From Actinomycetota bacterium (GTDB lineage: Bacteria; Actinomycetota; Actinomycetes; Mycobacteriales; Micromonosporaceae): a DNA stretch of 49,006 nt. The position numbers and the translations under genes are program-made. Positions 1-49,006 of the stretch are shown piece by piece (position 1 is the first letter of the stretch; the number at the start of each line of letters is the position of its first letter). The notes beneath the pieces are model-generated. The model made no database searches. It saw nothing but the letters and a program-made list of their open reading frames with translations, and was not told where the DNA came from. The DNA is taken from assembly GCA_046727455.1 (NCBI GenBank), contig JBKPCQ010000219.1, positions 1 through 49,006 of the forward strand, in the 5' to 3' direction.

Positions 1-1248
1 GGCCGGTGCGGCGCCGGGCAGCGGCAGCCAGCGGGTCCGGCTCGGCCCGGCGGCCAGCCCACGCAGGCGTACCGCCGCGTCGACGGCGTCGGCGGCCATC
101 CGCCGGTACGTCGTCAGCTTGCCGCCGACCACGGTCACCACGCCGTCCGGCCCGCTCCGCACGACGTGCCGGCGGGACAGGTCGGCGGTGCGGCTCGCGC
201 CGGCGTCCAGCAGCGGCCGCAGCCCGGCGTACGCGCCGAGCACGTCGGCCCGCCGGACCGGCCTTTCCAGCACCAGGTTGAGAGTCTCCAGCAGGTACCG
301 GATGTCAGCCTCGGGCGCCTCGGGGACGTCCGGCAGCGGACCGTCGAGCGGCTCGTCGGTCAGCCCGGCGTACACCCGCCCGTCCCCTTGGGGGAGCGCG
401 AAGACGTACCGGTTCAGCTCGCCCGGCACGGGCACCATGAGCCCCGCGCCCAGCCCGCCGAACGCCGCGCTCCCGAGGACGACGTGGCTGCCACGCGACG
501 GCCGCATCCGGACCTCGGGGGCGAGCGTGCCGGCCCACACGCCGGTCGCGTTCACCACGGCGCGCGCCTTCACGGTGAACGCCGTGCCGGTCAGCTCGTC
601 CCGCACCTCGGCACCGTCACCGGCCAGGGCCGTGGCGCGGCACCGGGTCAGGATCCGGGCGCCCAGCCCGGCCGCGGCCCGCGCCAGGCCGATCACCAGC
701 CGGGCGTCGTCGCACAGCTGGCCCTCCCAGAACAGCAGCCCGCCGCGCAGATCCGCGGCGCGTAGCGCCGGTACCAGCGTGTGCGACTCCAGAGCGGACA
801 GCCGGCGGGACACCGGCAGCACCCGCCGGGGGGTACCGGCGGCGGCGCGCAACACCTCGCCCGCCGCGCCGGCCGCCGCGGTGAAGGCGATGGATGCGGT
901 GTTCGACGACGCGATCCGGGGCACGACGATCGGTAGCGCGCGGATCAGGTGCGGCGCGGTACGGGTCATCAGCACGTGCCGCTCCTGTGCGCTCCCGTAC
1001 GCGACGCCGAACTCCAGCCGCGCGAGGTACCGCAGCCCGCCGTGCACCAGCTTGGAGCTCCACCGCGAGGTGCCGAACGCCAGGTCGTGCGCGTCGATCG
1101 CGGCGACCCGCAGGCCCCGCGAGGCGGCGTCGAGCGCGGTACCGGCACCGGTGGCGCCCAGGCCGACGACGAGTACGTCGAGCACGTCGCCGCGGGCCAG
1201 CGCGGCCAGATCGCGTGCCCGGCGGGCGGCGTTGAGCGAGGTCGTCAC
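1..1248 (-). CDS. glpD: FAD-dependent glycerol-3-phosphate dehydrogenase (GlpD family); the C-terminus runs off the window
   Basis: Absent from the supplied track because the frame is open at the window edge. My own minus-strand translation from GTG 1248 reads MTTSLNAARRARDLAALARGDVLDVLVVGLGATGAGTALDAASRGLRVAAIDAHDLAFGTSRWSSKLVHGGLRYL. This has a GxGxxG FAD fold and the GTSxxSSKLxHGGLRYL GlpD signature. The + strand ORFs 119..1264 and 166..765 are Arg/Ser/Pro-rich shadow frames. Confidence 0.8.
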   Translation of the reverse strand, partial: MTTSLNAARRARDLAALARGDVLDVLVVGLGATGAGTALDAASRGLRVAAIDAHDLAFGTSRWSSKLVHGGLRYLARLEFGVAYGSAQERHVLMTRTAPHLIRALPIVVPRIASSNTASIAFTAAAGAAGEVLRAAAGTPRRVLPVSRRLSALESHTLVPALRAADLRGGLLFWEGQLCDDARLVIGLARAAAGLGARILTRCRATALAGDGAEVRDELTGTAFTVKARAVVNATGVWAGTLAPEVRMRPSRGSHVVLGSAAFGGLGAGLMVPVPGELNRYVFALPQGDGRVYAGLTDEPLDGPLPDVPEAPEADIRYLLETLNLVLERPVRRADVLGAYAGLRPLLDAGASRTADLSRRHVVRSGPDGVVTVVGGKLTTYRRMAADAVDAAVRLRGLAAGPSRTRWLPLPGAAPA

Positions 1249-1268
1249 GCACCGCTCCTTGTGATCGA

Positions 1269-1293
1269 GTGACATTCTATGTAAGAGTGTCAC
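1269..1293. promoter_or_regulatory. Inverted repeat GTGACA-N13-TGTCAC in the divergent glpD / FAD-oxidase intergenic region (candidate operator)
   Basis: Read directly: gtgaca (1269-1274), ttctatgtaagag, tgtcac (1288-1293). The spacer is AT-rich in a GC-rich background. The repeat ends 2 nt before ATG 1296 and starts 21 nt from the glpD GTG. Confidence 0.3.
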
Positions 1294-1295
1294 AC

Positions 1296-2825
1296 ATGCC
1301 GGCGAGTACGGAAGAGGGCTGGGCGGGCTGGGGCGAGCCGGCCCGTGCGGTGCCGCTGCCGGATTCCATGCACGCGCTGCTGCGGGCTCTGGAGGCACGC
1401 CCCGGTCCCGGCCGGGTGGCGCTGGCCGACGCGGTACTCGCGGCGCCCCGGCTACCGGCGCCGGCCGAACGCGCGCTGGTGGCGGCGGTCGGTGCCGCGC
1501 ACGTCCACACCGACGACGCGAGCCGGGCCCGGCACTCCGCCGGCAAGTCAACCCCGGATCTGGTACGCCAGCGGGCCGGCCAGGCGCCGCACCCGCCGGA
1601 CGCGGTCGTCCGCCCCGGCTCGCACGACGAGGTGCTGGCCGTGCTGCGCGCGTGCACCGGGCATCGCGTCGCGGTCGTCCCGTTCGGCGGCGGTACCTCG
1701 GTCGTGGGCGGGCTCGCCGTCGCGTCCCGGCCGAGCATCGCGCTGGACCTCGGCCGGCTGGACCGGCTGCTCGCGGTCGATCCGGTGGCGCGGATCGCGA
1801 CGCTGCAGGCCGGCGTACGCGCGCCGGACGCCGACCGGCTGCTCGGCCGGTACGGGTACACGCTGGGCCACCTGCCGCAGTCCTACGAGTACGCGACGAT
1901 CGGCGGGTTCGCCGCGACCCGCTCCGCCGGCCAGGCGTCGGCCGGCTACGGGCGCTTCGACGACATGGTTGTCGGGCTGACCGTCGCGACCCCGGCCGGC
2001 AGCCTCGACCTGGGCCGGGCGCCGTCCTCGGCCGCCGGGCCGGACCTGCGTCAGCTCTTCCTCGGCTCGGAGGGCACGCTCGGGGTCGTCACCTCGGTCA
2101 CGGTACGGGTCCGGCCGGTACCGGTGCACCAGCGCTTCGAGGGCTGGCGGTTCCCGTCGTTCGAGGCTGGTACCGCCGCCGTGCGCCGGCTGGCCCAGGA
2201 CGGCCCGCTGCCGGCCGTGCTGCGCCTGTCCGACGAGTACGAGACCGCGCTGACCGCGCCGGGCGTCGACGGCTGCCTGCTGGTCGTGGGGTACGGGTCC
2301 GACCGGCCGGACGCCGCGGAGGCCTTGCGGGAAGCCGGCGGCGCGCCGCTGGGCCCGGAGCCGGGAGCGGCCTGGGCGGCCGGCCGGTTCGCCGCGCCCT
2401 ACCTGCGCGACGCCCTACTCGACGCGGGCGTCTTCGTCGAGGTGGTGGAGACCGCCGCGTTCTGGTCCCGGCTGCCTCCGCTCTACGCCGCCACCCGCAA
2501 CGCGTTGCTCGACGCCCTTGGCCCGGAGCCCGCGCTCGTCGGGTGCCACATCTCGCACGTGTACGAGACCGGCGCCTCGCTCTACTACACCGTCCTGTTC
2601 CGATCCGGCGAGGACGCGCTGTGCCGGTGGGCGGCGGCGAAGGCACGGGCCGGCGACGCGATCCTCGCGGGCGGCGGCACGATCAGCCATCATCACGGCG
2701 TCGGTACCGACCACCGCGACGGGTACGTCCGCGAGGTCGGCCCGTTGGCCGTCGAGCTGCTGCGGGCGGTGAAGTCCACAGTGGACCCCGCCGGGATCCT
2801 CAATCCGGGAGTCCTGCTGCCCTAG
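1296..2825 (+). CDS. FAD-linked oxidase (PCMH-type FAD-binding domain; alkyl-DHAP-synthase / glycolate-oxidase-like flavoprotein)
   Basis: Track ORF 1269..2825. I prefer ATG 1296 (MPASTEEGW) because 1269-1295 is the palindromic intergenic sequence. It has the VVPFGGGTSVVGG FAD-binding motif and a C-terminal ISHHHGVGTDH typical of the FAD-oxidase C-terminal domain. Confidence 0.85.
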   Translation: MPASTEEGWAGWGEPARAVPLPDSMHALLRALEARPGPGRVALADAVLAAPRLPAPAERALVAAVGAAHVHTDDASRARHSAGKSTPDLVRQRAGQAPHPPDAVVRPGSHDEVLAVLRACTGHRVAVVPFGGGTSVVGGLAVASRPSIALDLGRLDRLLAVDPVARIATLQAGVRAPDADRLLGRYGYTLGHLPQSYEYATIGGFAATRSAGQASAGYGRFDDMVVGLTVATPAGSLDLGRAPSSAAGPDLRQLFLGSEGTLGVVTSVTVRVRPVPVHQRFEGWRFPSFEAGTAAVRRLAQDGPLPAVLRLSDEYETALTAPGVDGCLLVVGYGSDRPDAAEALREAGGAPLGPEPGAAWAAGRFAAPYLRDALLDAGVFVEVVETAAFWSRLPPLYAATRNALLDALGPEPALVGCHISHVYETGASLYYTVLFRSGEDALCRWAAAKARAGDAILAGGGTISHHHGVGTDHRDGYVREVGPLAVELLRAVKSTVDPAGILNPGVLLP

Positions 2826-3397
2826 GCCGCCAGGTACCGGTCGAGCACCGCGCGCAGTTCGGCGTCCAGGTCGCCGTCTCCGTACCCGTCGGTGAACAGC
2901 GCCGAGGACAGCACGAACGACTGTGCCGTGAGCAGCACCGCGCGTGCCATCCGATCGGGGTCGCCGCGCCGGACGGAGCCGTCGCGCTGGCCGGCCCGCA
3001 CGGCGTCCGCGATGAACGCCAGCATCTCGTCCTGGCTGGCACCCCGCCGGTCGAGCAGGTACGGCAGCAGTACCTCCGGATCGACCTCGCGGATCTTCCG
3101 GAGGAGCGGGTGCGCGCGCAGGGTCGCGGCGGCCGCGACGATCTGCGCGACCGCGCGCCGCCGGGCCAGGCCGCGCCGGCGCGGCCCGCTGGTGGTGGCG
3201 ACCAGCACGCCGTGCCATTCCCGGCTCATCAGGTCGGCGACCAGCGACCGGACGTCGGGCCAGCGCCGGTAGATGGACATGCGGGAGACACCGGCACGGC
3301 GGGCCACGTCGGAAACGGTGGTCCGCCGGACTCCGTACGCCAGCACGCAGTCACGGGTCGCGTCGAGTACCGCGTCCTCGATCTCCGGTGACGCCAT
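2822..3397 (-). CDS. TetR/AcrR family transcriptional regulator
   Basis: Track ORF 2822..3397. The N-terminal HTH is RRTTVSDVARRAGVSRMSIYRRW. It overlaps the oxidase stop by 4 nt (convergent). Confidence 0.9.
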   Translation of the reverse strand: MASPEIEDAVLDATRDCVLAYGVRRTTVSDVARRAGVSRMSIYRRWPDVRSLVADLMSREWHGVLVATTSGPRRRGLARRRAVAQIVAAAATLRAHPLLRKIREVDPEVLLPYLLDRRGASQDEMLAFIADAVRAGQRDGSVRRGDPDRMARAVLLTAQSFVLSSALFTDGYGDGDLDAELRAVLDRYLAA

Positions 3398-3416
3398 GTG
3401 TCACTGTGTACCACAG
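3388..3416. promoter_or_regulatory. Palindrome cluster over the TetR start codon (GTGAC-N7-GTCAC and CTGTG-TAC-CACAG)
   Basis: Read directly: gtgac 3388-3392 / gtcac 3400-3404, and ctgtg 3404-3408 / cacag 3412-3416. The half-site resembles the GTGACA/TGTCAC repeat at 1269-1293. Confidence 0.25.
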
Positions 3417-3438
3417 CGTCCGGGTACCGCAGGCTCCG

Positions 3439-3714
3439 TCAGGCGAAGGCGCGTCGGGGATACGGGTGGTCCAGCATCGGATCGAGCTCGGCGCGGGGGA
3501 GCAGGAACGCCGCGGTGAGCGTGTCCACGCCCGTGCCGGTGGTGTCGGTCGGCCGGTAGGTGACCGTCGCCGCACGCGCGGAGGCGGTGACCACCAGGCC
3601 TGCTCGCCAGCTACCACCCCGGAAGACCCATACGGGATCGGCTGGGCGGTAACTGTCCGTAGATGCAACATCAGCAGGATTGCGCTGGTCGGGGTGGATC
3701 GTGGGGGCCGACAT
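3439..3714 (-). CDS. Hypothetical protein (91 aa), no recognisable domain
   Basis: Track ORF 3439..3747. ATG 3714 (MSAPTIHPDQ) is preceded by AGGAGG (complement of 3720-3725) with a 5-nt spacer. It ends 41 nt upstream of the TetR start on the same strand. Confidence 0.5.
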   Translation of the reverse strand: MSAPTIHPDQRNPADVASTDSYRPADPVWVFRGGSWRAGLVVTASARAATVTYRPTDTTGTGVDTLTAAFLLPRAELDPMLDHPYPRRAFA

Positions 3715-3842
3715 GTCCACCTCCTGGTCACTAAATGCTACCCACAAAGGTCCGCACGTGCGTTATCATCCTCGTTGTACCCTGCATAAGCAAGCGCACC
3801 TGCACGTGCATCAGCCCATTCAGCTTCCCCAAAGGACATGCC

Positions 3843-4073
3843 ATGCAAGAGACGCATAACGGAATGCCAGCGGGCCAACTGGACGTCATCTGGCGCAAGA
3901 GCGGCCGTAGCAACCCGAGCGGCAACTGTGTCGAGCTTGCCGCTCTCCCCGCGGGAGCCGCGGTCCGCAACTCCCGGGACCCGGAGGGGCCCGCGTTGAT
4001 CTACACGAGGGACGAGATCGTCGCCTTCATCCAGGGTGTGAAGGACGGCGACTTCGACCATCTGCTCGGGTAG
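3843..4073 (+). CDS. DUF397 domain protein (BldB / WhiJ-associated small protein type)
   Basis: Track ORF 3735..4073, with internal ATG 3843 (MQETHNG). WRKSGRSNPSGNCVELA matches the DUF397 core W-x-K-S-x-x-S-x-x-x-G-x-C-V-E. The upstream part of the ORF is a low-GC promoter-like region. Confidence 0.85.
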   Translation: MQETHNGMPAGQLDVIWRKSGRSNPSGNCVELAALPAGAAVRNSRDPEGPALIYTRDEIVAFIQGVKDGDFDHLLG

Positions 4074-4185
4074 GCGCGGAGAGCTTTCCGGGGGCCGGTC
4101 GGTCCGTCAACGGACTTCTATGACTCACCCTCAGCTCATGGCATGCTTACACCCGGACAAGTGAGCGGCCCGCGGGTTGAGGTGA

Positions 4186-5088
4186 GTGCATGAAGGTCGC
4201 CGCGTGACGGCGCCCAAGTCGGACGGCGGACCGGCCGGCGGCCCTACGGTCCTCCGCATACTGCTCGGCGCCCATCTGCGCAGGCTCCGGGAGGCCCGGG
4301 GGATCAGCAGGGAGGACGCCGGCTGGGAGATCCGCGCCTCCGAATCCAAGATCAGCCGGATGGAGCTCGGTCGGGTCGGCTTCAAGGAGCGCGACATCGC
4401 CGACCTGCTGAGCCTCTACGGCGTGGTCGACGAGCAGGAGCGGGCGCGGCTGCTCGCGCTGGCTCGCGACGCCAACACGCCGGGCTGGTGGCACCGGTAC
4501 GGGGACGTCCTGGAGACATGGTTCCAGCCGTTCCTGGGGCTGGAGGCGGCCGCCTCGATGGTCCGCAGCTACGAGGTCCAGTTCATCCCGGGCCTGCTGC
4601 AGACCAAGGAGTACGCGCGCGGCGTCTTCCTGCTCGACCAGCGGCGCGCCAAGCCGGAGGAGGTCGACCGCCGGGTCGCCCTGCGGGCCACCCGCCAGCA
4701 ACTGCTCGCGCGGCCGGATGCGCCGCTGTTCTGGACCGTGCTGGACGAGGCCGTGCTACGCCGGCCGATCGGCGGCCCGGAGGTGATGCGCGCCCAGCTC
4801 GAAGCGCTCATCGACGCGGCCACGCTGCCGAACGTCCGGATCCAGGTGATCCCGTTCCACGCCGGTGGCCACGCGGCGGCCGGAGGAGCCTTCACCATCC
4901 TGCGCTTCCCCGACCAGCACCTGCCGGACATCGTCTACCTCGAACAGCTCACCGGCGCGCTGTACCTGGACAAGCGGGACGACGTCGACCTCTACGTCGC
5001 GGCGATGGAGCGGCTGTGCGTGGAGGCGGAGCAGCCGGACCGGACTCCCGAGATCATCCGGGAGATTCTCAAGACGACGGCGCGCTAG
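4186..5088 (+). CDS. XRE-family HTH regulator with DUF5753-type C-terminal domain (WhiJ/Scr1-like)
   Basis: Track ORF 4186..5088 (GTG start; alternative GTG at 4204). The HTH is LRRLREARGISREDAGWEIRASESKISRMELGR, followed by the long C-terminal domain typical of actinomycete WhiJ-like regulators. Confidence 0.85.
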   Translation: MHEGRRVTAPKSDGGPAGGPTVLRILLGAHLRRLREARGISREDAGWEIRASESKISRMELGRVGFKERDIADLLSLYGVVDEQERARLLALARDANTPGWWHRYGDVLETWFQPFLGLEAAASMVRSYEVQFIPGLLQTKEYARGVFLLDQRRAKPEEVDRRVALRATRQQLLARPDAPLFWTVLDEAVLRRPIGGPEVMRAQLEALIDAATLPNVRIQVIPFHAGGHAAAGGAFTILRFPDQHLPDIVYLEQLTGALYLDKRDDVDLYVAAMERLCVEAEQPDRTPEIIREILKTTAR

Positions 5089-5091
5089 ACA

Positions 5092-5131
5092 CGCAGCATG
5101 TCGGAGCGGCTACCAGTCAGCGATTGTCGGC
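5092..5131 (+). repeat. Dispersed repeat family R2, copy 1 (core CGCAGCnTGTCGGAGCGGCTACCAGTCAGCGnTTGTCrGC)
   Basis: 37/40 identical to 27581-27620 by hand alignment. It lies between the XRE stop (5088) and overlaps the last codons and stop of the convergent TetR (stop at 5117-5119). Confidence 0.85.
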
Positions 5132-5791
5132 CGCGCAGGCGGCCGGGTAGTTGATCCCGGCCTCCAGCAGGGTGACGGCCCGCTCGACCAGTACCGAGGG
5201 CAGGGCGTCGGGCTCGTCGTCGCGCCAGGCCTCGACGGTCGTCTGGATCGTCGACATGATGACCGCGGCGACCAGCTTGGGCCGGGGATCGGTGGCCGGA
5301 TCCACGCCCATCCGAGTGGCGACCTTGTCCGCCAGCTCGTCCATCCGCTCGGTGCACTGTTCCAGGTTGCGGGCGGCCAGGCTCGGACTCTTCGACAGCA
5401 GCCGGACCACGGAGGCGAAGCGCTCGGGCGGTAGCTCGGTCTGCCCGGCCTCGCAGGCCCGCAGCGCCTCGACCATGGCCTTGCGGATGGCGGTCAGGAC
5501 CGGCTCGCCGGCCGGGCGCGCCTCGAACGCCGCGAAGATCGCCGTCCACTGCTCGTCGACCACGCGCAGGACGACGTCGTCCTTTGAGGTGAAGTACCGG
5601 AAGAAGGTCCGGGCGGAGACCATGACCGAGCCGGCTATCTCCTCGACCGTGGTCGCCTCGAACCCCTTCCGCGCGAACAGCTCGAACGCCGCGCCGACCA
5701 GAGCCTCGCGGGTGTGCTGCTTCTTGCGCTCCCGCAGTCCGGGCCGGTCCGCGAACGGAGCGACCGGCTGGGGGTGCACGGCCGTGTCCAT
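5117..5791 (-). CDS. TetR/AcrR family transcriptional regulator (divergent from MFS pump)
   Basis: Track ORF 5117..5878. ATG 5791 (MDTAVHPQ) is preferred because 5792-5878 carries three palindromes. The HTH is TVEEIAGSVMVSARTFFRYFTSKDD. Confidence 0.85.
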   Translation of the reverse strand: MDTAVHPQPVAPFADRPGLRERKKQHTREALVGAAFELFARKGFEATTVEEIAGSVMVSARTFFRYFTSKDDVVLRVVDEQWTAIFAAFEARPAGEPVLTAIRKAMVEALRACEAGQTELPPERFASVVRLLSKSPSLAARNLEQCTERMDELADKVATRMGVDPATDPRPKLVAAVIMSTIQTTVEAWRDDEPDALPSVLVERAVTLLEAGINYPAACAADNR

Positions 5792-5837
5792 GCCCGGCAG
5801 TTTACCTCCGGAGTCATCGGCGGACTTTATTCCCGAG

Positions 5838-5897
5838 GTGACTGTCGTCACCAAGCGACGTAAGTCGCTTGACGACATCTGTCATCGGCTGACAGAT
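5838..5897. promoter_or_regulatory. Three palindromes in the TetR/MFS divergent promoter region (candidate TetR operators)
   Basis: Read directly: GTGAC-TGTC-GTCAC (5838-5851), AGCGAC-GTAA-GTCGCT (5854-5869) and ATCTGTCA-N5-TGACAGAT (5877-5897). The last ends 8 nt before the MFS ATG at 5905. Confidence 0.45.
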
Positions 5898-5904
5898 TCG
5901 CTCC

Positions 5905-7500
5905 ATGACGCAGTCAATGTTGATCGAGGCGGCGCCGGCTCGGCCGGGCAGGGTCGAAGGCCGCCGCCGGGCGGGGCACGGTCATCCCTGGCTCACCCTC
6001 CTAGCCGTCGCGCTCGGCGTGATGATGGTCGGGCTCGACGCCACGGTCGTCGCCATCGCCAACCCGGCCATCGCCCGGGACCTGCACGCCGACCTGGCCG
6101 GCCTGCAATGGGTCACCAACGGGTACCTGCTGGCGATCGCGGTCTCGCTGATCACCGCAGGCAGGCTGGCCGACCGGATCGGCCGCAAGCGCGTCTTCCT
6201 GATCGGCGTCGCCGGATTCGCGGTCGCCTCGGTCGCGGTCGGCCTCTCCACCACCATCGGCCTGGTCATCCTGTTCCGGGTCCTGCAGGGCCTGTTCGGC
6301 GCGCTGCTGCAACCCGCCAGCCTGGCGATCATCCGCAACACCTTCCCGCCCGAGCGGCTCAACATGGCGATCGGCATCTGGAGCGGTACCTCCGGCCTGG
6401 CCATCGCGAGCGGCCCGATCGTGGCCGGGCTGCTCGTCCAGCACGTGAGCTGGCAGTCGGTCTTCTACCTGAACGCGCCGATCGCGGTACTCGGGCTGGC
6501 GCTGGGGGGCTGGGTGATCCGGGAGTCGCGGGATCCCGAGGCCCACGGATCGTTCGACATTCCCGGCGTGCTGCTGCTGTCCGGTACCCTCTTCACGCTG
6601 GTGTGGGGCCTGATCAAGGCGCAGGCGTACGGCTTCGGCGACCCGTTGCCCCTCGTGTTCTTCGCGGTCGCGGTGGTCCTCGGGATCGCCTTCGTGGTGC
6701 GCGAGCAGCGCACCCCCCATCCCGTGCTTCCGCTGGGGGTGTTCCGCTCGGTGTCGGTGTCCGCCGGTACCGTGCTGGTGACCCTCGGGTTCTTCGCCCT
6801 CTTCGGCGCGTTCTTCTTCCTGACCCTGTACCTCCAGCAGGTGCACGGGATGGGGCCGGTCGACGCCGGGGTACGGCTGCTGCCGATGACCGCCACGTTC
6901 ATCGTCGCCTCGCCGCTCGCCGGGTACCTGACCACGCGCCTCGGCCCGCGGCCGCCGCTGGCGCTCGGCATGCTCCTGTCCGCCGTCGCGCTGCTCGCGC
7001 TGTCCCGCCTGTCGGCCGGCGCCGCGTACCACGACCTGTGGCCGTGGTTCGTGGTGATCGGGACCGGCTTCGGGCTGGTCATCGTCGCCGGTACCGAGGC
7101 GATCGTCGGCAACATGCCGAAGCACCTGGCCGGGCTGGCCGGGGGCATCCAGCAGACCGGGGCGCAGATCGGCGGGGTGCTCGGTACCACGATCTTCGGC
7201 ACCGTCCTCGCCACCCGGGTCGGCGACGTGCTCGTCGACCGGCTGACCGGCGCCGGGGTGCCGGGCGTACTCGCCCCCAACCTGCTGCCGGCCAAGCAGT
7301 TCGTCGCCCAGGGCGGGGCACCGGTACCGGCCGGCACGCCGGAGCCGCTGGCCCGGGCGATCACGCTCGGCAGTCACCTCGCGTTCATGGACGGGTTCCG
7401 GATCGCGTTCGTGGTCGGCGCCGCCGTCGCGGTCGCCGCCGCGCTGGCGGCGCTACTGGTCCGCCGGGGTACTGGATCGAGCGCGGCGGTCGCCGCCTGA
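5905..7500 (+). CDS. MFS transporter, DHA2 (EmrB/QacA-like, 14-TMS type) drug:H+ antiporter
   Basis: Track ORF, 531 aa. Motifs include LDATVVAIANPAIARDL and GRLADRIGRKRVF, with many hydrophobic segments. It is divergent from a TetR. Confidence 0.9.
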   Translation: MTQSMLIEAAPARPGRVEGRRRAGHGHPWLTLLAVALGVMMVGLDATVVAIANPAIARDLHADLAGLQWVTNGYLLAIAVSLITAGRLADRIGRKRVFLIGVAGFAVASVAVGLSTTIGLVILFRVLQGLFGALLQPASLAIIRNTFPPERLNMAIGIWSGTSGLAIASGPIVAGLLVQHVSWQSVFYLNAPIAVLGLALGGWVIRESRDPEAHGSFDIPGVLLLSGTLFTLVWGLIKAQAYGFGDPLPLVFFAVAVVLGIAFVVREQRTPHPVLPLGVFRSVSVSAGTVLVTLGFFALFGAFFFLTLYLQQVHGMGPVDAGVRLLPMTATFIVASPLAGYLTTRLGPRPPLALGMLLSAVALLALSRLSAGAAYHDLWPWFVVIGTGFGLVIVAGTEAIVGNMPKHLAGLAGGIQQTGAQIGGVLGTTIFGTVLATRVGDVLVDRLTGAGVPGVLAPNLLPAKQFVAQGGAPVPAGTPEPLARAITLGSHLAFMDGFRIAFVVGAAVAVAAALAALLVRRGTGSSAAVAA

Positions 7501-7510
7501 GCAGTGACTC

Positions 7511-7605
7511 TGGCGCTCGCTCCGCTCGCGCGGCCCCGACGCTCTCCAGGCGCCGTCTTCCCTCGTCGCTACGCTCCTCAGTCCAGACACCGCCCGCGTC
7601 GGGGC
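7511..7605 (+). repeat. Repeat family R1, copy A: ~95-nt element with a 10-bp closing stem, 10 nt after the MFS stop codon
   Basis: Gap-free alignment to 48826-48920 with about 10 mismatches in 95. The stem is GCCCCGACGC (7533-7542) / GCGTCGGGGC (7596-7605). Confidence 0.9.
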
Positions 7606-7621
7606 AGTGACAAGGGCCGGT

Positions 7622-7652
7622 CCGGCCCGCGGTCACCGTGACCGCGGGCCGG
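7622..7652. terminator. 31-nt perfect palindrome (15-bp arms); candidate bidirectional terminator between convergent MFS and asnB
   Basis: ccggcccgcggtcac c gtgaccgcgggccgg, checked base by base. It lies between the stop codons at 7500 (+) and 7704 (-). There is no U-tract. Confidence 0.6.
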
Positions 7653-7703
7653 CGGATGCTCCGGGTCCCCCGGCGAAAGCGCCGGGAGCCGGGATGTCCG
7701 TTG

Positions 7704-9578
7704 TCACACCGTTACGGCGGTGCGGCGCAACCACTCCTCGGTCACCACGAGACTGAAGATGATCTTGTGGTGGTCGCGGCGCCCGGCACGGTGGTCGTCC
7801 ACCATCTGCTGCACCCGCTCCCGGCGCATCAGCCGGTAGATCAGGGCGTCGTCGGCGAGGAGCGTGTCGGACACCTTGCCGGACAACGAGTCCCGGTACC
7901 ACCGGTCGACGACGTCGCGGGCGAACGCGCGCTTGGGACGGCGGACGATCTCGGCGGGCAGGTAGTCCCGGCACAGGCGCTTGTGCAGCCACTTGCGCGC
8001 GCCGTGCCGGACCTTCAACGACGCGGGCAGCCGGCCGACGTACTCGATGATGTCGTGGTCGAGGTAGGGCACCCGCAGTTCGAGCGAGTGGCACATGGAC
8101 AACTTGTCGCCGGCCAGCAGCAGCTCGTCGGGCAGGGAGTGGTTCACCTCAAGGTACTGGAACGCGGCCAGCTCGTCGTCGACGGCCATCCGGGGCACCG
8201 CATCGGCCCAGCAGTCGAGGATCACGTCGCCCGGGTTGTCGGGCAGGACCCCGTCGGCGAACAGGCCGTCCACCGTCGGGCCGGGCAGCAGCGAGAACAC
8301 CTGCTGGTACCGGCGCATGCGGTCGGCCACGTCGAGCGAGTTGAGACCCCGGCGGACGGTGTCGGCGCGAGGCAGCCGGTTCAGCGCGGCGCCGGCCGCG
8401 CCGCGGACCGGTCCGGGCAGCGCCCGCCATGCCTGGCCGTACCGGACCCCGAGATGCCGGGTGTACCCGCCGAACAGCTCGTCCGGCCCCTGCCCGATGA
8501 GCGCGCACTTGACGTCCTCGGCGACCCGGCCGCACAGGTTGTACAGGGCCACGATGGACGGCGTGGCGATCGGCTCCTCGATCGCGTCCACGACGGCGGA
8601 CAGGCCGGCCTCGAACCCGGCGCGGTCCAGCCGGATCTCGGTGTGCCGGGCACCGAACAGGCGCGCCGTGTGCGCGGCGTCGGCCAGCTCGTCGTTGGCG
8701 TACTCGGGGCCGTAGCCGACGGTGAAGGTTCGCCAGGCGCTGCCCTGCTTGTTCATCAGCGCGAGCAGGAGCGCGGAGTCGACCCCGCCGGACAGCAGGA
8801 GGCCGACCGGCACGTCGGACATGAGCTGCTTACGCACCGCCTCGGTGTACCGGGCGAGGACCTCCTCCTGGGCTTGCGCCGGGGTCGGCGCCGGGTCCAG
8901 CGGCGCCGGGTCGTAGTCCCAGTACCGCTCGACCGTCACCTTGCCGCCCTCGGCCACCAGCTTGGTGCCGGCGGCGAGCTTGCGCACGCCGTCGTAGATG
9001 GTCAGCGGCGAGGGCGTGTACCGGTACCGCAGGAACAGGTTGAGCGCCACCGGATCCAGCGCGGGCCGGGCGGCGACGCCGGCGTGGATGGCGCGAAGCT
9101 CGGAGCCGAACACCAGCTCGTCCGCGTCCACCCGGTAGTAGAGGAACTTCACCCCGGCCCGGTCGCGGGCCAGCATCAGCCGTTCCTTCCGGGCGTCCCA
9201 GACGGCGATGGAGTACATGCCGTTCAGCCGGCGCAGCACGTCGTCGCCCCATTGCCGGTACCCGTGGAGGACGACCTCGATGTCCACGTTGGTGGTGAAC
9301 TTGTGCCCGAGCCGCTCCAACTCCTGGCGCAGTTCGGGGAAGTTGTAGATCTCGCCGTTGACGATGACGGTGACCTGACCGTCGTCACTGGACATCGGCT
9401 GGTGACCGCCCGCGAGGTCGACGATCGCCAGGCGGCGGAACCCGAAGCCCACCGGACCGTCGGTGAAGAAGCCCTCGTCGTCCGGTCCCCGATGGGCGAT
9501 GGCGTCCGCCATCTTGCGCAGCCGGTCCACCTCGACCCGCCCGCCACGTAGCCTGAGTACCCCAGTTATCCCGCACAT
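7704..9578 (-). CDS. asnB: Asparagine synthase (glutamine-hydrolysing) family amidotransferase
   Basis: Track ORF, 624 aa. The MCGI N-terminus gives the Ntn Cys nucleophile, and SGGVDSALLLAL is a PP-loop. Confidence 0.9.
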   Translation of the reverse strand: MCGITGVLRLRGGRVEVDRLRKMADAIAHRGPDDEGFFTDGPVGFGFRRLAIVDLAGGHQPMSSDDGQVTVIVNGEIYNFPELRQELERLGHKFTTNVDIEVVLHGYRQWGDDVLRRLNGMYSIAVWDARKERLMLARDRAGVKFLYYRVDADELVFGSELRAIHAGVAARPALDPVALNLFLRYRYTPSPLTIYDGVRKLAAGTKLVAEGGKVTVERYWDYDPAPLDPAPTPAQAQEEVLARYTEAVRKQLMSDVPVGLLLSGGVDSALLLALMNKQGSAWRTFTVGYGPEYANDELADAAHTARLFGARHTEIRLDRAGFEAGLSAVVDAIEEPIATPSIVALYNLCGRVAEDVKCALIGQGPDELFGGYTRHLGVRYGQAWRALPGPVRGAAGAALNRLPRADTVRRGLNSLDVADRMRRYQQVFSLLPGPTVDGLFADGVLPDNPGDVILDCWADAVPRMAVDDELAAFQYLEVNHSLPDELLLAGDKLSMCHSLELRVPYLDHDIIEYVGRLPASLKVRHGARKWLHKRLCRDYLPAEIVRRPKRAFARDVVDRWYRDSLSGKVSDTLLADDALIYRLMRRERVQQMVDDHRAGRRDHHKIIFSLVVTEEWLRRTAVTV

Positions 9579-10472
9579 CTAAGCGGCTCCCACCGTGCGC
9601 CGGACCATGCCCTTGAGTCGTTGTCGTTGTTCGGTGCGGAGGAACTCGACCGCCTCGGCGTCCAGCGCCGGCGCGACCCCGCGCGCGGCGGCGTACACGT
9701 AGCCGGCGAGCATCGCCATGCCGGACAGCACGTAGGGCGGCTGGACCACGGCCCGGTACGCGCTCACCGCCATATGGAACAACGGATGGTACCCGAGCGA
9801 GCGGCTCACCACGCCCCGGGTGAACCAGGCCGCTACCGGACCCTTGTTGCGCGACAGCACCCGGCCCTGGTGGCGGACCTTGAGCTGGAACAGCGTCGCC
9901 GACTCCCAGCCGTGCATCCGGGCCAGGATCTCGGCGGCCGAGTCCTCGCCGCCCAGGCGCATCGGCCGCAGCCCGCCGATGTCCTCGAACGCCTGCCGGC
10001 GGAAGAGCTGTACCGCGCCGGGGACGCTGTTGGCACTGATCCGCTGCGGTACCTGCCGGCCGTCGAACTCCTCGATCACGTGCCCGCCCGCGACCCCGAG
10101 GCGCGGCCGTTCGGCGAATGCCTCCAGCACCTGGCGGTAATAGTCGGGCTCGACGGAGATATCCGCGTCGAGGTTGCCGATGAACTCGTACTCGGCCCCG
10201 TTGAGCCGCCCCAGCCCGGCCCGGAAGGCGTTCACCTTGGAGGCGAAGTCGCCCGGGGTGCGGCTCGGGTCGCGGCGCACCAGCTCGATCCAGTCGGCGC
10301 CTGCCGCGTGCTCGCGGACGAGATCGGCGGTGGCGTCGGACGAGGCGTCGTCGACGATGACCCAGCGTGCCGGCGGTACCACCTGCGCTCGTACCGAGGC
10401 GATGGTCCTGGGGATCGTGGCCGCCGCGTCGCGGGCCGGGGTGACCAGTACGTATCGGGGCCAGTCCGTCAC
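9579..10472 (-). CDS. Glycosyltransferase family 2 (GT-A fold)
   Basis: Track ORF, 297 aa, GTG start. Motifs are VLVTPARDAAATI...VIVDDASSDAT and NLDADIS. Its TAG stop abuts the asnB ATG (TAGATG). Confidence 0.85.
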   Translation of the reverse strand: MTDWPRYVLVTPARDAAATIPRTIASVRAQVVPPARWVIVDDASSDATADLVREHAAGADWIELVRRDPSRTPGDFASKVNAFRAGLGRLNGAEYEFIGNLDADISVEPDYYRQVLEAFAERPRLGVAGGHVIEEFDGRQVPQRISANSVPGAVQLFRRQAFEDIGGLRPMRLGGEDSAAEILARMHGWESATLFQLKVRHQGRVLSRNKGPVAAWFTRGVVSRSLGYHPLFHMAVSAYRAVVQPPYVLSGMAMLAGYVYAAARGVAPALDAEAVEFLRTEQRQRLKGMVRRTVGAA

Positions 10473-10706
10473 GGGAATCCTTTACGACTCGGAGCCTTTT
10501 GGATTCTATGGGTAGCGGTCGCGGTCGAAGAACGGTCTCACAGTCGGAAGGTTGACCGTCCGAACGGCCCCCTGCGGCGGCGGCCGGCGAAGATGGACAG
10601 ATGCCGGATGTCGGCGTCTCCGGACGGACCAGTGGAACCTCACATTCCGCTGCGGTGTCTCGTCGAACTGGTGAGGGCAGATGCGACCAAGGGGGCCGGC
10701 GATACC

Positions 10707-11642
10707 ATGAGCACCCGATCCGAGGCAGGACACGGCCGGTCCGATCCGGGGCTCAGCGCGATCATGAGCGAACGGCGCCAGCTGATCAATCTCGGGTACC
10801 GGCTGCTGGGCTCGCTGGCCGATGCCGAGGACGTCGTGCAGGAGACCTATGCCCGCTGGTACGCCATGTCCCGGCAGCAGCAGGAGGCCATCACGTCCCC
10901 CGGCGCCTGGCTGACCACCGTCGCCAGCCGGATCTGCCTGGACCTGCTCGGCTCGGCGCGGGCCCGGCGGGAGCGTTACGTGGGCGAATGGATCCCCGAG
11001 CCGCTGCCCGAGCGTACCGAGTGGATCGGCGGGCGGCCGGGCGGCGCCATCGTCGACCCGGCCGACCGGGTCACCCTCGACGAGTCGGTCAACATGGCCT
11101 TCCTCGTCGTGCTCGAATCGATGACCCCGGCCGAGCGGGTCGCGTTCATCCTGCACGACGTCTTCGGCTACCCGTTCGCCGAGGTCGCCGAGATCGTCGG
11201 CCGTACCCCGGCGGCCTGCCGCCAGCTGGCCTCCTCGGCCCGCCGCCGCGTCCGCGCCGCACAGGTCCCCGCCGCGCCGACCGCCCAGCGCGCCGACATC
11301 ATCAGGGCCTTCAAGCAGGCCTGGGAAGCCAGGGACATCGACGCTCTCATCGGCCTGCTCGACCCCGACGCCACGGCGATCGCCGATGGCGGCGGCCTGG
11401 TCGCCGCCGAGCTGCGCCCGGTCCACGGCGCCGGGCAGATCGCGCGCGCCTGCCTCGATGTCGCCGGCCGGCTACCCGACATGACGATCCTGGAACGTAC
11501 CGTCAACGGCCAGCCCGGCCTGGTCACCCAGCAGGACGGCGTCACCGTGACGGTGATCGCCTTCGACGTCGCGGGCGACCGGATCACGCACATCTGGGCG
11601 GTACGCAACCCCGACAAGCTCCGCCCCTGGACGACGGGCTGA
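10707..11642 (+). CDS. ECF sigma factor, ECF41 (SigJ-like) with fused SnoaL-like C-terminal domain
   Basis: This is the 3' part of track ORF 9621..11642. The start is ATG 10707, with an alternative ATG at 10764. Sigma-2 region DAEDVVQETYARW, then WIPEP, ADGGG and NPDKL, which are the ECF41 hallmark motifs. Confidence 0.85.
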   Translation: MSTRSEAGHGRSDPGLSAIMSERRQLINLGYRLLGSLADAEDVVQETYARWYAMSRQQQEAITSPGAWLTTVASRICLDLLGSARARRERYVGEWIPEPLPERTEWIGGRPGGAIVDPADRVTLDESVNMAFLVVLESMTPAERVAFILHDVFGYPFAEVAEIVGRTPAACRQLASSARRRVRAAQVPAAPTAQRADIIRAFKQAWEARDIDALIGLLDPDATAIADGGGLVAAELRPVHGAGQIARACLDVAGRLPDMTILERTVNGQPGLVTQQDGVTVTVIAFDVAGDRITHIWAVRNPDKLRPWTTG

Positions 11643-11668
11643 CGGAGCGAGCGCGAGGGCCTGACGCC

Positions 11669-12499
11669 TCATCCGGTCCACACCTGCCCGATCGTGGTCG
11701 CGGCGCGGGTCGCCTGGGTGCGTCCGGCCCGCGCGGCACCGGCGCGCCGGGCGGGGTCGAGGACGTTGTGCCCGATGGCGCGCCGCGCGGCCCGGTCCGG
11801 GCTCACCACGGCGACCCGCCCGGCCAGCCCGGCGACCTGCCGGCCGACGCTCGGGACCGGGCCGAGCCCGCCGGTCACCGGCGCGACCACCACCACCCGC
11901 TCGTACCCGGCGGCGAGGTCGACGTTGGCCGCCGAACGTACCCCGCCGTCGATGTAACGCCGTCCGTTGATGGTGACCGGCGGCCAGACCCCGGGCACCG
12001 CACAGCTCGCGCCCACGGCATCGAGCAGCGCGATCCCGCTGTCCCGGTCGAACACCACGAACTCGCCCGACCCGGCGTCGACCGCGGTGATCAGCAAGCG
12101 CCGGTCCGGCCATTCCCGTACCGGCATCCGGCCGGCCAGGACGGCGCGCCGCTCGGCCTCCGGCACGGTTGGCGCGGCGAGGGCCATGGCGCCGATCCGG
12201 GCGCGGACCTTCCGGGCATCCCGGCTGCGGGCAGCCGCCCATGCCCACCGCACCAGCACGGGCATCCCGAGCCGGGCCGCGGCCGTCGGGTCCGGCTGGG
12301 CGAGCTGGGCCGCGTACAGCTCCTCGATGTCGAGCCCCGCGGCTACCTCGGCGCCGACGACGGAGCCGGCGGACGTGCCGACGACGAGGTCCGCGTCGCC
12401 GAGGTCGATCCCGGCCGTGGCCAACCCGGCCAGCATGCCGATCTCCCAGGCGACGCCGGTCACGCCGCCGCCGCCCAGAACCAGTGCCCGGCCGGCCAT
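11669..12499 (-). CDS. Patatin-like phospholipase
   Basis: Track ORF, 276 aa. Motifs are GGGGVTG (oxyanion GGGxxG), GTSAGS (GxSxG) and IDGGV (catalytic Asp motif). The ATG lies 1 nt after the lysS stop (TGAgATG). Confidence 0.85.
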   Translation of the reverse strand: MAGRALVLGGGGVTGVAWEIGMLAGLATAGIDLGDADLVVGTSAGSVVGAEVAAGLDIEELYAAQLAQPDPTAAARLGMPVLVRWAWAAARSRDARKVRARIGAMALAAPTVPEAERRAVLAGRMPVREWPDRRLLITAVDAGSGEFVVFDRDSGIALLDAVGASCAVPGVWPPVTINGRRYIDGGVRSAANVDLAAGYERVVVVAPVTGGLGPVPSVGRQVAGLAGRVAVVSPDRAARRAIGHNVLDPARRAGAARAGRTQATRAATTIGQVWTG

Positions 12500-12500
12500 C

Positions 12501-14201
12501 TCAGCCGCTGAGCAGCTTGCGGACCCGGTCGGCGCCGATCGCGAGGAGCAGCGTGGGCAGCCGGGGGCCGGTGTCGCGGCCGACCAGCAGCGTGTACAGC
12601 AGCGCGAAGAAGCGGCGCTGCACGGCCTTCAGCTCGGGCGTCGGCTTGACGTCCATGGGCAGCCCGAGCTGCCGCTTCGGTACCCCGTAGACGAGCGAGG
12701 TCAGGCCCTCCAGCGACCAGTGCGTGTCCAGGCCGTCGAGGAGCATGCGCAGCGCGTCCCGTTCGGTCGGGTCGAACGTGGCGAGCAGCGCGGTGTCCGG
12801 CTCGTCGCGGACCTGGGTGCGCTGCTCGGCCGGTACCCGCGTGGCGATCCACCGCGCGGCCTTGTCCAGCCGGGGCCGCACCTCGTCGAGCGAGCGGACC
12901 GGGTCCTCGGGGTCCAGGTCGCGCAGAATCCGCAGGACCTGCTCCTCGTGGCCGGTGGTGATGTCCGCGATGGAGGCGAGCGTGCGGTACGGCAGCGGCC
13001 GCGGCGTGGCGGGCAGGGGGCCGGACGCGGTGCGGACGGCGCGGTCGTACGCGGCGGCGTCGGCCGGCGGGGCGGTACCGTCGGCGACCCGGCGGGCCAG
13101 GGCATCCCACTCGTCGTAGGTCCGCTGGATCTCGTGGTCGAATGCGATCTTGAACGCCTGGTTCGGCCGGCGCCGGGCGTACAGCCAGCGCAGCACCGGG
13201 GCCTCCATGATCTCCAGCGCGTCGGCGGGGGTCGGCACCCCACCCCGGGAGCTGCTCATCTTGGCCATGCCGGTGATGCCGACGAACGCGTACATCGGCC
13301 CGATCGGCGGCTCCGCGTCGAAGACCGCGCGGATGATCTGGCCGCCGACGACGTACGAGGAGCCGGGCGAGGTGTGGTCCACGCCGGAGGGCTCGAAGAC
13401 CACGCCCTCGTACGCCCAGCGCATCGGCCAGTCGACCTTCCACACCAGCTTGCCGCGGTTGTGCTCGGCCAGCCGGACGGTCTCGGTGTGCCCGCAGGCG
13501 CAGGTATAGGTCAGCTCGGTGGTCGCGTCGTCGTAGCTCCGCACCGTCGTCAGGTCGCGCTCGCAGACCGAGCAGTAGGGCTTGTACGGGAAGTACCCGG
13601 TGGCGGCCGCCCCGTCGTCCTCGGTCGCCGCGCCCGACCCCTCGACGGCCGCCGCCTCGTCGGCGTCGAGATCGGCGGTCGCGACCGCCCGCCCCTTGGT
13701 GCGGTACCGGTCGAGGATCGCGTCGATCCGCTCCCGCTCGCGCATGGCGAGCAGGATCTGGTCCCGGTACGCCCCGGAGGTGTAGCGCTCGGTCTGGCTG
13801 ATGCCCTCGTACTCCACGCCCAGTTCGGCGAGGGCGGCGGCCATCGGCGCCTTGAAGTGCTCGGCCCAGTTCGGGTACCGGCTGCCGGGCGGCGCCGGTA
13901 CGGACGTCAGCGGCTTGCCGACGTGCGCGTTCCAGGCCGGGTCGATCCCGGCCGGCACCTTGCGGAACCGGTCGTAGTCGTCCCACGACAGCAGATGCAC
14001 GCATTCGTACCCGCGCCGGCGGATCTCGTCGGCGACCAGGTGCGGGGTCATCACCTCGCGCAGGTTGCCCAGGTGGATCGGGCCGGACGGGCTGAGCCCC
14101 GAGGCGCACACGACCGGCTTGCCCGGCGCCCGGCGGGACGCCTCGGCGATGACCTCGTCGGCGAATCGGGAGACCCAGTCGGGTTCGGTGCGCTGTGCCA
14201 C
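12501..14201 (-). CDS. lysS: Lysine--tRNA ligase, class I
   Basis: Track ORF 12501..14573, but the first about 120 codons are intergenic sequence, so GTG 14201 (VAQRTEPDW) is taken as the start. PSGPIHLGNLREV (HIGH-type) and MAKMSSSRG (KMSKS-type) occur in the class I LysRS layout. Confidence 0.85.
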   Translation of the reverse strand: MAQRTEPDWVSRFADEVIAEASRRAPGKPVVCASGLSPSGPIHLGNLREVMTPHLVADEIRRRGYECVHLLSWDDYDRFRKVPAGIDPAWNAHVGKPLTSVPAPPGSRYPNWAEHFKAPMAAALAELGVEYEGISQTERYTSGAYRDQILLAMRERERIDAILDRYRTKGRAVATADLDADEAAAVEGSGAATEDDGAAATGYFPYKPYCSVCERDLTTVRSYDDATTELTYTCACGHTETVRLAEHNRGKLVWKVDWPMRWAYEGVVFEPSGVDHTSPGSSYVVGGQIIRAVFDAEPPIGPMYAFVGITGMAKMSSSRGGVPTPADALEIMEAPVLRWLYARRRPNQAFKIAFDHEIQRTYDEWDALARRVADGTAPPADAAAYDRAVRTASGPLPATPRPLPYRTLASIADITTGHEEQVLRILRDLDPEDPVRSLDEVRPRLDKAARWIATRVPAEQRTQVRDEPDTALLATFDPTERDALRMLLDGLDTHWSLEGLTSLVYGVPKRQLGLPMDVKPTPELKAVQRRFFALLYTLLVGRDTGPRLPTLLLAIGADRVRKLLSG

Positions 14202-14315
14202 CCGACGATTGTTCCATCGAGCGCGGGTGAGTTTCGTAACCTCCCAGAGGCTCAACGTTTCGTGTCGAACCCGATACGATCGGTTAGCCGTTCCACAACA
14301 CCTGGGGAGGCTCTG

Positions 14316-15557
14316 GTGGATCGCCGTTCGTGGCTGCCTGAAGACCTGCGCGCCTACCACCGCGGCCTGCTGCTGCGGCTGTTGACCGAAGAAGGCCCGC
14401 TGACCCGCCGGGATCTGGCGCGGCACAGCGGGCTGAGCATCCCCACGGTCGCCTCGATCATCAGCCACCTGCTGGCGGCGGGAGAGGTCGGGGAGTCGGT
14501 ACCGGTGTCCGCCGGCGCCGTCGCGCCGCGCGGACCCCGCGCCGCCCTGGTCACCGTCGCCCGGCACGCCCACGTGGTGCTCGGTGTGGACCTGTGCGCC
14601 AACCGGATCCGGGCCGGCCTGTGCGACCTGTGCGGCGTCGTGTCAGAGGCGGTCTCGGTACCGGTTCCGGGCGGGCTGCCGCCGGCCGGGCTGCTCGACC
14701 TCGCGATCGAGGCGGCGCGACCGCTCGCCGATTCGGCCGGCGACCGGCTGATCGGTGTCGGCGTCGCGGTACCCGGCCCGGTCGACGAGGACGGCCGGCG
14801 CAGCCTGCTCGCCCTACCGCTCGGCTGGCACGACGTACCGGTGGCCGAGCGCTTCGAGGAGGCGCTCGGGGCTCCGGCTGTCGTCGAGTACAACGTCCGG
14901 GCGATGGCGCTGGCGGAGGCGCGGCACGGCCTCGGGGTACGCGCGGAGAACCTGCTCTACGTCCACCTCGGCGCCGGCCTCGGGGTCGCGTTCGTGGTCG
15001 ACGGGCGGCCCTTCCGGCAGGGCGCCCACGGGGTCTCCGAGCTGGGCCACCACCGGGTCGTCGAGCGCGGGCCGCGGTGCTCCTGCGGCGCCGTGGGCTG
15101 CCTGGAGGCCCTGCTGGGGGAGGCGTACCTGCGCCGGCGGATCCGCGAGGCGGCGGGGGAACGCCCGGCGCTGGCGGCGCTGGTCCGGCGCCGGATGCCG
15201 GTACTGGAGCTCCTGGACCGCGCCGTCCAGGACGGCGACCGGGCGGCCGGGGAGATCCTCGACGACGTCGTCACCCACCTCGGTACCGTGGTCGCGCTGA
15301 GCGTCGACCTGCTCAGCCCGGCCCGGGTGGCGCTCGGCGGCGAGCTGGCCTCGGCACCGAAGGAGGTGCTGGAGAGGCTCTGCGCCGCGATCCGTGGGAA
15401 GGTCAGCCAGGTGCTGCGGGACCAGGTGCGGATCGAGCGCTCGGCGGTCGGCCGGTACCCGGGGCTGATGGGCGCCGGTACCGTCGCGTTGGACCGGCTG
15501 TTCTACCGCGACCAGCCGCCGGTCCTGCCAGCCGGGACCGCCCGGCGGCGGCCCTGA
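14316..15557 (+). CDS. ROK family transcriptional regulator
   Basis: This is the 3' third of the composite track ORF 11967..15557. GTG 14316 is preceded by GGGGAGG (14304-14310). It has a winged HTH LTRRDLARHSGLSIPTVASIISHL and the ROK zinc motif CSCGAVGCLEA. Confidence 0.85.
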   Translation: MDRRSWLPEDLRAYHRGLLLRLLTEEGPLTRRDLARHSGLSIPTVASIISHLLAAGEVGESVPVSAGAVAPRGPRAALVTVARHAHVVLGVDLCANRIRAGLCDLCGVVSEAVSVPVPGGLPPAGLLDLAIEAARPLADSAGDRLIGVGVAVPGPVDEDGRRSLLALPLGWHDVPVAERFEEALGAPAVVEYNVRAMALAEARHGLGVRAENLLYVHLGAGLGVAFVVDGRPFRQGAHGVSELGHHRVVERGPRCSCGAVGCLEALLGEAYLRRRIREAAGERPALAALVRRRMPVLELLDRAVQDGDRAAGEILDDVVTHLGTVVALSVDLLSPARVALGGELASAPKEVLERLCAAIRGKVSQVLRDQVRIERSAVGRYPGLMGAGTVALDRLFYRDQPPVLPAGTARRRP

Positions 15558-15628
15558 GCCGCCTCCTCTCCATTCTTGGCCGCCGAAACATCTGGCGGCG
15601 GTACCGGCGCCGGTCGGAGGATGGCGGG

Positions 15629-17350
15629 ATGACGCCGACCGAGAGCTTCCGCGCGGCGCGCGACTTCCTGCTCCACACCCGGGAGGACTACGCCGCCGCG
15701 TACGCCGGGTTCCGCTGGCCCGAGCTGACCGAGTTCAACTGGGCGCTGGACTGGTTCGACATGATCGCGCGGGGCAACGACCAGCCCGCGCTGTGGATCG
15801 TCGAGGCGGACGGCTCGGAGGAGCGGCTGTCGTTCGCCGACCTGTCCCGGCGCTCCGACCAGGCGGCGAACTGGCTGCGCGCGGCCGGGGTAGGCCGGGG
15901 CGACCGGTTGGTCGTCATGCTCGGCAATCAGAAGGAGCTGTGGGAGACGCTGCTCGCGGTGATGAAGCTCGGCGCCGTGCTGATCCCGGCTACCCCGCTG
16001 CTCGGCCCGGCCGACCTGCGCGACCGGATCGAGCGGGGCGCCGCGCGGCACGTGGTGGTCGGCTCGGCCGACACGGGCAAGTTCGCCGAGGTACCGGGCG
16101 ACTACACGCGGATCGCGGTCGGGCCGCCGGTACCGGGCTGGCTCGACTACGCCTCCGCCTACGAAGCGGATGCGGGGTTCGTCCCCGACGCGCCGACGCG
16201 GGCGGACGAGACGCTTCTGCTGTACTTCACGTCCGGTACCACCGCCCGGCCGAAGCTGGTGGAGCACACCCACGCGTCGTACCCCGTTGGGCACCTGTCC
16301 ACCATGTACTGGATCGGCCTGCGCCCCGGCGACATCCACCTGAACATCTCCTCGCCCGGCTGGGCCAAGCACGCGTGGAGCAACGTCTTCGCCCCGTGGA
16401 ACGCACAGGCGTGCGTGTTCGTGTACAACTACGCCCGGTTCGACGCCGCCGCGCTGCTCGGCGTCATGGATCGCTGCGGGGTGACCAGCTTCTGTGCGCC
16501 GCCGACCGTGTGGCGGATGCTCGTCCAGGCCGACCTCGGGCTCCTCGCGACCCCGCCGCGTAACGTCGTCGGGGCCGGGGAGCCGCTGAACCCGGAGGTC
16601 ATCGAGCAGGTCGCCAAGGCGTGGGGGGTGACCATCCGGGACGGGTTCGGGCAGACCGAGACGACCGTGCAGGTGGCGAACACCCCGGGCCAGCCGGTCA
16701 AGCCGGGGTCGATGGGCCGCGCGGCGCCCGGGTACCGCGTCGTGCTGGTCGACCCGCTCACCGCCCGTCCGGCCCAAGTGCCGGCCCACGACGACGACGA
16801 GGGCGAGATCTGCCTGGACCTCAGCCCTCGCCCGCTGGGGCTCATGGTCGGGTACCACGGCGACCCGGAGCTGACCGCACAGGCGATGGCCGGCGGCTTC
16901 TACCACACCGGGGACATCGGGTCGCGCGACGCGGACGGGTACGTCACGTACGTGGGGCGTACCGACGACGTGTTCAAGGCGTCGGACTACCGGATCTCGC
17001 CGTTCGAGCTGGAGAGCGTGCTGATCGAGCACGAGGCGGTCGCCGAGGCGGCGGTGGTGCCGTCGCCCGACCCGGTCCGGCTCGCGGTGCCGAAGGCGTT
17101 CGTCGTGCTCGCCCCCGGATGGGAGCCGAGCGCCGAGACCGCGCGTGCCATTTTCGCGCACTGCCGGGCACACCTCGCGCCGTACCAGCGGATCCGGCGG
17201 CTGGAGTTCACCGAGCTGCCGAAGACGATCTCGGGCAAGATCCGGCGGGTCGACCTGCGGGCCGGCGAGCTGGAGCGGCCCGCTTCCGCCGGGGACCGGC
17301 CGCCGGGGGAGTACCGCGACGAGGACTTCCGCCCGTCGGCAACATATTGA
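15629..17350 (+). CDS. AMP-dependent acyl-CoA synthetase/ligase (medium-chain / aryl type)
   Basis: This is the 3' part of track ORF 14594..17350, starting at ATG 15629 (MTPTESF). Motifs are FTSGTTARPK, YHTGDIG, GRTDDVFK and ISGKIRR. Confidence 0.9.
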   Translation: MTPTESFRAARDFLLHTREDYAAAYAGFRWPELTEFNWALDWFDMIARGNDQPALWIVEADGSEERLSFADLSRRSDQAANWLRAAGVGRGDRLVVMLGNQKELWETLLAVMKLGAVLIPATPLLGPADLRDRIERGAARHVVVGSADTGKFAEVPGDYTRIAVGPPVPGWLDYASAYEADAGFVPDAPTRADETLLLYFTSGTTARPKLVEHTHASYPVGHLSTMYWIGLRPGDIHLNISSPGWAKHAWSNVFAPWNAQACVFVYNYARFDAAALLGVMDRCGVTSFCAPPTVWRMLVQADLGLLATPPRNVVGAGEPLNPEVIEQVAKAWGVTIRDGFGQTETTVQVANTPGQPVKPGSMGRAAPGYRVVLVDPLTARPAQVPAHDDDEGEICLDLSPRPLGLMVGYHGDPELTAQAMAGGFYHTGDIGSRDADGYVTYVGRTDDVFKASDYRISPFELESVLIEHEAVAEAAVVPSPDPVRLAVPKAFVVLAPGWEPSAETARAIFAHCRAHLAPYQRIRRLEFTELPKTISGKIRRVDLRAGELERPASAGDRPPGEYRDEDFRPSATY

Positions 17351-17408
17351 CGGAACTCGAACATTGCGTTGATCCTGGGGCATGGCCGGGTCGCACAGGG
17401 TGGGGCGC

Positions 17409-18893
17409 ATGACTCGTTATCGCCGCTCGCTGGCGCTCACCGCCGTGGTGGGCGCCGTGCTGCTGGCCGGCTACGCCGGCCCCCGTGCGGGGTTCGCATC
17501 GACCCAGGCCACCACCCGGCCCAACGTGGTGTTCGTGCTGACCGACGACCTGTCGTGGGACCTGGTGCGGTACCTGCCGCAGGTGCGCCAGCTCCAGGCC
17601 GACGGCCGTACCTTCACCGACTACACGGTGACCGACTCGCTGTGCTGCCCGTCCCGCTCGTCCATCTTCACCGGCCGCTTCCCGCACGACACCGGCGTGT
17701 TCACCAACGGCGGCTCGGACGGTGGGTTCGGCTTCTTCCACAGCCACGGGGAGGAGGCGCACACGTTCGCGACCGCGCTGCAGGCGCAGGGGTACCGGAC
17801 CGCGATGATGGGCAAGTACCTCAACGGGTACCTCCCCGCCGCGACCCTCGGCGGCACCCAGCCGTACGTGCCGCCGGGCTGGACCGAGTGGGACGTCGCC
17901 GGCAACGGGTACCCCGAGTTCGACTACAACCTCAACGAGAACCACCGCATCGTGCACTACGGCGCCGCGCCGCAGGACTACCTGACCGACGTGCTGTCCC
18001 GCAAGGGCGTGAAGTTCATCGCCGACTCGGCGGCCAGGCGCCAGCCGTTCCTGCTGGAGATCGCGACGTTCGCCCCGCACGCGCCGTATACGCCCGCGCC
18101 CCGCGACGCCAACTCCTTCCCCGGGCTGACCGCCCCGCGCGGTGCGGCGTTCGACACCCTGCCGACCGACGCGCCGCCGTGGCTGGCCGGCCGGGCGCCG
18201 CTGACGGCCGCCGAGAAGACCGTCATCGACACGAGCTACCGCAAGCGGGCGCAGGCGGTACAGGCGGTGGACCGGATGATCGGCAATCTGCGCGCGACGC
18301 TCAAGGCCGCCGGGGTCGCCGGGAACACGCTCATCGTCTTCAGCTCCGACAACGGGTACCACATGGGCCAGTACCGGCTGAACCCCGGCAAGATGACGGC
18401 GTTCGACACCGACATCCGGGTACCGCTCATCGTCGCCGGGCCCGGTGTCCCGGCCGGCACGACGAGCACGTCCCAGGTGGAGAACATCGACCTGGCCCCG
18501 ACCTACGAGCAACTGGCCGGCGCGCCGGTACCGTCCGATGTGGACGGTCGTAGCCTCGTACCATTGCTGCGCGGCGGGGCCGGCGAGGGCTGGCGCACCG
18601 CCGCGCTCGTCGAGCACCACGGACCCGACACGCTCGCCGGTGACCCCGACCTGCCCGCGCCCAACTCCGGCAACCCGCCGAGCTACGAGGCGATCCGCAC
18701 CGGGGTGTACACGTACGTCGAGTACGTCGACGGCTCGCGCGAGTACTACGACCGGTTGAGTGACCCGCTCGAACTGCACAACCTCGCCGGAACGCTCGGC
18801 GCCGCGCGGCTGGGCCGGCTGCACGCCGCGCTGACCCGGCTGGCGAACTGCCACGGTAGCGCCTGCTGGGGTGCCGGCCACGTGACGGCCTGA
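17409..18893 (+). CDS. Type I sulfatase (formylglycine-dependent), secreted
   Basis: Track ORF 17382..18893. ATG 17409 gives MTRYRRSLALTAVVGAVLLAG, a possible Tat/Sec signal. CCPSRSSIFTGR contains the C-x-P-x-R motif, and VVFVLTDD is the sulfatase N-terminus. Confidence 0.85.
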   Translation: MTRYRRSLALTAVVGAVLLAGYAGPRAGFASTQATTRPNVVFVLTDDLSWDLVRYLPQVRQLQADGRTFTDYTVTDSLCCPSRSSIFTGRFPHDTGVFTNGGSDGGFGFFHSHGEEAHTFATALQAQGYRTAMMGKYLNGYLPAATLGGTQPYVPPGWTEWDVAGNGYPEFDYNLNENHRIVHYGAAPQDYLTDVLSRKGVKFIADSAARRQPFLLEIATFAPHAPYTPAPRDANSFPGLTAPRGAAFDTLPTDAPPWLAGRAPLTAAEKTVIDTSYRKRAQAVQAVDRMIGNLRATLKAAGVAGNTLIVFSSDNGYHMGQYRLNPGKMTAFDTDIRVPLIVAGPGVPAGTTSTSQVENIDLAPTYEQLAGAPVPSDVDGRSLVPLLRGGAGEGWRTAALVEHHGPDTLAGDPDLPAPNSGNPPSYEAIRTGVYTYVEYVDGSREYYDRLSDPLELHNLAGTLGAARLGRLHAALTRLANCHGSACWGAGHVTA

Positions 18894-18899
18894 GCGCCG

Positions 18900-18932
18900 C
18901 GACGGTACCCGGCCGGCGGCCGGGTACCGTCG
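18900..18932. terminator. Perfect 15-bp stem hairpin between sulfatase and decarboxylase (terminator or attenuator)
   Basis: cgacggtacccggcc ggc ggccgggtaccgtcg, checked base by base. It starts 7 nt after the sulfatase stop and ends 17 nt before ATG 18949. Each arm carries a GGTACC site. Confidence 0.55.
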
Positions 18933-18948
18933 ACGCGTGGCCGAGCAC

Positions 18949-20349
18949 ATGACGCCGGAGGAGTTCCGCCGGCACGGGTACGCCCTGGTGGACTGGGTCG
19001 CGCAGTACTGGTCCGGGCTGGCCGGGCAGCGGGTCACCCCGGACGCCCCACCGGGCACCACGGCCGCCGCACTGCCCGGCCGGCCGCCCGAGCACGGTGA
19101 CGGCCTCGCCGGCCTGCTCGCCGACCTCGACCGGATCGTCGTCCCCAACCTGACGCACTGGCAGCACCCGGCGTTCTTCGGCTACTTCCCGGCGAACACG
19201 TCCGGCCCGTCGGTCCTCGCCGATCTGGTCTGCGCCGGGCTCGGCGTGCAGGGCATGATGTGGTCGACCGGCCCGGCCTGTACCGAGGTGGAGACCGTGG
19301 TCCTCGACTGGCTCGCCGACCTGCTCGACCTACCGGCACGGTTCCGGTCGACCGGCCGGGGCGGCGGGGTCATCCAGGACTCGGCGTCCTCCGCGACGCT
19401 GGTCGCCACGCTGGCGGCGCTGCACCGCGCGAGCAAAGGCCGCTGGCGTCAGTCCGGTGTGGACGGCCGGTACACCGTCTACACGTCGACGCAGGGACAT
19501 TCGTCGATCGAGAAGGCCGCCCGGGTCGCCGGGCTCGGCGACGAGGCCGTGCGGGTGATCGACGTCGACGAGGCGTACGCGATGCGCCCCGGCGCGTTGC
19601 GCGCGGCGATCGCCGCGGACGTGGCCGCCGGCAGGGTACCGGCGCTCGTGGTCGCGACCGTCGGCACCACCTCGACCACCGCGGTCGACCCGCTGGACGC
19701 GATCGGCGAGGTCTGCCGGGAGTACGGGGCATGGCTGCACGTCGACGCCGCCTACGCCGGCTCCGCCGCGATCTGCCCCGAGCTGCGCTGGGTCCACAGT
19801 GGACTGGAGTACGCCGACTCGTACTGCTTCGACCCGCACAAGTGGCTGCTGACCGGGTTCGACTGTGACGCGTTCTGGGTCGCCGACCGGGCCGGCCTGG
19901 TCGACGCGCTCAGCGTGCTGCCGGAGTTCCTGCGTAACGCCGCGAGCGAGTCCGGCGCGGTCATCGACTTCCGCGACTGGCACGTACCGCTCGGGCGGCG
20001 CTTCCGCGCGCTCAAGCTGTGGTTCGTGCTGCGCTGGTACGGCGCCGAAGGGCTGCGCGCGCACATCCGGTCCGGCATCGCGCTGGCGGACCGGTTCGCC
20101 GGCTGGGTCGAGGCCGACGAGCGCTTCGAGATCGTGGCGCCGCACCCGTTCTCGCTCGTCTGCTTCCGGCTGCGCGGGCCGGACGCGCCGAACGAGGAAC
20201 TGCTGCGCCGGGTCAACGCGACCGGGCGGGCGTACCTCACGCACACCCGGGTCGGCGGCCGGTACGTGCTGCGCCTGGCGATCGGCTCGCCGTGGACCGG
20301 GGAGCGGCACGTCGCCGACGCGTGGGACCTGATCCGCGCCCAGTCATAA
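18949..20349 (+). CDS. Group II PLP-dependent decarboxylase (aromatic-L-amino-acid decarboxylase-like)
   Basis: Track ORF 18937..20349. ATG 18949 (MTPEEFRRHGY) is typical of this family, and FDPHKWL is the PLP-lysine motif. Confidence 0.85.
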   Translation: MTPEEFRRHGYALVDWVAQYWSGLAGQRVTPDAPPGTTAAALPGRPPEHGDGLAGLLADLDRIVVPNLTHWQHPAFFGYFPANTSGPSVLADLVCAGLGVQGMMWSTGPACTEVETVVLDWLADLLDLPARFRSTGRGGGVIQDSASSATLVATLAALHRASKGRWRQSGVDGRYTVYTSTQGHSSIEKAARVAGLGDEAVRVIDVDEAYAMRPGALRAAIAADVAAGRVPALVVATVGTTSTTAVDPLDAIGEVCREYGAWLHVDAAYAGSAAICPELRWVHSGLEYADSYCFDPHKWLLTGFDCDAFWVADRAGLVDALSVLPEFLRNAASESGAVIDFRDWHVPLGRRFRALKLWFVLRWYGAEGLRAHIRSGIALADRFAGWVEADERFEIVAPHPFSLVCFRLRGPDAPNEELLRRVNATGRAYLTHTRVGGRYVLRLAIGSPWTGERHVADAWDLIRAQS

Positions 20350-21102
20350 CGGCAGGGAGATGTGCAGCATGTCGCCGACGCCGTGGTACCCGACCCGGGC
20401 GTAGGCCCGCTCGGCCACGTCGCCGCCCGGGGTGAGGAACGCGGTCGTCACGCCCGCCCGGTCGGCGAGCCGGCTCAGCTCCCAGGTCACCGCGGCCGCG
20501 ATGCCCCGGCGCCGGTACGCCTCCCGGACCGCCAGGCCGACCAGCTCGGTGGCGCCGCCGCGCACCACGCTGCCGACGCCCGCCCCGACGATCGCGCGCG
20601 TCGCCGTGTCACGCGCGAGGACGGCGAGGGCGCCGTCGCGCACCATCCCGCGCAGCCGCTCGACGGCGGCATCGGTCACCGGTTCGTCCTCGCTGAACGC
20701 TTCCCGCTGCGCCGCGATGAGCCCGGTGTACTCCTCGCCGGTCTCCGGTACGAGCAGTTCGACGCCGGAAGGCGTGGGTTGGGGGAGCGCGTCGGACGGG
20801 CGGCACACCATCATCGGGATCCGCGCCTCGACGGTGAAGCCGGCGGCGAGCAGGGCCGGCTCGACCTCGGGCGCCAGCGCCGGCAGGTACTCCAGGCGGG
20901 GCGTGCGGTCCCGCTCCCGGTATGCCGTCACGAGTTCCCCGACATCGGCGGCGACCGGGGCCGCGCCGTCGTCCGGGATCGCGTAGGACAGGTACGGGCT
21001 GGCCGAGCCCTTCTCGAAGGTGGCGAGAAACGGCCCGATCCGTCGGGTTTCGCGCCCATAGCTAGCTGCTTGGCGCAGATACGCCTGGATGTCGGTGAGC
21101 AT
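20344..21102 (-). CDS. GNAT family N-acetyltransferase
   Basis: This is the 3' part of track ORF 20344..21735, starting at ATG 21102 (MLTDIQAYL). LAVREAYRRRGIAAAV is the acetyl-CoA binding motif A. Confidence 0.75.
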   Translation of the reverse strand: MLTDIQAYLRQAASYGRETRRIGPFLATFEKGSASPYLSYAIPDDGAAPVAADVGELVTAYRERDRTPRLEYLPALAPEVEPALLAAGFTVEARIPMMVCRPSDALPQPTPSGVELLVPETGEEYTGLIAAQREAFSEDEPVTDAAVERLRGMVRDGALAVLARDTATRAIVGAGVGSVVRGGATELVGLAVREAYRRRGIAAAVTWELSRLADRAGVTTAFLTPGGDVAERAYARVGYHGVGDMLHISLPL

Positions 21103-21150
21103 CGCGGGGAGCTTATACGTGGTGGTCGGCGGGGCGCACGCGAGATACAG

Positions 21151-22326
21151 ATGGGGACTGTGACGGTCGTGCGGGGCGAGGCGCGGCGCCGGTGGCTGGT
21201 GGTCGCCACCGTCGGGGTCGCCCTGGCCGCGCTGCCGGCGGTGGTCCAGGCGGTACCCGTCCATGCGCCGGCCGATGACGTGGCCCGGCTCGCCGCGCGG
21301 GTCCGCGCCTCCGCCGCCCAGCCCTACGAGGGGTACGCGGAGAGCCTCGGTACCGCCGGACTGCCCGCCCTGCCCCAGCTCACCGAGGTGTCCGACCTCC
21401 TCAACGGGGACACCCGGCTGCGCGTCTGGTACGCCTCGGCGAACCGGTGGCGGGTCGACGTCATCGACGTGGGCGCCGAACGGGGCACCTACCAGACCCC
21501 GACCGGCCAGGTCGTGTGGGACTACGGCCGGAACCAGCTCACCGAGATCACCGGGAACCCGCCGGTACGCCTGCCGCGGGGCGCCGACCTGACCCCGCCG
21601 GACCTCGCCCGGCGGCTGCTCGCCGCCGCCGGGGACCAGGTCACCCTGTCCGCGCTGCCGCCGCAGCGGGTCGCCGGCATCGACGCCGCCGGCCTGCGGG
21701 CCACCCCGACCAGCCCGCTGACGACCGTGGGCCACATCGACATGTGGGCCGACCCGGTCACCGCGCTACCGCTGCGGGTGGCGGTCACCGGGCGAGCCGC
21801 GCGGGACCCCGTCCTGGTGACCCGGTTCCTGCAGGTCAGCCGGCACGCTCCCGATCCAGCGGTACTGGTACCGCCGGCGGAGCGGTCGACCATGACAGTC
21901 ACCGCCACCGATCCGTCGGACCTCCTCGACACCCTGAACTCCATGGACACCGGCGCGCTACCCGACCGGCTGGCCGGCCAGGACCGGGCGGACCTGGACA
22001 GTTTCGCCGCGCAGCCTGTCGGAGCGGCGACCAGCCAGCGCTCGTCAGCCGGGATCGGCTCCTACGGCGCCGGGCTGGCCCGGTTCCTCGTGCTGCCGGT
22101 ACCCCGGCGGACCGGCTTCACCGCGATGCGCCGGGCCGCCCGGGGCGGCGGTACCTCGCTGACGTTCCCGAACGGCGAGGGGGTCCTGATCAGCACACCG
22201 CTGCTGAGCGTCCTGGCGATGGACTCGCACTCGACTCACCAGACCTACCTCCTCGCCGGTCTCGTCGACCCCGCGCTGCTCAGGCAGGCTGGGGCAGAGC
22301 TGTCTCTGTACCCGGGGTCGCGATGA
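21151..22326 (+). CDS. Secreted or membrane-anchored RseB/LolA-like protein associated with the downstream ABC transporter
   Basis: This is the 3' part of track ORF 20362..22326, starting at ATG 21151. It has an N-terminal anchor RRRWLVVATVGVALAALPAVVQA. Its stop overlaps the ABC ATPase start (ATGA). The family assignment is from memory of similar actinomycete proteins and is tentative. Confidence 0.65.
   Translation: MGTVTVVRGEARRRWLVVATVGVALAALPAVVQAVPVHAPADDVARLAARVRASAAQPYEGYAESLGTAGLPALPQLTEVSDLLNGDTRLRVWYASANRWRVDVIDVGAERGTYQTPTGQVVWDYGRNQLTEITGNPPVRLPRGADLTPPDLARRLLAAAGDQVTLSALPPQRVAGIDAAGLRATPTSPLTTVGHIDMWADPVTALPLRVAVTGRAARDPVLVTRFLQVSRHAPDPAVLVPPAERSTMTVTATDPSDLLDTLNSMDTGALPDRLAGQDRADLDSFAAQPVGAATSQRSSAGIGSYGAGLARFLVLPVPRRTGFTAMRRAARGGGTSLTFPNGEGVLISTPLLSVLAMDSHSTHQTYLLAGLVDPALLRQAGAELSLYPGSR
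22006..22059 (+). repeat. Dispersed repeat family R2, copy 3 (inside the RseB/LolA-like CDS)
   Basis: 22010-22049 is 36/40 identical to 27581-27620. It also shares the GCCG prefix and the CCGGGATCGGC suffix with copy 2. In the CDS frame it reads AAQPVGAATSQRSSAGIG. Confidence 0.8.
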
Positions 22327-23231
22327 TCCGGACGGAGGCGGTGACCAAGCGCTTCGGGTCGATCGTCGCGGTCGACGGGGTCGACCTGGACGTAGGCGAG
22401 GGCGACCGGTACGGGCTGCTCGGGCCGAACGGGTCGGGCAAGACCACGCTCGTCCGGATGCTGCTCGGGCTGGTGTTCGCGACCAGTGGGCGGATCGAGG
22501 TGCTGGGCCGGCCGGTACCGCGCCGGGTCAAGGAGGTACTCCCGCAGGTCGGGGCGCTGGTCGAGGGCCCGGCGGGGTACCCCCACCTGTCGGGACGGGC
22601 CAACCTGAGGCTGTTCGACGCGGCCGGTCCCGACGGACCGCGCCGGACCCGGCGGCGCCGGGTCGAGGAGGCGCTGGAGCGCGTCGGCCTCGGCGGCGTC
22701 GACGCCCGGCCGGTGCGGGCGTACTCCCTCGGCATGCGCCAGCGGCTCGGCCTCGCGGCGACGCTGCTGCGTACCCCCCGCCTGCTGATCCTGGACGAGC
22801 CCACCAACGGCCTGGACCCGCGCGGCATGCGCGAGATCCGCGACCTGCTCGCGGAGCTGAACGCGGCCGGTACCACGGTGTTCCTCTCCAGCCACCTGCT
22901 GTTCGAGGTGGAGCAGCTGTGTACCCGCGTCGGCATCGTCGACCGGGGCCGGCTGGTGCTCCAGGACGAGCTGGCCGCGCTGCGGGCGCCGACCGGGCGG
23001 GTGGTCCTGCGCAGCCCGGACGCGGCCCGCGCCGCCGCACTGCTCGACGGGCGGGTGGAGCGCTACGAGGCGGACCGGCTCGTCGTGCGGCACACCGACT
23101 CGGCCGCGCTCAACGCGCTGCTGGTGGGGGAGGGGCTGCGGATCGCCGAGATCGGCCCGGAGCGGCGCTCGCTGGAACAGATCGTGCTCGACGTGACGAC
23201 GACGAGCGCGGACCGGATCGAGGCTCCATGA
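22323..23231 (+). CDS. ABC transporter ATP-binding protein
   Basis: The start is ATG 22323 (MIRTEAVTKRFG). It has Walker A GPNGSGKTT, signature SLGMRQRLGLA and Walker B LLILDEP. Confidence 0.9.
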   Translation: MIRTEAVTKRFGSIVAVDGVDLDVGEGDRYGLLGPNGSGKTTLVRMLLGLVFATSGRIEVLGRPVPRRVKEVLPQVGALVEGPAGYPHLSGRANLRLFDAAGPDGPRRTRRRRVEEALERVGLGGVDARPVRAYSLGMRQRLGLAATLLRTPRLLILDEPTNGLDPRGMREIRDLLAELNAAGTTVFLSSHLLFEVEQLCTRVGIVDRGRLVLQDELAALRAPTGRVVLRSPDAARAAALLDGRVERYEADRLVVRHTDSAALNALLVGEGLRIAEIGPERRSLEQIVLDVTTTSADRIEAP

Positions 23232-24058
23232 TCAGGATCGAGCTGGTGAAGCTGCTGCGGCGGCCCCGGACGTGGCTCGCGATCGGGCTGCTGTGCGCGC
23301 TGCCGGTACTGGTGGCGGTGTTCCTCTCGGTCAGCCACCTGGCGCCGCCGCCCGGCAAGGGGCCGGCGTTCCTGTCGGCCGTGCTGAACAACGGGTCGCT
23401 GTATCCGGCCGCAGGTATGGCTATGGTGATGCCGGTGTTCCTGCCGATCGCGGTGGCGGTGCTCGCCGGAGACGCGGTGGCCGGCGAGGCGACCGGCGGC
23501 ACCCTGCGGTACCTGCTGGTGCGGCCGGTCGGGCGGACCCGGCTGCTGATCGCGAAGCTGATCTCGCTGACCGTGTTCGTGCTGCTGGCGATCGTCGCTG
23601 TCGTCGGTACCTCGTACCTGGCCGGGAGGCTGTTGCTCGGCACCGCGCCACCTGCGGCCGTCGGCGAGGCGGGCGGGGTGACCTCGCTGTCCGGCGCGCC
23701 GCTCACCCCGGTGCAGTTGGGCCTGCGGGTGCTCGGGACGGTCGGGTTCCTCACCGTGTCGATGCTCGGGGTGGCGGCGATCGCGCTGTTCCTGTCCACG
23801 CTGACCGACTCGTCGCTGGGCGCCGGGTTCGGCGCGCTGGCCATCCTGATCACCAGCGACGTCCTGGTGGGGCTGGACGCGGCGGCGTCGGTACAGCCGT
23901 ACCTGCCCACCCGGTACTGGCTGGCCTGGGTCGATTTCTTCCGCGATCCGGTGTTCTGGCGCAACATCGAGCGGGGTCTGGCCCTGCAGGCGGTCTACGT
24001 CGGAGTCCTGCTGCTGGCCGCCTGGGCGAATTTCATGACGCGCGACGTGACGAGCTGA
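23228..24058 (+). CDS. ABC-2 type transporter permease
   Basis: ATG 23228 overlaps the ATPase stop (ATGA). The product is 276 aa with about six hydrophobic segments. Confidence 0.85.
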   Translation: MIRIELVKLLRRPRTWLAIGLLCALPVLVAVFLSVSHLAPPPGKGPAFLSAVLNNGSLYPAAGMAMVMPVFLPIAVAVLAGDAVAGEATGGTLRYLLVRPVGRTRLLIAKLISLTVFVLLAIVAVVGTSYLAGRLLLGTAPPAAVGEAGGVTSLSGAPLTPVQLGLRVLGTVGFLTVSMLGVAAIALFLSTLTDSSLGAGFGALAILITSDVLVGLDAAASVQPYLPTRYWLAWVDFFRDPVFWRNIERGLALQAVYVGVLLLAAWANFMTRDVTS

Positions 24059-24082
24059 GCGCGGTGGGGAGATCGTCGTTTC

Positions 24083-24119
24083 CCGGCGGATCCCGCAGCG
24101 GAACTTCGGGATCTGCCGG
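24083..24119. terminator. 13-bp stem hairpin between the convergent permease and hydrolase genes
   Basis: ccggcggatcccg (24083-24095) pairs with cgggatctgccgg (24107-24119), with one G-T wobble and an 11-nt loop. Confidence 0.45.
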
Positions 24120-24177
24120 CAACTCGTGATCTCGGGTCGATTCCACGTCGCGGGACGGTGCCTGATGTCGTTTGGCG

Positions 24178-24978
24178 TCAGGCGGCGCCGGCCGCGCGGA
24201 GGGTGGCGCAGTCGGCGGGGCCGGGCGCGACCGGCGGGGCGGCGGCGATGCCGCGCAGGACCAGGCCGGTGACCAGCGGATCGGTGGGTAGCTGGCCGTG
24301 CGCGACGTGCGCGTCGGGGCACACGCTCTGGACGGTTACGTTGACGGCGCCGGCCAGCCGGGCCGAATCCGGCGGCTGTACCGTCTGGTCGTCGGTGGTC
24401 CAGACGGACAGCCACGGCAGCCGGGCGGGCGGCGGCGTGCGGTCCAGCTCGCGGAGCAGGCTGCTGCCGGGCGCGAGCTGCTGGCACGCGGGCGGGCAGG
24501 CGTCCGGTACCAGCGCGGCGCCGGTCGCGGCGAGCCGCGCCCCGTGCAGTGGCGAGCCGAGCGTGACGATCCGGCGTGCGGCGTGCTCGCCCCCGTACCG
24601 GACGAGCCACAGCCACGCCACGACCCCGCCGGCGGAGTAGCCGACCACGTCGACGGACGGCGCGCCCCGGGCCAGCTCCGCGCGCACGGCGCCGTCGAGG
24701 GTCGCGGCCTGCACGGCCAGGTCGCCGGTACCGTCGCCGGGCAGCGTGAGGACCGTCGCCGGGCGGCCGGTCGCGCGGATCCGGCCGGCGAGTACCGACA
24801 GCGTCGCCTGGCTGCCGCCGTATCCCGGCACGAGCAGCACCGGCCCCGGCCGGGACTGGTCCGGGTACCCCACCGACCGCCGGTCCCGCCCCGCGAGCGC
24901 CCACACCGTCACGACGGCCGCGACGGCCACGACGAGCAGCAGCACGCCCAGGACGAACCATCGGCGGCGGGCGGCCAT
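24178..24978 (-). CDS. Membrane-anchored alpha/beta-hydrolase (lipase/esterase-like)
   Basis: The start is ATG 24978 (MAARRRWFVLGVLLLVVAVAAVV anchor). VVGYSAGG is a GxSxG nucleophile elbow, and PGYGGS lies near the N-terminus. It starts 5 nt after the stop of the upstream STAND gene. Confidence 0.8.
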   Translation of the reverse strand: MAARRRWFVLGVLLLVVAVAAVVTVWALAGRDRRSVGYPDQSRPGPVLLVPGYGGSQATLSVLAGRIRATGRPATVLTLPGDGTGDLAVQAATLDGAVRAELARGAPSVDVVGYSAGGVVAWLWLVRYGGEHAARRIVTLGSPLHGARLAATGAALVPDACPPACQQLAPGSSLLRELDRTPPPARLPWLSVWTTDDQTVQPPDSARLAGAVNVTVQSVCPDAHVAHGQLPTDPLVTGLVLRGIAAAPPVAPGPADCATLRAAGAA

Positions 24979-24983
24979 CACGC

Positions 24984-27563
24984 CTACCCGAGCGCGGCGA
25001 GGTGCGCCCGGACCTCGCCGGCCTCCGGTACGCCCAGCTCCGCGTACCGGGTCAGCGCCTGCTGCCAGTGCTCGCGCGCCCGGTCGGTCGCGCCGGAGAG
25101 CTGGTGGATCCGGGCGAGGCAGCTGAAGGCACGGGCCTGCTCGTAGTGGTCGCCGGTCTCGGTGGCCAGCGCGAGCGCGGCGGTGTGCTGCTCGTGCGCC
25201 CCGCCGGGCCGGTCCTGGGCGAGCAGGCATTCGCCGAGGCCGTTGCGCGCCTCCGCCTGGCCGCCGACGTCGTCGATCTGCTCGAAGATCCCGAGCGCGT
25301 ACCGGATGTGCCCGACCGCGGTATCGACCTGCCCCAGGCGCAGGTGCGCGATGCCCAGGTCGGTGCTGACCTGGGCGTCCCCGATCCGGTACCCGCTTTC
25401 CCGGTGCAGCCGCATCGACTCCGCGTTGTAGGCGACGGCCTCCCGGTACCGGCCCTGCCGCAGGTAGACGAGCCCGAGGAGGTTCAGCGCGTCGGCCTCG
25501 TCCTGCGTGTCGTCGAGCTCCCGGTACACCGCGAGCGCCTGCTGGAACAGCTCCTCCGCCTCGGCGTAGCGCCCGAGCCGCCAGTACGCACCGCCGACGT
25601 TGCCCCGCGCCCGCGCCGCACCGAGGCGGTTGCCGACCCGCTCGTAGACCTCGATGGACTGGCGACCCCAGTCGGCGGCCTGCTCGTACCGGCCCAGCCG
25701 CCACGAGACGACGCCGAGGTTGCCGAGGGTACGGGCCTCCCCGAGCCGGTCGTCGGTCTCCCGGAACAGGGCGAGGGCCTGCCGGAAGTAGCCGGCCGCC
25801 TGGCGGTGGTGGCCCTGGCGCCGGTACGCCCCGGCGAGGTTGTTCAGCGCGTGCGCCTCGCCGGCCAGGTCGCCGGCCTCGCGCGCGGCCCGGCTCGCAT
25901 GGGTGTGCAGGCTGATCGCGTCGGCCAGGTGGCCGCTGGTGTCCAGGTACCGGAAGATGGTGGCGGCCAGCGTGACGGTGTACCCGGCCGGACCGTGCGT
26001 CGCCGCGTGGACGGCGGTGGCGATGAGGTTCGCGCGTTCGGTGTCCAGCCAGGCGCGGGCGGCGTCGGCGTCGGCCATCGGCGCGGGCGGGGTGGTCGGC
26101 GGCGGTACCGGCGGCCGGTGCTGCCGCTCCGCCGGGAACACGAGGTCCATCGCGACGGCCGAGGCGGCGAGGTAATGGTCGAACAGCCGGCCCAGCGCCT
26201 CGCGCCGGGCGGCCGGGCGCTCCTCGTCGGTGGCCCGTCCGGAAGCGAAGGCGCGTACCAGGTCGTGGAAGACGTAGCGGCCGGGCGCGGTCTGCTGCAG
26301 GACATGGTCGTCGGACAGCTGGCGCAGGTGCTCGTCGGCGCTGTCCGGATCCAGGCCGGTGAGCGCGGCGGCGGCGTACCCGTCGACGTCGGTGCCCGGA
26401 TGGATGGACAGCATCCGTAACAGGTGCCGCCGCTCGGGCGGCAGGTGCTGGTAGGACAGTGCCAGCGCGAGTTCCAGGCCGTCGTCGAGCCGGCCGGCGC
26501 GGTGCCGCTCCTCCAGCCACTCGGCGTGGTCGGTGAAGGTCCAGTCGGGCCGGCCGCGCATATGGCCGGCGACCAGGCCGAGGGCCAGCGGCAGGTAGCC
26601 GCAGCGCTCGGCCACCCGGGCCAGGACGCCGGGGTCGTCGCCGCGCGTCACCTCGGGCACCGCCCGGGCGAGGAAGTCCGCCGCCTCGGCCGGCGTAAAC
26701 ACGGCCACCTGCAGATGTACCACCGGAAGCAGCTTCGCCAGGCTCCGCCGGCTGGTCACCAGCGTGACCGAGCCGGGGGAGCCGGGCAGCAGCGGCTCGG
26801 CCTGCGCCTCGTCGGCCGCGTTGTCGAGCACGACCAGGGCGCGCCGGCCGGCCAGGCATTCGCGGTACTTCGCCACCCGGCCTTCCAGGGTGTGCGGGAT
26901 CTGCTGGCCCGGTACCCCCAGCAGCCGCAGGAAGCTGTCCAGAACCGCGGCCGGCTCCGCGGGTGGCTGGCCCGGATCCGGGTGGAAGCCGCGCAGGTTG
27001 ACGAACAGTACCCGCTCGAAAGGCTCGTCCCGGGCGAGCAGGTGCCCGGCGTGGATGGCGAGCTGGGTCTTGCCGACGCCGGCCATGCCCTCGATGGCCA
27101 CCGCGCCGCTCCCACCGGCCTCGCCCAGAACCCGGCGTAGCCGGTCCAGCTCGTCCTGCCGCCCGGTGAACTCGGGGTTGTCGTCCGGCAGCGCGTCCTG
27201 CGCGCGTACCTGCGACGACGCCTGTGTCTCGGCCAGCACGACGCGCAGCGCCTGGCGCCAGTGCGCCACGTACCCGGCGTCCGCGTGCAACGCCTCCACC
27301 ACGGCGATGACGAGGTCGGTGTTGACCCGGCGGCGCCCGGTACGGAAGCAGTCCGCGACGGTGTTCTTGCGCGCCAGCTCGCCCGCCGGCCGCCCGGAGC
27401 CCACCCAGACCGCGTTGATCCGGTCCTTGATGGTCTCGTACGACGGGTCCCCGGCCCAGATCTTCAGCAGCCGCAGCCGTTCGATGAGGTCGTCCAGCGT
27501 GCGGGCGGCGCCCGGGTCGGGCAGCGCGGCCCGGGTCTCACCGGCGTCCAGGGAGGTCGTCAC
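24984..27563 (-). CDS. STAND NTPase regulator: N-terminal HTH-like domain, NB-ARC ATPase and C-terminal TPR array
   Basis: Track ORF, 859 aa, GTG start. It has a P-loop GMAGVGKTQLA and a Walker B-like LVVLDNA, followed by repeated TPR-like units (for example ALNNLAGAYRRQGHHRQAAGYFRQAL and TLGNLGVVSWRLGRYEQAADW). Confidence 0.85.
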   Translation of the reverse strand: MTTSLDAGETRAALPDPGAARTLDDLIERLRLLKIWAGDPSYETIKDRINAVWVGSGRPAGELARKNTVADCFRTGRRRVNTDLVIAVVEALHADAGYVAHWRQALRVVLAETQASSQVRAQDALPDDNPEFTGRQDELDRLRRVLGEAGGSGAVAIEGMAGVGKTQLAIHAGHLLARDEPFERVLFVNLRGFHPDPGQPPAEPAAVLDSFLRLLGVPGQQIPHTLEGRVAKYRECLAGRRALVVLDNAADEAQAEPLLPGSPGSVTLVTSRRSLAKLLPVVHLQVAVFTPAEAADFLARAVPEVTRGDDPGVLARVAERCGYLPLALGLVAGHMRGRPDWTFTDHAEWLEERHRAGRLDDGLELALALSYQHLPPERRHLLRMLSIHPGTDVDGYAAAALTGLDPDSADEHLRQLSDDHVLQQTAPGRYVFHDLVRAFASGRATDEERPAARREALGRLFDHYLAASAVAMDLVFPAERQHRPPVPPPTTPPAPMADADAARAWLDTERANLIATAVHAATHGPAGYTVTLAATIFRYLDTSGHLADAISLHTHASRAAREAGDLAGEAHALNNLAGAYRRQGHHRQAAGYFRQALALFRETDDRLGEARTLGNLGVVSWRLGRYEQAADWGRQSIEVYERVGNRLGAARARGNVGGAYWRLGRYAEAEELFQQALAVYRELDDTQDEADALNLLGLVYLRQGRYREAVAYNAESMRLHRESGYRIGDAQVSTDLGIAHLRLGQVDTAVGHIRYALGIFEQIDDVGGQAEARNGLGECLLAQDRPGGAHEQHTAALALATETGDHYEQARAFSCLARIHQLSGATDRAREHWQQALTRYAELGVPEAGEVRAHLAALG

Positions 27564-27576
27564 CGGGCCAACCCTA

Positions 27577-27656
27577 GCCGCGCAGCTTGTCGGAGCGGCT
27601 ACCAGTCAGCGCTTGTCAGCGGCGCATCCGGGATCGTCCGGGATCGGCCTGCGCGG
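27577..27656 (+). repeat. Dispersed repeat family R2, copy 2 (longest), closed by an 8-bp stem
   Basis: CCGCGCAG (27578-27585) pairs with CTGCGCGG (27649-27656). There are internal direct repeats GTCGGAGCGG / GTCAGCG / GTCAGCGG and a 10-nt tandem CCGGGATCGT-CCGGGATCGG. It is intergenic, 14 nt upstream of the STAND gene start. Confidence 0.85.
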
Positions 27657-27687
27657 GGTGCCGATGCGGAAGGCTGGGCCTCGCCCG

Positions 27688-27721
27688 GAGGGCCTGGGAT
27701 TCATCGGGGGCCCAGGCCCTC
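27688..27721. terminator. 11-bp stem hairpin downstream of the sigma/DinB operon
   Basis: gagggcctggg (27688-27698) pairs with cccaggccctc (27711-27721), with a 12-nt loop. It lies 130 nt beyond the stop at 27851, and there is no U-tract. Confidence 0.35.
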
Positions 27722-27850
27722 GGGGTGTTCACCGCACGTTTACCCAGCCCTTCGCCCGCCGCAACGGCGCCGGCGGCGACGAGTGAGGGCGTGCCGATCG
27801 CTCACCCGTGCGGGGTGAGGCTCGCCGGGCCGGGTGCCCGTATCCGGCCG

Positions 27851-28456
27851 TCAACCGGTCGGTGGACGCGCCCATCCGGGGTCGCGGCCGAGGAAGGCGA
27901 CCAGCCGGTCGCCCGGCGACGCCCCGGGCGGTACCGGTGCCGGCGGGGCGAACCGGCCGGGCCGGTCCGCGAGGGCGACCAGCAGCTGTGAGAGGTCGAA
28001 CAGCTCTTCGGCCAGTCCGGGCGGGATCGGCCGGTCCTCGCCGCAGGCGCGCGCCACGTCCCAGCCGTGCACCGCCACCTCGATCGCGCCGGTACCCAGG
28101 ACGATCCCGCTCGTCAGCGGCCGGCCGGCGATCGAGACCAGGTCGGGCTGGCGCGCGGCGGTCGACGCCGCGAGCAGCCGCCGGGCCCGGCAGCGCAGGC
28201 TCGGGAGTGGATCGCCGGACGGGTCGGGGTGCCCGCACGCGAGGTCGACCTCCCCATGGTCGACGGCCTCGGTCAGCGCGAGGAGGGAGTCGTCCAGGTG
28301 GTCCAGCAGCGCCCGCAGGTCCCAGCTCCGGCAGGGGGTGGGGCGGGCCAGCGCCGCCGGGGTGACCAGGTGCAGGCTTCCCAGCGTGTAGTTGATCGCG
28401 CGCTCCAGCAGCGTGATGCCCGCGACCGAGGCCGCCGGGCTGATGCCGGTCATCAT
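27851..28456 (-). CDS. DinB-fold, mycothiol-dependent maleylpyruvate-isomerase-N-terminal-domain family protein
   Basis: Track ORF, 201 aa. ARPTPCRSWDLRALLDHL matches the TIGR03083-type N-terminal motif. It lies 9 nt downstream of the sigma factor gene. Confidence 0.8.
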   Translation of the reverse strand: MMTGISPAASVAGITLLERAINYTLGSLHLVTPAALARPTPCRSWDLRALLDHLDDSLLALTEAVDHGEVDLACGHPDPSGDPLPSLRCRARRLLAASTAARQPDLVSIAGRPLTSGIVLGTGAIEVAVHGWDVARACGEDRPIPPGLAEELFDLSQLLVALADRPGRFAPPAPVPPGASPGDRLVAFLGRDPGWARPPTG

Positions 28457-28465
28457 CGGTCCGGT

Positions 28466-29467
28466 TTACGTGCGCCCGCTGCCCGCGGGCAGGGTCTCCG
28501 GCAGCCCGAACAGGGCGAACAGGCTGGTGTCGAAGAAGCACCCGACGTGCCCGACCTGGTCGCCGCGCAGGTCCAGGACGTGCAGCTGGAACGGCCGGTA
28601 CCCGCCGTCCTCGCCGCGCATGTACAGCCCGAAGGCCGGCTGGCCGTTGGCCCGCGTGGGGATCAGCCGCATGTCCCCGGGACCCCGGGCCGGGCAGTGG
28701 GTGTCGATCAGCGCGCCGATGTCCTCGGGGCCCTGGTACCAGCCGATGAACGGCGGCATCTCCCAGACCGCGTCCTTGGTGAACAGCTCGACGATCGCGG
28801 GGATGTCCTTGTTCTCGAAGGCCGTGACGTACCGGTCGAGCAGCTCCCGCTGGTCCGGGGTGGTGGGCTCGGCCACCGTGTCCTCGGTCGGCGCCACCTG
28901 GTCGAGCTGGGTGCGGGCGCGCTGCAGCGCGCTGTTGACCGCGGCGGTGGTGGTGCCGAGCATGTCGGCGACCTCGGCGGCCTTCCAGTTCAGCACCTCG
29001 CGCAGGATCAGCACGGCGCGCTGGCGGGGCGGCAGGTACTGCAACGCCGCGACGAGCGCCAGCCGGATGCTCTCCCGCGAGGTGACGACCGTGGCCGGGT
29101 CGCTGGCCTCGGCGCCGACGAGGGCGTCCGGTACCGGCTCCAGCCAGGGGACCTCGGTCTGCTCGACGAGCACGTCGCCGGGGCCCGAGCTGGGCGCGCC
29201 CAGGCCGGTCGGCAGCGGCCGGCGGCCGCGGCTCTCCAGCGCGGTCAGGCAGGTGCGGGTGGCGATCCGGTACAGCCAGGTGCGCAGCGACGACCGGCCC
29301 TCGAACCGGTCGTAGGCGCGCCAGGCGCGCAGGTACGTCTCCTGGACCAGGTCCTCGGCGTCGTGCACCGAGCCGAGCATGCGGTAGCAGTGCGCCAGCA
29401 GCTCGCGCCGGTACGGGTCGGCCTGCCGCAGGAAGTCCTCGTCCACCCGGGTGTCCACCATGGTCAC
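28466..29467 (-). CDS. ECF-type sigma-70 factor with NTF2/SnoaL-like C-terminal extension (SigG / TIGR02960-like)
   Basis: Track ORF, 333 aa. It has sigma-2 DAEDLVQETYLRAW, sigma-4 LPPRQRAVLILREVLNWKAAEVADMLGTT, and a C-terminal extension of about 130 aa. Confidence 0.9.
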   Translation of the reverse strand: MTMVDTRVDEDFLRQADPYRRELLAHCYRMLGSVHDAEDLVQETYLRAWRAYDRFEGRSSLRTWLYRIATRTCLTALESRGRRPLPTGLGAPSSGPGDVLVEQTEVPWLEPVPDALVGAEASDPATVVTSRESIRLALVAALQYLPPRQRAVLILREVLNWKAAEVADMLGTTTAAVNSALQRARTQLDQVAPTEDTVAEPTTPDQRELLDRYVTAFENKDIPAIVELFTKDAVWEMPPFIGWYQGPEDIGALIDTHCPARGPGDMRLIPTRANGQPAFGLYMRGEDGGYRPFQLHVLDLRGDQVGHVGCFFDTSLFALFGLPETLPAGSGRT

Positions 29468-29607
29468 GACCCTTCATCTCCGCCCGCCCGGTGCCGTTAT
29501 CAGTACGGACCAGGGCGGGTGCCGAAAGTCATCGCCGCTGCGATGAGTTTTTCCGCGGTCGTCGGTCGATACCGGCGATGGTAACCCGACGGCTGGAGGA
29601 GCGAGCC

Positions 29608-31122
29608 ATGTCAGAAGCGATGGAATCTACCGGAACCGGGCCGGTGTCCGAGCACCCCGGCCGGCGGTGGGCCGCGCTGGTGGTGCTCTGCGTCGGCGTA
29701 CTCATGATCGTTCTCGACGCCACGGTGGTCAACGTGGCGCTGCCCGCCATCCAGAGCGACCTGGGCTTCTCCCCGGCGGGCCTGGCCTGGGTGGTCAACG
29801 CGTACCTGATCGCCTTCGGCGGCCTGCTGCTGCTCGCCGGGCGCCTCGGCGACCTGGTGTCGAGCCGGCGGGTCTTCCTGATCGGGCTGGCCGTGTTCAC
29901 GCTCGCCTCGCTGCTGTGCGGGCTCGCGCCGAGCCGGGGGATGCTGATCGCCGCGCGCTTCGTCCAGGGCGTCGGCGGAGCGTTCACCTCGGCGGTGATC
30001 CTCGGCATGATCGTCACGATGTTCACCGAGCCGCGCGAGCGGGCCAAGGCGATCGGCGTGTACGCCTTCGTCGCCTCCGCCGGGGGCTCGGTCGGGCTGC
30101 TCGCCGGTGGGGTACTCACCCAGGGGCTGAACTGGCACTGGATCTTCTTCGTCAACGTGCCGATCGGCATCGTCACCGGGGTACTCGCCCGCCGGCTGCT
30201 CGACCGCGACCGCGGTACCGGCCTGCGCGCGGGCGCGGACGTGCCGGGCGCGGCACTGATCACGGGCGCGCTGATGCTCGGCGTGTACACCATCGTCGAG
30301 CCGGCCGCACACGACGGCTGGACCGCGCCGGGCACGCTGCGGCTGGGCGCGGTCGCGCTGGTCCTGCTGGCCGCGTTCGTGGTGCGGGAGGCGACCGCGC
30401 GGTCGCCGCTGGTACCGTTGCGGATCTTCCGGTCCCGCGGGGTGACCGGGGCCAACGTGATCCAGGCGCTGACCGTCGCCGGCATGTTCGGGATGTTCTT
30501 CCTCGGCGTGCTGTACCTGCAACGGGTGCTCGGCTACGACGCCCTGCGGACCGGCCTGGCCTTCCTGCCGACCACCGTGGTGATGGGTACGCTCTCGCTG
30601 CGCTACTCCGAGCGGCTGATCACCCGGTTCGGCGCGCGGGCGGTGCTGGTACCGGGTCTCGCGTTCATCGCCGTGGGCCTCGCCCTCTTCGCCCGGGTGC
30701 CCGTCCACGGCACGTACCTGACCGACGTGCTCCCGTCGATGCTCCTGCTCGGTACCGGCGTCGGCGTCGCGTTCCCCGCGCTGGCCACGCTCGCGATGTC
30801 CAGCGCGACCGAGGCCGACGCCGGCCTGGCCTCCGGCCTGGTCAACACGACCGTCCAGGTGGGCGCCGCGCTCGGGCTGGCCGTGCTGGCCACCCTGTCG
30901 GCCACCCGGAGTGCCGCCCTGACCCGGGCCGGCGTCCCCGGTGTCGAAGCGCTCACCGGCGGGTACCGGCTGGCGCTGCTGGTCGGGCTCGCGCTCGTCC
31001 TCGTCTCCTGCGTCGTCGCCGGGACCGTGCTGTGGCCGGTGCGCCGCCGCCCCAAGCCGGTGTCGGTACCGGCCGCGGCGCCGGCACCGAACCACGAACT
31101 CGCCTACTGCACGGCCGACTGA
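29608..31122 (+). CDS. MFS transporter, DHA2 family
   Basis: ATG 29608 (MSEAMEST) is preceded by GGAGGA (29595-29600). It has LDATVVNVALPAIQSDL and GRLGDLVSSRRVF motifs and is a paralogue of the pump at 5905. Confidence 0.9.
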   Translation: MSEAMESTGTGPVSEHPGRRWAALVVLCVGVLMIVLDATVVNVALPAIQSDLGFSPAGLAWVVNAYLIAFGGLLLLAGRLGDLVSSRRVFLIGLAVFTLASLLCGLAPSRGMLIAARFVQGVGGAFTSAVILGMIVTMFTEPRERAKAIGVYAFVASAGGSVGLLAGGVLTQGLNWHWIFFVNVPIGIVTGVLARRLLDRDRGTGLRAGADVPGAALITGALMLGVYTIVEPAAHDGWTAPGTLRLGAVALVLLAAFVVREATARSPLVPLRIFRSRGVTGANVIQALTVAGMFGMFFLGVLYLQRVLGYDALRTGLAFLPTTVVMGTLSLRYSERLITRFGARAVLVPGLAFIAVGLALFARVPVHGTYLTDVLPSMLLLGTGVGVAFPALATLAMSSATEADAGLASGLVNTTVQVGAALGLAVLATLSATRSAALTRAGVPGVEALTGGYRLALLVGLALVLVSCVVAGTVLWPVRRRPKPVSVPAAAPAPNHELAYCTAD

Positions 31123-31134
31123 GGGAGGTACGCC

Positions 31135-31542
31135 ATGTCCACCAAGATCTTCGTCAACCTCCCGGTGAAGGACCTCGACCGGTCGATCGACTTCTTCACC
31201 CGGCTCGGCTACTCGTTCAACAAGCAGTTCTCCGACGAGCGCGGGGCCTGCCTCGTGGTCAGCGAGCACATCTACGCGATGCTGCTCGTCGAGCCGTTCT
31301 TCCAGACGCTCACCCGCAAGCCGGTCGCGGACGCGACGAAGGGTACCGAGGTCATCCTGGCGCTCGGCGTCGAGAGCCGCGAGCAGGTGGACGGGATGGT
31401 CGACCGGGCGCTCGCGAGCGGCGGGCAGCCGCTCAACGACCCGATCGACGACGGCCACATGTACGTGCGCAGCTTCCAGGACCCGGACGGGCACGAGTGG
31501 GAGCTGATGTGGATGGACCCCGCCGCGGTTCAGACGGCGTGA
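31135..31542 (+). CDS. VOC (glyoxalase/bleomycin-resistance fold) family protein
   Basis: Track ORF, 135 aa. KIFVNLPVKDLDRSIDFFTRLGY and DPDGHEWELMW are typical of this fold. It lies 12 nt after the MFS stop. Confidence 0.85.
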   Translation: MSTKIFVNLPVKDLDRSIDFFTRLGYSFNKQFSDERGACLVVSEHIYAMLLVEPFFQTLTRKPVADATKGTEVILALGVESREQVDGMVDRALASGGQPLNDPIDDGHMYVRSFQDPDGHEWELMWMDPAAVQTA

Positions 31543-31548
31543 CAGCGT

Positions 31549-31582
31549 GCGGGCCCCACCGGGGGACACCGGTGCGGCCCGC
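31549..31582. terminator. 14-bp stem (one mismatch) hairpin between the convergent VOC and beta-propeller genes
   Basis: gcgggccccaccgg (31549-31562), loop gggaca, ccggtgcggcccgc (31569-31582). Confidence 0.6.
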
Positions 31583-31593
31583 CCCCCGTACCG

Positions 31594-32808
31594 TCAGCCG
31601 AGGTGCAGGACGAACGTCCGGCTGGCTCCGTTGAGGTGGAAACCGACCGCCCATGCCTGAGCGGTCCCGGGCACCCGGCTGACGCCGTTGAGGAGAGTGT
31701 CTCCGGCCGCGCCGTTCGGGCTCGACACCCGGCTCCACGCCGTGCCGTTCCAGTGCAGGGTCTGGGTCTTGTCGACCGGGAACGCGGTGCCGTCGGCGCC
31801 GCGGTCGGTGAACGTGCCCACCGCCCACACGTCGTTCGACGCGACGGCGGTGACGCCGCTGAGGATGTCCTCCGCCGGGTGGTCGGGGCTCGCCACGACC
31901 CGCCACGCTGTGCCGTTCCAGTGCAGGGTGAGTGTCTTGTCCGGCAGGAAGCTCCCGGTCGCCGTGTCGATGGTCTGGCCGACCGCCCACACGTCGGTTG
32001 CGCTCACGGCCGCCACCGCGTTGAGGACCTGCCGCGCGCCGTTGAACTGGTTCGGCTTGGCGACGTTCGGGCTCGGTACCACCTTCCAGGCCACACCGTT
32101 GAAGTGTTCGGTGAGGGTGAACGTGTCGAGCACCGTGCCGTGCGACACGCTGAAGCTGCCGACCGCCCAGATGTCCGTCGGCGACTTCGCGGACACGCCG
32201 GTGAGTGTCGAGCCCGCGAGGGTGGTACCGGCCGGCGGTACCGGATCCGGCGCGGTGACGATCGACCACGCGGAGCCGTCCCAGTGTTCGATCAGCGCGC
32301 GGCCGGTGCGGCTGCGGCCGACCGCCCACGCGTTGGTGGTACCGACGTCCACCACGCCGGTGAGGATCGACTTCGCCGTACCTGTCGTGGTCGGCGTCGG
32401 CACGATCGTCCAGGCACCGTTCGCCCAGTGCGCGGCGATCGGGTTCGTGCTGGCGAAGCCGGTCCGGTTGGTCGAGCCCACCGCCCACGCGTCCGTCGCG
32501 CCGGCCGCGCTGACCGCGAGCAGCTTCTCGTCGAAGAACTGCACGTTGGGTGTTGCCACCTGGGCCCACCGCTGCCCGTTCCACCGCTCGGCGAGCATGA
32601 TCCGGCCGTCGTGCTCGGCCGGTCCCCGGTAGAAGCCGACCGCCCAGGCGTCGTTCGCGTTCAACGCGGACACCGCGGTGAGTTGGTTCTCGGTCGGCAC
32701 CGGATCGACACTCGGCACGACGGACCAGGTCGGCGCCGCGGCTGCCGGGGCCGCGACGAGTAACGCGGCGGCCGCGCCGGCCAGCGCGGCCACGATACGA
32801 CGTTGCAT
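31594..32808 (-). CDS. Secreted beta-propeller repeat protein (7 x WAVG blades)
   Basis: ATG 32808 is preceded by GGGGGAGGA, and the signal peptide is MQRRIVAALAGAAAALLVAAPAAAA. There are seven spaced repeats ending in (N/T)(D/N/A)xWAVG. Confidence 0.8.
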   Translation of the reverse strand: MQRRIVAALAGAAAALLVAAPAAAAPTWSVVPSVDPVPTENQLTAVSALNANDAWAVGFYRGPAEHDGRIMLAERWNGQRWAQVATPNVQFFDEKLLAVSAAGATDAWAVGSTNRTGFASTNPIAAHWANGAWTIVPTPTTTGTAKSILTGVVDVGTTNAWAVGRSRTGRALIEHWDGSAWSIVTAPDPVPPAGTTLAGSTLTGVSAKSPTDIWAVGSFSVSHGTVLDTFTLTEHFNGVAWKVVPSPNVAKPNQFNGARQVLNAVAAVSATDVWAVGQTIDTATGSFLPDKTLTLHWNGTAWRVVASPDHPAEDILSGVTAVASNDVWAVGTFTDRGADGTAFPVDKTQTLHWNGTAWSRVSSPNGAAGDTLLNGVSRVPGTAQAWAVGFHLNGASRTFVLHLG

Positions 32809-32893
32809 GGAACTGTCCTCCCCCAGTTGGTTCAACTGTCATGGCGAACGGACCCCGGTCGGCTGTGGTTCGATCCACCCAGGCGTCCACCCG

Positions 32894-33325
32894 ATGGGAG
32901 GAGGAGCGGTGGCCGAAGACTCCTATGCACTGCGACCGATCGGCTGGGTGGAGTCACCACTGCTGGACCGGTCGATGGCACCGCGGCAGGGCGGCGAGGG
33001 AGCGCCCGAGGCGTGGCTGGTGTTCGAGCCGGCGGTCCGCGACGGGCTGCGCGACCTGCGCGCGGGGCTGGACGTCATCGTGCTGACCTGGCTGGACCGG
33101 TCGCGCCGCGACGTCCTCGTGGTGCGTCCGGGCGGGGACGCGTGGCGGCCGGAGACCGGGGTGTTCCTCACCCGGTCCCCGGACCGGCCGAACCCGATCG
33201 GCCTGCACCGGGTACGGGTCCTCGCCGTCGACGGCCTCCGGGTCCGGGTCGACCACCTGGAGGCGCTGGACCGCACGCCGATCCTGGACGTGAAGCCGGT
33301 GATCGACCCCGTCCTGGAGCGGTAG
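32894..33325 (+). CDS. TrmO/TsaA (YaeB) family SAM-dependent tRNA methyltransferase
   Basis: This is the 3' part of track ORF 32678..33325. The start is ATG 32894, or GTG 32909 which lies 7 nt after GGAGG. Motifs are LRPIGWVES, RSPDRPNPIGLHRV and ILDVKP. Confidence 0.8.
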   Translation: MGGGAVAEDSYALRPIGWVESPLLDRSMAPRQGGEGAPEAWLVFEPAVRDGLRDLRAGLDVIVLTWLDRSRRDVLVVRPGGDAWRPETGVFLTRSPDRPNPIGLHRVRVLAVDGLRVRVDHLEALDRTPILDVKPVIDPVLER

Positions 33326-33423
33326 ACAACGTTTCCCCCGTTCGGCCGGTTGGTCAACGGGGCATCGACCGGTACCGTGATCACGCCGCAGGTCCCGGGG
33401 GGGACCGGGGGGAGGGGATCGCG

Positions 33424-35838
33424 GTGGGGGGAAGGCGGGCTTCCGCGCACCGGCGCGGGCGGGTTCGGCGCGTCAACCGGCCGGGCGGGCGGGCGCACCG
33501 CTTCGTGCGGGCGCTGCTCGGGGCGGTCGGCACCGCGGTGATCGTGGCCGGGCTGGTGCTGTTCGGCGCCCGGGGATACCCGACGACGCGGCCGCACCTG
33601 CTGCCCGGTACCGCCTGGCTGGTCTCGTCGCAGGTCGGGCAGGTGACCCTGCTGGACGGCTCGTCGGCCGAGGTCGCGGCGCAGGTCCCGGTGGCGCCGC
33701 CGGGCACCGGGCTGACCGTGGTGCAACAGGGCTCGACGGCGTACGCGGTGAACGGTACCGCCGGATCGGTCCGCCGGATCGACGGCGCGACGTTCGCGGT
33801 GAGCCCGGCGGTGGTCCCGATCCCCGAGGCCGGCGCCGGGCTGGACGTGTTCGTCGGCCCGGACGTCCTGTACGCGCTGGACACCCGGCGCGGTGTGCTC
33901 ACCGGCGCGGATCCCCGGACGCTCGCCGCGCGTGGCGGCCCGGTCTCCCTCTCGGCGCAGGTTCCCGCGCAGGCGGCGGCGTTCGACGACGCCGGCCGGC
34001 TGTGGCTGCTCGACAACGCGACGGGCGAGCTGATCTGGGTACGGGACGGGCAGCGGCACAGCCGGCGCGGTGCCGTCCGGCCCGGGGCGGGGATGCTCGT
34101 GCTGGCCGGTGGCGCGCCGGTACTCGTCGACCCGGCCGGCCGCACCGCCGCGCTGCTCGATCCGCGGACCGGCGCCGCCCGGGGTACCACCGACCTGGAC
34201 CTGCGGCCCGGCGACCGGATCCAGGTCACCGGCTCGGCCGGCGCGGCCCGGCTGTACGTCGTGGCCGCCCGGGGCGTGCTCGCCATATGCGACCTGACGG
34301 CGGCCACCTGCCCGACGATCGTGCCGCTCGGCGGCGAGGGCGCCGACCTGGGCGCCGCCGTGGAAAGCGCGGGGCGGGTCTTCGTCCCGGACTACGCGAG
34401 CGGCCGGGTGTGGGTCGTCGACGTGGGCGAGCGCCGGGTGGTGGCCCAGCCGAAGGTGCTCGACCGGGGTACCCGTTTCCAGTTGCTCAGCCGGGACGGC
34501 GTGGTGTTCTTCAACGACCCCCTGAGCGAGCACGCGGGCGTGATCCGGCTGGACGGCGGGGTACGGCCGGTGGCCAAGTACGACCCGCGCCACCCCGACG
34601 ACTCGCTCCCGGGGGCCAAGGCCGGCGGCGGACCGCAGCCACCGAACAAGGACCCGAACAAGGACCCGAAGAAGGACCCGAAGAAGCCGGCCGACCAGCC
34701 GAAGCCGCCGCCTCCGGCCGGGCCGCCGCCACCGGCCGACCCGCCGCCGCCACCGGCCGAGGTACGGATCGTCGTGTCGACCGGCCAGCCCCGGGTCAAC
34801 GAGGACATCGGGCTGGGCCTCGCCGTGGACCGGGGACCGGCCCCGGTCAAGGCGCACTGGGACTTCGGCGACGGCGGTACCGGCGACGGCACGACCGTGC
34901 TGCACCGCTGGACGGCCGAGGGCAGCTACCTGGTCAGCGTCCGGGCGGTGTTCCCCGACGGGCACCCCGCGGTCGCCTCGCTGACCCTGGACCTGACCGT
35001 GCGGCCGCCGGTCTTCGGGACGGTCGCCGTCACCACCGGCGGCACCGGTACCGGCGTGGTGGACAGCCAGCCGGCGGGCCTCGCCTGCCCCCCGTCGTGC
35101 CGGGCCGACTACGCCGTCGGCGACCCGGTGGTGCTGAGCGCGGCGGCCGGCGGTACCTCCGACTTCACCGGCTGGGGCGGCGCCTGCGCGACCGCCGGCA
35201 CCGCCCCGACCTGCACGCTCACCGTCGGCGCCGGTACCGCCCAGGTCTCCGCCACGTTCGCCGCCAAACCGAAGCTCCGGATCCAGGTCACCAGCGGCGG
35301 CACCGTCGTCGGCACCGGCATCTCGTGCCGCTCCACCTGCGTGACCGGGATGACCACCGGCCAGCAGCTCACGCTGACCGCCCAGCCCGACCCCAACTTC
35401 ACCTTCACCGGCTGGGGCGGCGACTGCGCCGGCAGCGGATCGTGCCTGCTCACGATGGACGGCGACAAGGTGGTGACGGCCGCCTTCAAGTCCCTGGGCC
35501 CGCTGCCGGCGCCGACCGGGCTCAACCCACCCGACCGTGCTCTCATCACGCACACGACGCGGCTGGAGATGGTCACCGTGCCGGTGAGCTGGACGCCGGT
35601 ACCGGGTGCGGACCACTACCTGCTGGAGAGTGAGGAGGTGCCGTTCAGCCCGCCCGGGCCGCCGTTCGAGCACGTGATCACCCCGACCACGGCGCCCAAG
35701 GGCACGGTGCGGCTCGACTGCACCTTCCCGACCGAGGGCCCGCTCTTCCAGTGGCGGGTGACCGCGATCGCGGCGGACGGCACGCGCGGGGCGGACAGCC
35801 CGTGGAGCCGCCTGTTCTGCGGCCCGCCGTCCATGTAA
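33424..35838 (+). CDS. Membrane-anchored multidomain surface protein: propeller-like region, Pro/Lys-rich linker, PKD domain, two GWGG-type repeat domains and an FN3-like C-terminus
   Basis: This is the 3' part of track ORF 32803..35838. GTG 33424 lies 8 nt after GGAGG. The N-terminus is basic and followed by the TM segment LLGAVGTAVIVAGLVLF. It has a PKD signature HWDFGDGGTGDGTTVLHRWTAEGSY and two copies of FTGWGG(A/D)C...C(T/L)LT. Confidence 0.75.
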   Translation: MGGRRASAHRRGRVRRVNRPGGRAHRFVRALLGAVGTAVIVAGLVLFGARGYPTTRPHLLPGTAWLVSSQVGQVTLLDGSSAEVAAQVPVAPPGTGLTVVQQGSTAYAVNGTAGSVRRIDGATFAVSPAVVPIPEAGAGLDVFVGPDVLYALDTRRGVLTGADPRTLAARGGPVSLSAQVPAQAAAFDDAGRLWLLDNATGELIWVRDGQRHSRRGAVRPGAGMLVLAGGAPVLVDPAGRTAALLDPRTGAARGTTDLDLRPGDRIQVTGSAGAARLYVVAARGVLAICDLTAATCPTIVPLGGEGADLGAAVESAGRVFVPDYASGRVWVVDVGERRVVAQPKVLDRGTRFQLLSRDGVVFFNDPLSEHAGVIRLDGGVRPVAKYDPRHPDDSLPGAKAGGGPQPPNKDPNKDPKKDPKKPADQPKPPPPAGPPPPADPPPPPAEVRIVVSTGQPRVNEDIGLGLAVDRGPAPVKAHWDFGDGGTGDGTTVLHRWTAEGSYLVSVRAVFPDGHPAVASLTLDLTVRPPVFGTVAVTTGGTGTGVVDSQPAGLACPPSCRADYAVGDPVVLSAAAGGTSDFTGWGGACATAGTAPTCTLTVGAGTAQVSATFAAKPKLRIQVTSGGTVVGTGISCRSTCVTGMTTGQQLTLTAQPDPNFTFTGWGGDCAGSGSCLLTMDGDKVVTAAFKSLGPLPAPTGLNPPDRALITHTTRLEMVTVPVSWTPVPGADHYLLESEEVPFSPPGPPFEHVITPTTAPKGTVRLDCTFPTEGPLFQWRVTAIAADGTRGADSPWSRLFCGPPSM
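34645..34692 (+). repeat. In-frame 12-nt tandem repeat (aacaaggacccg x2, aagaaggacccg, aagaagccggcc) encoding NKDP-NKDP-KKDP-KKPA
   Basis: Read directly in the linker of the surface protein, followed by a poly-Pro stretch. Confidence 0.85.
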
Positions 35839-35847
35839 CGTCGGCCG

Positions 35848-37086
35848 ATGACGAACTGGGCCGGTAACGTCACGTTCGACCCTGCCCGGATGCACCGGCC
35901 GGGCTCGGTGGACGAGCTGCGGCGGCTGGTCGCCGGCAGTACCGGGATCCGGGCGCTGGGCAGCGGCCACTCGTTCAGCCGCCTCCTCGAAGCGCCGGGC
36001 GACGTGGTCTCGACGGCCGGGTTGCCGCCGGAGATGGACCTCGACCCGGACCGGGCCACGGTGACCGTCGGGGCCGGGGTCCGGTACGGGGAGCTGGCGG
36101 CGTACCTGCACGGCAAAGGGCACGCCCTGGCGAACCTCGGCTCGCTGCCGCACATCTCGGTCGCCGGGTCCTGCGCCACCGGTACCCACGGCTCCGGCGA
36201 CCGCAACCGCTGCCTCGCGGCGGCGGTCTCGGCCGTGGACCTGGTCACCGCGGACGGCGACCTGGTCACCGTGCGCCGGGACGAGGACGGGTTCACGGGG
36301 CTCGTCGTCGGGCTCGGCGCGGTCGGCATCGTGGTGCGCCTGGCCCTGGACGTGGTACCCGCCTTCGACCTGCGCCAGTACGTCTACGAGAACCTGCCCC
36401 GGGAGCGCCTGGCCCACGACTTCGCCGAGGTCTTCGCCAGCGGGTACAGCGTCAGCGCGTTCACCCGGTGGACCGGCGACTGGATCGACCAGGTGTGGGT
36501 GAAGCGCCGGACGGACGATGCCGAGCCGCCCCGCGAGTGGCTGGGCGCCACGCTCGCCGACGGAGCCCGGCACCCCATCCGCGGCCTGCCGCCGGAGCAC
36601 GCCACCGAGCAGCTCGGCGTGCCCGGGCCCTGGCACACCCGGCTGCCGCATTTCCGGCCGGAGTTCGTCCCGAGCATCGGCGCGGAGCTGCAGTCGGAGT
36701 TCCTGCTGCCGCGCGAGCGGGCGGTCGAGGCGCTGGCCGCGGTGGACTCCGTGGGCGCGCGGATCGTGCCGGTCCTGCAGGTCGGCGAGGTGCGTACCGT
36801 CGCCGGCGACGAGCTGTGGCTGAGCCCGTGCTACCGGCGGGACACGGTGGCGCTGCACTTCACCTGGGTGGCGGACGCCGACGCGGTGGCGCCCGCGCTC
36901 GCCGCGCTGGAGGAGGCGCTGGACCCGCTGGGTGCCCGGCCGCACTGGGGGAAGCTGTTCGGCGCCGGGCCGGACGTGCTGCGGCCCCGGTACCCGCGCT
37001 GGGCGGACTTCGCCGCGCTGCTGCGCCGGTACGACCCGGGCGGGAAGTTCCGCAACGAGTTCCTGGACCGGTACTTCCCGGCTTGA
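35848..37086 (+). CDS. FAD-binding oxidase of the D-arabinono-1,4-lactone / alditol oxidase family
   Basis: Track ORF, 412 aa. The N-terminus is MTNWAGNVTF, and LGSGHSFS and the C-terminal HWGK motif are present. Confidence 0.85.
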   Translation: MTNWAGNVTFDPARMHRPGSVDELRRLVAGSTGIRALGSGHSFSRLLEAPGDVVSTAGLPPEMDLDPDRATVTVGAGVRYGELAAYLHGKGHALANLGSLPHISVAGSCATGTHGSGDRNRCLAAAVSAVDLVTADGDLVTVRRDEDGFTGLVVGLGAVGIVVRLALDVVPAFDLRQYVYENLPRERLAHDFAEVFASGYSVSAFTRWTGDWIDQVWVKRRTDDAEPPREWLGATLADGARHPIRGLPPEHATEQLGVPGPWHTRLPHFRPEFVPSIGAELQSEFLLPRERAVEALAAVDSVGARIVPVLQVGEVRTVAGDELWLSPCYRRDTVALHFTWVADADAVAPALAALEEALDPLGARPHWGKLFGAGPDVLRPRYPRWADFAALLRRYDPGGKFRNEFLDRYFPA

Positions 37087-37100
37087 CGCCGCCGCCCCAT

Positions 37101-37122
37101 GGTGAAACAGTGGTGTTTCACC
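37101..37122. promoter_or_regulatory. AT-rich palindrome GGTGAAACA-GTGG-TGTTTCACC (candidate operator)
   Basis: The 9-bp perfect arms were checked base by base. It is nested in an outer CCCCAT (37095-37100) / ATGGGG (37131-37136) pairing and lies between the oxidase stop (37086) and ATG 37145. Confidence 0.35.
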
Positions 37123-37144
37123 AGTGCATCATGGGGGACACGTC

Positions 37145-37648
37145 ATGACTCTGCCGTACCAGGAACCCCTCACCCGCCGCGAGCCCGGACCGCGCACCAT
37201 TCCCGAGCCGCCCCGCCCCGGTGACCCCGGCGGCCCGCCCTGCCGGCTGTGCCCCGTCCAGGAGGGCGAGCACACCGTCTGGTCCGACGAGCGCTGGGTG
37301 CTCAACCACGGCGCGCAGACCAGCCTGCCCGGTACCGTCTGGTTGACCACCCGGATCCACGTCGACTCGTTCGCCGACCTGCCACCCGACCTCGCCGCCG
37401 GCTTCGGCGGCCTCGCCGGCCGGATCGAGCGGGCCGTCCTCAGCCTCGGCGACGTCGGCCGCGTCCACCTGTACCGGTGGGGCGACGGCGGCGCGCACTT
37501 CCACGTGTGGTTCCTCCCGCGCCCGCTCGGGATGCTGGAGGCCACGAAGATGATGCTGCCGCTGTGGGAGGAGGTGCTGCCGGTCGCGAGCGACGAAGCG
37601 GTCGCGGACGCGAAGGCGCGCCTGGCGCGGGCAATGGCGGAGCCGTAG
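37145..37648 (+). CDS. HIT-like fold protein with a degenerate histidine triad
   Basis: Track ORF 37124..37648, starting at ATG 37145 (MTLPYQ). GGAHFHVWFLPRP sits where HxHxHxx is expected. The assignment is tentative. Confidence 0.6.
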   Translation: MTLPYQEPLTRREPGPRTIPEPPRPGDPGGPPCRLCPVQEGEHTVWSDERWVLNHGAQTSLPGTVWLTTRIHVDSFADLPPDLAAGFGGLAGRIERAVLSLGDVGRVHLYRWGDGGAHFHVWFLPRPLGMLEATKMMLPLWEEVLPVASDEAVADAKARLARAMAEP

Positions 37649-37669
37649 CCGAGGTGAGACGCTACGGTC

Positions 37670-38062
37670 ATGACCGAGGACCGCAACGTGCTCGGCGGCG
37701 CCCTGGAGCCGTGCGGCACCGACCCGCTGACCGGCTTCTACCGCGACGGGTGCTGCACCACCGGACCGGAGGACCTGGGCAGCCACACCGTCTGCGCGGT
37801 CGTCACGGTGGAGTTCCTCGCGCACCAGCGGCGCGTGGGCAACGACCTCAGCACGCCCCGGCCGGAGTACCTGTTCCCGGGACTGCACCCGGGCGACCGG
37901 TGGTGCGTCGTGGCCGAGCGCTGGCTGCAGGCCTACGAGGCAGGTGTCGCGCCGCCGGTCGTCCTCGCCTCGACGCACGCCCGGGCCGCCGAGACCATCC
38001 CGCTCGACATGCTGCGGGAGCACGCGGTCGACGTACCGGCCGATCCCAGCTCGCTCGTCTGA
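37670..38062 (+). CDS. DUF2237 family protein
   Basis: Track ORF, 130 aa. The motif is GFYRDGCCTTGPEDLGSHTVCAVVTVEFL. Confidence 0.85.
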   Translation: MTEDRNVLGGALEPCGTDPLTGFYRDGCCTTGPEDLGSHTVCAVVTVEFLAHQRRVGNDLSTPRPEYLFPGLHPGDRWCVVAERWLQAYEAGVAPPVVLASTHARAAETIPLDMLREHAVDVPADPSSLV

Positions 38063-38069
38063 CCCCCCG

Positions 38070-39206
38070 GTGAACCCGGGGCTGGGCACCGTTCTGCGGG
38101 AGTGGGGGCGGCTGGGTTGCGTCGGGTTCGGCGGCCCGCCCACGCACATCGCGCTGCTGCGCCGGTTGTGCGTCGAGCGCCGGGGGTGGCTGTCCGCGCA
38201 GGAGTTCGAGGACGCGGTCGCCGCGTGCAACCTGCTGCCCGGCCCCGCCTCGACGCAGCTCGCCATCTTCTGCGCGTGGCGGGTCCGCGGCCGGGCCGGC
38301 GGGCTGCTCGGCGGCGTGGCGTTCATCGTCCCGGGGCTGGCGCTGATCCTCGGCCTCGCCGCGCTGTTCCTGGCCGGCTCGCCGCCGCGGTGGGTGCTGG
38401 GCGCAGGGGCCGGTGCCGGGGCGGCGGTCGCGGCGGTCGCGGTACAGGCGGGGACCGGCCTGCTGCCGGCGAGCTGGCGGCGGGCCGCGCAGCTCAATCG
38501 GGTGCGGTGGGTCGGCTATCTCGCGGCCGGCGCCCTGGCCGCCGCGCTCCTGGGGCCGTGGGTGGTCGCGGTGCTGCTCGGCTGCGGCGCCGTCGAACTC
38601 GTCGCTCAGGCGGTACCGCGACGGCAGCCCGCCGCCGTGCCGCTGCTCGTCGGCGCCGGGGCGGGCGGCGGGGTCCTGCTGTCGCTGGCGTGGGTCGCGT
38701 TCAAGGTGGGCGCGCTGTCCTACGGCGGCGGCTTCGTCATCATCCCGCTGATGCAGGCGGACGCGGTGCACCAGTACCACTGGATGAGCGCGGCCCAGTT
38801 CCTCAACGCGGTGGCGTTCGGGCAGATCACCCCCGGGCCGGTGGTGCAGACGGTGGCTGTCGTCGGGTACGCCGCGGCCGGGCTCCCCGGTGGCCTGCTC
38901 GCCGCGGCGGTCGCGTTCGCGCCCTCGTTCGTGTTCGTCCTCGGCGGCGCGCGGCACTTCGACCGGCTACGCGGCAACCTCCGGGTCCGCGCGTTCCTGG
39001 ACGGGGCCGGGCCGGCCGCGATCGGCGCGATCCTCGGCACGGCGGTACCCCTCGCGCTCGCGCTCGCGGTGCCGTGGCAGTACGCCGTCCTGGCCGGCGC
39101 GGCCGTGCTGCTGCTCCTGCTGCGGCGCGGGGTGGTGCTGACCATGCTGTGCGCGGGCGCGGCCGGAGCGGTCGCCGCGCTGGCCGGTGCGCCGGTGCCG
39201 CACTAG
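38070..39206 (+). CDS. chrA: Chromate transporter (CHR family)
   Basis: The start is GTG 38070 (VNPGLGTVLREW). It has GFGGPPTHIALLRR and LLPGPASTQ in the first half and YGGGFVIIPLM and ITPGPVV in the second, giving the duplicated CHR architecture. Confidence 0.85.
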   Translation: MNPGLGTVLREWGRLGCVGFGGPPTHIALLRRLCVERRGWLSAQEFEDAVAACNLLPGPASTQLAIFCAWRVRGRAGGLLGGVAFIVPGLALILGLAALFLAGSPPRWVLGAGAGAGAAVAAVAVQAGTGLLPASWRRAAQLNRVRWVGYLAAGALAAALLGPWVVAVLLGCGAVELVAQAVPRRQPAAVPLLVGAGAGGGVLLSLAWVAFKVGALSYGGGFVIIPLMQADAVHQYHWMSAAQFLNAVAFGQITPGPVVQTVAVVGYAAAGLPGGLLAAAVAFAPSFVFVLGGARHFDRLRGNLRVRAFLDGAGPAAIGAILGTAVPLALALAVPWQYAVLAGAAVLLLLLRRGVVLTMLCAGAAGAVAALAGAPVPH

Positions 39207-40294
39207 AGGTCCAGTTCGAGCCAGCGGGCCAGCTCCTCGACCTCGCGATGCACCGCGGCGGTCGTGGCCTTGTCGAAGGGCACGTCCTGGTGGATCGCGT
39301 TGACCCGGAGCACCCCGGCCTTACGGTCTGCGGTGGCGTCGAGCTTGCCCACCAGCCGGTCGCCGTACAGGATCGGCAGCGGGAAGTACCCCCACCGGCG
39401 CTGGCCGGCCGGCTTGTACATCTCCAGCTGGTAGTCGAACCCGAACAGCTCGACGGTGCGCCTGCGGTCGTGGATCAGCCGGTCGAAGGGTGATAGCAGG
39501 GCCACCCGTCCGGAGAACGGCTGGCCCACCAGGGAAGGATCCACTCTCCACGTGCCCTTGACGCCCTCGACCACGGCCGGCTCGCCGGCCTCGCCCACGT
39601 CCGCCGGCTCGCTCGGGGCGATCGGTGCCCGCGCGCGGGCGATGCCCAGCGCGCGCAGCCGCCGCTCGTTGCGGATCCGCAGCGCATCCTCGGCGGGGAC
39701 GACCGGATCGTCGGGGTAGACCCGCGTCGCCAGGTCCCACAGTCGCTCGGTCCCCTGCCGTCCGGCGACCGCGACCTCGCCGCGCAGCACCATGAAATCC
39801 AGCAGCCGCGTGACGTTGCGGTCGTTGGTCCACCCGGTCGACCGCCACGGCACCTTGCAGGTGTCCGGAAGATCGCGCGACGGCAGCGGCCCCGAGGAGG
39901 CGAGCCGGTCGAGGATGTCCCGCCGGCACGCGTCGTTGGCCCGTACCCAGTCGCGGTGGGACTTCTGCCACTCCCGCAGCTCACCGCGCCCGGGCCAGTC
40001 GGCCATCTCCGCGCGGTAGAGCGCCAGGTCCTCGCTCGGCCGGATCATCGCCAGGAGTTCGAGCAGGGTCCGGTCGGCGAGTGCGGCGTCCAGGTCGGCC
40101 GTCCGGAACGACGATCCGAGGCGGCTCCACGCCACGAGGTCCACGTTCGGCGCGATGGCGGCGGTCGGGTCGAGTTGTAGCAGAGTCAGCCGGCGTACCA
40201 CGTCGTGCAGGCTGGTCGGCCGCGCACTGTCCAGTAGCTGCGCACGTACGGCGATGCGGCGGGCGTCGGTACGGGAGAGCTCATGGACGGTCAC
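39203..40294 (-). CDS. Winged-helix YcaQ/AlkZ-like DNA glycosylase family protein (DUF1006)
   Basis: Track ORF, 363 aa, GTG start. It has ARRIAVRAQLL at the N-terminus and YFPLPILYGDRLVGKLD near the C-terminus. Its start overlaps the upstream sigma gene by 14 nt. Confidence 0.8.
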   Translation of the reverse strand: MTVHELSRTDARRIAVRAQLLDSARPTSLHDVVRRLTLLQLDPTAAIAPNVDLVAWSRLGSSFRTADLDAALADRTLLELLAMIRPSEDLALYRAEMADWPGRGELREWQKSHRDWVRANDACRRDILDRLASSGPLPSRDLPDTCKVPWRSTGWTNDRNVTRLLDFMVLRGEVAVAGRQGTERLWDLATRVYPDDPVVPAEDALRIRNERRLRALGIARARAPIAPSEPADVGEAGEPAVVEGVKGTWRVDPSLVGQPFSGRVALLSPFDRLIHDRRRTVELFGFDYQLEMYKPAGQRRWGYFPLPILYGDRLVGKLDATADRKAGVLRVNAIHQDVPFDKATTAAVHREVEELARWLELDL

Positions 40295-41531
40295 GAGTCG
40301 AGGCTAGCCGGGCCGCGCGGGCGTTGAGGTACCGCTGCTGCGGGAAGCTGGCCGTCAGCCGGGCCGCGGTCTCGTAGGACTCCCGTGCCGCCGCCCGGTC
40401 GCCGGCCCGCTCCAGCAGGTGCCCCCGTACCGCGTGCAGCCGGTGGTCCCCGGCGATCCGCTCGTCCTTCTCCAGCGCGCCGAGCAGGTCCAGTCCGGCC
40501 CGCGCGCCGTGCACCATCGCCACCGCCACCGCGTGGTTGAGCGCCACCACCGGGTTGTCGCAGATCCGCATCAGCAGCTCGTACAGCGCCAGGATCTGCG
40601 GCCAGTCCGTCGCGTCGGCGCTGGGCGCCTCGTCGTGGACCGCGGCGATGGCCGCCTGGAGCTGGTACGGGCCGGTGGGGCCGCGGGGGAGCGCGCCGGT
40701 GACGAGCGCGACGCCCTCGGCGATGGCGGTGTGGTCCCAGCGGCCGCGGTCCTGCTCCTCCATCGGGATCAGCGCGCCGTCCGGGCCGGTACGCGCCGGG
40801 CGGCGCGCGTCGGTGAGCAGCATGAGCGCGAGCAGCCCGGTCACCTCGCCGTCGTCGGGTAGCAGCCGGTGGACCAGGCGGGCCAGCCGGATCGCCTCGG
40901 TGGACAGCTCGGGGCGGGCGAGGCTCGGGCCGGACGTGCTGGCGTACCCCTCGTTGAAAATGAGGTACAGCACGTGCAGGACCGCCGCGAGCCGTTCGGT
41001 GCGTTCCGGGCCCCGGGGCATGGCGAACGGCTCGCCGCTGTCCCGGATGCGCTGCTTGGCCCGGCTGATCCGCCGGGTCATCGTCGCCTCCGGTACCAGG
41101 AACGCGCGGGCGACCTCGGCGGTGGTCAGGCCGCCGACCGCCCGCAGGGTGAGCGCGATCTGCGACGCCGGGGACAGCGCGGGATGGCAGCACAGGAACA
41201 GCAGGATCAGCGTGTCGTCCGAGTCCGACGCGGGCCGGTCGGCGGCGGGCGCTAGCCACTGCCCGGGCAGTACCCACCGGGCCACCGTGTCCTCCCGGCG
41301 CTGCCGGGCCTGCTCGGCGCGCAGCAGGTCGGTCAGCCGGCGGGAGGCCACGGCCACCAGCCAGGCGCGCGGGTTGTCCGGGACGCCGTCCTGCGGCCAT
41401 TGCAGGGCGGCCGCGAGCAGCGCCTCCTGGGTGGCGTCCTCGGCGGTGGCGAAGTGCCCGTACCGGCGGACCAGTGCGCCGAGGACCTGCGGCGCGAGTA
41501 CGCGCAGCAGGTCCTCGACGGTCGTCGTCAC
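40281..41531 (-). CDS. ECF sigma factor, ECF42-like, with a long TPR-like C-terminal extension
   Basis: This is the 3' part of track ORF 40281..41645, starting at GTG 41531 (VTTTVEDLL), 2 nt after the YCII stop. It has sigma-2 AEDATQEALLAA, sigma-4 LTTAEVARAFLVPEATMTRRISRAK, and a C-terminal domain of about 230 aa. Confidence 0.85.
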   Translation of the reverse strand: MTTTVEDLLRVLAPQVLGALVRRYGHFATAEDATQEALLAAALQWPQDGVPDNPRAWLVAVASRRLTDLLRAEQARQRREDTVARWVLPGQWLAPAADRPASDSDDTLILLFLCCHPALSPASQIALTLRAVGGLTTAEVARAFLVPEATMTRRISRAKQRIRDSGEPFAMPRGPERTERLAAVLHVLYLIFNEGYASTSGPSLARPELSTEAIRLARLVHRLLPDDGEVTGLLALMLLTDARRPARTGPDGALIPMEEQDRGRWDHTAIAEGVALVTGALPRGPTGPYQLQAAIAAVHDEAPSADATDWPQILALYELLMRICDNPVVALNHAVAVAMVHGARAGLDLLGALEKDERIAGDHRLHAVRGHLLERAGDRAAARESYETAARLTASFPQQRYLNARAARLASTRDRP

Positions 41532-41533
41532 GG

Positions 41534-41929
41534 CTACAGGTCCGCGAAGCCCTCGGTGATCGGCCGCACGTCCACGTACTCCCCGTCGGCGTCCGGGTTG
41601 ACGAAGCGCGCGGCGATCTCGGTCGCCCGGTCGAAGCTCTCGCACTCGACGATCGTGTATCCGGCCAGGACCTCCTGCGTCTCCGGGTACGGCCCGTCGG
41701 TCACCACCGGTACCCGGTTGCGGAGCTGGACCCGCCGGGCGTGTACCGGCGCCGTCAGGCCCCGGGCGTCGACCAGCTCGCCGGACCCGGCCAGGTCCTT
41801 GTGCAGCGCCTCCATATGCGCGTGCATCCTCGCCACGTCCTCGGCCGACATCGGCGGCTTGTCGGTCGGCTTACCGGTCAGGACGTCGTAGTCCTGCTGC
41901 GAGCCGTACAGCAAGATCATGTACTTCAC
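41534..41929 (-). CDS. YCII-related (DGPF) domain protein
   Basis: GTG 41929 (VKYMILLYG) is preceded by GGAGAGGAG. It contains the TDGPYPET motif. Confidence 0.85.
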   Translation of the reverse strand: MKYMILLYGSQQDYDVLTGKPTDKPPMSAEDVARMHAHMEALHKDLAGSGELVDARGLTAPVHARRVQLRNRVPVVTDGPYPETQEVLAGYTIVECESFDRATEIAARFVNPDADGEYVDVRPITEGFADL

Positions 41930-42057
41930 GATGGGCTCCTCTCCGCCGGCACCTCTTCCGGTACCTCTCACGGGAGACGTCGGAGCCGCCCGCGCGGTCC
42001 GGACACCGGGTCAGGTGCTCGCCAGCCGCCGCGCGTGCTCCGCCTCGCCGGGTCAGT

Positions 42058-42657
42058 ATGGCGGACAGCGGGTCTACATTGTTCGCTGTGCCTGAGGAGA
42101 TTGCGCCGGGGCAGCGCGACCTGCGGATGTCGGACGCCGAGCGGGAGCGGGTGGTCGGCTGGCTGCACGCGGCGGTGACCGAGGGCCGGCTGACGCTGGC
42201 CGAGTTCTCCGACCGGGTCCAGGGCGTCCTGGCCGCGAAGACCTACGCCGAGATCCAGCCGTACCTGCACGACCTGCCCCCGGCCGGCGCGCCCTCCGCA
42301 CTCGTCGCGTCGGACCCGGTGGAGCTGGTCGCCACCGCGACCGACATCCGCCGCTTCGGCGACTGGGTGGTACCGCCCCGGATGGTGCTCCGGCTCCGCG
42401 ACGGCAGCGCCAAGCTCGACTTCACCAAGGCGGTCATCCGGTACCCGGTGGTCGAGATCGAGGTCGACGCGTCCCGCAGCTCGTGCGTGCTCGTGCTGCC
42501 CAGGGGAGCGACCGCCGACATCTCCGGCGTCGCCACCAGATTCGGCCGGGCGAGCTGCAAGCTGCCCGAGCCCCGGGACGGGGCGCCGCCCGGTCCCCGG
42601 TTCGTGGTACGCGGCTGGGTCCGGGTCGGGCGGTTGAGGGTACGCTCACGCGGCTGA
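42058..42657 (+). CDS. DUF1707 domain protein
   Basis: Track ORF, 199 aa. The DUF1707 motif is LRMSDAERERVVGWLHAAVTEGRLTLAEFSDRV. Confidence 0.75.
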   Translation: MADSGSTLFAVPEEIAPGQRDLRMSDAERERVVGWLHAAVTEGRLTLAEFSDRVQGVLAAKTYAEIQPYLHDLPPAGAPSALVASDPVELVATATDIRRFGDWVVPPRMVLRLRDGSAKLDFTKAVIRYPVVEIEVDASRSSCVLVLPRGATADISGVATRFGRASCKLPEPRDGAPPGPRFVVRGWVRVGRLRVRSRG

Positions 42658-42676
42658 CGAACCTCCTGCGCCGCGG

Positions 42677-43117
42677 TCAGCAGGCGCGGTCTCCCTCGGC
42701 GCGATCCGGGGCGACGGCGGACGGCAACGGGCAGTTGGGGCAGGTGCAGTCGGTGAGGCTGTCGCACTCGGCGGCGACGACCTCGCTCAGCGACCGGCGG
42801 ATGGCGGCCAGGTCGGCGATCTTCCGGTCGATCTCGGCGATCTTGTCAACGGCACGCTCTTTGAGGTCCCGGGTGCGGTGCCGGTCACGGCTCGCTTCGA
42901 GCAGGTCGATGATCTCGTCGAGGGTGAAGCCGAGGCGTTGCGCGGCCTTGATGATGCCGATCAGTCCGACGGTGTCGGGTGGGTAGGCGCGGTGGCCGCC
43001 GACGGTTCGCACGGGCTCGGCGATCAGGCCACGCCGTTCGTAGTAGCGCAGGGTCTGGACGTTCACGCCGGCCCGCTCGGCGACCTCTCCGGTGCGCAAC
43101 CCGTTGCCCGGTCCCAT
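42677..43117 (-). CDS. MerR family transcriptional regulator with a Cys-rich C-terminus
   Basis: This is the 3' part of track ORF 42677..43198, starting at ATG 43117. It has LRTGEVAERAGVNVQTLRYYERRGL and a C-terminal ECDSLTDCTCPNCP. Confidence 0.85.
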   Translation of the reverse strand: MGPGNGLRTGEVAERAGVNVQTLRYYERRGLIAEPVRTVGGHRAYPPDTVGLIGIIKAAQRLGFTLDEIIDLLEASRDRHRTRDLKERAVDKIAEIDRKIADLAAIRRSLSEVVAAECDSLTDCTCPNCPLPSAVAPDRAEGDRAC

Positions 43118-43121
43118 GGAC

Positions 43122-43499
43122 TCAGTCGACCGTGCCGAACACGGCGGCCAGCGCGTCGCGGGCCTCGGGCGGGGTGCGGATCTCCATCCGTACCCCATGG
43201 CCGTCGATGGTCAGGTGGTAGCTGGCGAACGAGCAGCAGGAGTACTCGGCCGCCAGCAGCCGGGCCAACTCGGCGGTGCGGGCGACGTCGTGATCGAAGG
43301 TCACCGCGACGCCGTCGTCGGTCGCTTCCCGGCCGGTGGCCTGGGCGAGGACGGTCCGCCACTCGCCGAGCCGTCGGGCCAGGTCGCCACCGTCCGCGTC
43401 CAGCGTGCACATGATCGGCTGGCCGTCCCGGATGACCGCCGGAGTGGTCGTCCCGAGCCGTTCGGCGCCCGCCACCAAGGTACGTGTTTCCGTCGTCAC
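43122..43499 (-). CDS. Conserved hypothetical protein with a vicinal-Cys motif (EYSCCSFASY), co-transcribed with MerR
   Basis: Track ORF, 125 aa, GTG start. Its stop is 4 nt before the MerR ATG. I recall similar E-x-x-CC-x-F proteins next to ArsR/MerR genes in actinomycetes, but this is unverified. Confidence 0.65.
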   Translation of the reverse strand: MTTETRTLVAGAERLGTTTPAVIRDGQPIMCTLDADGGDLARRLGEWRTVLAQATGREATDDGVAVTFDHDVARTAELARLLAAEYSCCSFASYHLTIDGHGVRMEIRTPPEARDALAAVFGTVD

Positions 43500-43505
43500 G
43501 GTTCG

Positions 43506-43537
43506 ACGGTAAGCCTGTAGTCAGGTACCGGGTTCAA
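43506..43537 (-). promoter_or_regulatory. Candidate MerR-type promoter TTGAAC-N20-TACCGT driving a leaderless transcript
   Basis: On the minus strand, the -35 TTGAAC is the complement of 43532-43537 and the -10 TACCGT (TAnnnT) is the complement of 43506-43511. The spacer is 20 nt, and the -10 ends 6 nt before GTG 43499. Confidence 0.3.
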
Positions 43538-43593
43538 GTGCGGGTCGGTGTGACGCCGGTCACGCAGCGGCTACCCAGCGGGGTGCCACCGAG

Positions 43594-43746
43594 TCAGGCG
43601 TGCTCAGGTTCGTCCCAGTCCGGGACGTCGGGCAGATAGGTCGAGCCGGGGTCCTGGCTCTCGGCGAGGTCCTCGACCGCCGGTGGTACCCGGACCACCT
43701 CGTCCTCGGCGAGGGCGTCGCTGGCGTTCTCGTCTGGATCGGTCAT
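43594..43746 (-). CDS. Possible small acidic protein (50 aa)
   Basis: This is the C-terminal tail of the spurious track ORF 43594..45921. ATG 43746 gives MTDPDENASDALAEDEVVRVPPAVEDLAESQDPGSTYLPDVPDWDEPEHA. Third codon positions are GC-rich, and I recognise no homology. Confidence 0.35.
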   Translation of the reverse strand: MTDPDENASDALAEDEVVRVPPAVEDLAESQDPGSTYLPDVPDWDEPEHA

Positions 43747-43821
43747 GCCGGTAGTGGTACCCGGGAAAGGGTGGCATGAAGCCGGGATTCGCCGGCCACC
43801 GCCGGCTCGCACCCTGGCAGT

Positions 43822-44964
43822 GTGTTGAGGACCACCGCCCGGGTACTCGCCGCGGCCGCCGCGCTCGGCGGGGCGGCCCTGCTCACCGGCTGCTCCGGTA
43901 CCTCGGCGACCTGGCAGGCCCCCGGCGCGGAGCCGGTGCGGAAGGCGCCAGCCGGACCGTCGATCAGCGCGCCAGCCGACGGGGCGACCGGCGTCCCCGC
44001 CGCCGCCGAGATCGTGCTGGCCGGCGCCGACCCGCAGACGACCGTGACGCTCGCCGACTCGGCCGGCACCCGGGTCGACGGCGCGCTGCGGCCGGACTCC
44101 TCGTCGTGGGTTCCCGCCGCCCCGCTCAAGTGGGGGACGACCTACTCGGCGACGGTCGCCCCGTCCGGCCGGAAGGTCACCTTCACCACGATGAAGGAGC
44201 CGGACAACCAGGTCCGGGTGAGCACGCCGCTGCAGGACGACGCGGTGTACGGGGTGGCCATGCCCCTTGTCGTGCGGTTCGGCGCGGACGTCCCCAGGGA
44301 CCAGCGGGCCACGGTCGAGCGGCGGCTGTTCGTGACCAGCGAGCCGGCGCAGCCGGGCGCGTGGAACTGGTTCAGCGGTGCCGAGGTGCACTTCCGCACG
44401 AAGGACTACTGGCAGGAGGGCACGAGGTTCCTCCTGCGCGTGGCGACCGGCGGGCTGCCGCTCGGCAACGGCGCGTACGGCGGCGCCGACCTGAGCATCC
44501 ACGCCTCGATCGGCGACAGGGTGGAGATGCTCACCGACAACGCCACCAAGCAGATGACCGTCAAGGTGCACGACCGGGTGGTCCGCACCATCCCGGTCAG
44601 CCTGGGCAAGCCGGGCAAGCCGTCGTCGAGCGGGCACCTGGTGGTCATGACCAAGGCGCAGTCCGAGCTGTTCGTCGGTACCGACCCCGGCGACTCCTAC
44701 CGCACCACCGTGTACTGGACCCAGCGGCTGACCATCGGCGGCGAGTACATCCACGCGGCTCCGTGGTCCGTGGGCGACCAGGGCCGGCGCAACGTCTCGC
44801 ACGGCTGCACCAACATGTCGACCGAGAACGCCAGGTGGCTGTGGGGTCTGACGCACGTCGGCGACCCGGTGACCGTCACCGGTACCGGGGCCGGGCTGGA
44901 GTGGGGCAACGGCTACACCGACTGGGACGTCTCCTTCGACGAGTACTCGGGTCACCCGAGGTAA
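43822..44964 (+). CDS. L,D-transpeptidase (YkuD domain) lipoprotein
   Basis: Track ORF, 380 aa, GTG start. The lipobox is LLTGC and the catalytic motif is HAAPWSVGDQGRRNVSHGCTNM. Confidence 0.9.
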   Translation: MLRTTARVLAAAAALGGAALLTGCSGTSATWQAPGAEPVRKAPAGPSISAPADGATGVPAAAEIVLAGADPQTTVTLADSAGTRVDGALRPDSSSWVPAAPLKWGTTYSATVAPSGRKVTFTTMKEPDNQVRVSTPLQDDAVYGVAMPLVVRFGADVPRDQRATVERRLFVTSEPAQPGAWNWFSGAEVHFRTKDYWQEGTRFLLRVATGGLPLGNGAYGGADLSIHASIGDRVEMLTDNATKQMTVKVHDRVVRTIPVSLGKPGKPSSSGHLVVMTKAQSELFVGTDPGDSYRTTVYWTQRLTIGGEYIHAAPWSVGDQGRRNVSHGCTNMSTENARWLWGLTHVGDPVTVTGTGAGLEWGNGYTDWDVSFDEYSGHPR

Positions 44965-47117
44965 CGCGCCGCCACCACCGCCGGCTGTTCGAGTATCCGG
45001 CCGGCGGAGGTGTCCCAGGCCAGCCGGACGAACTGGGCGTGGGTCCAGGCCAGCGGCGTCGCCGAGAACGTCGGGGTACCGGGGACGAACCCGTCGGTAC
45101 CGGCCGGTGGCTGGTTGTCCCACACCTGCTCGGGGAGCATGAGACCGGGACCGGCGGCGCGCGTCATGGCGGTGACCTGCACCGCGGCCCCGGTCAGCTG
45201 ATGGGCGGCGAGCTGGTACTCGCCGCGTTCGCCGTTGAGCAGCGGCCACGCCCGGCCGAGGGTGATCCGCGAGTCCGGCGGCAGGCCGAACTCCCACGGG
45301 TCGCCGTTGCGCTTCTCGCCGTACCCGTCGAAGGACGCGCGGTGCCAGTAGAAGCCGCCGGCGGTCGGTACCCCGAGCTGCGCGTCGATGACGCCGAGCG
45401 AGTTCACCACGGCCGGGTCGCTCGCCGGCAGCACGCCGAGCCGGACCAGGTCCAGGAAGCTCGGGTCGACCACCGCCCGCTGGTCGACATTGGACGGTCC
45501 GCTGTCGCCGATGCTGTACGTGGTACCGGCGTCGGGGTTGCCGTCCTTGGTGAGCCGCAGGAAGTACGGCCCGCCGGAGTACGGCCCGGTGGTCGTGACC
45601 GTCCACCCCTTGACGTTGGCCTGCCAGGCGTCGGCGGTGGCCTCGTAGCGCGCCGCGGATGCCGCGTCCCCGTTGGCGCGGGCCAGCACCGCCGCGCACA
45701 CCAGCCCGGCGATCTCGGCGGCGATCGTGGCGGGGGAGTAGCCGGACTGGTTCTCCCAGCGCTCCTGCGGCGTCCACGGCGAATGGTTGCCGTCCTGCTG
45801 GAAGTCGACCACGAAATCGGCCGCGCGCTTGACGTGCGCCCAGGTCGTGGCATCGGTCCGGCCGAGCTGGTAGGCCAGCACGATCGGGAAGGACACCTCG
45901 TCCAGTTGCAGGCCGCCCCACACCGGGGTGCCGGCGACGTCGGAGTTCTGGGGGAACGAGCCATCGGGCTTCTGCTGCGTGAAGAGCAGGAAGTCCAGCG
46001 CGCGGTTCGCGGCGGCGCGGTCGCCGGACAGGATCAGCGCGGTGGCGATCTGGTACAGGTCACGGGACCAGACCAGGTGGTACGGGCCGGACGGTTCCTC
46101 GGTGCCCCAGATCCACGGCATGTCCGGGGCGGCGACGAAGGCGCCCCGGTGGGTCTTGTCCTCGCTGGCGGCGAGCACCATGGTCGAGATCCGGTACAGC
46201 CGGCGCTGGTCCGCGCCGTCCAGCGCGGGCGGCGGGTCCGCGAGGCGGCTCGCGTAGGCGTGCCAGCCGGCGGCGTACTCCCCCGCCGCGCGGTCGAAGC
46301 CGGCCCGCAGTGAGGCGTCCGCGGTAGCCAGCGCGGCGCCGGCGCTGCGGCCGAAGGCGAGCGCGATGGTGGCGCGCGGCGCGCTCAGCCGGGCGGTCTG
46401 CACGAGGTTACCGGCGGACGCGGAGGTGTAGTGCCAGTCCATCCGGCCGTCGGCGAGCAGGTCGGTCCAGCCGTCGCTGGTGCCGCGGAAGCCGTTGGAG
46501 GTGGCCGTGAACGGCGGCGAGCCGGCCAGGGCGGACGCCGCGGTGGCGTCCCACGCCGTCAAGGCGTGCCCGGCCGTACCGCCGGAGTCGTCGTTGCGGG
46601 TGTTGCCCAGCGCCGGGTCGTAGAGGGCATAGAGGTCGTACCGCCCGGAGCCGTCGAGGCGCACGTCGACGAGAACCGTGGCGCGGGCCGGGTCGGTGAC
46701 GTAATCGGCGGTCAGCTTCCAGCGGCCGGCGCGCTCGGTGAAGGTCTGCCGGTACGTGAGGCTGGCCGGGTCGGCGAGGCTGGTCTCGACGCGCGCCGCG
46801 TCCTGCGCCCGGACCGCGTGACCCTGGTGATCGGCGACCACGAACTGCAGCGCGCGGGCGCTGGGGGTACCGAGATCGGGGTAGTAGATCTCGCCGAGCC
46901 CGCCCTCCTTCTGCACGGTGAGCCACACGGTGCTGGCGGTGGTCGTGGAGGTGCCGACGCCGGACTTGTCGGCGGGCAGGAAGTTCTCGGCCAGCCCGGG
47001 TCCGCCGGGGGCCGGACCGGTGCCGGGGGCGTCAGGTGCGGCGGCGGCCTGGGCCGGGGCCGGCGCGAGGATCAGGACGGCGCCGGTCAGCCCGGCGACC
47101 AGGAGACGGGACCGCAT
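44952..47117 (-). CDS. Glycoside hydrolase family 15 glucoamylase/glucodextranase, secreted
   Basis: Track ORF, 721 aa, with signal peptide MRSRLLVAGLTGAVLILAPAPAQA. It has the bacterial glucoamylase N-domain and HLVWSRDLYQIATAL in the (alpha/alpha)6 domain. Confidence 0.9.
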   Translation of the reverse strand: MRSRLLVAGLTGAVLILAPAPAQAAAAPDAPGTGPAPGGPGLAENFLPADKSGVGTSTTTASTVWLTVQKEGGLGEIYYPDLGTPSARALQFVVADHQGHAVRAQDAARVETSLADPASLTYRQTFTERAGRWKLTADYVTDPARATVLVDVRLDGSGRYDLYALYDPALGNTRNDDSGGTAGHALTAWDATAASALAGSPPFTATSNGFRGTSDGWTDLLADGRMDWHYTSASAGNLVQTARLSAPRATIALAFGRSAGAALATADASLRAGFDRAAGEYAAGWHAYASRLADPPPALDGADQRRLYRISTMVLAASEDKTHRGAFVAAPDMPWIWGTEEPSGPYHLVWSRDLYQIATALILSGDRAAANRALDFLLFTQQKPDGSFPQNSDVAGTPVWGGLQLDEVSFPIVLAYQLGRTDATTWAHVKRAADFVVDFQQDGNHSPWTPQERWENQSGYSPATIAAEIAGLVCAAVLARANGDAASAARYEATADAWQANVKGWTVTTTGPYSGGPYFLRLTKDGNPDAGTTYSIGDSGPSNVDQRAVVDPSFLDLVRLGVLPASDPAVVNSLGVIDAQLGVPTAGGFYWHRASFDGYGEKRNGDPWEFGLPPDSRITLGRAWPLLNGERGEYQLAAHQLTGAAVQVTAMTRAAGPGLMLPEQVWDNQPPAGTDGFVPGTPTFSATPLAWTHAQFVRLAWDTSAGRILEQPAVVAARYLG

Positions 47118-47170
47118 GGAGGCGTCGTCCCCCGTTCGGGACGCGGTAAACAGGCGTATCCATGCCGATC

Positions 47171-47563
47171 TCAGACTGGCACCGTCCGGCTGGTCGAGTC
47201 GATGTGGTCGATCCGCCCGTCGGGCGCGAGGTGCCCGTGCATGAACACTTCGTTCATGAGCGTCGTTCCCTGGCGCATCTCGGTCCGGAGCGTGTACCGG
47301 ACGGCGAACCGGCTGTCGCGCACGAGGATGTCGTGCACCTCGGTGTGCAGGCCGAGCACGTTCTTCCGGGCCGGGCCGGCGTGCTGGGCCAGCCGGTCGC
47401 GGTCGAGCCGGACGCCGTCGTGGTACTGCTCGAAGTCCGGCGCGTAGTAGCGGTCGACGACAACGGACGGATCCTCGTCGCTGAAGGTCAGCGCCTCCGG
47501 CACCGCGGTCAGCAGCGCCGCGAGACTTCGTTCGGCATCGGTGCGGTCATCGCGCGTCGGCAC
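47171..47563 (-). CDS. NTF2/SnoaL-like fold protein
   Basis: Track ORF 47171..47626. GTG 47563 is preferred because GGGGAGGA lies 5 nt upstream. It overlaps the upstream peroxiredoxin-like gene by 17 nt. Confidence 0.65.
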   Translation of the reverse strand: MPTRDDRTDAERSLAALLTAVPEALTFSDEDPSVVVDRYYAPDFEQYHDGVRLDRDRLAQHAGPARKNVLGLHTEVHDILVRDSRFAVRYTLRTEMRQGTTLMNEVFMHGHLAPDGRIDHIDSTSRTVPV

Positions 47564-48140
47564 GGGAGTCCTCCCCGGTGGTGGTGCGGGCCAGGTCGAG
47601 CAGTGTGTCGACCGGCCACTGGTCAAAGGCGTGGTCGCCGTACCGGACGGCGACCAGCCGCCCGTCGCTCGCGATCAGGAAGTCGGCCGGCAGGCCGAGC
47701 CGGCCGTTGGGCTGCCGCATGCTGGGCGGCCGTTTCCTTCCCCGGATGATCGCGACCAGGTCGATCGTGATCGCCCGGGCGAGGTGCCGCCAGACCCGCG
47801 GGTCCAGCAGCGCCCGCGGGGCCGACTCCACGCCGAACTCCGCGTACAGCCGCTTGCGCGGATCCGCCACGACGGCGAAGGGCAGGCCGTCGGTGTGGGC
47901 CCGCAGCTCCTTGGCCGGCGAGTGGAAGACCACCACCTCGCGCACGCCCGCCGCCTCGATCTCGCCGTGCCGGCGGACGATCGAGCGCAGGTGCAGGTTG
48001 CACAGCGGGCAGCCGGCGAACCGCCGGAACTGCAGATGCACCAGCCGGTGCGGGTCCGGTACCGGTACCGACTCGTCGTCGACCGTGATCAGCGTGCGCG
48101 CCGGGACCGTCGTCCCCGGCTGCAACCGATGAACCGCCAT
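47547..48140 (-). CDS. Peroxiredoxin-like (AhpC/TSA family) protein
   Basis: Track ORF, 197 aa. FAGCPLCNLH is a CxxC motif in a thioredoxin-fold context. Confidence 0.85.
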   Translation of the reverse strand: MAVHRLQPGTTVPARTLITVDDESVPVPDPHRLVHLQFRRFAGCPLCNLHLRSIVRRHGEIEAAGVREVVVFHSPAKELRAHTDGLPFAVVADPRKRLYAEFGVESAPRALLDPRVWRHLARAITIDLVAIIRGRKRPPSMRQPNGRLGLPADFLIASDGRLVAVRYGDHAFDQWPVDTLLDLARTTTGEDSRADAR

Positions 48141-48155
48141 GTCGTCCTCCCCCGA

Positions 48156-48200
48156 TAGGCGTACGATGTACTCCTACCAACTGTAGGCGTATGGCGTACG
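48156..48200. promoter_or_regulatory. Repeated TAGGCGTA / GGCGTACG motifs in the peroxiredoxin / TetR divergent region (candidate operators)
   Basis: TAGGCGTA occurs at 48156-48163 and 48184-48191. GGCGTACG occurs at 48158-48165 and 48193-48200. Confidence 0.3.
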
Positions 48201-48820
48201 CTGTCAAGGCCATGCCCCGCCCGCGTTCGCTGACCCACGACCACATCGCGGCGGCGGCCCTCGCCGTCATCGACCGTTCGGGGCTCGCCGCGCTGTCGAT
48301 GCGCACCGTCGCGGCCGAGCTGGGCATGGGAACGATGTCGCTGTACCGCTACGTCAAGGGCCGGGAGCAGCTCGAACGGCTGGTCGTCGAACTCGTGCTG
48401 CGCGACATCGATCTGCGGGTCGACGCCGGTACGCCGTGGACCGACCGGGTCGCCGTGATCGCCGGACGCATCCGCCACGCGGTGAGCGCCCACCCGGCGG
48501 TCGTCCCGTTGTTCGTCATCCACCGGAGCACCAGCGTCGGCGTCATGCGCTGCGGCGAGGCGTTGCTGGGCATCCTGGCCGGTGCCGGGTTCACCGGGGC
48601 GGAGCGGGTCGTGGCGTTCCGGACCGTCTTCAGCTACCTGGTCGGGGCGTTCACCACCGAGCACCTCGGCTCGTTGTCGGGGCCGGGTACGGCGGCGCTG
48701 GCCCGGCTGCCGCGCACCGCCTATCCGTTCCTGGCCGAGACCGCGGGCGTGGCCCGCCACGTCAGCCCCGACGACGAGTTCGCCGGAGGGCTCGCGATCA
48801 TCCTGCGCGGCCTGCGCTGA
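48191..48820 (+). CDS. TetR/AcrR family transcriptional regulator
   Basis: Track ORF, 209 aa, with an alternative ATG at 48212 (MPRPRSL). The HTH is SMRTVAAELGMGTMSLYRYVKGREQ. Confidence 0.85.
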   Translation: MAYAVKAMPRPRSLTHDHIAAAALAVIDRSGLAALSMRTVAAELGMGTMSLYRYVKGREQLERLVVELVLRDIDLRVDAGTPWTDRVAVIAGRIRHAVSAHPAVVPLFVIHRSTSVGVMRCGEALLGILAGAGFTGAERVVAFRTVFSYLVGAFTTEHLGSLSGPGTAALARLPRTAYPFLAETAGVARHVSPDDEFAGGLAIILRGLR

Positions 48821-48825
48821 GATGT

Positions 48826-49006
48826 TGGCGCTCGCTCCGCTCGCGCGGCACCGAGGCTCCTCAGGCGACGTCTTCCCTCGTCGCTGCGCTCCTCAGTCCA
48901 GACGGCGCCCGCCTCGGTGCGACGTGTTGGCGCTCGCTTCGCTCGCGCGGCACCGAGGCTCCTCAGGCGCCGTCTTCCCTCGTCGCTGCGCTCCTCAGTC
49001 CAGACG
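48826..49006 (+). repeat. Repeat family R1, copies B and C in tandem (102-nt period); copy C is cut by the window end
   Basis: Copy B is 48826-48927 and copy C is 48928-49006, with 2 mismatches in 79 nt. Copy B has the stem GCACCGAGGC (48848-48857) / GCCTCGGTGC (48911-48920). The array starts 5 nt after the TetR stop. Confidence 0.9.

Follow-up and report, generated by a model that had tools for sequence, protein, structure and literature searches.

Features of the window

The window, that is, the whole 49,006-nt stretch of DNA that was analyzed, contains exactly 124 copies of the palindrome GGTACC (2.53/kb, about one per 400 bases), 115 of which lie within intact genes with Pfam matches, at positions that align without indels to orthologues. 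The first base of each copy and the features used below are as follows.

GGTACC first bases, part 1: 294, 770, 832, 1026, 1138, 1692, 2117, 2169, 2703, 2833, 3423, 6122, 6385, 6583, 6766, 6923, 7090, 7183, 7323, 7895, 8306, 9023, 9257, 9788
GGTACC first bases, part 2: 10048, 10375, 10795, 12679, 12832, 13074, 13703, 13874, 14498, 14657, 14768, 15282, 15454, 15477, 15600, 16090, 16129, 16235, 16731, 16851, 17569, 17791, 17827, 17908, 18355, 18419, 18527, 18904, 18923, 19635
GGTACC first bases, part 3: 20385, 21252, 21349, 21867, 22098, 22150, 22514, 22576, 22869, 23508, 23606, 24506, 24727, 24864, 25388, 25445, 25946, 26104, 26911, 27930, 28091, 28597, 28735, 29130
GGTACC first bases, part 4: 30214, 30411, 30648, 30751, 30962, 31065, 31342, 32075, 32224, 32237, 32338, 33371, 33607, 33754, 34183, 34468, 34876, 35047, 35152, 35233, 35598, 36181, 36354, 36989, 37331, 38612, 39044
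GGTACC first bases, part 5: 40328, 41092, 41709, 41960, 42369, 42440, 43524, 43685, 43756, 43897, 44677, 44881, 45075, 45096, 45367, 45522, 46866, 48058, 48064
6385..6390, plus strand: register 0 example, GGT-ACC (Gly-Thr), inside an MFS transporter gene (5917-7500)
6122..6127, plus strand: register 1 example, xGG-TAC-Cxx (Gly/Arg/Trp-Tyr-Leu/Pro/His/Gln/Arg)
7323..7328, plus strand: register 2 example, xxG-GTA-CCx (Val-Pro, rare GTA codon)
18900..18932, no strand: intergenic perfect hairpin (CGACGGTACCCGGCCG / CGGCCGGGTACCGTCG) directly 3' of a sulfatase stop codon, with one GGTACC per arm (18904, 18923)
48058..48069, minus strand: two abutting sites (GGTACCGGTACC) within an AhpC/TSA-like gene (47547-48125)
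15282..15287, plus strand: recently gained, polymorphic site in a ROK-family gene, compared across clade contigs
17569..17574, plus strand: polymorphic site, GTA here and GTC in the near-identical contig L086
12501..14201, minus strand: class I lysyl-tRNA synthetase (LysRS) gene with 5 sites, used as orthologue marker
3424..6121, no strand: sole long site-free stretch (2.7 kb), with a lower GC of 0.70

A preliminary description of this DNA had arrived by hand at about 124 sites, with 10 in 1-3000 and 8 in 5881-7500, and the exact counts are identical. Its register examples (6385 for GGT-ACC, 6122 for xGG-TAC-C, and 7323 and 2117 for xxG-GTA-CC) lie where it had placed them, and its hairpin pair occupies both arms of a perfect inverted repeat; the back-to-back pair is likewise real, but had been quoted one base off, at 48059-48070. 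The site-free stretch holds two regulator genes, HTH_31/DUF5753 (4204-5088) and TetR (5117-5791), with zero encodable Gly-Thr, Val-Pro, or eligible Tyr contexts, as well as 2 of the window's 6 copies of GAGCTC, and may represent more recently acquired DNA.

Site abundance and chance expectation

With the base composition of the window (G 0.371, C 0.362, T 0.141, A 0.126), 15.7 sites are expected, close to the earlier estimate of about 16, and an order-1 Markov model yields 12.3. Expectations rise to 73, 100, and 116.6 at orders 2, 3, and 4; the last formally absorbs the excess, which the preliminary description had regarded as grounds for rejection, yet the comparison is uninformative because the pentamers GGTAC (208) and GTACC (213), each 5-fold enriched and part of the signal, are conditioned on. 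The order-4 fit does imply that the outer two bases are nearly independent once the GTAC core is given. Shuffling synonymous codons within genes leaves 28.8±4.4 sites (maximum 41 in 300 shuffles) against 115 observed in coding DNA (z≈19), and permuting whole codons leaves 17.9±4.3; codon-preserving shuffles therefore fall well short of the observed count, as the earlier reading requires.

The one-off words CGTACC (53) and GGTACG (54) are each enriched about 3.4-fold, in line with the roughly 3-fold first reported. The C...G flank noted at the same time is indeed frequent, CGGTACCG occurring 41 times; however, it is no part of the motif, since out-group sites share it (a fraction of 0.52 versus 0.58). 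Spacing between sites is Poisson-like (CV 1.02, KS p=0.48), position along genes is uniform (KS p=0.33), and the window's 124 sites bear no sign of the regular spacing that a fixed needed density would give.

Lineage specificity

The comparison with relatives that had been proposed at the outset separates the window sharply from them. Across 154 related actinomycete loci, about 2.3 Mb in total, the density is approximately 0.2 GGTACC/kb; the 80 related genome loci (1.6 Mb of genome sequence) range from 0 to 0.51 sites/kb versus 2.53/kb in the window, and 0.67 Mb of related metagenome sequence has 0.24 sites/kb. A clade of soil-metagenome contigs whose LysRS is ≥79-80% identical, on the other hand, mostly contains 2.4-3.6 sites/kb. 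Six of seven enriched loci fall into this one LysRS clade, and a second marker, GH15, draws the same sharp boundary between enriched and non-enriched loci. The enrichment is confined to a single clade of uncultured actinomycetes from soil, which appears related to Micromonosporales. Within it, GGTACC ranks first among all 2,080 hexamer classes as an outlier (12x, z≈50), its density being roughly 12 times that of related bacteria, whereas CTCGAG and GAGCTC follow the opposite, classic avoidance pattern. The enrichment extends over all the native clade DNA sampled, about 105-110 kb on several contigs, all found via LysRS and GH15, and most of it flanks or is orthologous to one of these genes; the whole-genome extent is an extrapolation.

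Distortion of codons and amino acids

In the window, the three codon registers contain 42 (register 0), 33 (register 1), and 40 (register 2) sites, and 3,994 nt of non-coding DNA contain 9 (2.25/kb), against 1.36 sites expected by composition. Since neither reading frame nor strand affects the enrichment, and non-coding DNA shares it, the pressure acts on the DNA word; that it operates at the DNA level rather than the coding level, as the preliminary description had argued from its enrichment in all registers, is strongly supported.

Codon choice follows the word closely. Gly-Thr is spelled GGTACC in 39% of cases in the clade versus 2% in relatives, nnG-Val-Pro contexts spell it in 64% versus 3%, and eligible Tyr contexts form it in 83% versus 27%; log odds ratios of site use between clade and relatives are 2.6-4.0. 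For instance, the probability of GTA among Val codons in the clade is 0.64 in the G-GTA-CC context (0.03 in relatives in the same full context), 0.21-0.25 where a single pentamer would be completed, and 0.005 in all other contexts; GTA and GGT, both rare codons, are used almost solely where GGTACC is completed. Moreover, the eligible Tyr tripeptide context is 1.75x commoner in the clade (P=4e-6) and the Val-Pro dipeptide 1.17x commoner (P=0.01); the pressure for GGTACC bends codon choice and even some amino acids.

Neighbouring words, gain, and retention

The preliminary description had looked to depletion of single-mutation neighbours, and this expectation failed: GGTATC/GATACC stand at 0.88x (11 vs 12.5 expected), GGTACT/AGTACC are enriched 2.8x, and clade hexamer counts contain no depleted donor or neighbouring word. 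Only outer-position one-off variants are enriched (2-3x), inner-position ones remaining at about 1x, while the bare GTAC core is depleted to 0.69x and CGTACG to 0.45x. The clade contig L081 contains a horizontally acquired island that has low GC3, adjoins a Tn3-family transposase fragment, and carries the clade's sole CTCGAG copies; the whole non-native stretch of L081 (13001-21701) has a single GGTACC in 8.7 kb (P=2e-5). On such recently imported DNA the GGTACC force has yet to act.

Orthologous positions lacking the site bear GGTGCC, GGTCCC, GGCACC, CGCACC, GAGACC, or AGCACC, and the site-creating changes comprise C→T, G→A, C→A, C→G, and A→G together with amino-acid replacements, including G/C→A/T at the central TA and C→G transversions at the outer base. 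At 15282, GGTACC (Gly-Thr) is shared by the window and L086. L087, a 99.7%-identical contig, reads AGTACG, and two clade members at a greater distance, L085 and L093, read AGCACC (Ser-Thr); the site was gained via an amino-acid change. The 17569 site differs from L086 by an A/C transversion at a central position, and L093 has GCTACA there. The force is still operating, as sites are polymorphic among 99.7%-identical contigs, and the spectrum of gains points to a fixation bias rather than a mutation-type bias.

Retention exceeds the background in two comparisons: 21/35 and 12/15 sites persist, where hexamers as a whole persist in 38% and 45% of cases (P=0.006 each). With the amino-acid context conserved, 20/21 sites remain, compared with a codon identity of 65% at four-fold positions (P=0.0015). 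Occupancy in one genome also goes with occupancy in another (Fisher P=0.002), although part of this apparent conservation could be independent re-creation, given the high occupancy.

Interpretation and alternative explanations

With confidence slightly above even, GGTACC is read here as a HIP1-like highly iterated palindrome, in which a force on the duplex word raises its fixation and retention whatever it encodes. A newly arisen GGTACC would have a higher chance of fixation and retention. The bias uses any mutational route, works per site and near-additively on two half-sites (GGTAC on each strand), and overrides strong codon bias; the steady-state density would reflect a balance of this bias against codon and GC3 pressure. 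The word would be read by a protein recognizing a symmetric duplex, probably a GGTACC methyltransferase, for which a solitary DNA methyltransferase of KpnI/Acc65I specificity is the most likely candidate. Marked sites might then have an advantage in some process acting on DNA among clade members, for example homologous recombination, gene transfer, or repair. The ~110 kb of clade DNA revealed no gene for a DNA methyltransferase, nuclease, Vsr, or competence, and natural transformation is not a known trait of such actinomycetes. In cyanobacteria, methylated HIP1 is currently read as raising transformation and recombination efficiency (bioRxiv 2024.09.10.611283, 2026.06.24.733823). In these data, the patterns expected from selection for a cellular function coincide with those expected from a drive based on recombination or repair.

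Two alternatives place the cause in DNA repair. Very-short-patch repair, the first possibility named in the preliminary description, would have an m5C methyltransferase mark GGTACC and a Vsr-like endonuclease over-correct T:G to C:G, converting T-containing words; the frame-independent enrichment recalls CCWGG in E. coli, where the Vsr effect is far below 12-fold, and GGTATC is absent from the window's coding DNA (0 vs 3.7 expected), a weak and underpowered hint. However, the deamination-product words are not depleted in the clade, and most orthologous ancestors depart from the site at its central T/A, or through transversions and amino-acid changes; these gains are of non-T→C types, so T:G→C:G correction is unable to generate them. 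Furthermore, a 12-fold excess with 40-80% occupancy lies far above known Vsr effects, and neither Vsr nor an m5C methyltransferase was seen in the clade DNA (~110 kb). M.KpnI is an m6A enzyme. The GGTACC methyltransferase M.Acc65I (type II beta) is likewise characterized as an N6-adenine enzyme (m6A) and not m5C (PMC5364224). The mechanism is considered very improbable. A generalized ratchet, proposed by Elhai for HIP1 and alternative HIPs (PMC4390886), in which a methyltransferase marks the word or its core and mismatch processing preferentially keeps the strand that bears or creates a complete site, abundance being a functionless by-product, is unlikely. It predicts gains through any substitution type, outer-position intermediates (NGTACC, here at 2-3x), and a core that is depleted when unflanked, all of which are observed. 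Against it, Elhai's version requires MutS/MutL-type methyl-directed repair, and actinomycetes are not known to have MutS/MutL, using NucS/EndoMS instead; it also requires a G-methyl-C dinucleotide, which GGTACC lacks, and a methyltransferase, which the ~110 kb did not yield, and under it the density should saturate at around one site for each repair tract rather than reach 2.5-3.5/kb with Poisson spacing.

Direct selection, with GGTACC as the binding site of a nucleoid-associated or architectural protein whose benefit rises with site number, is comparably doubtful. Additive half-sites and a tolerated outer base fit a binding-energy landscape, and retention above background is also known from HIP1 (Xu et al., PMC5861425); however, the sites prefer no particular position within genes or between them, spacing is irregular, the candidate protein is without a known example, and a fitness gain per extra site is hard to see at 2.5/kb, while its predictions coincide with those of a drive. 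That the excess is a by-product of GC content, codon usage, dinucleotide bias (TA mostly in GTAC), or amino-acid usage could be argued from the order-4 expectation and from GTAC being 1.1-2.6x over composition in all related actinomycetes, the latter because Tyr TAC follows G-ending codons. This account is ruled out by the codon-preserving shuffles, the hexamer ranking, relatives of equal GC and codon bias with their low density, equally enriched non-coding DNA, and rare-codon use strictly tied to the GGTACC context, the Markov fit merely mirroring the overlapping pentamers; its probability is negligible. Equally negligible is an origin from copies of a mobile or repeated element of small size (REP/MITE-like), or from an artefact of assembly or library preparation containing a KpnI site, which the two sites in one intergenic hairpin might suggest: it is refuted by the intact, indel-free gene context, by flanks that are unconserved beyond generic C/G with no extension of the palindrome, and by recurrence of the bias in independent JGI, NCBI, and ENA assemblies.

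Comparison with known systems

So far as the literature found shows, such a palindrome is unreported in Actinomycetota. The word is identical to the KpnI/Acc65I restriction-modification site (M.Acc65I; PMC5364224), but where a restriction enzyme is active, the genome usually avoids the recognition site, and here GGTACC is hyper-abundant. Dcm/Vsr-related distortions (E. coli CCWGG, CTAG-type words) are likewise frame-independent palindrome effects attributed to a methyltransferase-linked DNA process, as is proposed here; they differ in the direction and spectrum of site-creating changes, in the undepleted deamination-product words, in a magnitude several-fold larger for GGTACC, and in the m6A chemistry of the characterized methyltransferase. 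The uptake sequences DUS (Neisseria) and USS (Pasteurellaceae) occur at about 1/kb in all frames, distort peptide usage, pair up in inverted orientation within terminator hairpins, do not occur in foreign DNA, and are kept by a transmission drive of uptake and recombination. GGTACC resembles them in density, frames, peptide distortion, its hairpin pair, and its scarcity in foreign DNA, but is a 6-nt palindrome where they are non-palindromic words of 9-12 nt, and their action requires natural competence together with a specific receptor, neither of which is known for this lineage or occurs in the ~110 kb of clade DNA.

The closest resemblance is to the unexplained HIP1 (GCGATCGC) and other cyanobacterial HIPs, namely GGGATCCC in Synechococcus JA strains, GGCGCC in Calothrix PCC 7103, GCsGC in Cyanothece PCC 7822, and rCCGGy in Oscillatoria PCC 10802 (PMC4390886, PMC5861425). 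The host phylum differs (Actinomycetota at 73% GC), and GGTACC is a hexamer with an A/T centre whereas HIP1 is a GATC/CGATCG-centred octamer; enrichment over composition is 8-12x, below the 15-300x of the longer HIP1 word, a cognate methyltransferase was not identified in the ~110 kb examined, the MutS/MutL proteins central to Elhai's model are generally absent from actinomycetes, and the 10-90 kb periodicity of HIP1 compares with a window of only 49 kb. In other respects the systems agree. HIP1 one-off variants deviate mainly at outer positions (Elhai, PMC4390886), as do those of GGTACC, and both are short, hugely over-represented palindromes that occupy all reading frames as well as intergenic DNA, persist among relatives more than the background does, and are lineage-specific, with the word varying between lineages; the 2.5-3.5/kb seen here falls inside the HIP range of 0.3-2.7/kb or slightly exceeds it.

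Abundance and Placement of GGTACC in the Window

The 49,006 bases of the window contain exactly 124 GGTACC sites (2.53 per kb), against 15.7 expected from base composition. The preliminary description had arrived at about 124 by hand, and its count, its base composition and its local tallies (10 sites in 1-3000 and 8 in 5881-7500) agree with the exact computation; the example sites that it quoted are all present, each in the codon register assigned to it. Its intergenic hairpin sites at 18904 and 18923 lie in the two arms of a perfect inverted repeat (18900-18932), and its back-to-back pair exists, one base away from where it had been placed, at 48058-48069. Codon statistics yielded 45 genes (92% coding), most of them with Pfam matches, and these are ordinary actinomycete chromosomal genes, including a class I lysyl-tRNA synthetase (LysRS; 12501-14201, minus strand), AsnB, MFS transporters, an NB-ARC/TPR protein, ECF sigma factors, GH15 and others.

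The preliminary description would have counted it as a refutation if codon-preserving shuffles reproduced the number of sites, and they clearly do not: 300 shuffles of synonymous codons within each gene leave 28.8±4.4 sites, and never more than 41, where the coding DNA has 115 (z≈19), and permuting whole codons leaves 17.9±4.3. The coding sites are spread over all registers (42 GGT-ACC, 33 xGG-TAC-Cxx and 40 xxG-GTA-CCx), and a further nine are non-coding, at 2.25 per kb and with a total of 1.36 expected. One stretch of about 810 nt (20350-21159) was left without a gene call, with rival long ORFs on both strands (20344-21735, minus; 20362-22326, plus); the gene called at 21160-22326, to which Pfam gives no match, may have an earlier start, in which case the site at 20385 would be coding.

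Markov models of order 0 to 4 give expectations of 15.7, 12.3, 73, 100 and 116.6 sites in the window. At order 4 the excess is thus formally absorbed, an outcome that the preliminary description had taken to be decisive; it is not a refutation, because the pentamers on which the model conditions, GGTAC (208 copies) and GTACC (213 copies), belong to the signal themselves, with an enrichment of about 5-fold for each. The maximal-order null was therefore set aside as a refutation and kept as evidence of near-independent half-sites, since its fit shows that, once the GTAC core is fixed, the outer G and the outer C occur almost independently of each other.

The spacing of sites in the window is Poisson-like (CV 1.02, KS P=0.48, variance/mean 0.75-1.0), sites are distributed uniformly along genes, and the use of encodable positions is homogeneous across genes; regular spacing, clustering and within-gene positional preference were looked for in the window, and none was found. 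Rfam and tRNA scans of the window gave no matches. The sole long gap, at 3424-6121 (2.7 kb), coincides with two regulator genes that lack any encodable context:

4204-5088, HTH_31/DUF5753 regulator, no Gly-Thr, Val-Pro or eligible Tyr context
5117-5791, TetR regulator, no Gly-Thr, Val-Pro or eligible Tyr context

Together, these genes have 0 encodable contexts in 520 codons, with 7-9 expected. The gap has a lower GC content, holds two of the window's six GAGCTC sites and may be younger DNA.

Restriction to One Lineage

Among 80 LysRS-orthologue loci from named genomes, including Streptomyces, Sphaerisporangium, Microbispora, Nonomuraea, Actinoplanes, Hamadaea and Actinokineospora, GGTACC occurs at 0-0.51 per kb (73-79% protein identity), and 74 further metagenomic out-group loci (665 kb) carry 0.24 per kb. 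The closer relatives of the window are metagenome contigs only, and the bias is common to them; the window and these contigs are hereafter called the clade. An exact look-up of the window's own LysRS in the contig index gave no entry. Samples that contain the clade are JGI 3300078493, 3300078518 and 3300012209, the Ga0066708-10 and Ga0137367/8 samples, NCBI GCA_009772795.1, GCA_009772125.1, GCA_009772025.1 and GCA_009772835.1, and ENA ERZ27253183.

GGTACC density in metagenome contigs of the clade (contig; LysRS identity; GGTACC per kb)
L086, L087; 100%; 3.0-3.2
L085; 89%; 2.9
L081, native part; 86%; 1.5 (other 86% contigs, 1.5-2.5)
L091, L093, L098; 80-81%; 3.6, 3.1, 2.5
L092, short contig; 79%; 1.2

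The LysRS tree groups six of the seven enriched loci together in a single clade, and L098 falls in an unresolved polytomy next to sequences of Actinocatenispora and Actinokineospora that are not enriched. The GH15 marker at the other end of the window gives the same sharp boundary, with 2.4 sites per kb in an 87% relative and 0.32 per kb in 81% and 73% relatives; its best named matches are Micromonosporaceae at no more than 74% identity, and the clade is therefore probably a lineage near Micromonosporales. A contig of an Actinocatenispora metagenome-assembled genome (L168) was considered as a named member and rejected, as it is not enriched in GGTACC.

Several observations stand beside this boundary. 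Five out-group metagenome loci (L105 and the JGI Ga0335xxx soil contigs L128, L130, L131 and L145) show a mild excess (0.7-1.0 per kb, 2-3x) without a high share of TA dinucleotides inside GTAC, which may be noise or a weaker effect of another kind. Class I (archaeal-type) LysRS occurs widely and with good conservation, at 73-80% identity, in Streptomyces, Streptosporangiales and Micromonosporales; the orders are not separated in its tree, a sign that the copy may be accessory or exchanged. Viral contigs were scanned for paired GGTACC sites in search of phages of the lineage or a phage-borne methyltransferase, and among the matches listed none resembled the clade; four IMG/VR contigs (L183, L230, L252 and L278; 56-66% GC) carry 1.4-2.6 sites per kb, 4-8x over composition, an excess that may reflect ascertainment bias, given that they were picked for already having two sites.

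Definition of the Word

In a comparison of all hexamers that set about 105 kb from the clade against 1.8 Mb of out-group DNA matched for GC, GGTACC ranked first by far (270 against 22 expected, 11.8x, z≈50; 279 against 23.2 with the clade contig L291 added), and the next-ranked hexamers were overlapping fragments of it. The C...G flank noted in the preliminary description was rejected as part of the motif, for out-group sites carry it equally (frequency 0.52 vs 0.58) and the word does not extend further as a palindrome. With both, one or neither of the G...C flanks, GTAC stands at 12.3x, 2.3x and 0.69x, respectively; among single-mismatch neighbours, only outer-position variants (NGTACC) are raised, by 2.0-3.0x, and inner-position variants (positions 2 and 3) lie at 0.88-1.34x. 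The half-site odds ratio for the flanks of GTAC is 1.5, and the contributions of the half-sites are therefore nearly additive. Moderately enriched words in the same comparison are the CCGG-containing GCCGGC (2.1x), ACCGGT (1.9x) and CCGGCC (1.8x), as well as CGATCG (1.8x), and purine-rich words such as AAGG, AGGG and CTCC are depleted.

Effects on Codon Usage and Protein Sequence

Clade genes write Gly-Thr as GGTACC in 39% of cases (2% in relatives) and choose GTA at 64% of nnG-Val-Pro positions (3% in relatives); of the [G/R/W]-Tyr-[L/P/H/Q/R] contexts, 83% make up the site (27% in relatives). Outside GTAC contexts, GTA makes up 0.5% of Val codons, equal to relatives, and there is therefore no shift in codon preference itself. 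Log odds ratios of 2.6-4.0 for site use serve as a rough scaled fixation bias per site. The clade proteome is itself slightly bent by GGTACC, with the eligible Tyr tripeptide context 1.75x commoner (P=4e-6) and Val-Pro 1.17x commoner (P=0.01) than in relatives.

Putatively Imported DNA and Under-represented Words

A putative horizontally acquired stretch, L081:13001-21701, lies beside a Tn3-family transposase fragment and contains a single GGTACC over its 8.7 kb (P=2e-5). GGTACC is missing from its CHAT-domain and S8-peptidase genes (13981-17891), whose GC3 is 0.81-0.84, compared with about 0.95 elsewhere, and the island holds the clade's only two copies of CTCGAG (17820 and 17835) together with six of the ten GAGCTC copies of L081. 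Imported DNA is thus without the signature, as would be expected if resident DNA acquires it slowly.

No copy of the XhoI site CTCGAG occurs in 108.6 kb of native clade DNA (window 1-49006, L085, L091, L092, L093, L098, L291 and L081:1-13000), in which 18.7 copies are expected at the out-group rate (P≈8e-9); for the window alone, 15.7-22.9 copies are expected. Other under-represented words in the clade are GAGCTC (0.37x), CGTACG (0.45x) and GGGCCC (0.51x). The pattern of CTCGAG and GAGCTC looks like classic restriction-site avoidance, alongside the hyper-abundance of GGTACC.

Gain and Retention of Sites

In the LysRS codon alignment, the positions of clade sites read mostly GGTGCC, GGTCCC, GGCACC, CGTGCC, CGCACC, GAGACC or AGCACC in the 80 out-group sequences, and the gains have therefore come about by G/C→A/T changes in the centre, by transversions (C→G and C→A) and by replacement of amino acids (Gly-Thr from Glu-Thr, Arg-Thr or Ser-Thr). 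Clade members share their sites only in part, implying that gain and loss are still under way, and two sites are polymorphic among contigs 99.7% identical to the window. Position 15282 reads AGCACC in L085 and L093, AGTACG in L087 and GGTACC in the window and L086, a series that documents a recent gain via a Ser→Gly change.

In the 10.7 kb that are syntenic with L093 (82% nucleotide identity), L093 keeps 21 of 35 sites (60%), vs 38% of all hexamers (P=0.006), and the comparison with L085 gives 12 of 15 (80%), vs 45% (P=0.006). If only positions with the same amino-acid context in both genomes are counted, L093 has GGTACC at 20 of the 21 window sites, whereas four-fold codons agree in only 65% of cases (P=0.0015), and site presence is correlated between the two (Fisher P=0.002). 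Because occupancy is high (40-80%), part of this retention could be independent re-creation, and the figures do not separate selection from ongoing drive.

Origin of the Excess

The preliminary description raised, as one possibility, a very-short-patch-type repair bias tied to a GGTACC methyltransferase, analogous to the enrichment caused by Dcm/Vsr, and suggested looking for depletion of single-mutation neighbours. This reading fails. The deamination products are not depleted (GGTATC/GATACC 0.88x; GGTACT/AGTACC 2.77x), and the gains are not T→C (A→G) at a methylated cytosine, being mostly changes of the central T/A, C→G, C→A or amino-acid changes; the magnitude of the enrichment likewise speaks against the analogy. 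Moreover, the characterised enzyme M.Acc65I has m6A methylation chemistry (PMC5364224). A sink running GGCGCC→GGTGCC→GGTACC, through Vsr or m5C deamination, would deplete its donor words and was rejected, as GGCGCC stands at 1.07x and GGCACC/GGTGCC at 0.93x. A polar chromosome motif such as Chi or KOPS needs a strand-skewed, non-palindromic word; on the plus strand of the window, where GC skew is monotonic, the pentamer orientations are symmetric (GGTAC[^C] 84 vs [^G]GTACC 89). A REP- or MITE-type repeat is rejected by the lack of flank conservation, by the location of 93% of sites inside genes and by an orthologue alignment without indels.

Taken together, the data cannot be explained by a bias of one mutation type and require a fixation bias on the duplex word. 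We propose, by analogy with HIP1, the highly iterated palindrome of cyanobacteria, that the sites are marked by a reader specific to GGTACC, with a solitary methyltransferase as the likeliest candidate, and that the mark gives them an advantage in recombination, transfer or repair. [quoted passage not shown] Pfam annotation of the window, L081, L085 and L093 revealed no DNA methyltransferase, restriction enzyme, Vsr or competence gene, and no methyltransferase gene was found in about 110 kb of clade DNA. Elhai's ratchet, which is based on MutS and MutL, is inapplicable as written, because actinomycetes are not known to have either protein. It is conceivable, though we consider it improbable, that GGTACC is an independent actinobacterial HIP-like "self" word, in which methylated GGTACC would tag DNA for recombination or transfer within the clade or would give NucS/EndoMS mismatch repair its missing strand- or self-discrimination signal; were this true, hyper-abundant palindromes would have evolved convergently as a general system for marking genomes and would not be a cyanobacterial curiosity.

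Significance

Work on hyper-abundant palindromes has been confined almost entirely to cyanobacteria, where 30 years of study have not settled whether HIP1 is a repair by-product, a feature of chromosome architecture, or an uptake or recombination signal. A literature search for GGTACC hyper-abundance or HIP-like palindromes in actinomycetes found no report; the hyper-abundance described here is well documented at the sequence level, and its molecular reader and function are proposals. The present case supplies a second, unrelated example, an independent replicate for comparative tests with another word, phylum and mismatch-repair machinery, in which gene families co-occurring with both phenomena become prime candidates. 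The force is strong enough to override an extreme GC3 codon bias, with the share of GTA among Val codons in context at 64% instead of 3%, and it acts at the DNA level while also altering amino acids of a conserved aminoacyl-tRNA synthetase. In practical terms, GGTACC density and CTCGAG absence form a sharp signature by which contigs of the clade can be binned from soil metagenomes and horizontally acquired islands flagged within them.

Comparison with Known Systems

DNA uptake sequences (DUS/USS) resemble the clade word in their enrichment of about 1 per kb in all frames, absence from foreign DNA and inverted pairs in terminators, all of which GGTACC displays; however, they are non-palindromic 9-12-mers with a competence receptor and a naturally transformable host, whereas GGTACC is a palindromic hexamer without a conserved extension. 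The closest known phenomenon is HIP1, which together with its lineage-specific replacements (GGCGCC, GCsGC, rCCGGy and GGGATCCC) is tied to orphan methyltransferases and shares with GGTACC a similar density, frame independence, conservation and outer-position one-off variants (PMC4390886, PMC5861425). Both are over-represented short palindromes (roughly 0.3-2.7 per kb in the HIP range; 2.53 per kb and 12x vs related genomes for GGTACC) that occur in every frame and between genes (42/33/40, and 2.25 per kb in non-coding DNA) and are thus neither peptide nor RNA motifs. In both, sites are kept between related genomes above background (60% vs 38% and 80% vs 45% here), and one-off variants deviate mainly at the outermost positions (outer 2.0-3.0x, inner 0.88-1.34x). 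HIP1-type words also show a long-range periodicity of 10-90 kb; the window spans only 49 kb, and the local spacing of GGTACC in it is Poisson-like. Since HIP1 has a cyanobacterial host and a GATC/CGATCG-centred word, whereas the present host is an actinomycete and its word GGTACC, the clade word is an analogue of HIP1 and not a member in the narrow sense.

Follow-up and report, generated by a model that had tools for sequence, protein, structure and literature searches.

A dispersed hairpin repeat with a strand-specific fold and an invariant apex behind MFS and TetR genes of an actinomycete: probably a mobile element recognised as single-stranded DNA rather than a 3′UTR RNA

The recurrence of a structured element of about 95 nt a few nucleotides after the stop codons of two genes raises the question of whether it is the RNA tail of these genes or a repeat with an existence of its own. 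Such is the case of a 49,006-nt stretch of Micromonosporaceae DNA (assembly GCA_046727455.1, contig JBKPCQ010000219.1; GC content 73%), hereafter called the window, in which copy A (7511–7605; 111.9 bits and E 2e-20 with model R1) starts 10 nt after the stop codon of an MFS transporter gene of EmrB/QacA type (5905–7500, plus strand), and copy B (48826–48920; 110.5–115.5 bits) starts 5 nt after that of a TetR-family regulator gene (48191–48820, plus strand). The comparison on which the initial annotation rested was reproduced in full: the two copies align without gaps and with exactly 10 mismatches in 95 positions, the arms of the outer stem are GCCCCGACGC/GCGTCGGGGC in copy A and GCACCGAGGC/GCCTCGGTGC in copy B, and the four differences between the arms compensate each other in two pairs, unit positions 25/93 and 30/88. 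Moreover, a third copy had been overlooked, copy C (48928–49006), which is placed in tandem to copy B and is cut by the end of the window; the array was described by TRF as 1.8 copies with a period of 102 and 97% identity, and copy C departs from copy B in 2 of 79 positions. The chance occurrence of these copies was excluded, since two sub-patterns of the unit gave three matches each against 0.04 and 0.00 expected. All three copies are intergenic and share one orientation, their folded strand being the minus strand. Copy A lies between convergent genes, facing an asparagine synthase gene of AsnB type (7704–9578, minus strand), and a unique 31-nt palindrome with a 14-bp stem and a 3-nt loop (7622–7652), reported earlier as a separate feature and found as such, is placed between copy A and this gene, where it is probably a terminator-type hairpin, albeit one devoid of a T-tract, distinct from the repeat.

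Read on the minus strand, the unit forms a long hairpin composed of a 10-bp outer helix (7533–7542 paired with 7596–7605 in copy A; 48848–48857 with 48911–48920 in copy B), an 8-bp inner helix (7550–7557 with 7586–7593; 48865–48872 with 48901–48908) and an invariant, purine-rich tip of 20 nt (7562–7581, CTGAGGAGCGTAGCGACGAG on the minus strand; 48877–48896 in copy B and 48979–48998 in copy C), followed by a small hairpin named module 1 (7513–7531, with GAGCGGAGCGA at 7517–7527 of the minus strand; 48828–48846 in copy B). Neither the inner helix nor the small hairpin had been noticed before. Module 1 reads GCGC-GA-GC-GGA-GC-GA-GCGC on the minus strand, that is, four Watson–Crick pairs, tandem G·A pairs and two G-C pairs closed by a GNA triloop; its helix covaries, and Watson–Crick pairs stand at its G·A positions in relatives. 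The earlier proposal of selection for pairing, and not for sequence, was supported by the family alignment of 33 copies, in which 24 of 26 base pairs showed changes on both sides, including all 10 pairs of the outer helix, and in which 87.6% of cells were paired against 65.4% after shuffling and 30–49% after sliding.

The mismatches that interrupt these helices reveal the strand on which the fold is maintained. In the fitted alignment, A·C and C·A exceed G·T and T·G by 35:2, which makes them wobbles on the minus strand, as is the C·A that accompanies one C·C in the inner helix of copy A. The all-phyla count by local alignment was too noisy, as loops were aligned as mismatches, and an alignment-free count at fixed offsets gave 24:1 for the minus strand in the inner helix; the outer helix gave 12:0 and the window's own sub-family 12:1, an asymmetry that could partly reflect strand-biased C-to-T mutation and the repeated sampling of related copies. 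The remaining mismatches are C·T and T·C, that is, G·A when read on the minus strand. With RNA energy parameters, minus strands folded into a single dominant structure (ensemble frequency 0.65–0.88; copy A, 0.65 with a minimum free energy of –53.2 kcal/mol), whereas the plus strand of copy A reached 0.09, and plus-strand z-scores were –0.9 and +0.25. The structural constraint acts on the minus strand of the window, opposite to the strand that lies downstream of the MFS and TetR stop codons.

The polarity first assigned to the element, that of a plus-strand structure in the 3′UTR of the upstream gene, was not supported, since the wobbles point to the other strand and the tip folds only there. 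A plus-strand RNA serving as terminator, as stabiliser of mRNA 3′ ends or as a 3′UTR-derived sRNA would suit the short distance of 5–10 nt between the stop codons and copies A and B, the ability of the Watson–Crick helices to form on the plus strand too, and the co-direction with this strand of 10 of the 15 callable 5′ flanks in the window's sub-family. This explanation is nevertheless highly improbable: besides the wobble counts and the ensemble frequency already given, it would leave the invariant 28 nt as an unpaired pyrimidine loop, it is at odds with the mixed orientation of the family and with copies placed inside genes, and copy A lies between convergent genes and has a separate perfect palindrome beside it. 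No intrinsic terminator was detected in a scan of 7300–7900, and neither strand of the element is followed by a T run.

The most constrained part of the unit is its tip, CTGAGGAGCGNAGCGACGAG, which folds on the minus strand only and consists of a GCGNAGC mini-hairpin extended by alternating Watson–Crick and tandem G·A pairs; its symmetric fold had an ensemble frequency of 0.88 and a z-score of –3.9 in RNAfold. The minus strand carries all six occurrences of the GAGCGNAGCGA motif in the window, and the N of GCGNAGC is G, T, G, C, A and C in these, so that all four bases are represented. Hairpins that are lineage-specific but have exactly this 20-mer at their apex were found in at least 11 bacterial phyla, and the 20-mer is identical at the nucleotide level in genomes ranging from 40% to 73% GC. 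Many hosts of the 20-mer belong to integron-rich taxa. In the literature searched, no description of the repeat family or of the cross-phylum tip was found. The GCGNAGC hairpin itself is known to be stable whatever the N, with a Tm of 70–76 °C as DNA, to bind SSB poorly and to resist nucleases, and mini-hairpins of this type were found at the primase-dependent origins of G4 and ssiA (PMC13037366). In RNA, the GNA/GNNA mini-hairpins are reportedly much weaker than in DNA: that review gives a single RNA value, for the 8-nt tetraloop hairpin r(GCGAAAGC), with a Tm of 39 °C versus 76.5 °C for the DNA form (PMC13037366).

The relatives of the unit constitute a repeat family of high-GC actinomycetes, with 33 model matches in at least eight genomes, including Micromonospora, Kribbella, Spirillospora (for one, the complete genome of Spirillospora sp. 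CA-294931, NZ_CP192006) and actinobacterial metagenome-assembled genomes. The unit is of about 98–102 nt, tandem periods in relatives are 101–105, and GCxGTGxx-like linkers flank the units. Another group of actinomycete copies, the X sub-family, carries ATGA/GTGA at both ends and ORFs of 31–34 aa. [quoted passage not shown]

The orientation relative to genes is mixed across the family. In the window's sub-family, five contexts were co-directional with the plus strand, four with the minus strand, three were convergent and one divergent, as inferred from a crude GC3/open-frame call (GC3 minus GC2) validated on the MIRU control only. A mixed orientation of this kind is what the initial annotation had itself named as an outcome speaking against its reading. 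In contrast, the folded strand is sense in 7:0 cases of the X sub-family and 9:1 of a Chloroflexota/Acidobacteriota group, and the mycobacterial MIRUs used as controls gave 69:3 and 79:4. These strongly sense groups are thus transcribed on the folded strand, which counts against the choice of DNA as the recognised molecule. The RNA energy parameters favour the minus-strand fold as well, an observation of the same tendency.

These data bear on a second explanation, that of a functional minus-strand RNA, either a protein-binding or ribosome-related module or a block to 3′-exonucleases, carried on the transcripts of convergent genes or, like MIRUs, on operon mRNAs. It agrees with the strand under constraint and with the dominant fold under RNA parameters, as well as with the sense placement downstream of genes in the three groups above and with the reported transcription of MIRUs within 5′UTRs and polycistronic mRNAs (PMC4128351, PMC3184786). 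Furthermore, the minus strand of copy A lies downstream of the asparagine synthase gene, and the GAGGAG stretches resemble Shine–Dalgarno sequences. Nonetheless, it was judged unlikely, given that 5 of the 13 fully called contexts of the window's sub-family place the minus strand antisense to both flanking genes, that the 14-bp palindrome stands between the asparagine synthase gene and copy A, that no promoter-like site was found around copy A (7300–7900), that Rfam offered no match, and that GNA/GNNA mini-hairpins are reportedly so much weaker in RNA.

Several observations point to mobility. In one locus of a relative (L045), the unit interrupts a conserved L-serine dehydratase gene as an exact, in-frame insertion of 102 nt, a net gain of 34 aa over PDB 4rqo, and the 4-nt repeat GCCT stands on both sides of it at a spacing of 102. 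A second intragenic copy, also in frame, was found in a gene coding for a DUF35 zinc ribbon protein (L092), some copies are within the leader of an IS3-type transposase, and an AhpC-like gene is also among the flanking genes examined. Orthologs of the MFS gene with 82–87% identity are devoid of the element, and no strict pair of empty and filled sites with conserved flanks was found for the window copies, the synteny downstream of the MFS gene being different. Likewise, no transposase or other partner protein of the element was identified. The 8-mer GCAGTGAC does bracket copy A (7501–7508 and 7604–7611), as had been described, and an 8-bp target-site duplication is no feature of the family: the direct repeats around solo copies are of 4–7 nt, equal to those of random controls, the 8-mer of copy A falls in roughly the 3% tail of the flanking-repeat controls, and the serine dehydratase insertion is compatible with a 4-nt duplication only. 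GCAGTGAC is probably the linker of the unit itself rather than a target-site duplication.

Such a distribution is also relevant to the idea of a host-beneficial signal in single-stranded DNA, for instance an entry site for primase or primosome or a structure that keeps SSB off one template strand, which the host would maintain at many sites. The presence of GCGNAGC-type hairpins at the G4 and ssiA origins and their poor binding of SSB would favour this idea, the invariance of the tip across phyla would suit a conserved host machine, and all three window copies share one orientation. It is, however, quite improbable, as copy number and positions differ between genomes, tandem arrays occur, copies are found inside genes and in the IS3-type transposase leader, and orthologous MFS loci lack the element. 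The GC skew of the window (0.013) was too weak to infer the direction of replication, and hence to relate the orientation of the copies to it.

It could also be considered that the unit encodes a small protein or is a module coupled to translation, for which MIRUs are the described precedent. The minus strand contains the frame ...VWTEERSDEGRRR..., the same as that of the MIRU ORF (..AERSDE..), the 102-nt unit corresponds to 34 codons, being a multiple of three, the intragenic copies are in frame, and the variable N falls on the third position of an Arg codon; the short ORFs of the X sub-family and their terminal ATGA/GTGA point in the same direction. In the window copies, however, the ERSDE frame lacks a start codon and runs antisense to the adjacent MFS and TetR genes, and among all 117 occurrences of this frame no consistent start or stop was found across families, the X sub-family excepted. 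Moreover, the nucleotide identity of the 20-mer at 40%–73% GC would be unexpected under selection at the codon level, and the helices covary at the nucleotide level, which makes a coding function very improbable.

Taken together, the evidence favours, with a probability of roughly 60%, the explanation that the element is no 3′UTR RNA but a copy of a dispersed, structured repeat of mobile or selfish nature, which folds on the minus strand and is probably recognised as single-stranded DNA. The repeat would be, or would have been, mobile and selfish, its hairpin would serve as substrate of a putative trans-acting enzyme, and its arrays would grow by duplication of the unit. Recognition as single-stranded DNA would be most likely for two reasons: the strand-specific constraint is kept regardless of the direction in which adjacent genes are read, and the stability of GCGNAGC hairpins is far greater in DNA than in RNA. 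Effects on the MFS or TetR genes, such as that of a stable hairpin past the stop codon, would be incidental. This explanation predicts that the purine-strand DNA d(GCGCCGTCTGGACTGAGGAGCGCAGCGACGAGGGAAGACGGCGC) forms a more stable, monomeric hairpin than its RNA version or the complementary strand.

A broader and more tentative proposal, held at clearly less than even odds, is that the tip CTGAGGAGCGNAGCGACGAG, present as the short form GAGCGNAGCGA in MIRUs, may be a pan-bacterial module read as single-stranded DNA by one conserved machinery. If so, lineage-specific hairpins with a common apex in at least 11 phyla would constitute an unrecognised superfamily of hairpin-mobilised elements, and a first mechanistic handle on the movement of MIRUs would be available. 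An identical 20-nt tip occurs on unrelated hairpin repeats across bacterial phyla. Three points become testable, namely the strand and nucleic acid that are recognised, the protein that binds the tip and the orientation relative to replication. For annotation, these units have practical consequences, as they break assemblies and may sit in frame inside real genes: two independent assemblies (L110 and L234) break inside the element, and a search with the TetR gene yielded only a 1.8-kb contig that terminates in the repeat. They also create spurious ORFs, peptides of the EERSDEG/SLRS type being translated units.

Comparison with known systems placed the element among dispersed repeats. Its description as a REP/MITE-like, non-coding element was sustained within the window, and Rfam gave no match there at gathering score; an E-value scan of 7400–7750 had best values of 2.1 to 9.7, in the flanks and off the element core, and in 33 related loci no family covered the element or the MIRUs. 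An Acido-Lenti-1 match in one of these loci (L017) falls elsewhere in the locus, off the element. Other candidates were discarded, such as the integron attC site, by reading, as copy A is devoid of GTT/AAC cores and the GTTGGCG of copy B departs from the GTTRRRY core, and, by eye, the hammerhead, K-turn, box C/D, SRP and sarcin-ricin motifs for the tip, which lacks the required internal Watson–Crick hairpin and Rfam support.

With MITEs, the element shares the non-autonomous, multi-copy, hairpin-forming and intergenic character, but it lacks terminal inverted repeats that match the end of a known IS as well as any consistent target-site duplication longer than about 4 nt, and tandem arrays are atypical for MITEs. 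The Rickettsia palindromic elements (RPE), which Ogata et al. are said to have described in 2000, reportedly can be inserted in frame into protein-coding genes that survive the event, a likeness with the serine dehydratase and DUF35 copies of this palindromic repeat. RPEs are of about 100–150 nt, AT-rich and restricted to Rickettsia; they have no sequence similarity to the unit, and the window copies are intergenic. The REP/BIME sequences are lineage-specific hairpins, whose REPIN forms are mobilised by RAYT (Y1 HUH) transposases (PMC3184786), and similarly the unit is a short, GC-rich, multi-copy extragenic element at gene ends, with an imperfect hairpin on one DNA strand and a lineage-specific stem. 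However, it is larger and two-tiered, it is the loop and not the stem that is invariant, and its tip crosses phyla whereas REP sequences are species-specific. The REP head GTAG/GTGG was conserved at neither end in alignments of 20–33 copies, and no RAYT gene was noticed in a non-systematic look at the window and the examined loci. The mini-hairpin DNA d(GCGNAGC) studied by Hirao and co-workers (PMC13037366) is contained in both GNA-capped hairpins of the unit, and N is the sole freely varying base of this motif, matching the reported stability with any N; nevertheless, its reported natural cases are isolated sites, located at promoters or at the origins of phages or plasmids, and not dispersed repeats, and the tandem G·A extension and the invariant 20-nt tip lie outside the motif as described.

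The MIRUs have been used for about 25 years in tuberculosis typing, and no description of their origin, structure or means of spread was found in the literature searched. Described by Supply et al. in 1997, as summarised in PMC3184786 and PMC12548453, they are intergenic, tandem-prone units of 40–100 nt from Actinomycetota, and the window unit is marginally longer. A scan with the real MIRU primer core retrieved at least 120 loci, with tandem spacings of 51, 53 and 77 nt among the 80 listed, and these were confirmed as mycobacterial by Ms1 and ASpks matches. Both elements have an apex of the form GAGCGNAGCGA(Y)GAGG in which Watson–Crick pairs alternate with tandem G·A pairs, a GC helix that closes it (GCGCCG/CGGCGC in MIRUs, GCGCCGTC/GACGGCGC in the window unit), the ..ERSDE.. 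frame, a folded strand that is the purine-rich one and short flanking repeats of 4 nt. The window unit differs in its length of 102 nt against 51/53/77 nt, in the extra 10-bp outer helix and second hairpin, and in a tip that has one further step of G-C plus G·A. Moreover, its window copies have neither an ORF nor the ATGA/GTGA start–stop overlap, which the X sub-family does have, its sub-family is mixed in orientation where MIRUs are strictly sense (69:3), and its host is not a Mycobacterium, the best-named homologs of the MFS protein being from Rugosimonospora and Phytohabitans (Micromonosporaceae), with 73–76% identity. The similarity to real MIRU units was estimated by eye at about 68% over 44 nt, comprising the apex, its flanks and the closing helix, and the covariance model of the window family recognised MIRU loci weakly (E 0.08–0.7). 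Judging from sequence, the repeat family appears to be related to MIRUs, although it is not proven that the likeness stems from common descent and not from convergence towards a very stable motif. MIRU-type elements would thereby exist well outside Mycobacterium and in a longer form, and their common denominator would be a one-strand fold based on tandem G·A pairs and the GCGNAGC mini-hairpin.

The repeat units following an MFS gene (copy A, 7511–7605) and a TetR gene (copy B, 48826–48920) were found to be real, structured and non-coding elements in the window. Both aligned without gaps, with exactly 10 mismatches in 95 positions counted in register. The 10-nt arms (GCCCCGACGC/GCGTCGGGGC for A, GCACCGAGGC/GCCTCGGTGC for B) contain four differences, which form two compensatory pairs, as the initial annotation had described. 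A third copy (C), starting at 48928, was placed in tandem to B with a period of 102 nt and 97% identity, and runs off the end of the window. Each of two sub-patterns taken from the unit matched three times in the window, versus 0.04 and 0.00 expected, and a full-sensitivity model scan found no further copies there beyond A, B and C, whose hairpin apex, an invariant 20-mer (the tip), occupies 7562–7581, 48877–48896 and 48979–48998. The sequence after copy A (7622–7652) was confirmed as a perfect 31-nt palindrome occurring once in the window, with a 14-bp stem and a CGT loop and without a T-tract; it separates copy A from the stop codon of an asparagine synthase gene that converges on it, and is probably a hairpin of the bidirectional terminator type. 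Elsewhere in the window, Tandem Repeats Finder revealed two adjoining arrays at 34642–34760 (a 12-nt unit, CCGAACAAGGAC, in 3.8 copies with 96% identity, and a 21-nt GC-rich unit in 3.5 copies), which were unrelated to the 102-nt repeat.

An exact 20-mer from the unit interior retrieved more than 109 loci from a collection of species-representative genomes, and among the matches listed about 25 were from actinomycetes, namely Micromonospora, Kribbella, Spirillospora, one Micromonosporaceae MAG and two Actinomycetota MAGs. Their units preserved the window architecture in register, from the small 5′ hairpin through the outer helix (10 bp), a short linker and the inner helix (8 bp) to 28 invariant nucleotides. 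A covariance model trained on 20 copies found 33, and in the resulting model-fitted alignment standard pairs filled 87.6% of the pair cells, versus 65.4% after shuffling and 30–49% with the partner slid. Both-sided changes were observed in 24 of the 26 pairs, including all 10 of the outer helix, and the same pattern was plain in the unaligned in-register sequences, so that the selection on pairing initially deduced from two copies proved correct.

The polarity first proposed, on the plus strand of the MFS and TetR genes, was reversed, since three independent lines of evidence agreed in pointing to the minus strand (S) as the one that folds. Of the non-Watson-Crick cells in the two long helices, 35 were A·C/C·A, read on S as G·U or G·T wobbles, versus 2 G·T/T·G. 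An alignment-free count in the inner helix, with positions fixed by their offset from the invariant core, gave 24 versus 1 with the same type in excess (binomial p about 1.5e-6), the window's own sub-family gave 12 versus 1, and the remaining mismatches were mostly C·T/T·C, which correspond to G·A on S. Moreover, the invariant core presented a regular structure on S only. In this strand (C1 U2 G3 A4 G5 G6 A7 G8 C9 G10 N11 A12 G13 C14 G15 A16 C17 G18 A19 G20), symmetric about N11, a GNA triloop closed by G10·A12 is followed by the pairs C9-G13 and G8-C14, a tandem G·A (A7·G15 and G6·A16), the pair G5-C17, a second tandem G·A (A4·G18 and G3·A19) and the pair U2·G20, and the RNAfold MFE was the same symmetric fold. 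The ensemble frequency on S reached 0.88 for the 44 nt of tip plus inner helix (z-score −3.9) and 0.65 for the whole unit (z-scores −1.5/−2.4), versus 0.09 for the whole unit on the plus strand (−0.9/+0.25). The small 5′ hairpin (7513–7531) showed the same motif on S, GCGC-GA-GC-GGA-GC-GA-GCGC; in relatives from Micromonosporaceae and Kribbella, Watson-Crick pairs take the place of both G·A positions. All six GAGCGNAGCGA motifs of the window, with G, T, G, C, A and C as N, were on the minus strand, the expectation being 0.37 matches.

The relation to genes was assessed by calling flanking coding strands from open frames (score, GC3 minus GC2), with mycobacterial interspersed repetitive units (MIRUs) as control. 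The S strand was sense relative to its neighbours in MIRUs (69:3 upstream, 79:4 downstream), in a shorter actinomycete sub-family with the same tip, X (7:0), and in a Chloroflexota/Acidobacteriota group (9:1). The window's sub-family presented 5 plus-codirectional, 4 S-codirectional, 3 convergent and 1 divergent contexts; copy A is flanked by the MFS and the convergent asparagine synthase genes, and in its closest relative (L091) the tandem pair has convergent genes on either side, a stop codon being 3 nt away from the 5′ end on S. Because of these mixed contexts and convergent placements, the shared orientation after stop codons reported for copies A and B was a small-sample impression rather than a rule for the family; the pattern that does stand is an avoidance of divergent (promoter) regions. 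A plus-strand 3′ UTR structure, which the position of copies A and B had suggested and whose strand is opposite to that of the wobbles and the core fold, is thus very improbable, and no evidence points to regulation of the neighbouring MFS or TetR genes by the element.

Intragenic copies were also observed. In a Micromonosporaceae MAG (L045:2766–2862), the unit sits in frame inside the coding sequence of an L-serine dehydratase, where it falls between the beta and alpha domains and is read from the S strand in the EERSDEG frame; both SDH domains were recognised by Pfam. Alignment with PDB 4rqo placed 35 residues opposite one, a net insertion of 34 aa, or 102 nt, bordered by a 4-nt direct repeat (GCCT) with a spacing of exactly 102. 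Similarly, an in-frame unit in the complete chromosome of Spirillospora sp. CA-294931 (L092:2490–2586) separates the two CxxC halves of a DUF35/ChsH2-type zinc ribbon, the downstream OB-fold domain being intact. MFS orthologs with 82–87% identity carried ordinary hairpins where the element would be, and their downstream genes differed. Two independent assemblies (L110, a JGI contig of 1795 bp, and L234, a GCA_046730415.1 contig of 4401 bp), carrying proteins with complete or 99% identity to TetR and MFS of the window, stopped inside the element, which therefore breaks short-read assemblies. The 8-mer GCAGTGAC was indeed present on both sides of copy A, at roughly the 3% tail of random controls, and may be a target-site duplication there; as a family trait, a long duplication did not hold, the direct repeats of solo copies being 4–7 nt, equal to random controls. 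The 8-mer resembles the GCxGTGxx linker found before and after units elsewhere, and we read it as a probable remnant of the unit's linker, copy A comprising about 1.08 units.

A strand-specific covarying fold with an invariant tip thus occurs in mixed gene orientations, in frame within genes (once as an exact 102-nt insertion) and in tandem arrays. Such an element would be a mobile or selfish repeat of the non-autonomous kind, with a hairpin that a trans-acting enzyme may recognise as its substrate. The main alternative, a transcribed S-strand RNA module, would agree with the sense orientation of MIRUs and the other groups and is rather unlikely; recognition on single-stranded DNA is favoured, because the constraint on S is kept also in copies where transcription from the neighbouring genes would run on the other strand and because the mini-hairpin chemistry is characteristically a DNA property. 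GCGNAGC corresponds to the "mini-hairpin" described by Hirao and colleagues, which as DNA presents a Tm of 70–76 °C whatever N, is nuclease-resistant, binds SSB poorly and is found at primase-dependent origins; the sole RNA value in the review concerns the 8-nt tetraloop r(GCGAAAGC), with a Tm of 39 °C versus 76.5 °C as DNA (PMC13037366).

In at least 11 phyla (L001–L109 and the window), hairpin repeats specific to each lineage are capped by the exact tip, CTGAGGAGCG(C/T)AGCGACGAG, its non-actinomycete hosts belonging to Pseudomonadota, Bacteroidota, Chloroflexota, Acidobacteriota, Gemmatimonadota, Myxococcota, Planctomycetota, Bacillota, Desulfobacterota and Patescibacteria. The genomes ranged from 40% to 73% GC, many with several copies, and the arms around the tip were complementary yet unrelated from lineage to lineage, with a mean pairing energy across the core of −34.9 kcal/mol versus −24.6 with shuffled flanks. 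A further 35 GAGCGNAGCGA sites at the same loci had Watson-Crick or G·A closure through the first four layers. This cross-phylum G·A mini-hairpin, the part most worth pursuing, may reflect shared descent, horizontal spread or convergence on an exceptionally stable motif; its description was absent from Rfam and the searchable literature, which is no proof of novelty.

Some tip loci presented particular arrangements. At L076:7151–7170, an IS3-type OrfA (HTH_Tnp_1, Pfam scan of the ORF) has an N-terminal extension that includes, in frame, a tip with 11–12-bp arms, and similar translations suggest the same placement in L083 and L021, the three lineages being different (Thermoanaerobaculia, Ca. 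Rariloculus and Azotimanducaceae). L033:5588–6428 and L005 (Rhodocyclaceae MAG) carry two tip-bearing composite elements of ~280 bp, inverted about a central stretch, with tip-bearing arms 98% complementary and 388 nt apart, outermost arms 581 nt apart, and a GTAACTTCTTTGT...ACAAAGAAGTCAC palindrome, which looks like a larger MITE-like unit. In L025, L036, L081 and L089 (Chloroflexota, Acidobacteriota, Gemmatimonadota), a short form, gtcatYCTGAGCGAAGCGAAGRatc, and a long form are inverted partners, two 3-nt steps apart, each step being one G-C plus G·A layer; when translated, such repeats explain the recurrence of SLRS/LRMT/HPERSEGS-type "hypothetical peptides".

The published M. intracellulare repeat primer CGACGATGCAGAGCGAAGCGATG (PMC10117815), used as a MIRU pattern in a metagenome scan, retrieved at least 120 loci; among the 80 matches listed, tandem spacings of 51, 53 and 77 nt corresponded to classical MIRU unit sizes, and Ms1 and ASpks hits showed that the contigs were mycobacterial. 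MIRU units read ATGAcccGCGCCGGCGACGATGCA-GAGCGNAGCGA-TGAGGAGGAGCGGCGCnnATGA, sharing with the window element an identical apex, the Watson-Crick/tandem G·A alternation, a GC closing helix resembling its inner helix and an ORF in the same frame (..AERSDE.. in MIRUs, ..TEERSDEG.. in the window). The relation is distant, since the window family model reached MIRUs at E 0.08–0.7 only. The X sub-family (L003, L027, L055, L074, L051 and L097, from actinobacterial MAGs) has neither the outer helix nor the small hairpin, and bears ORFs of 31–34 aa (M/V-S-x-A-x-R-R-G-A-W-T-E-E-R-S-D-E-G-R-R-R...) with ATGA/GTGA at each end. These ends reproduce, outside Mycobacterium, the translational-coupling arrangement of MIRUs, as outlined in PMC12548453 and PMC3184786, both citing Supply 1997. 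Therefore, MIRU-type elements are not confined to mycobacteria, and the window element is probably a longer, ORF-less variant of them, within the known class of MIRU/REP-like structured repeats, of which REP-type elements likewise avoid divergent regions.
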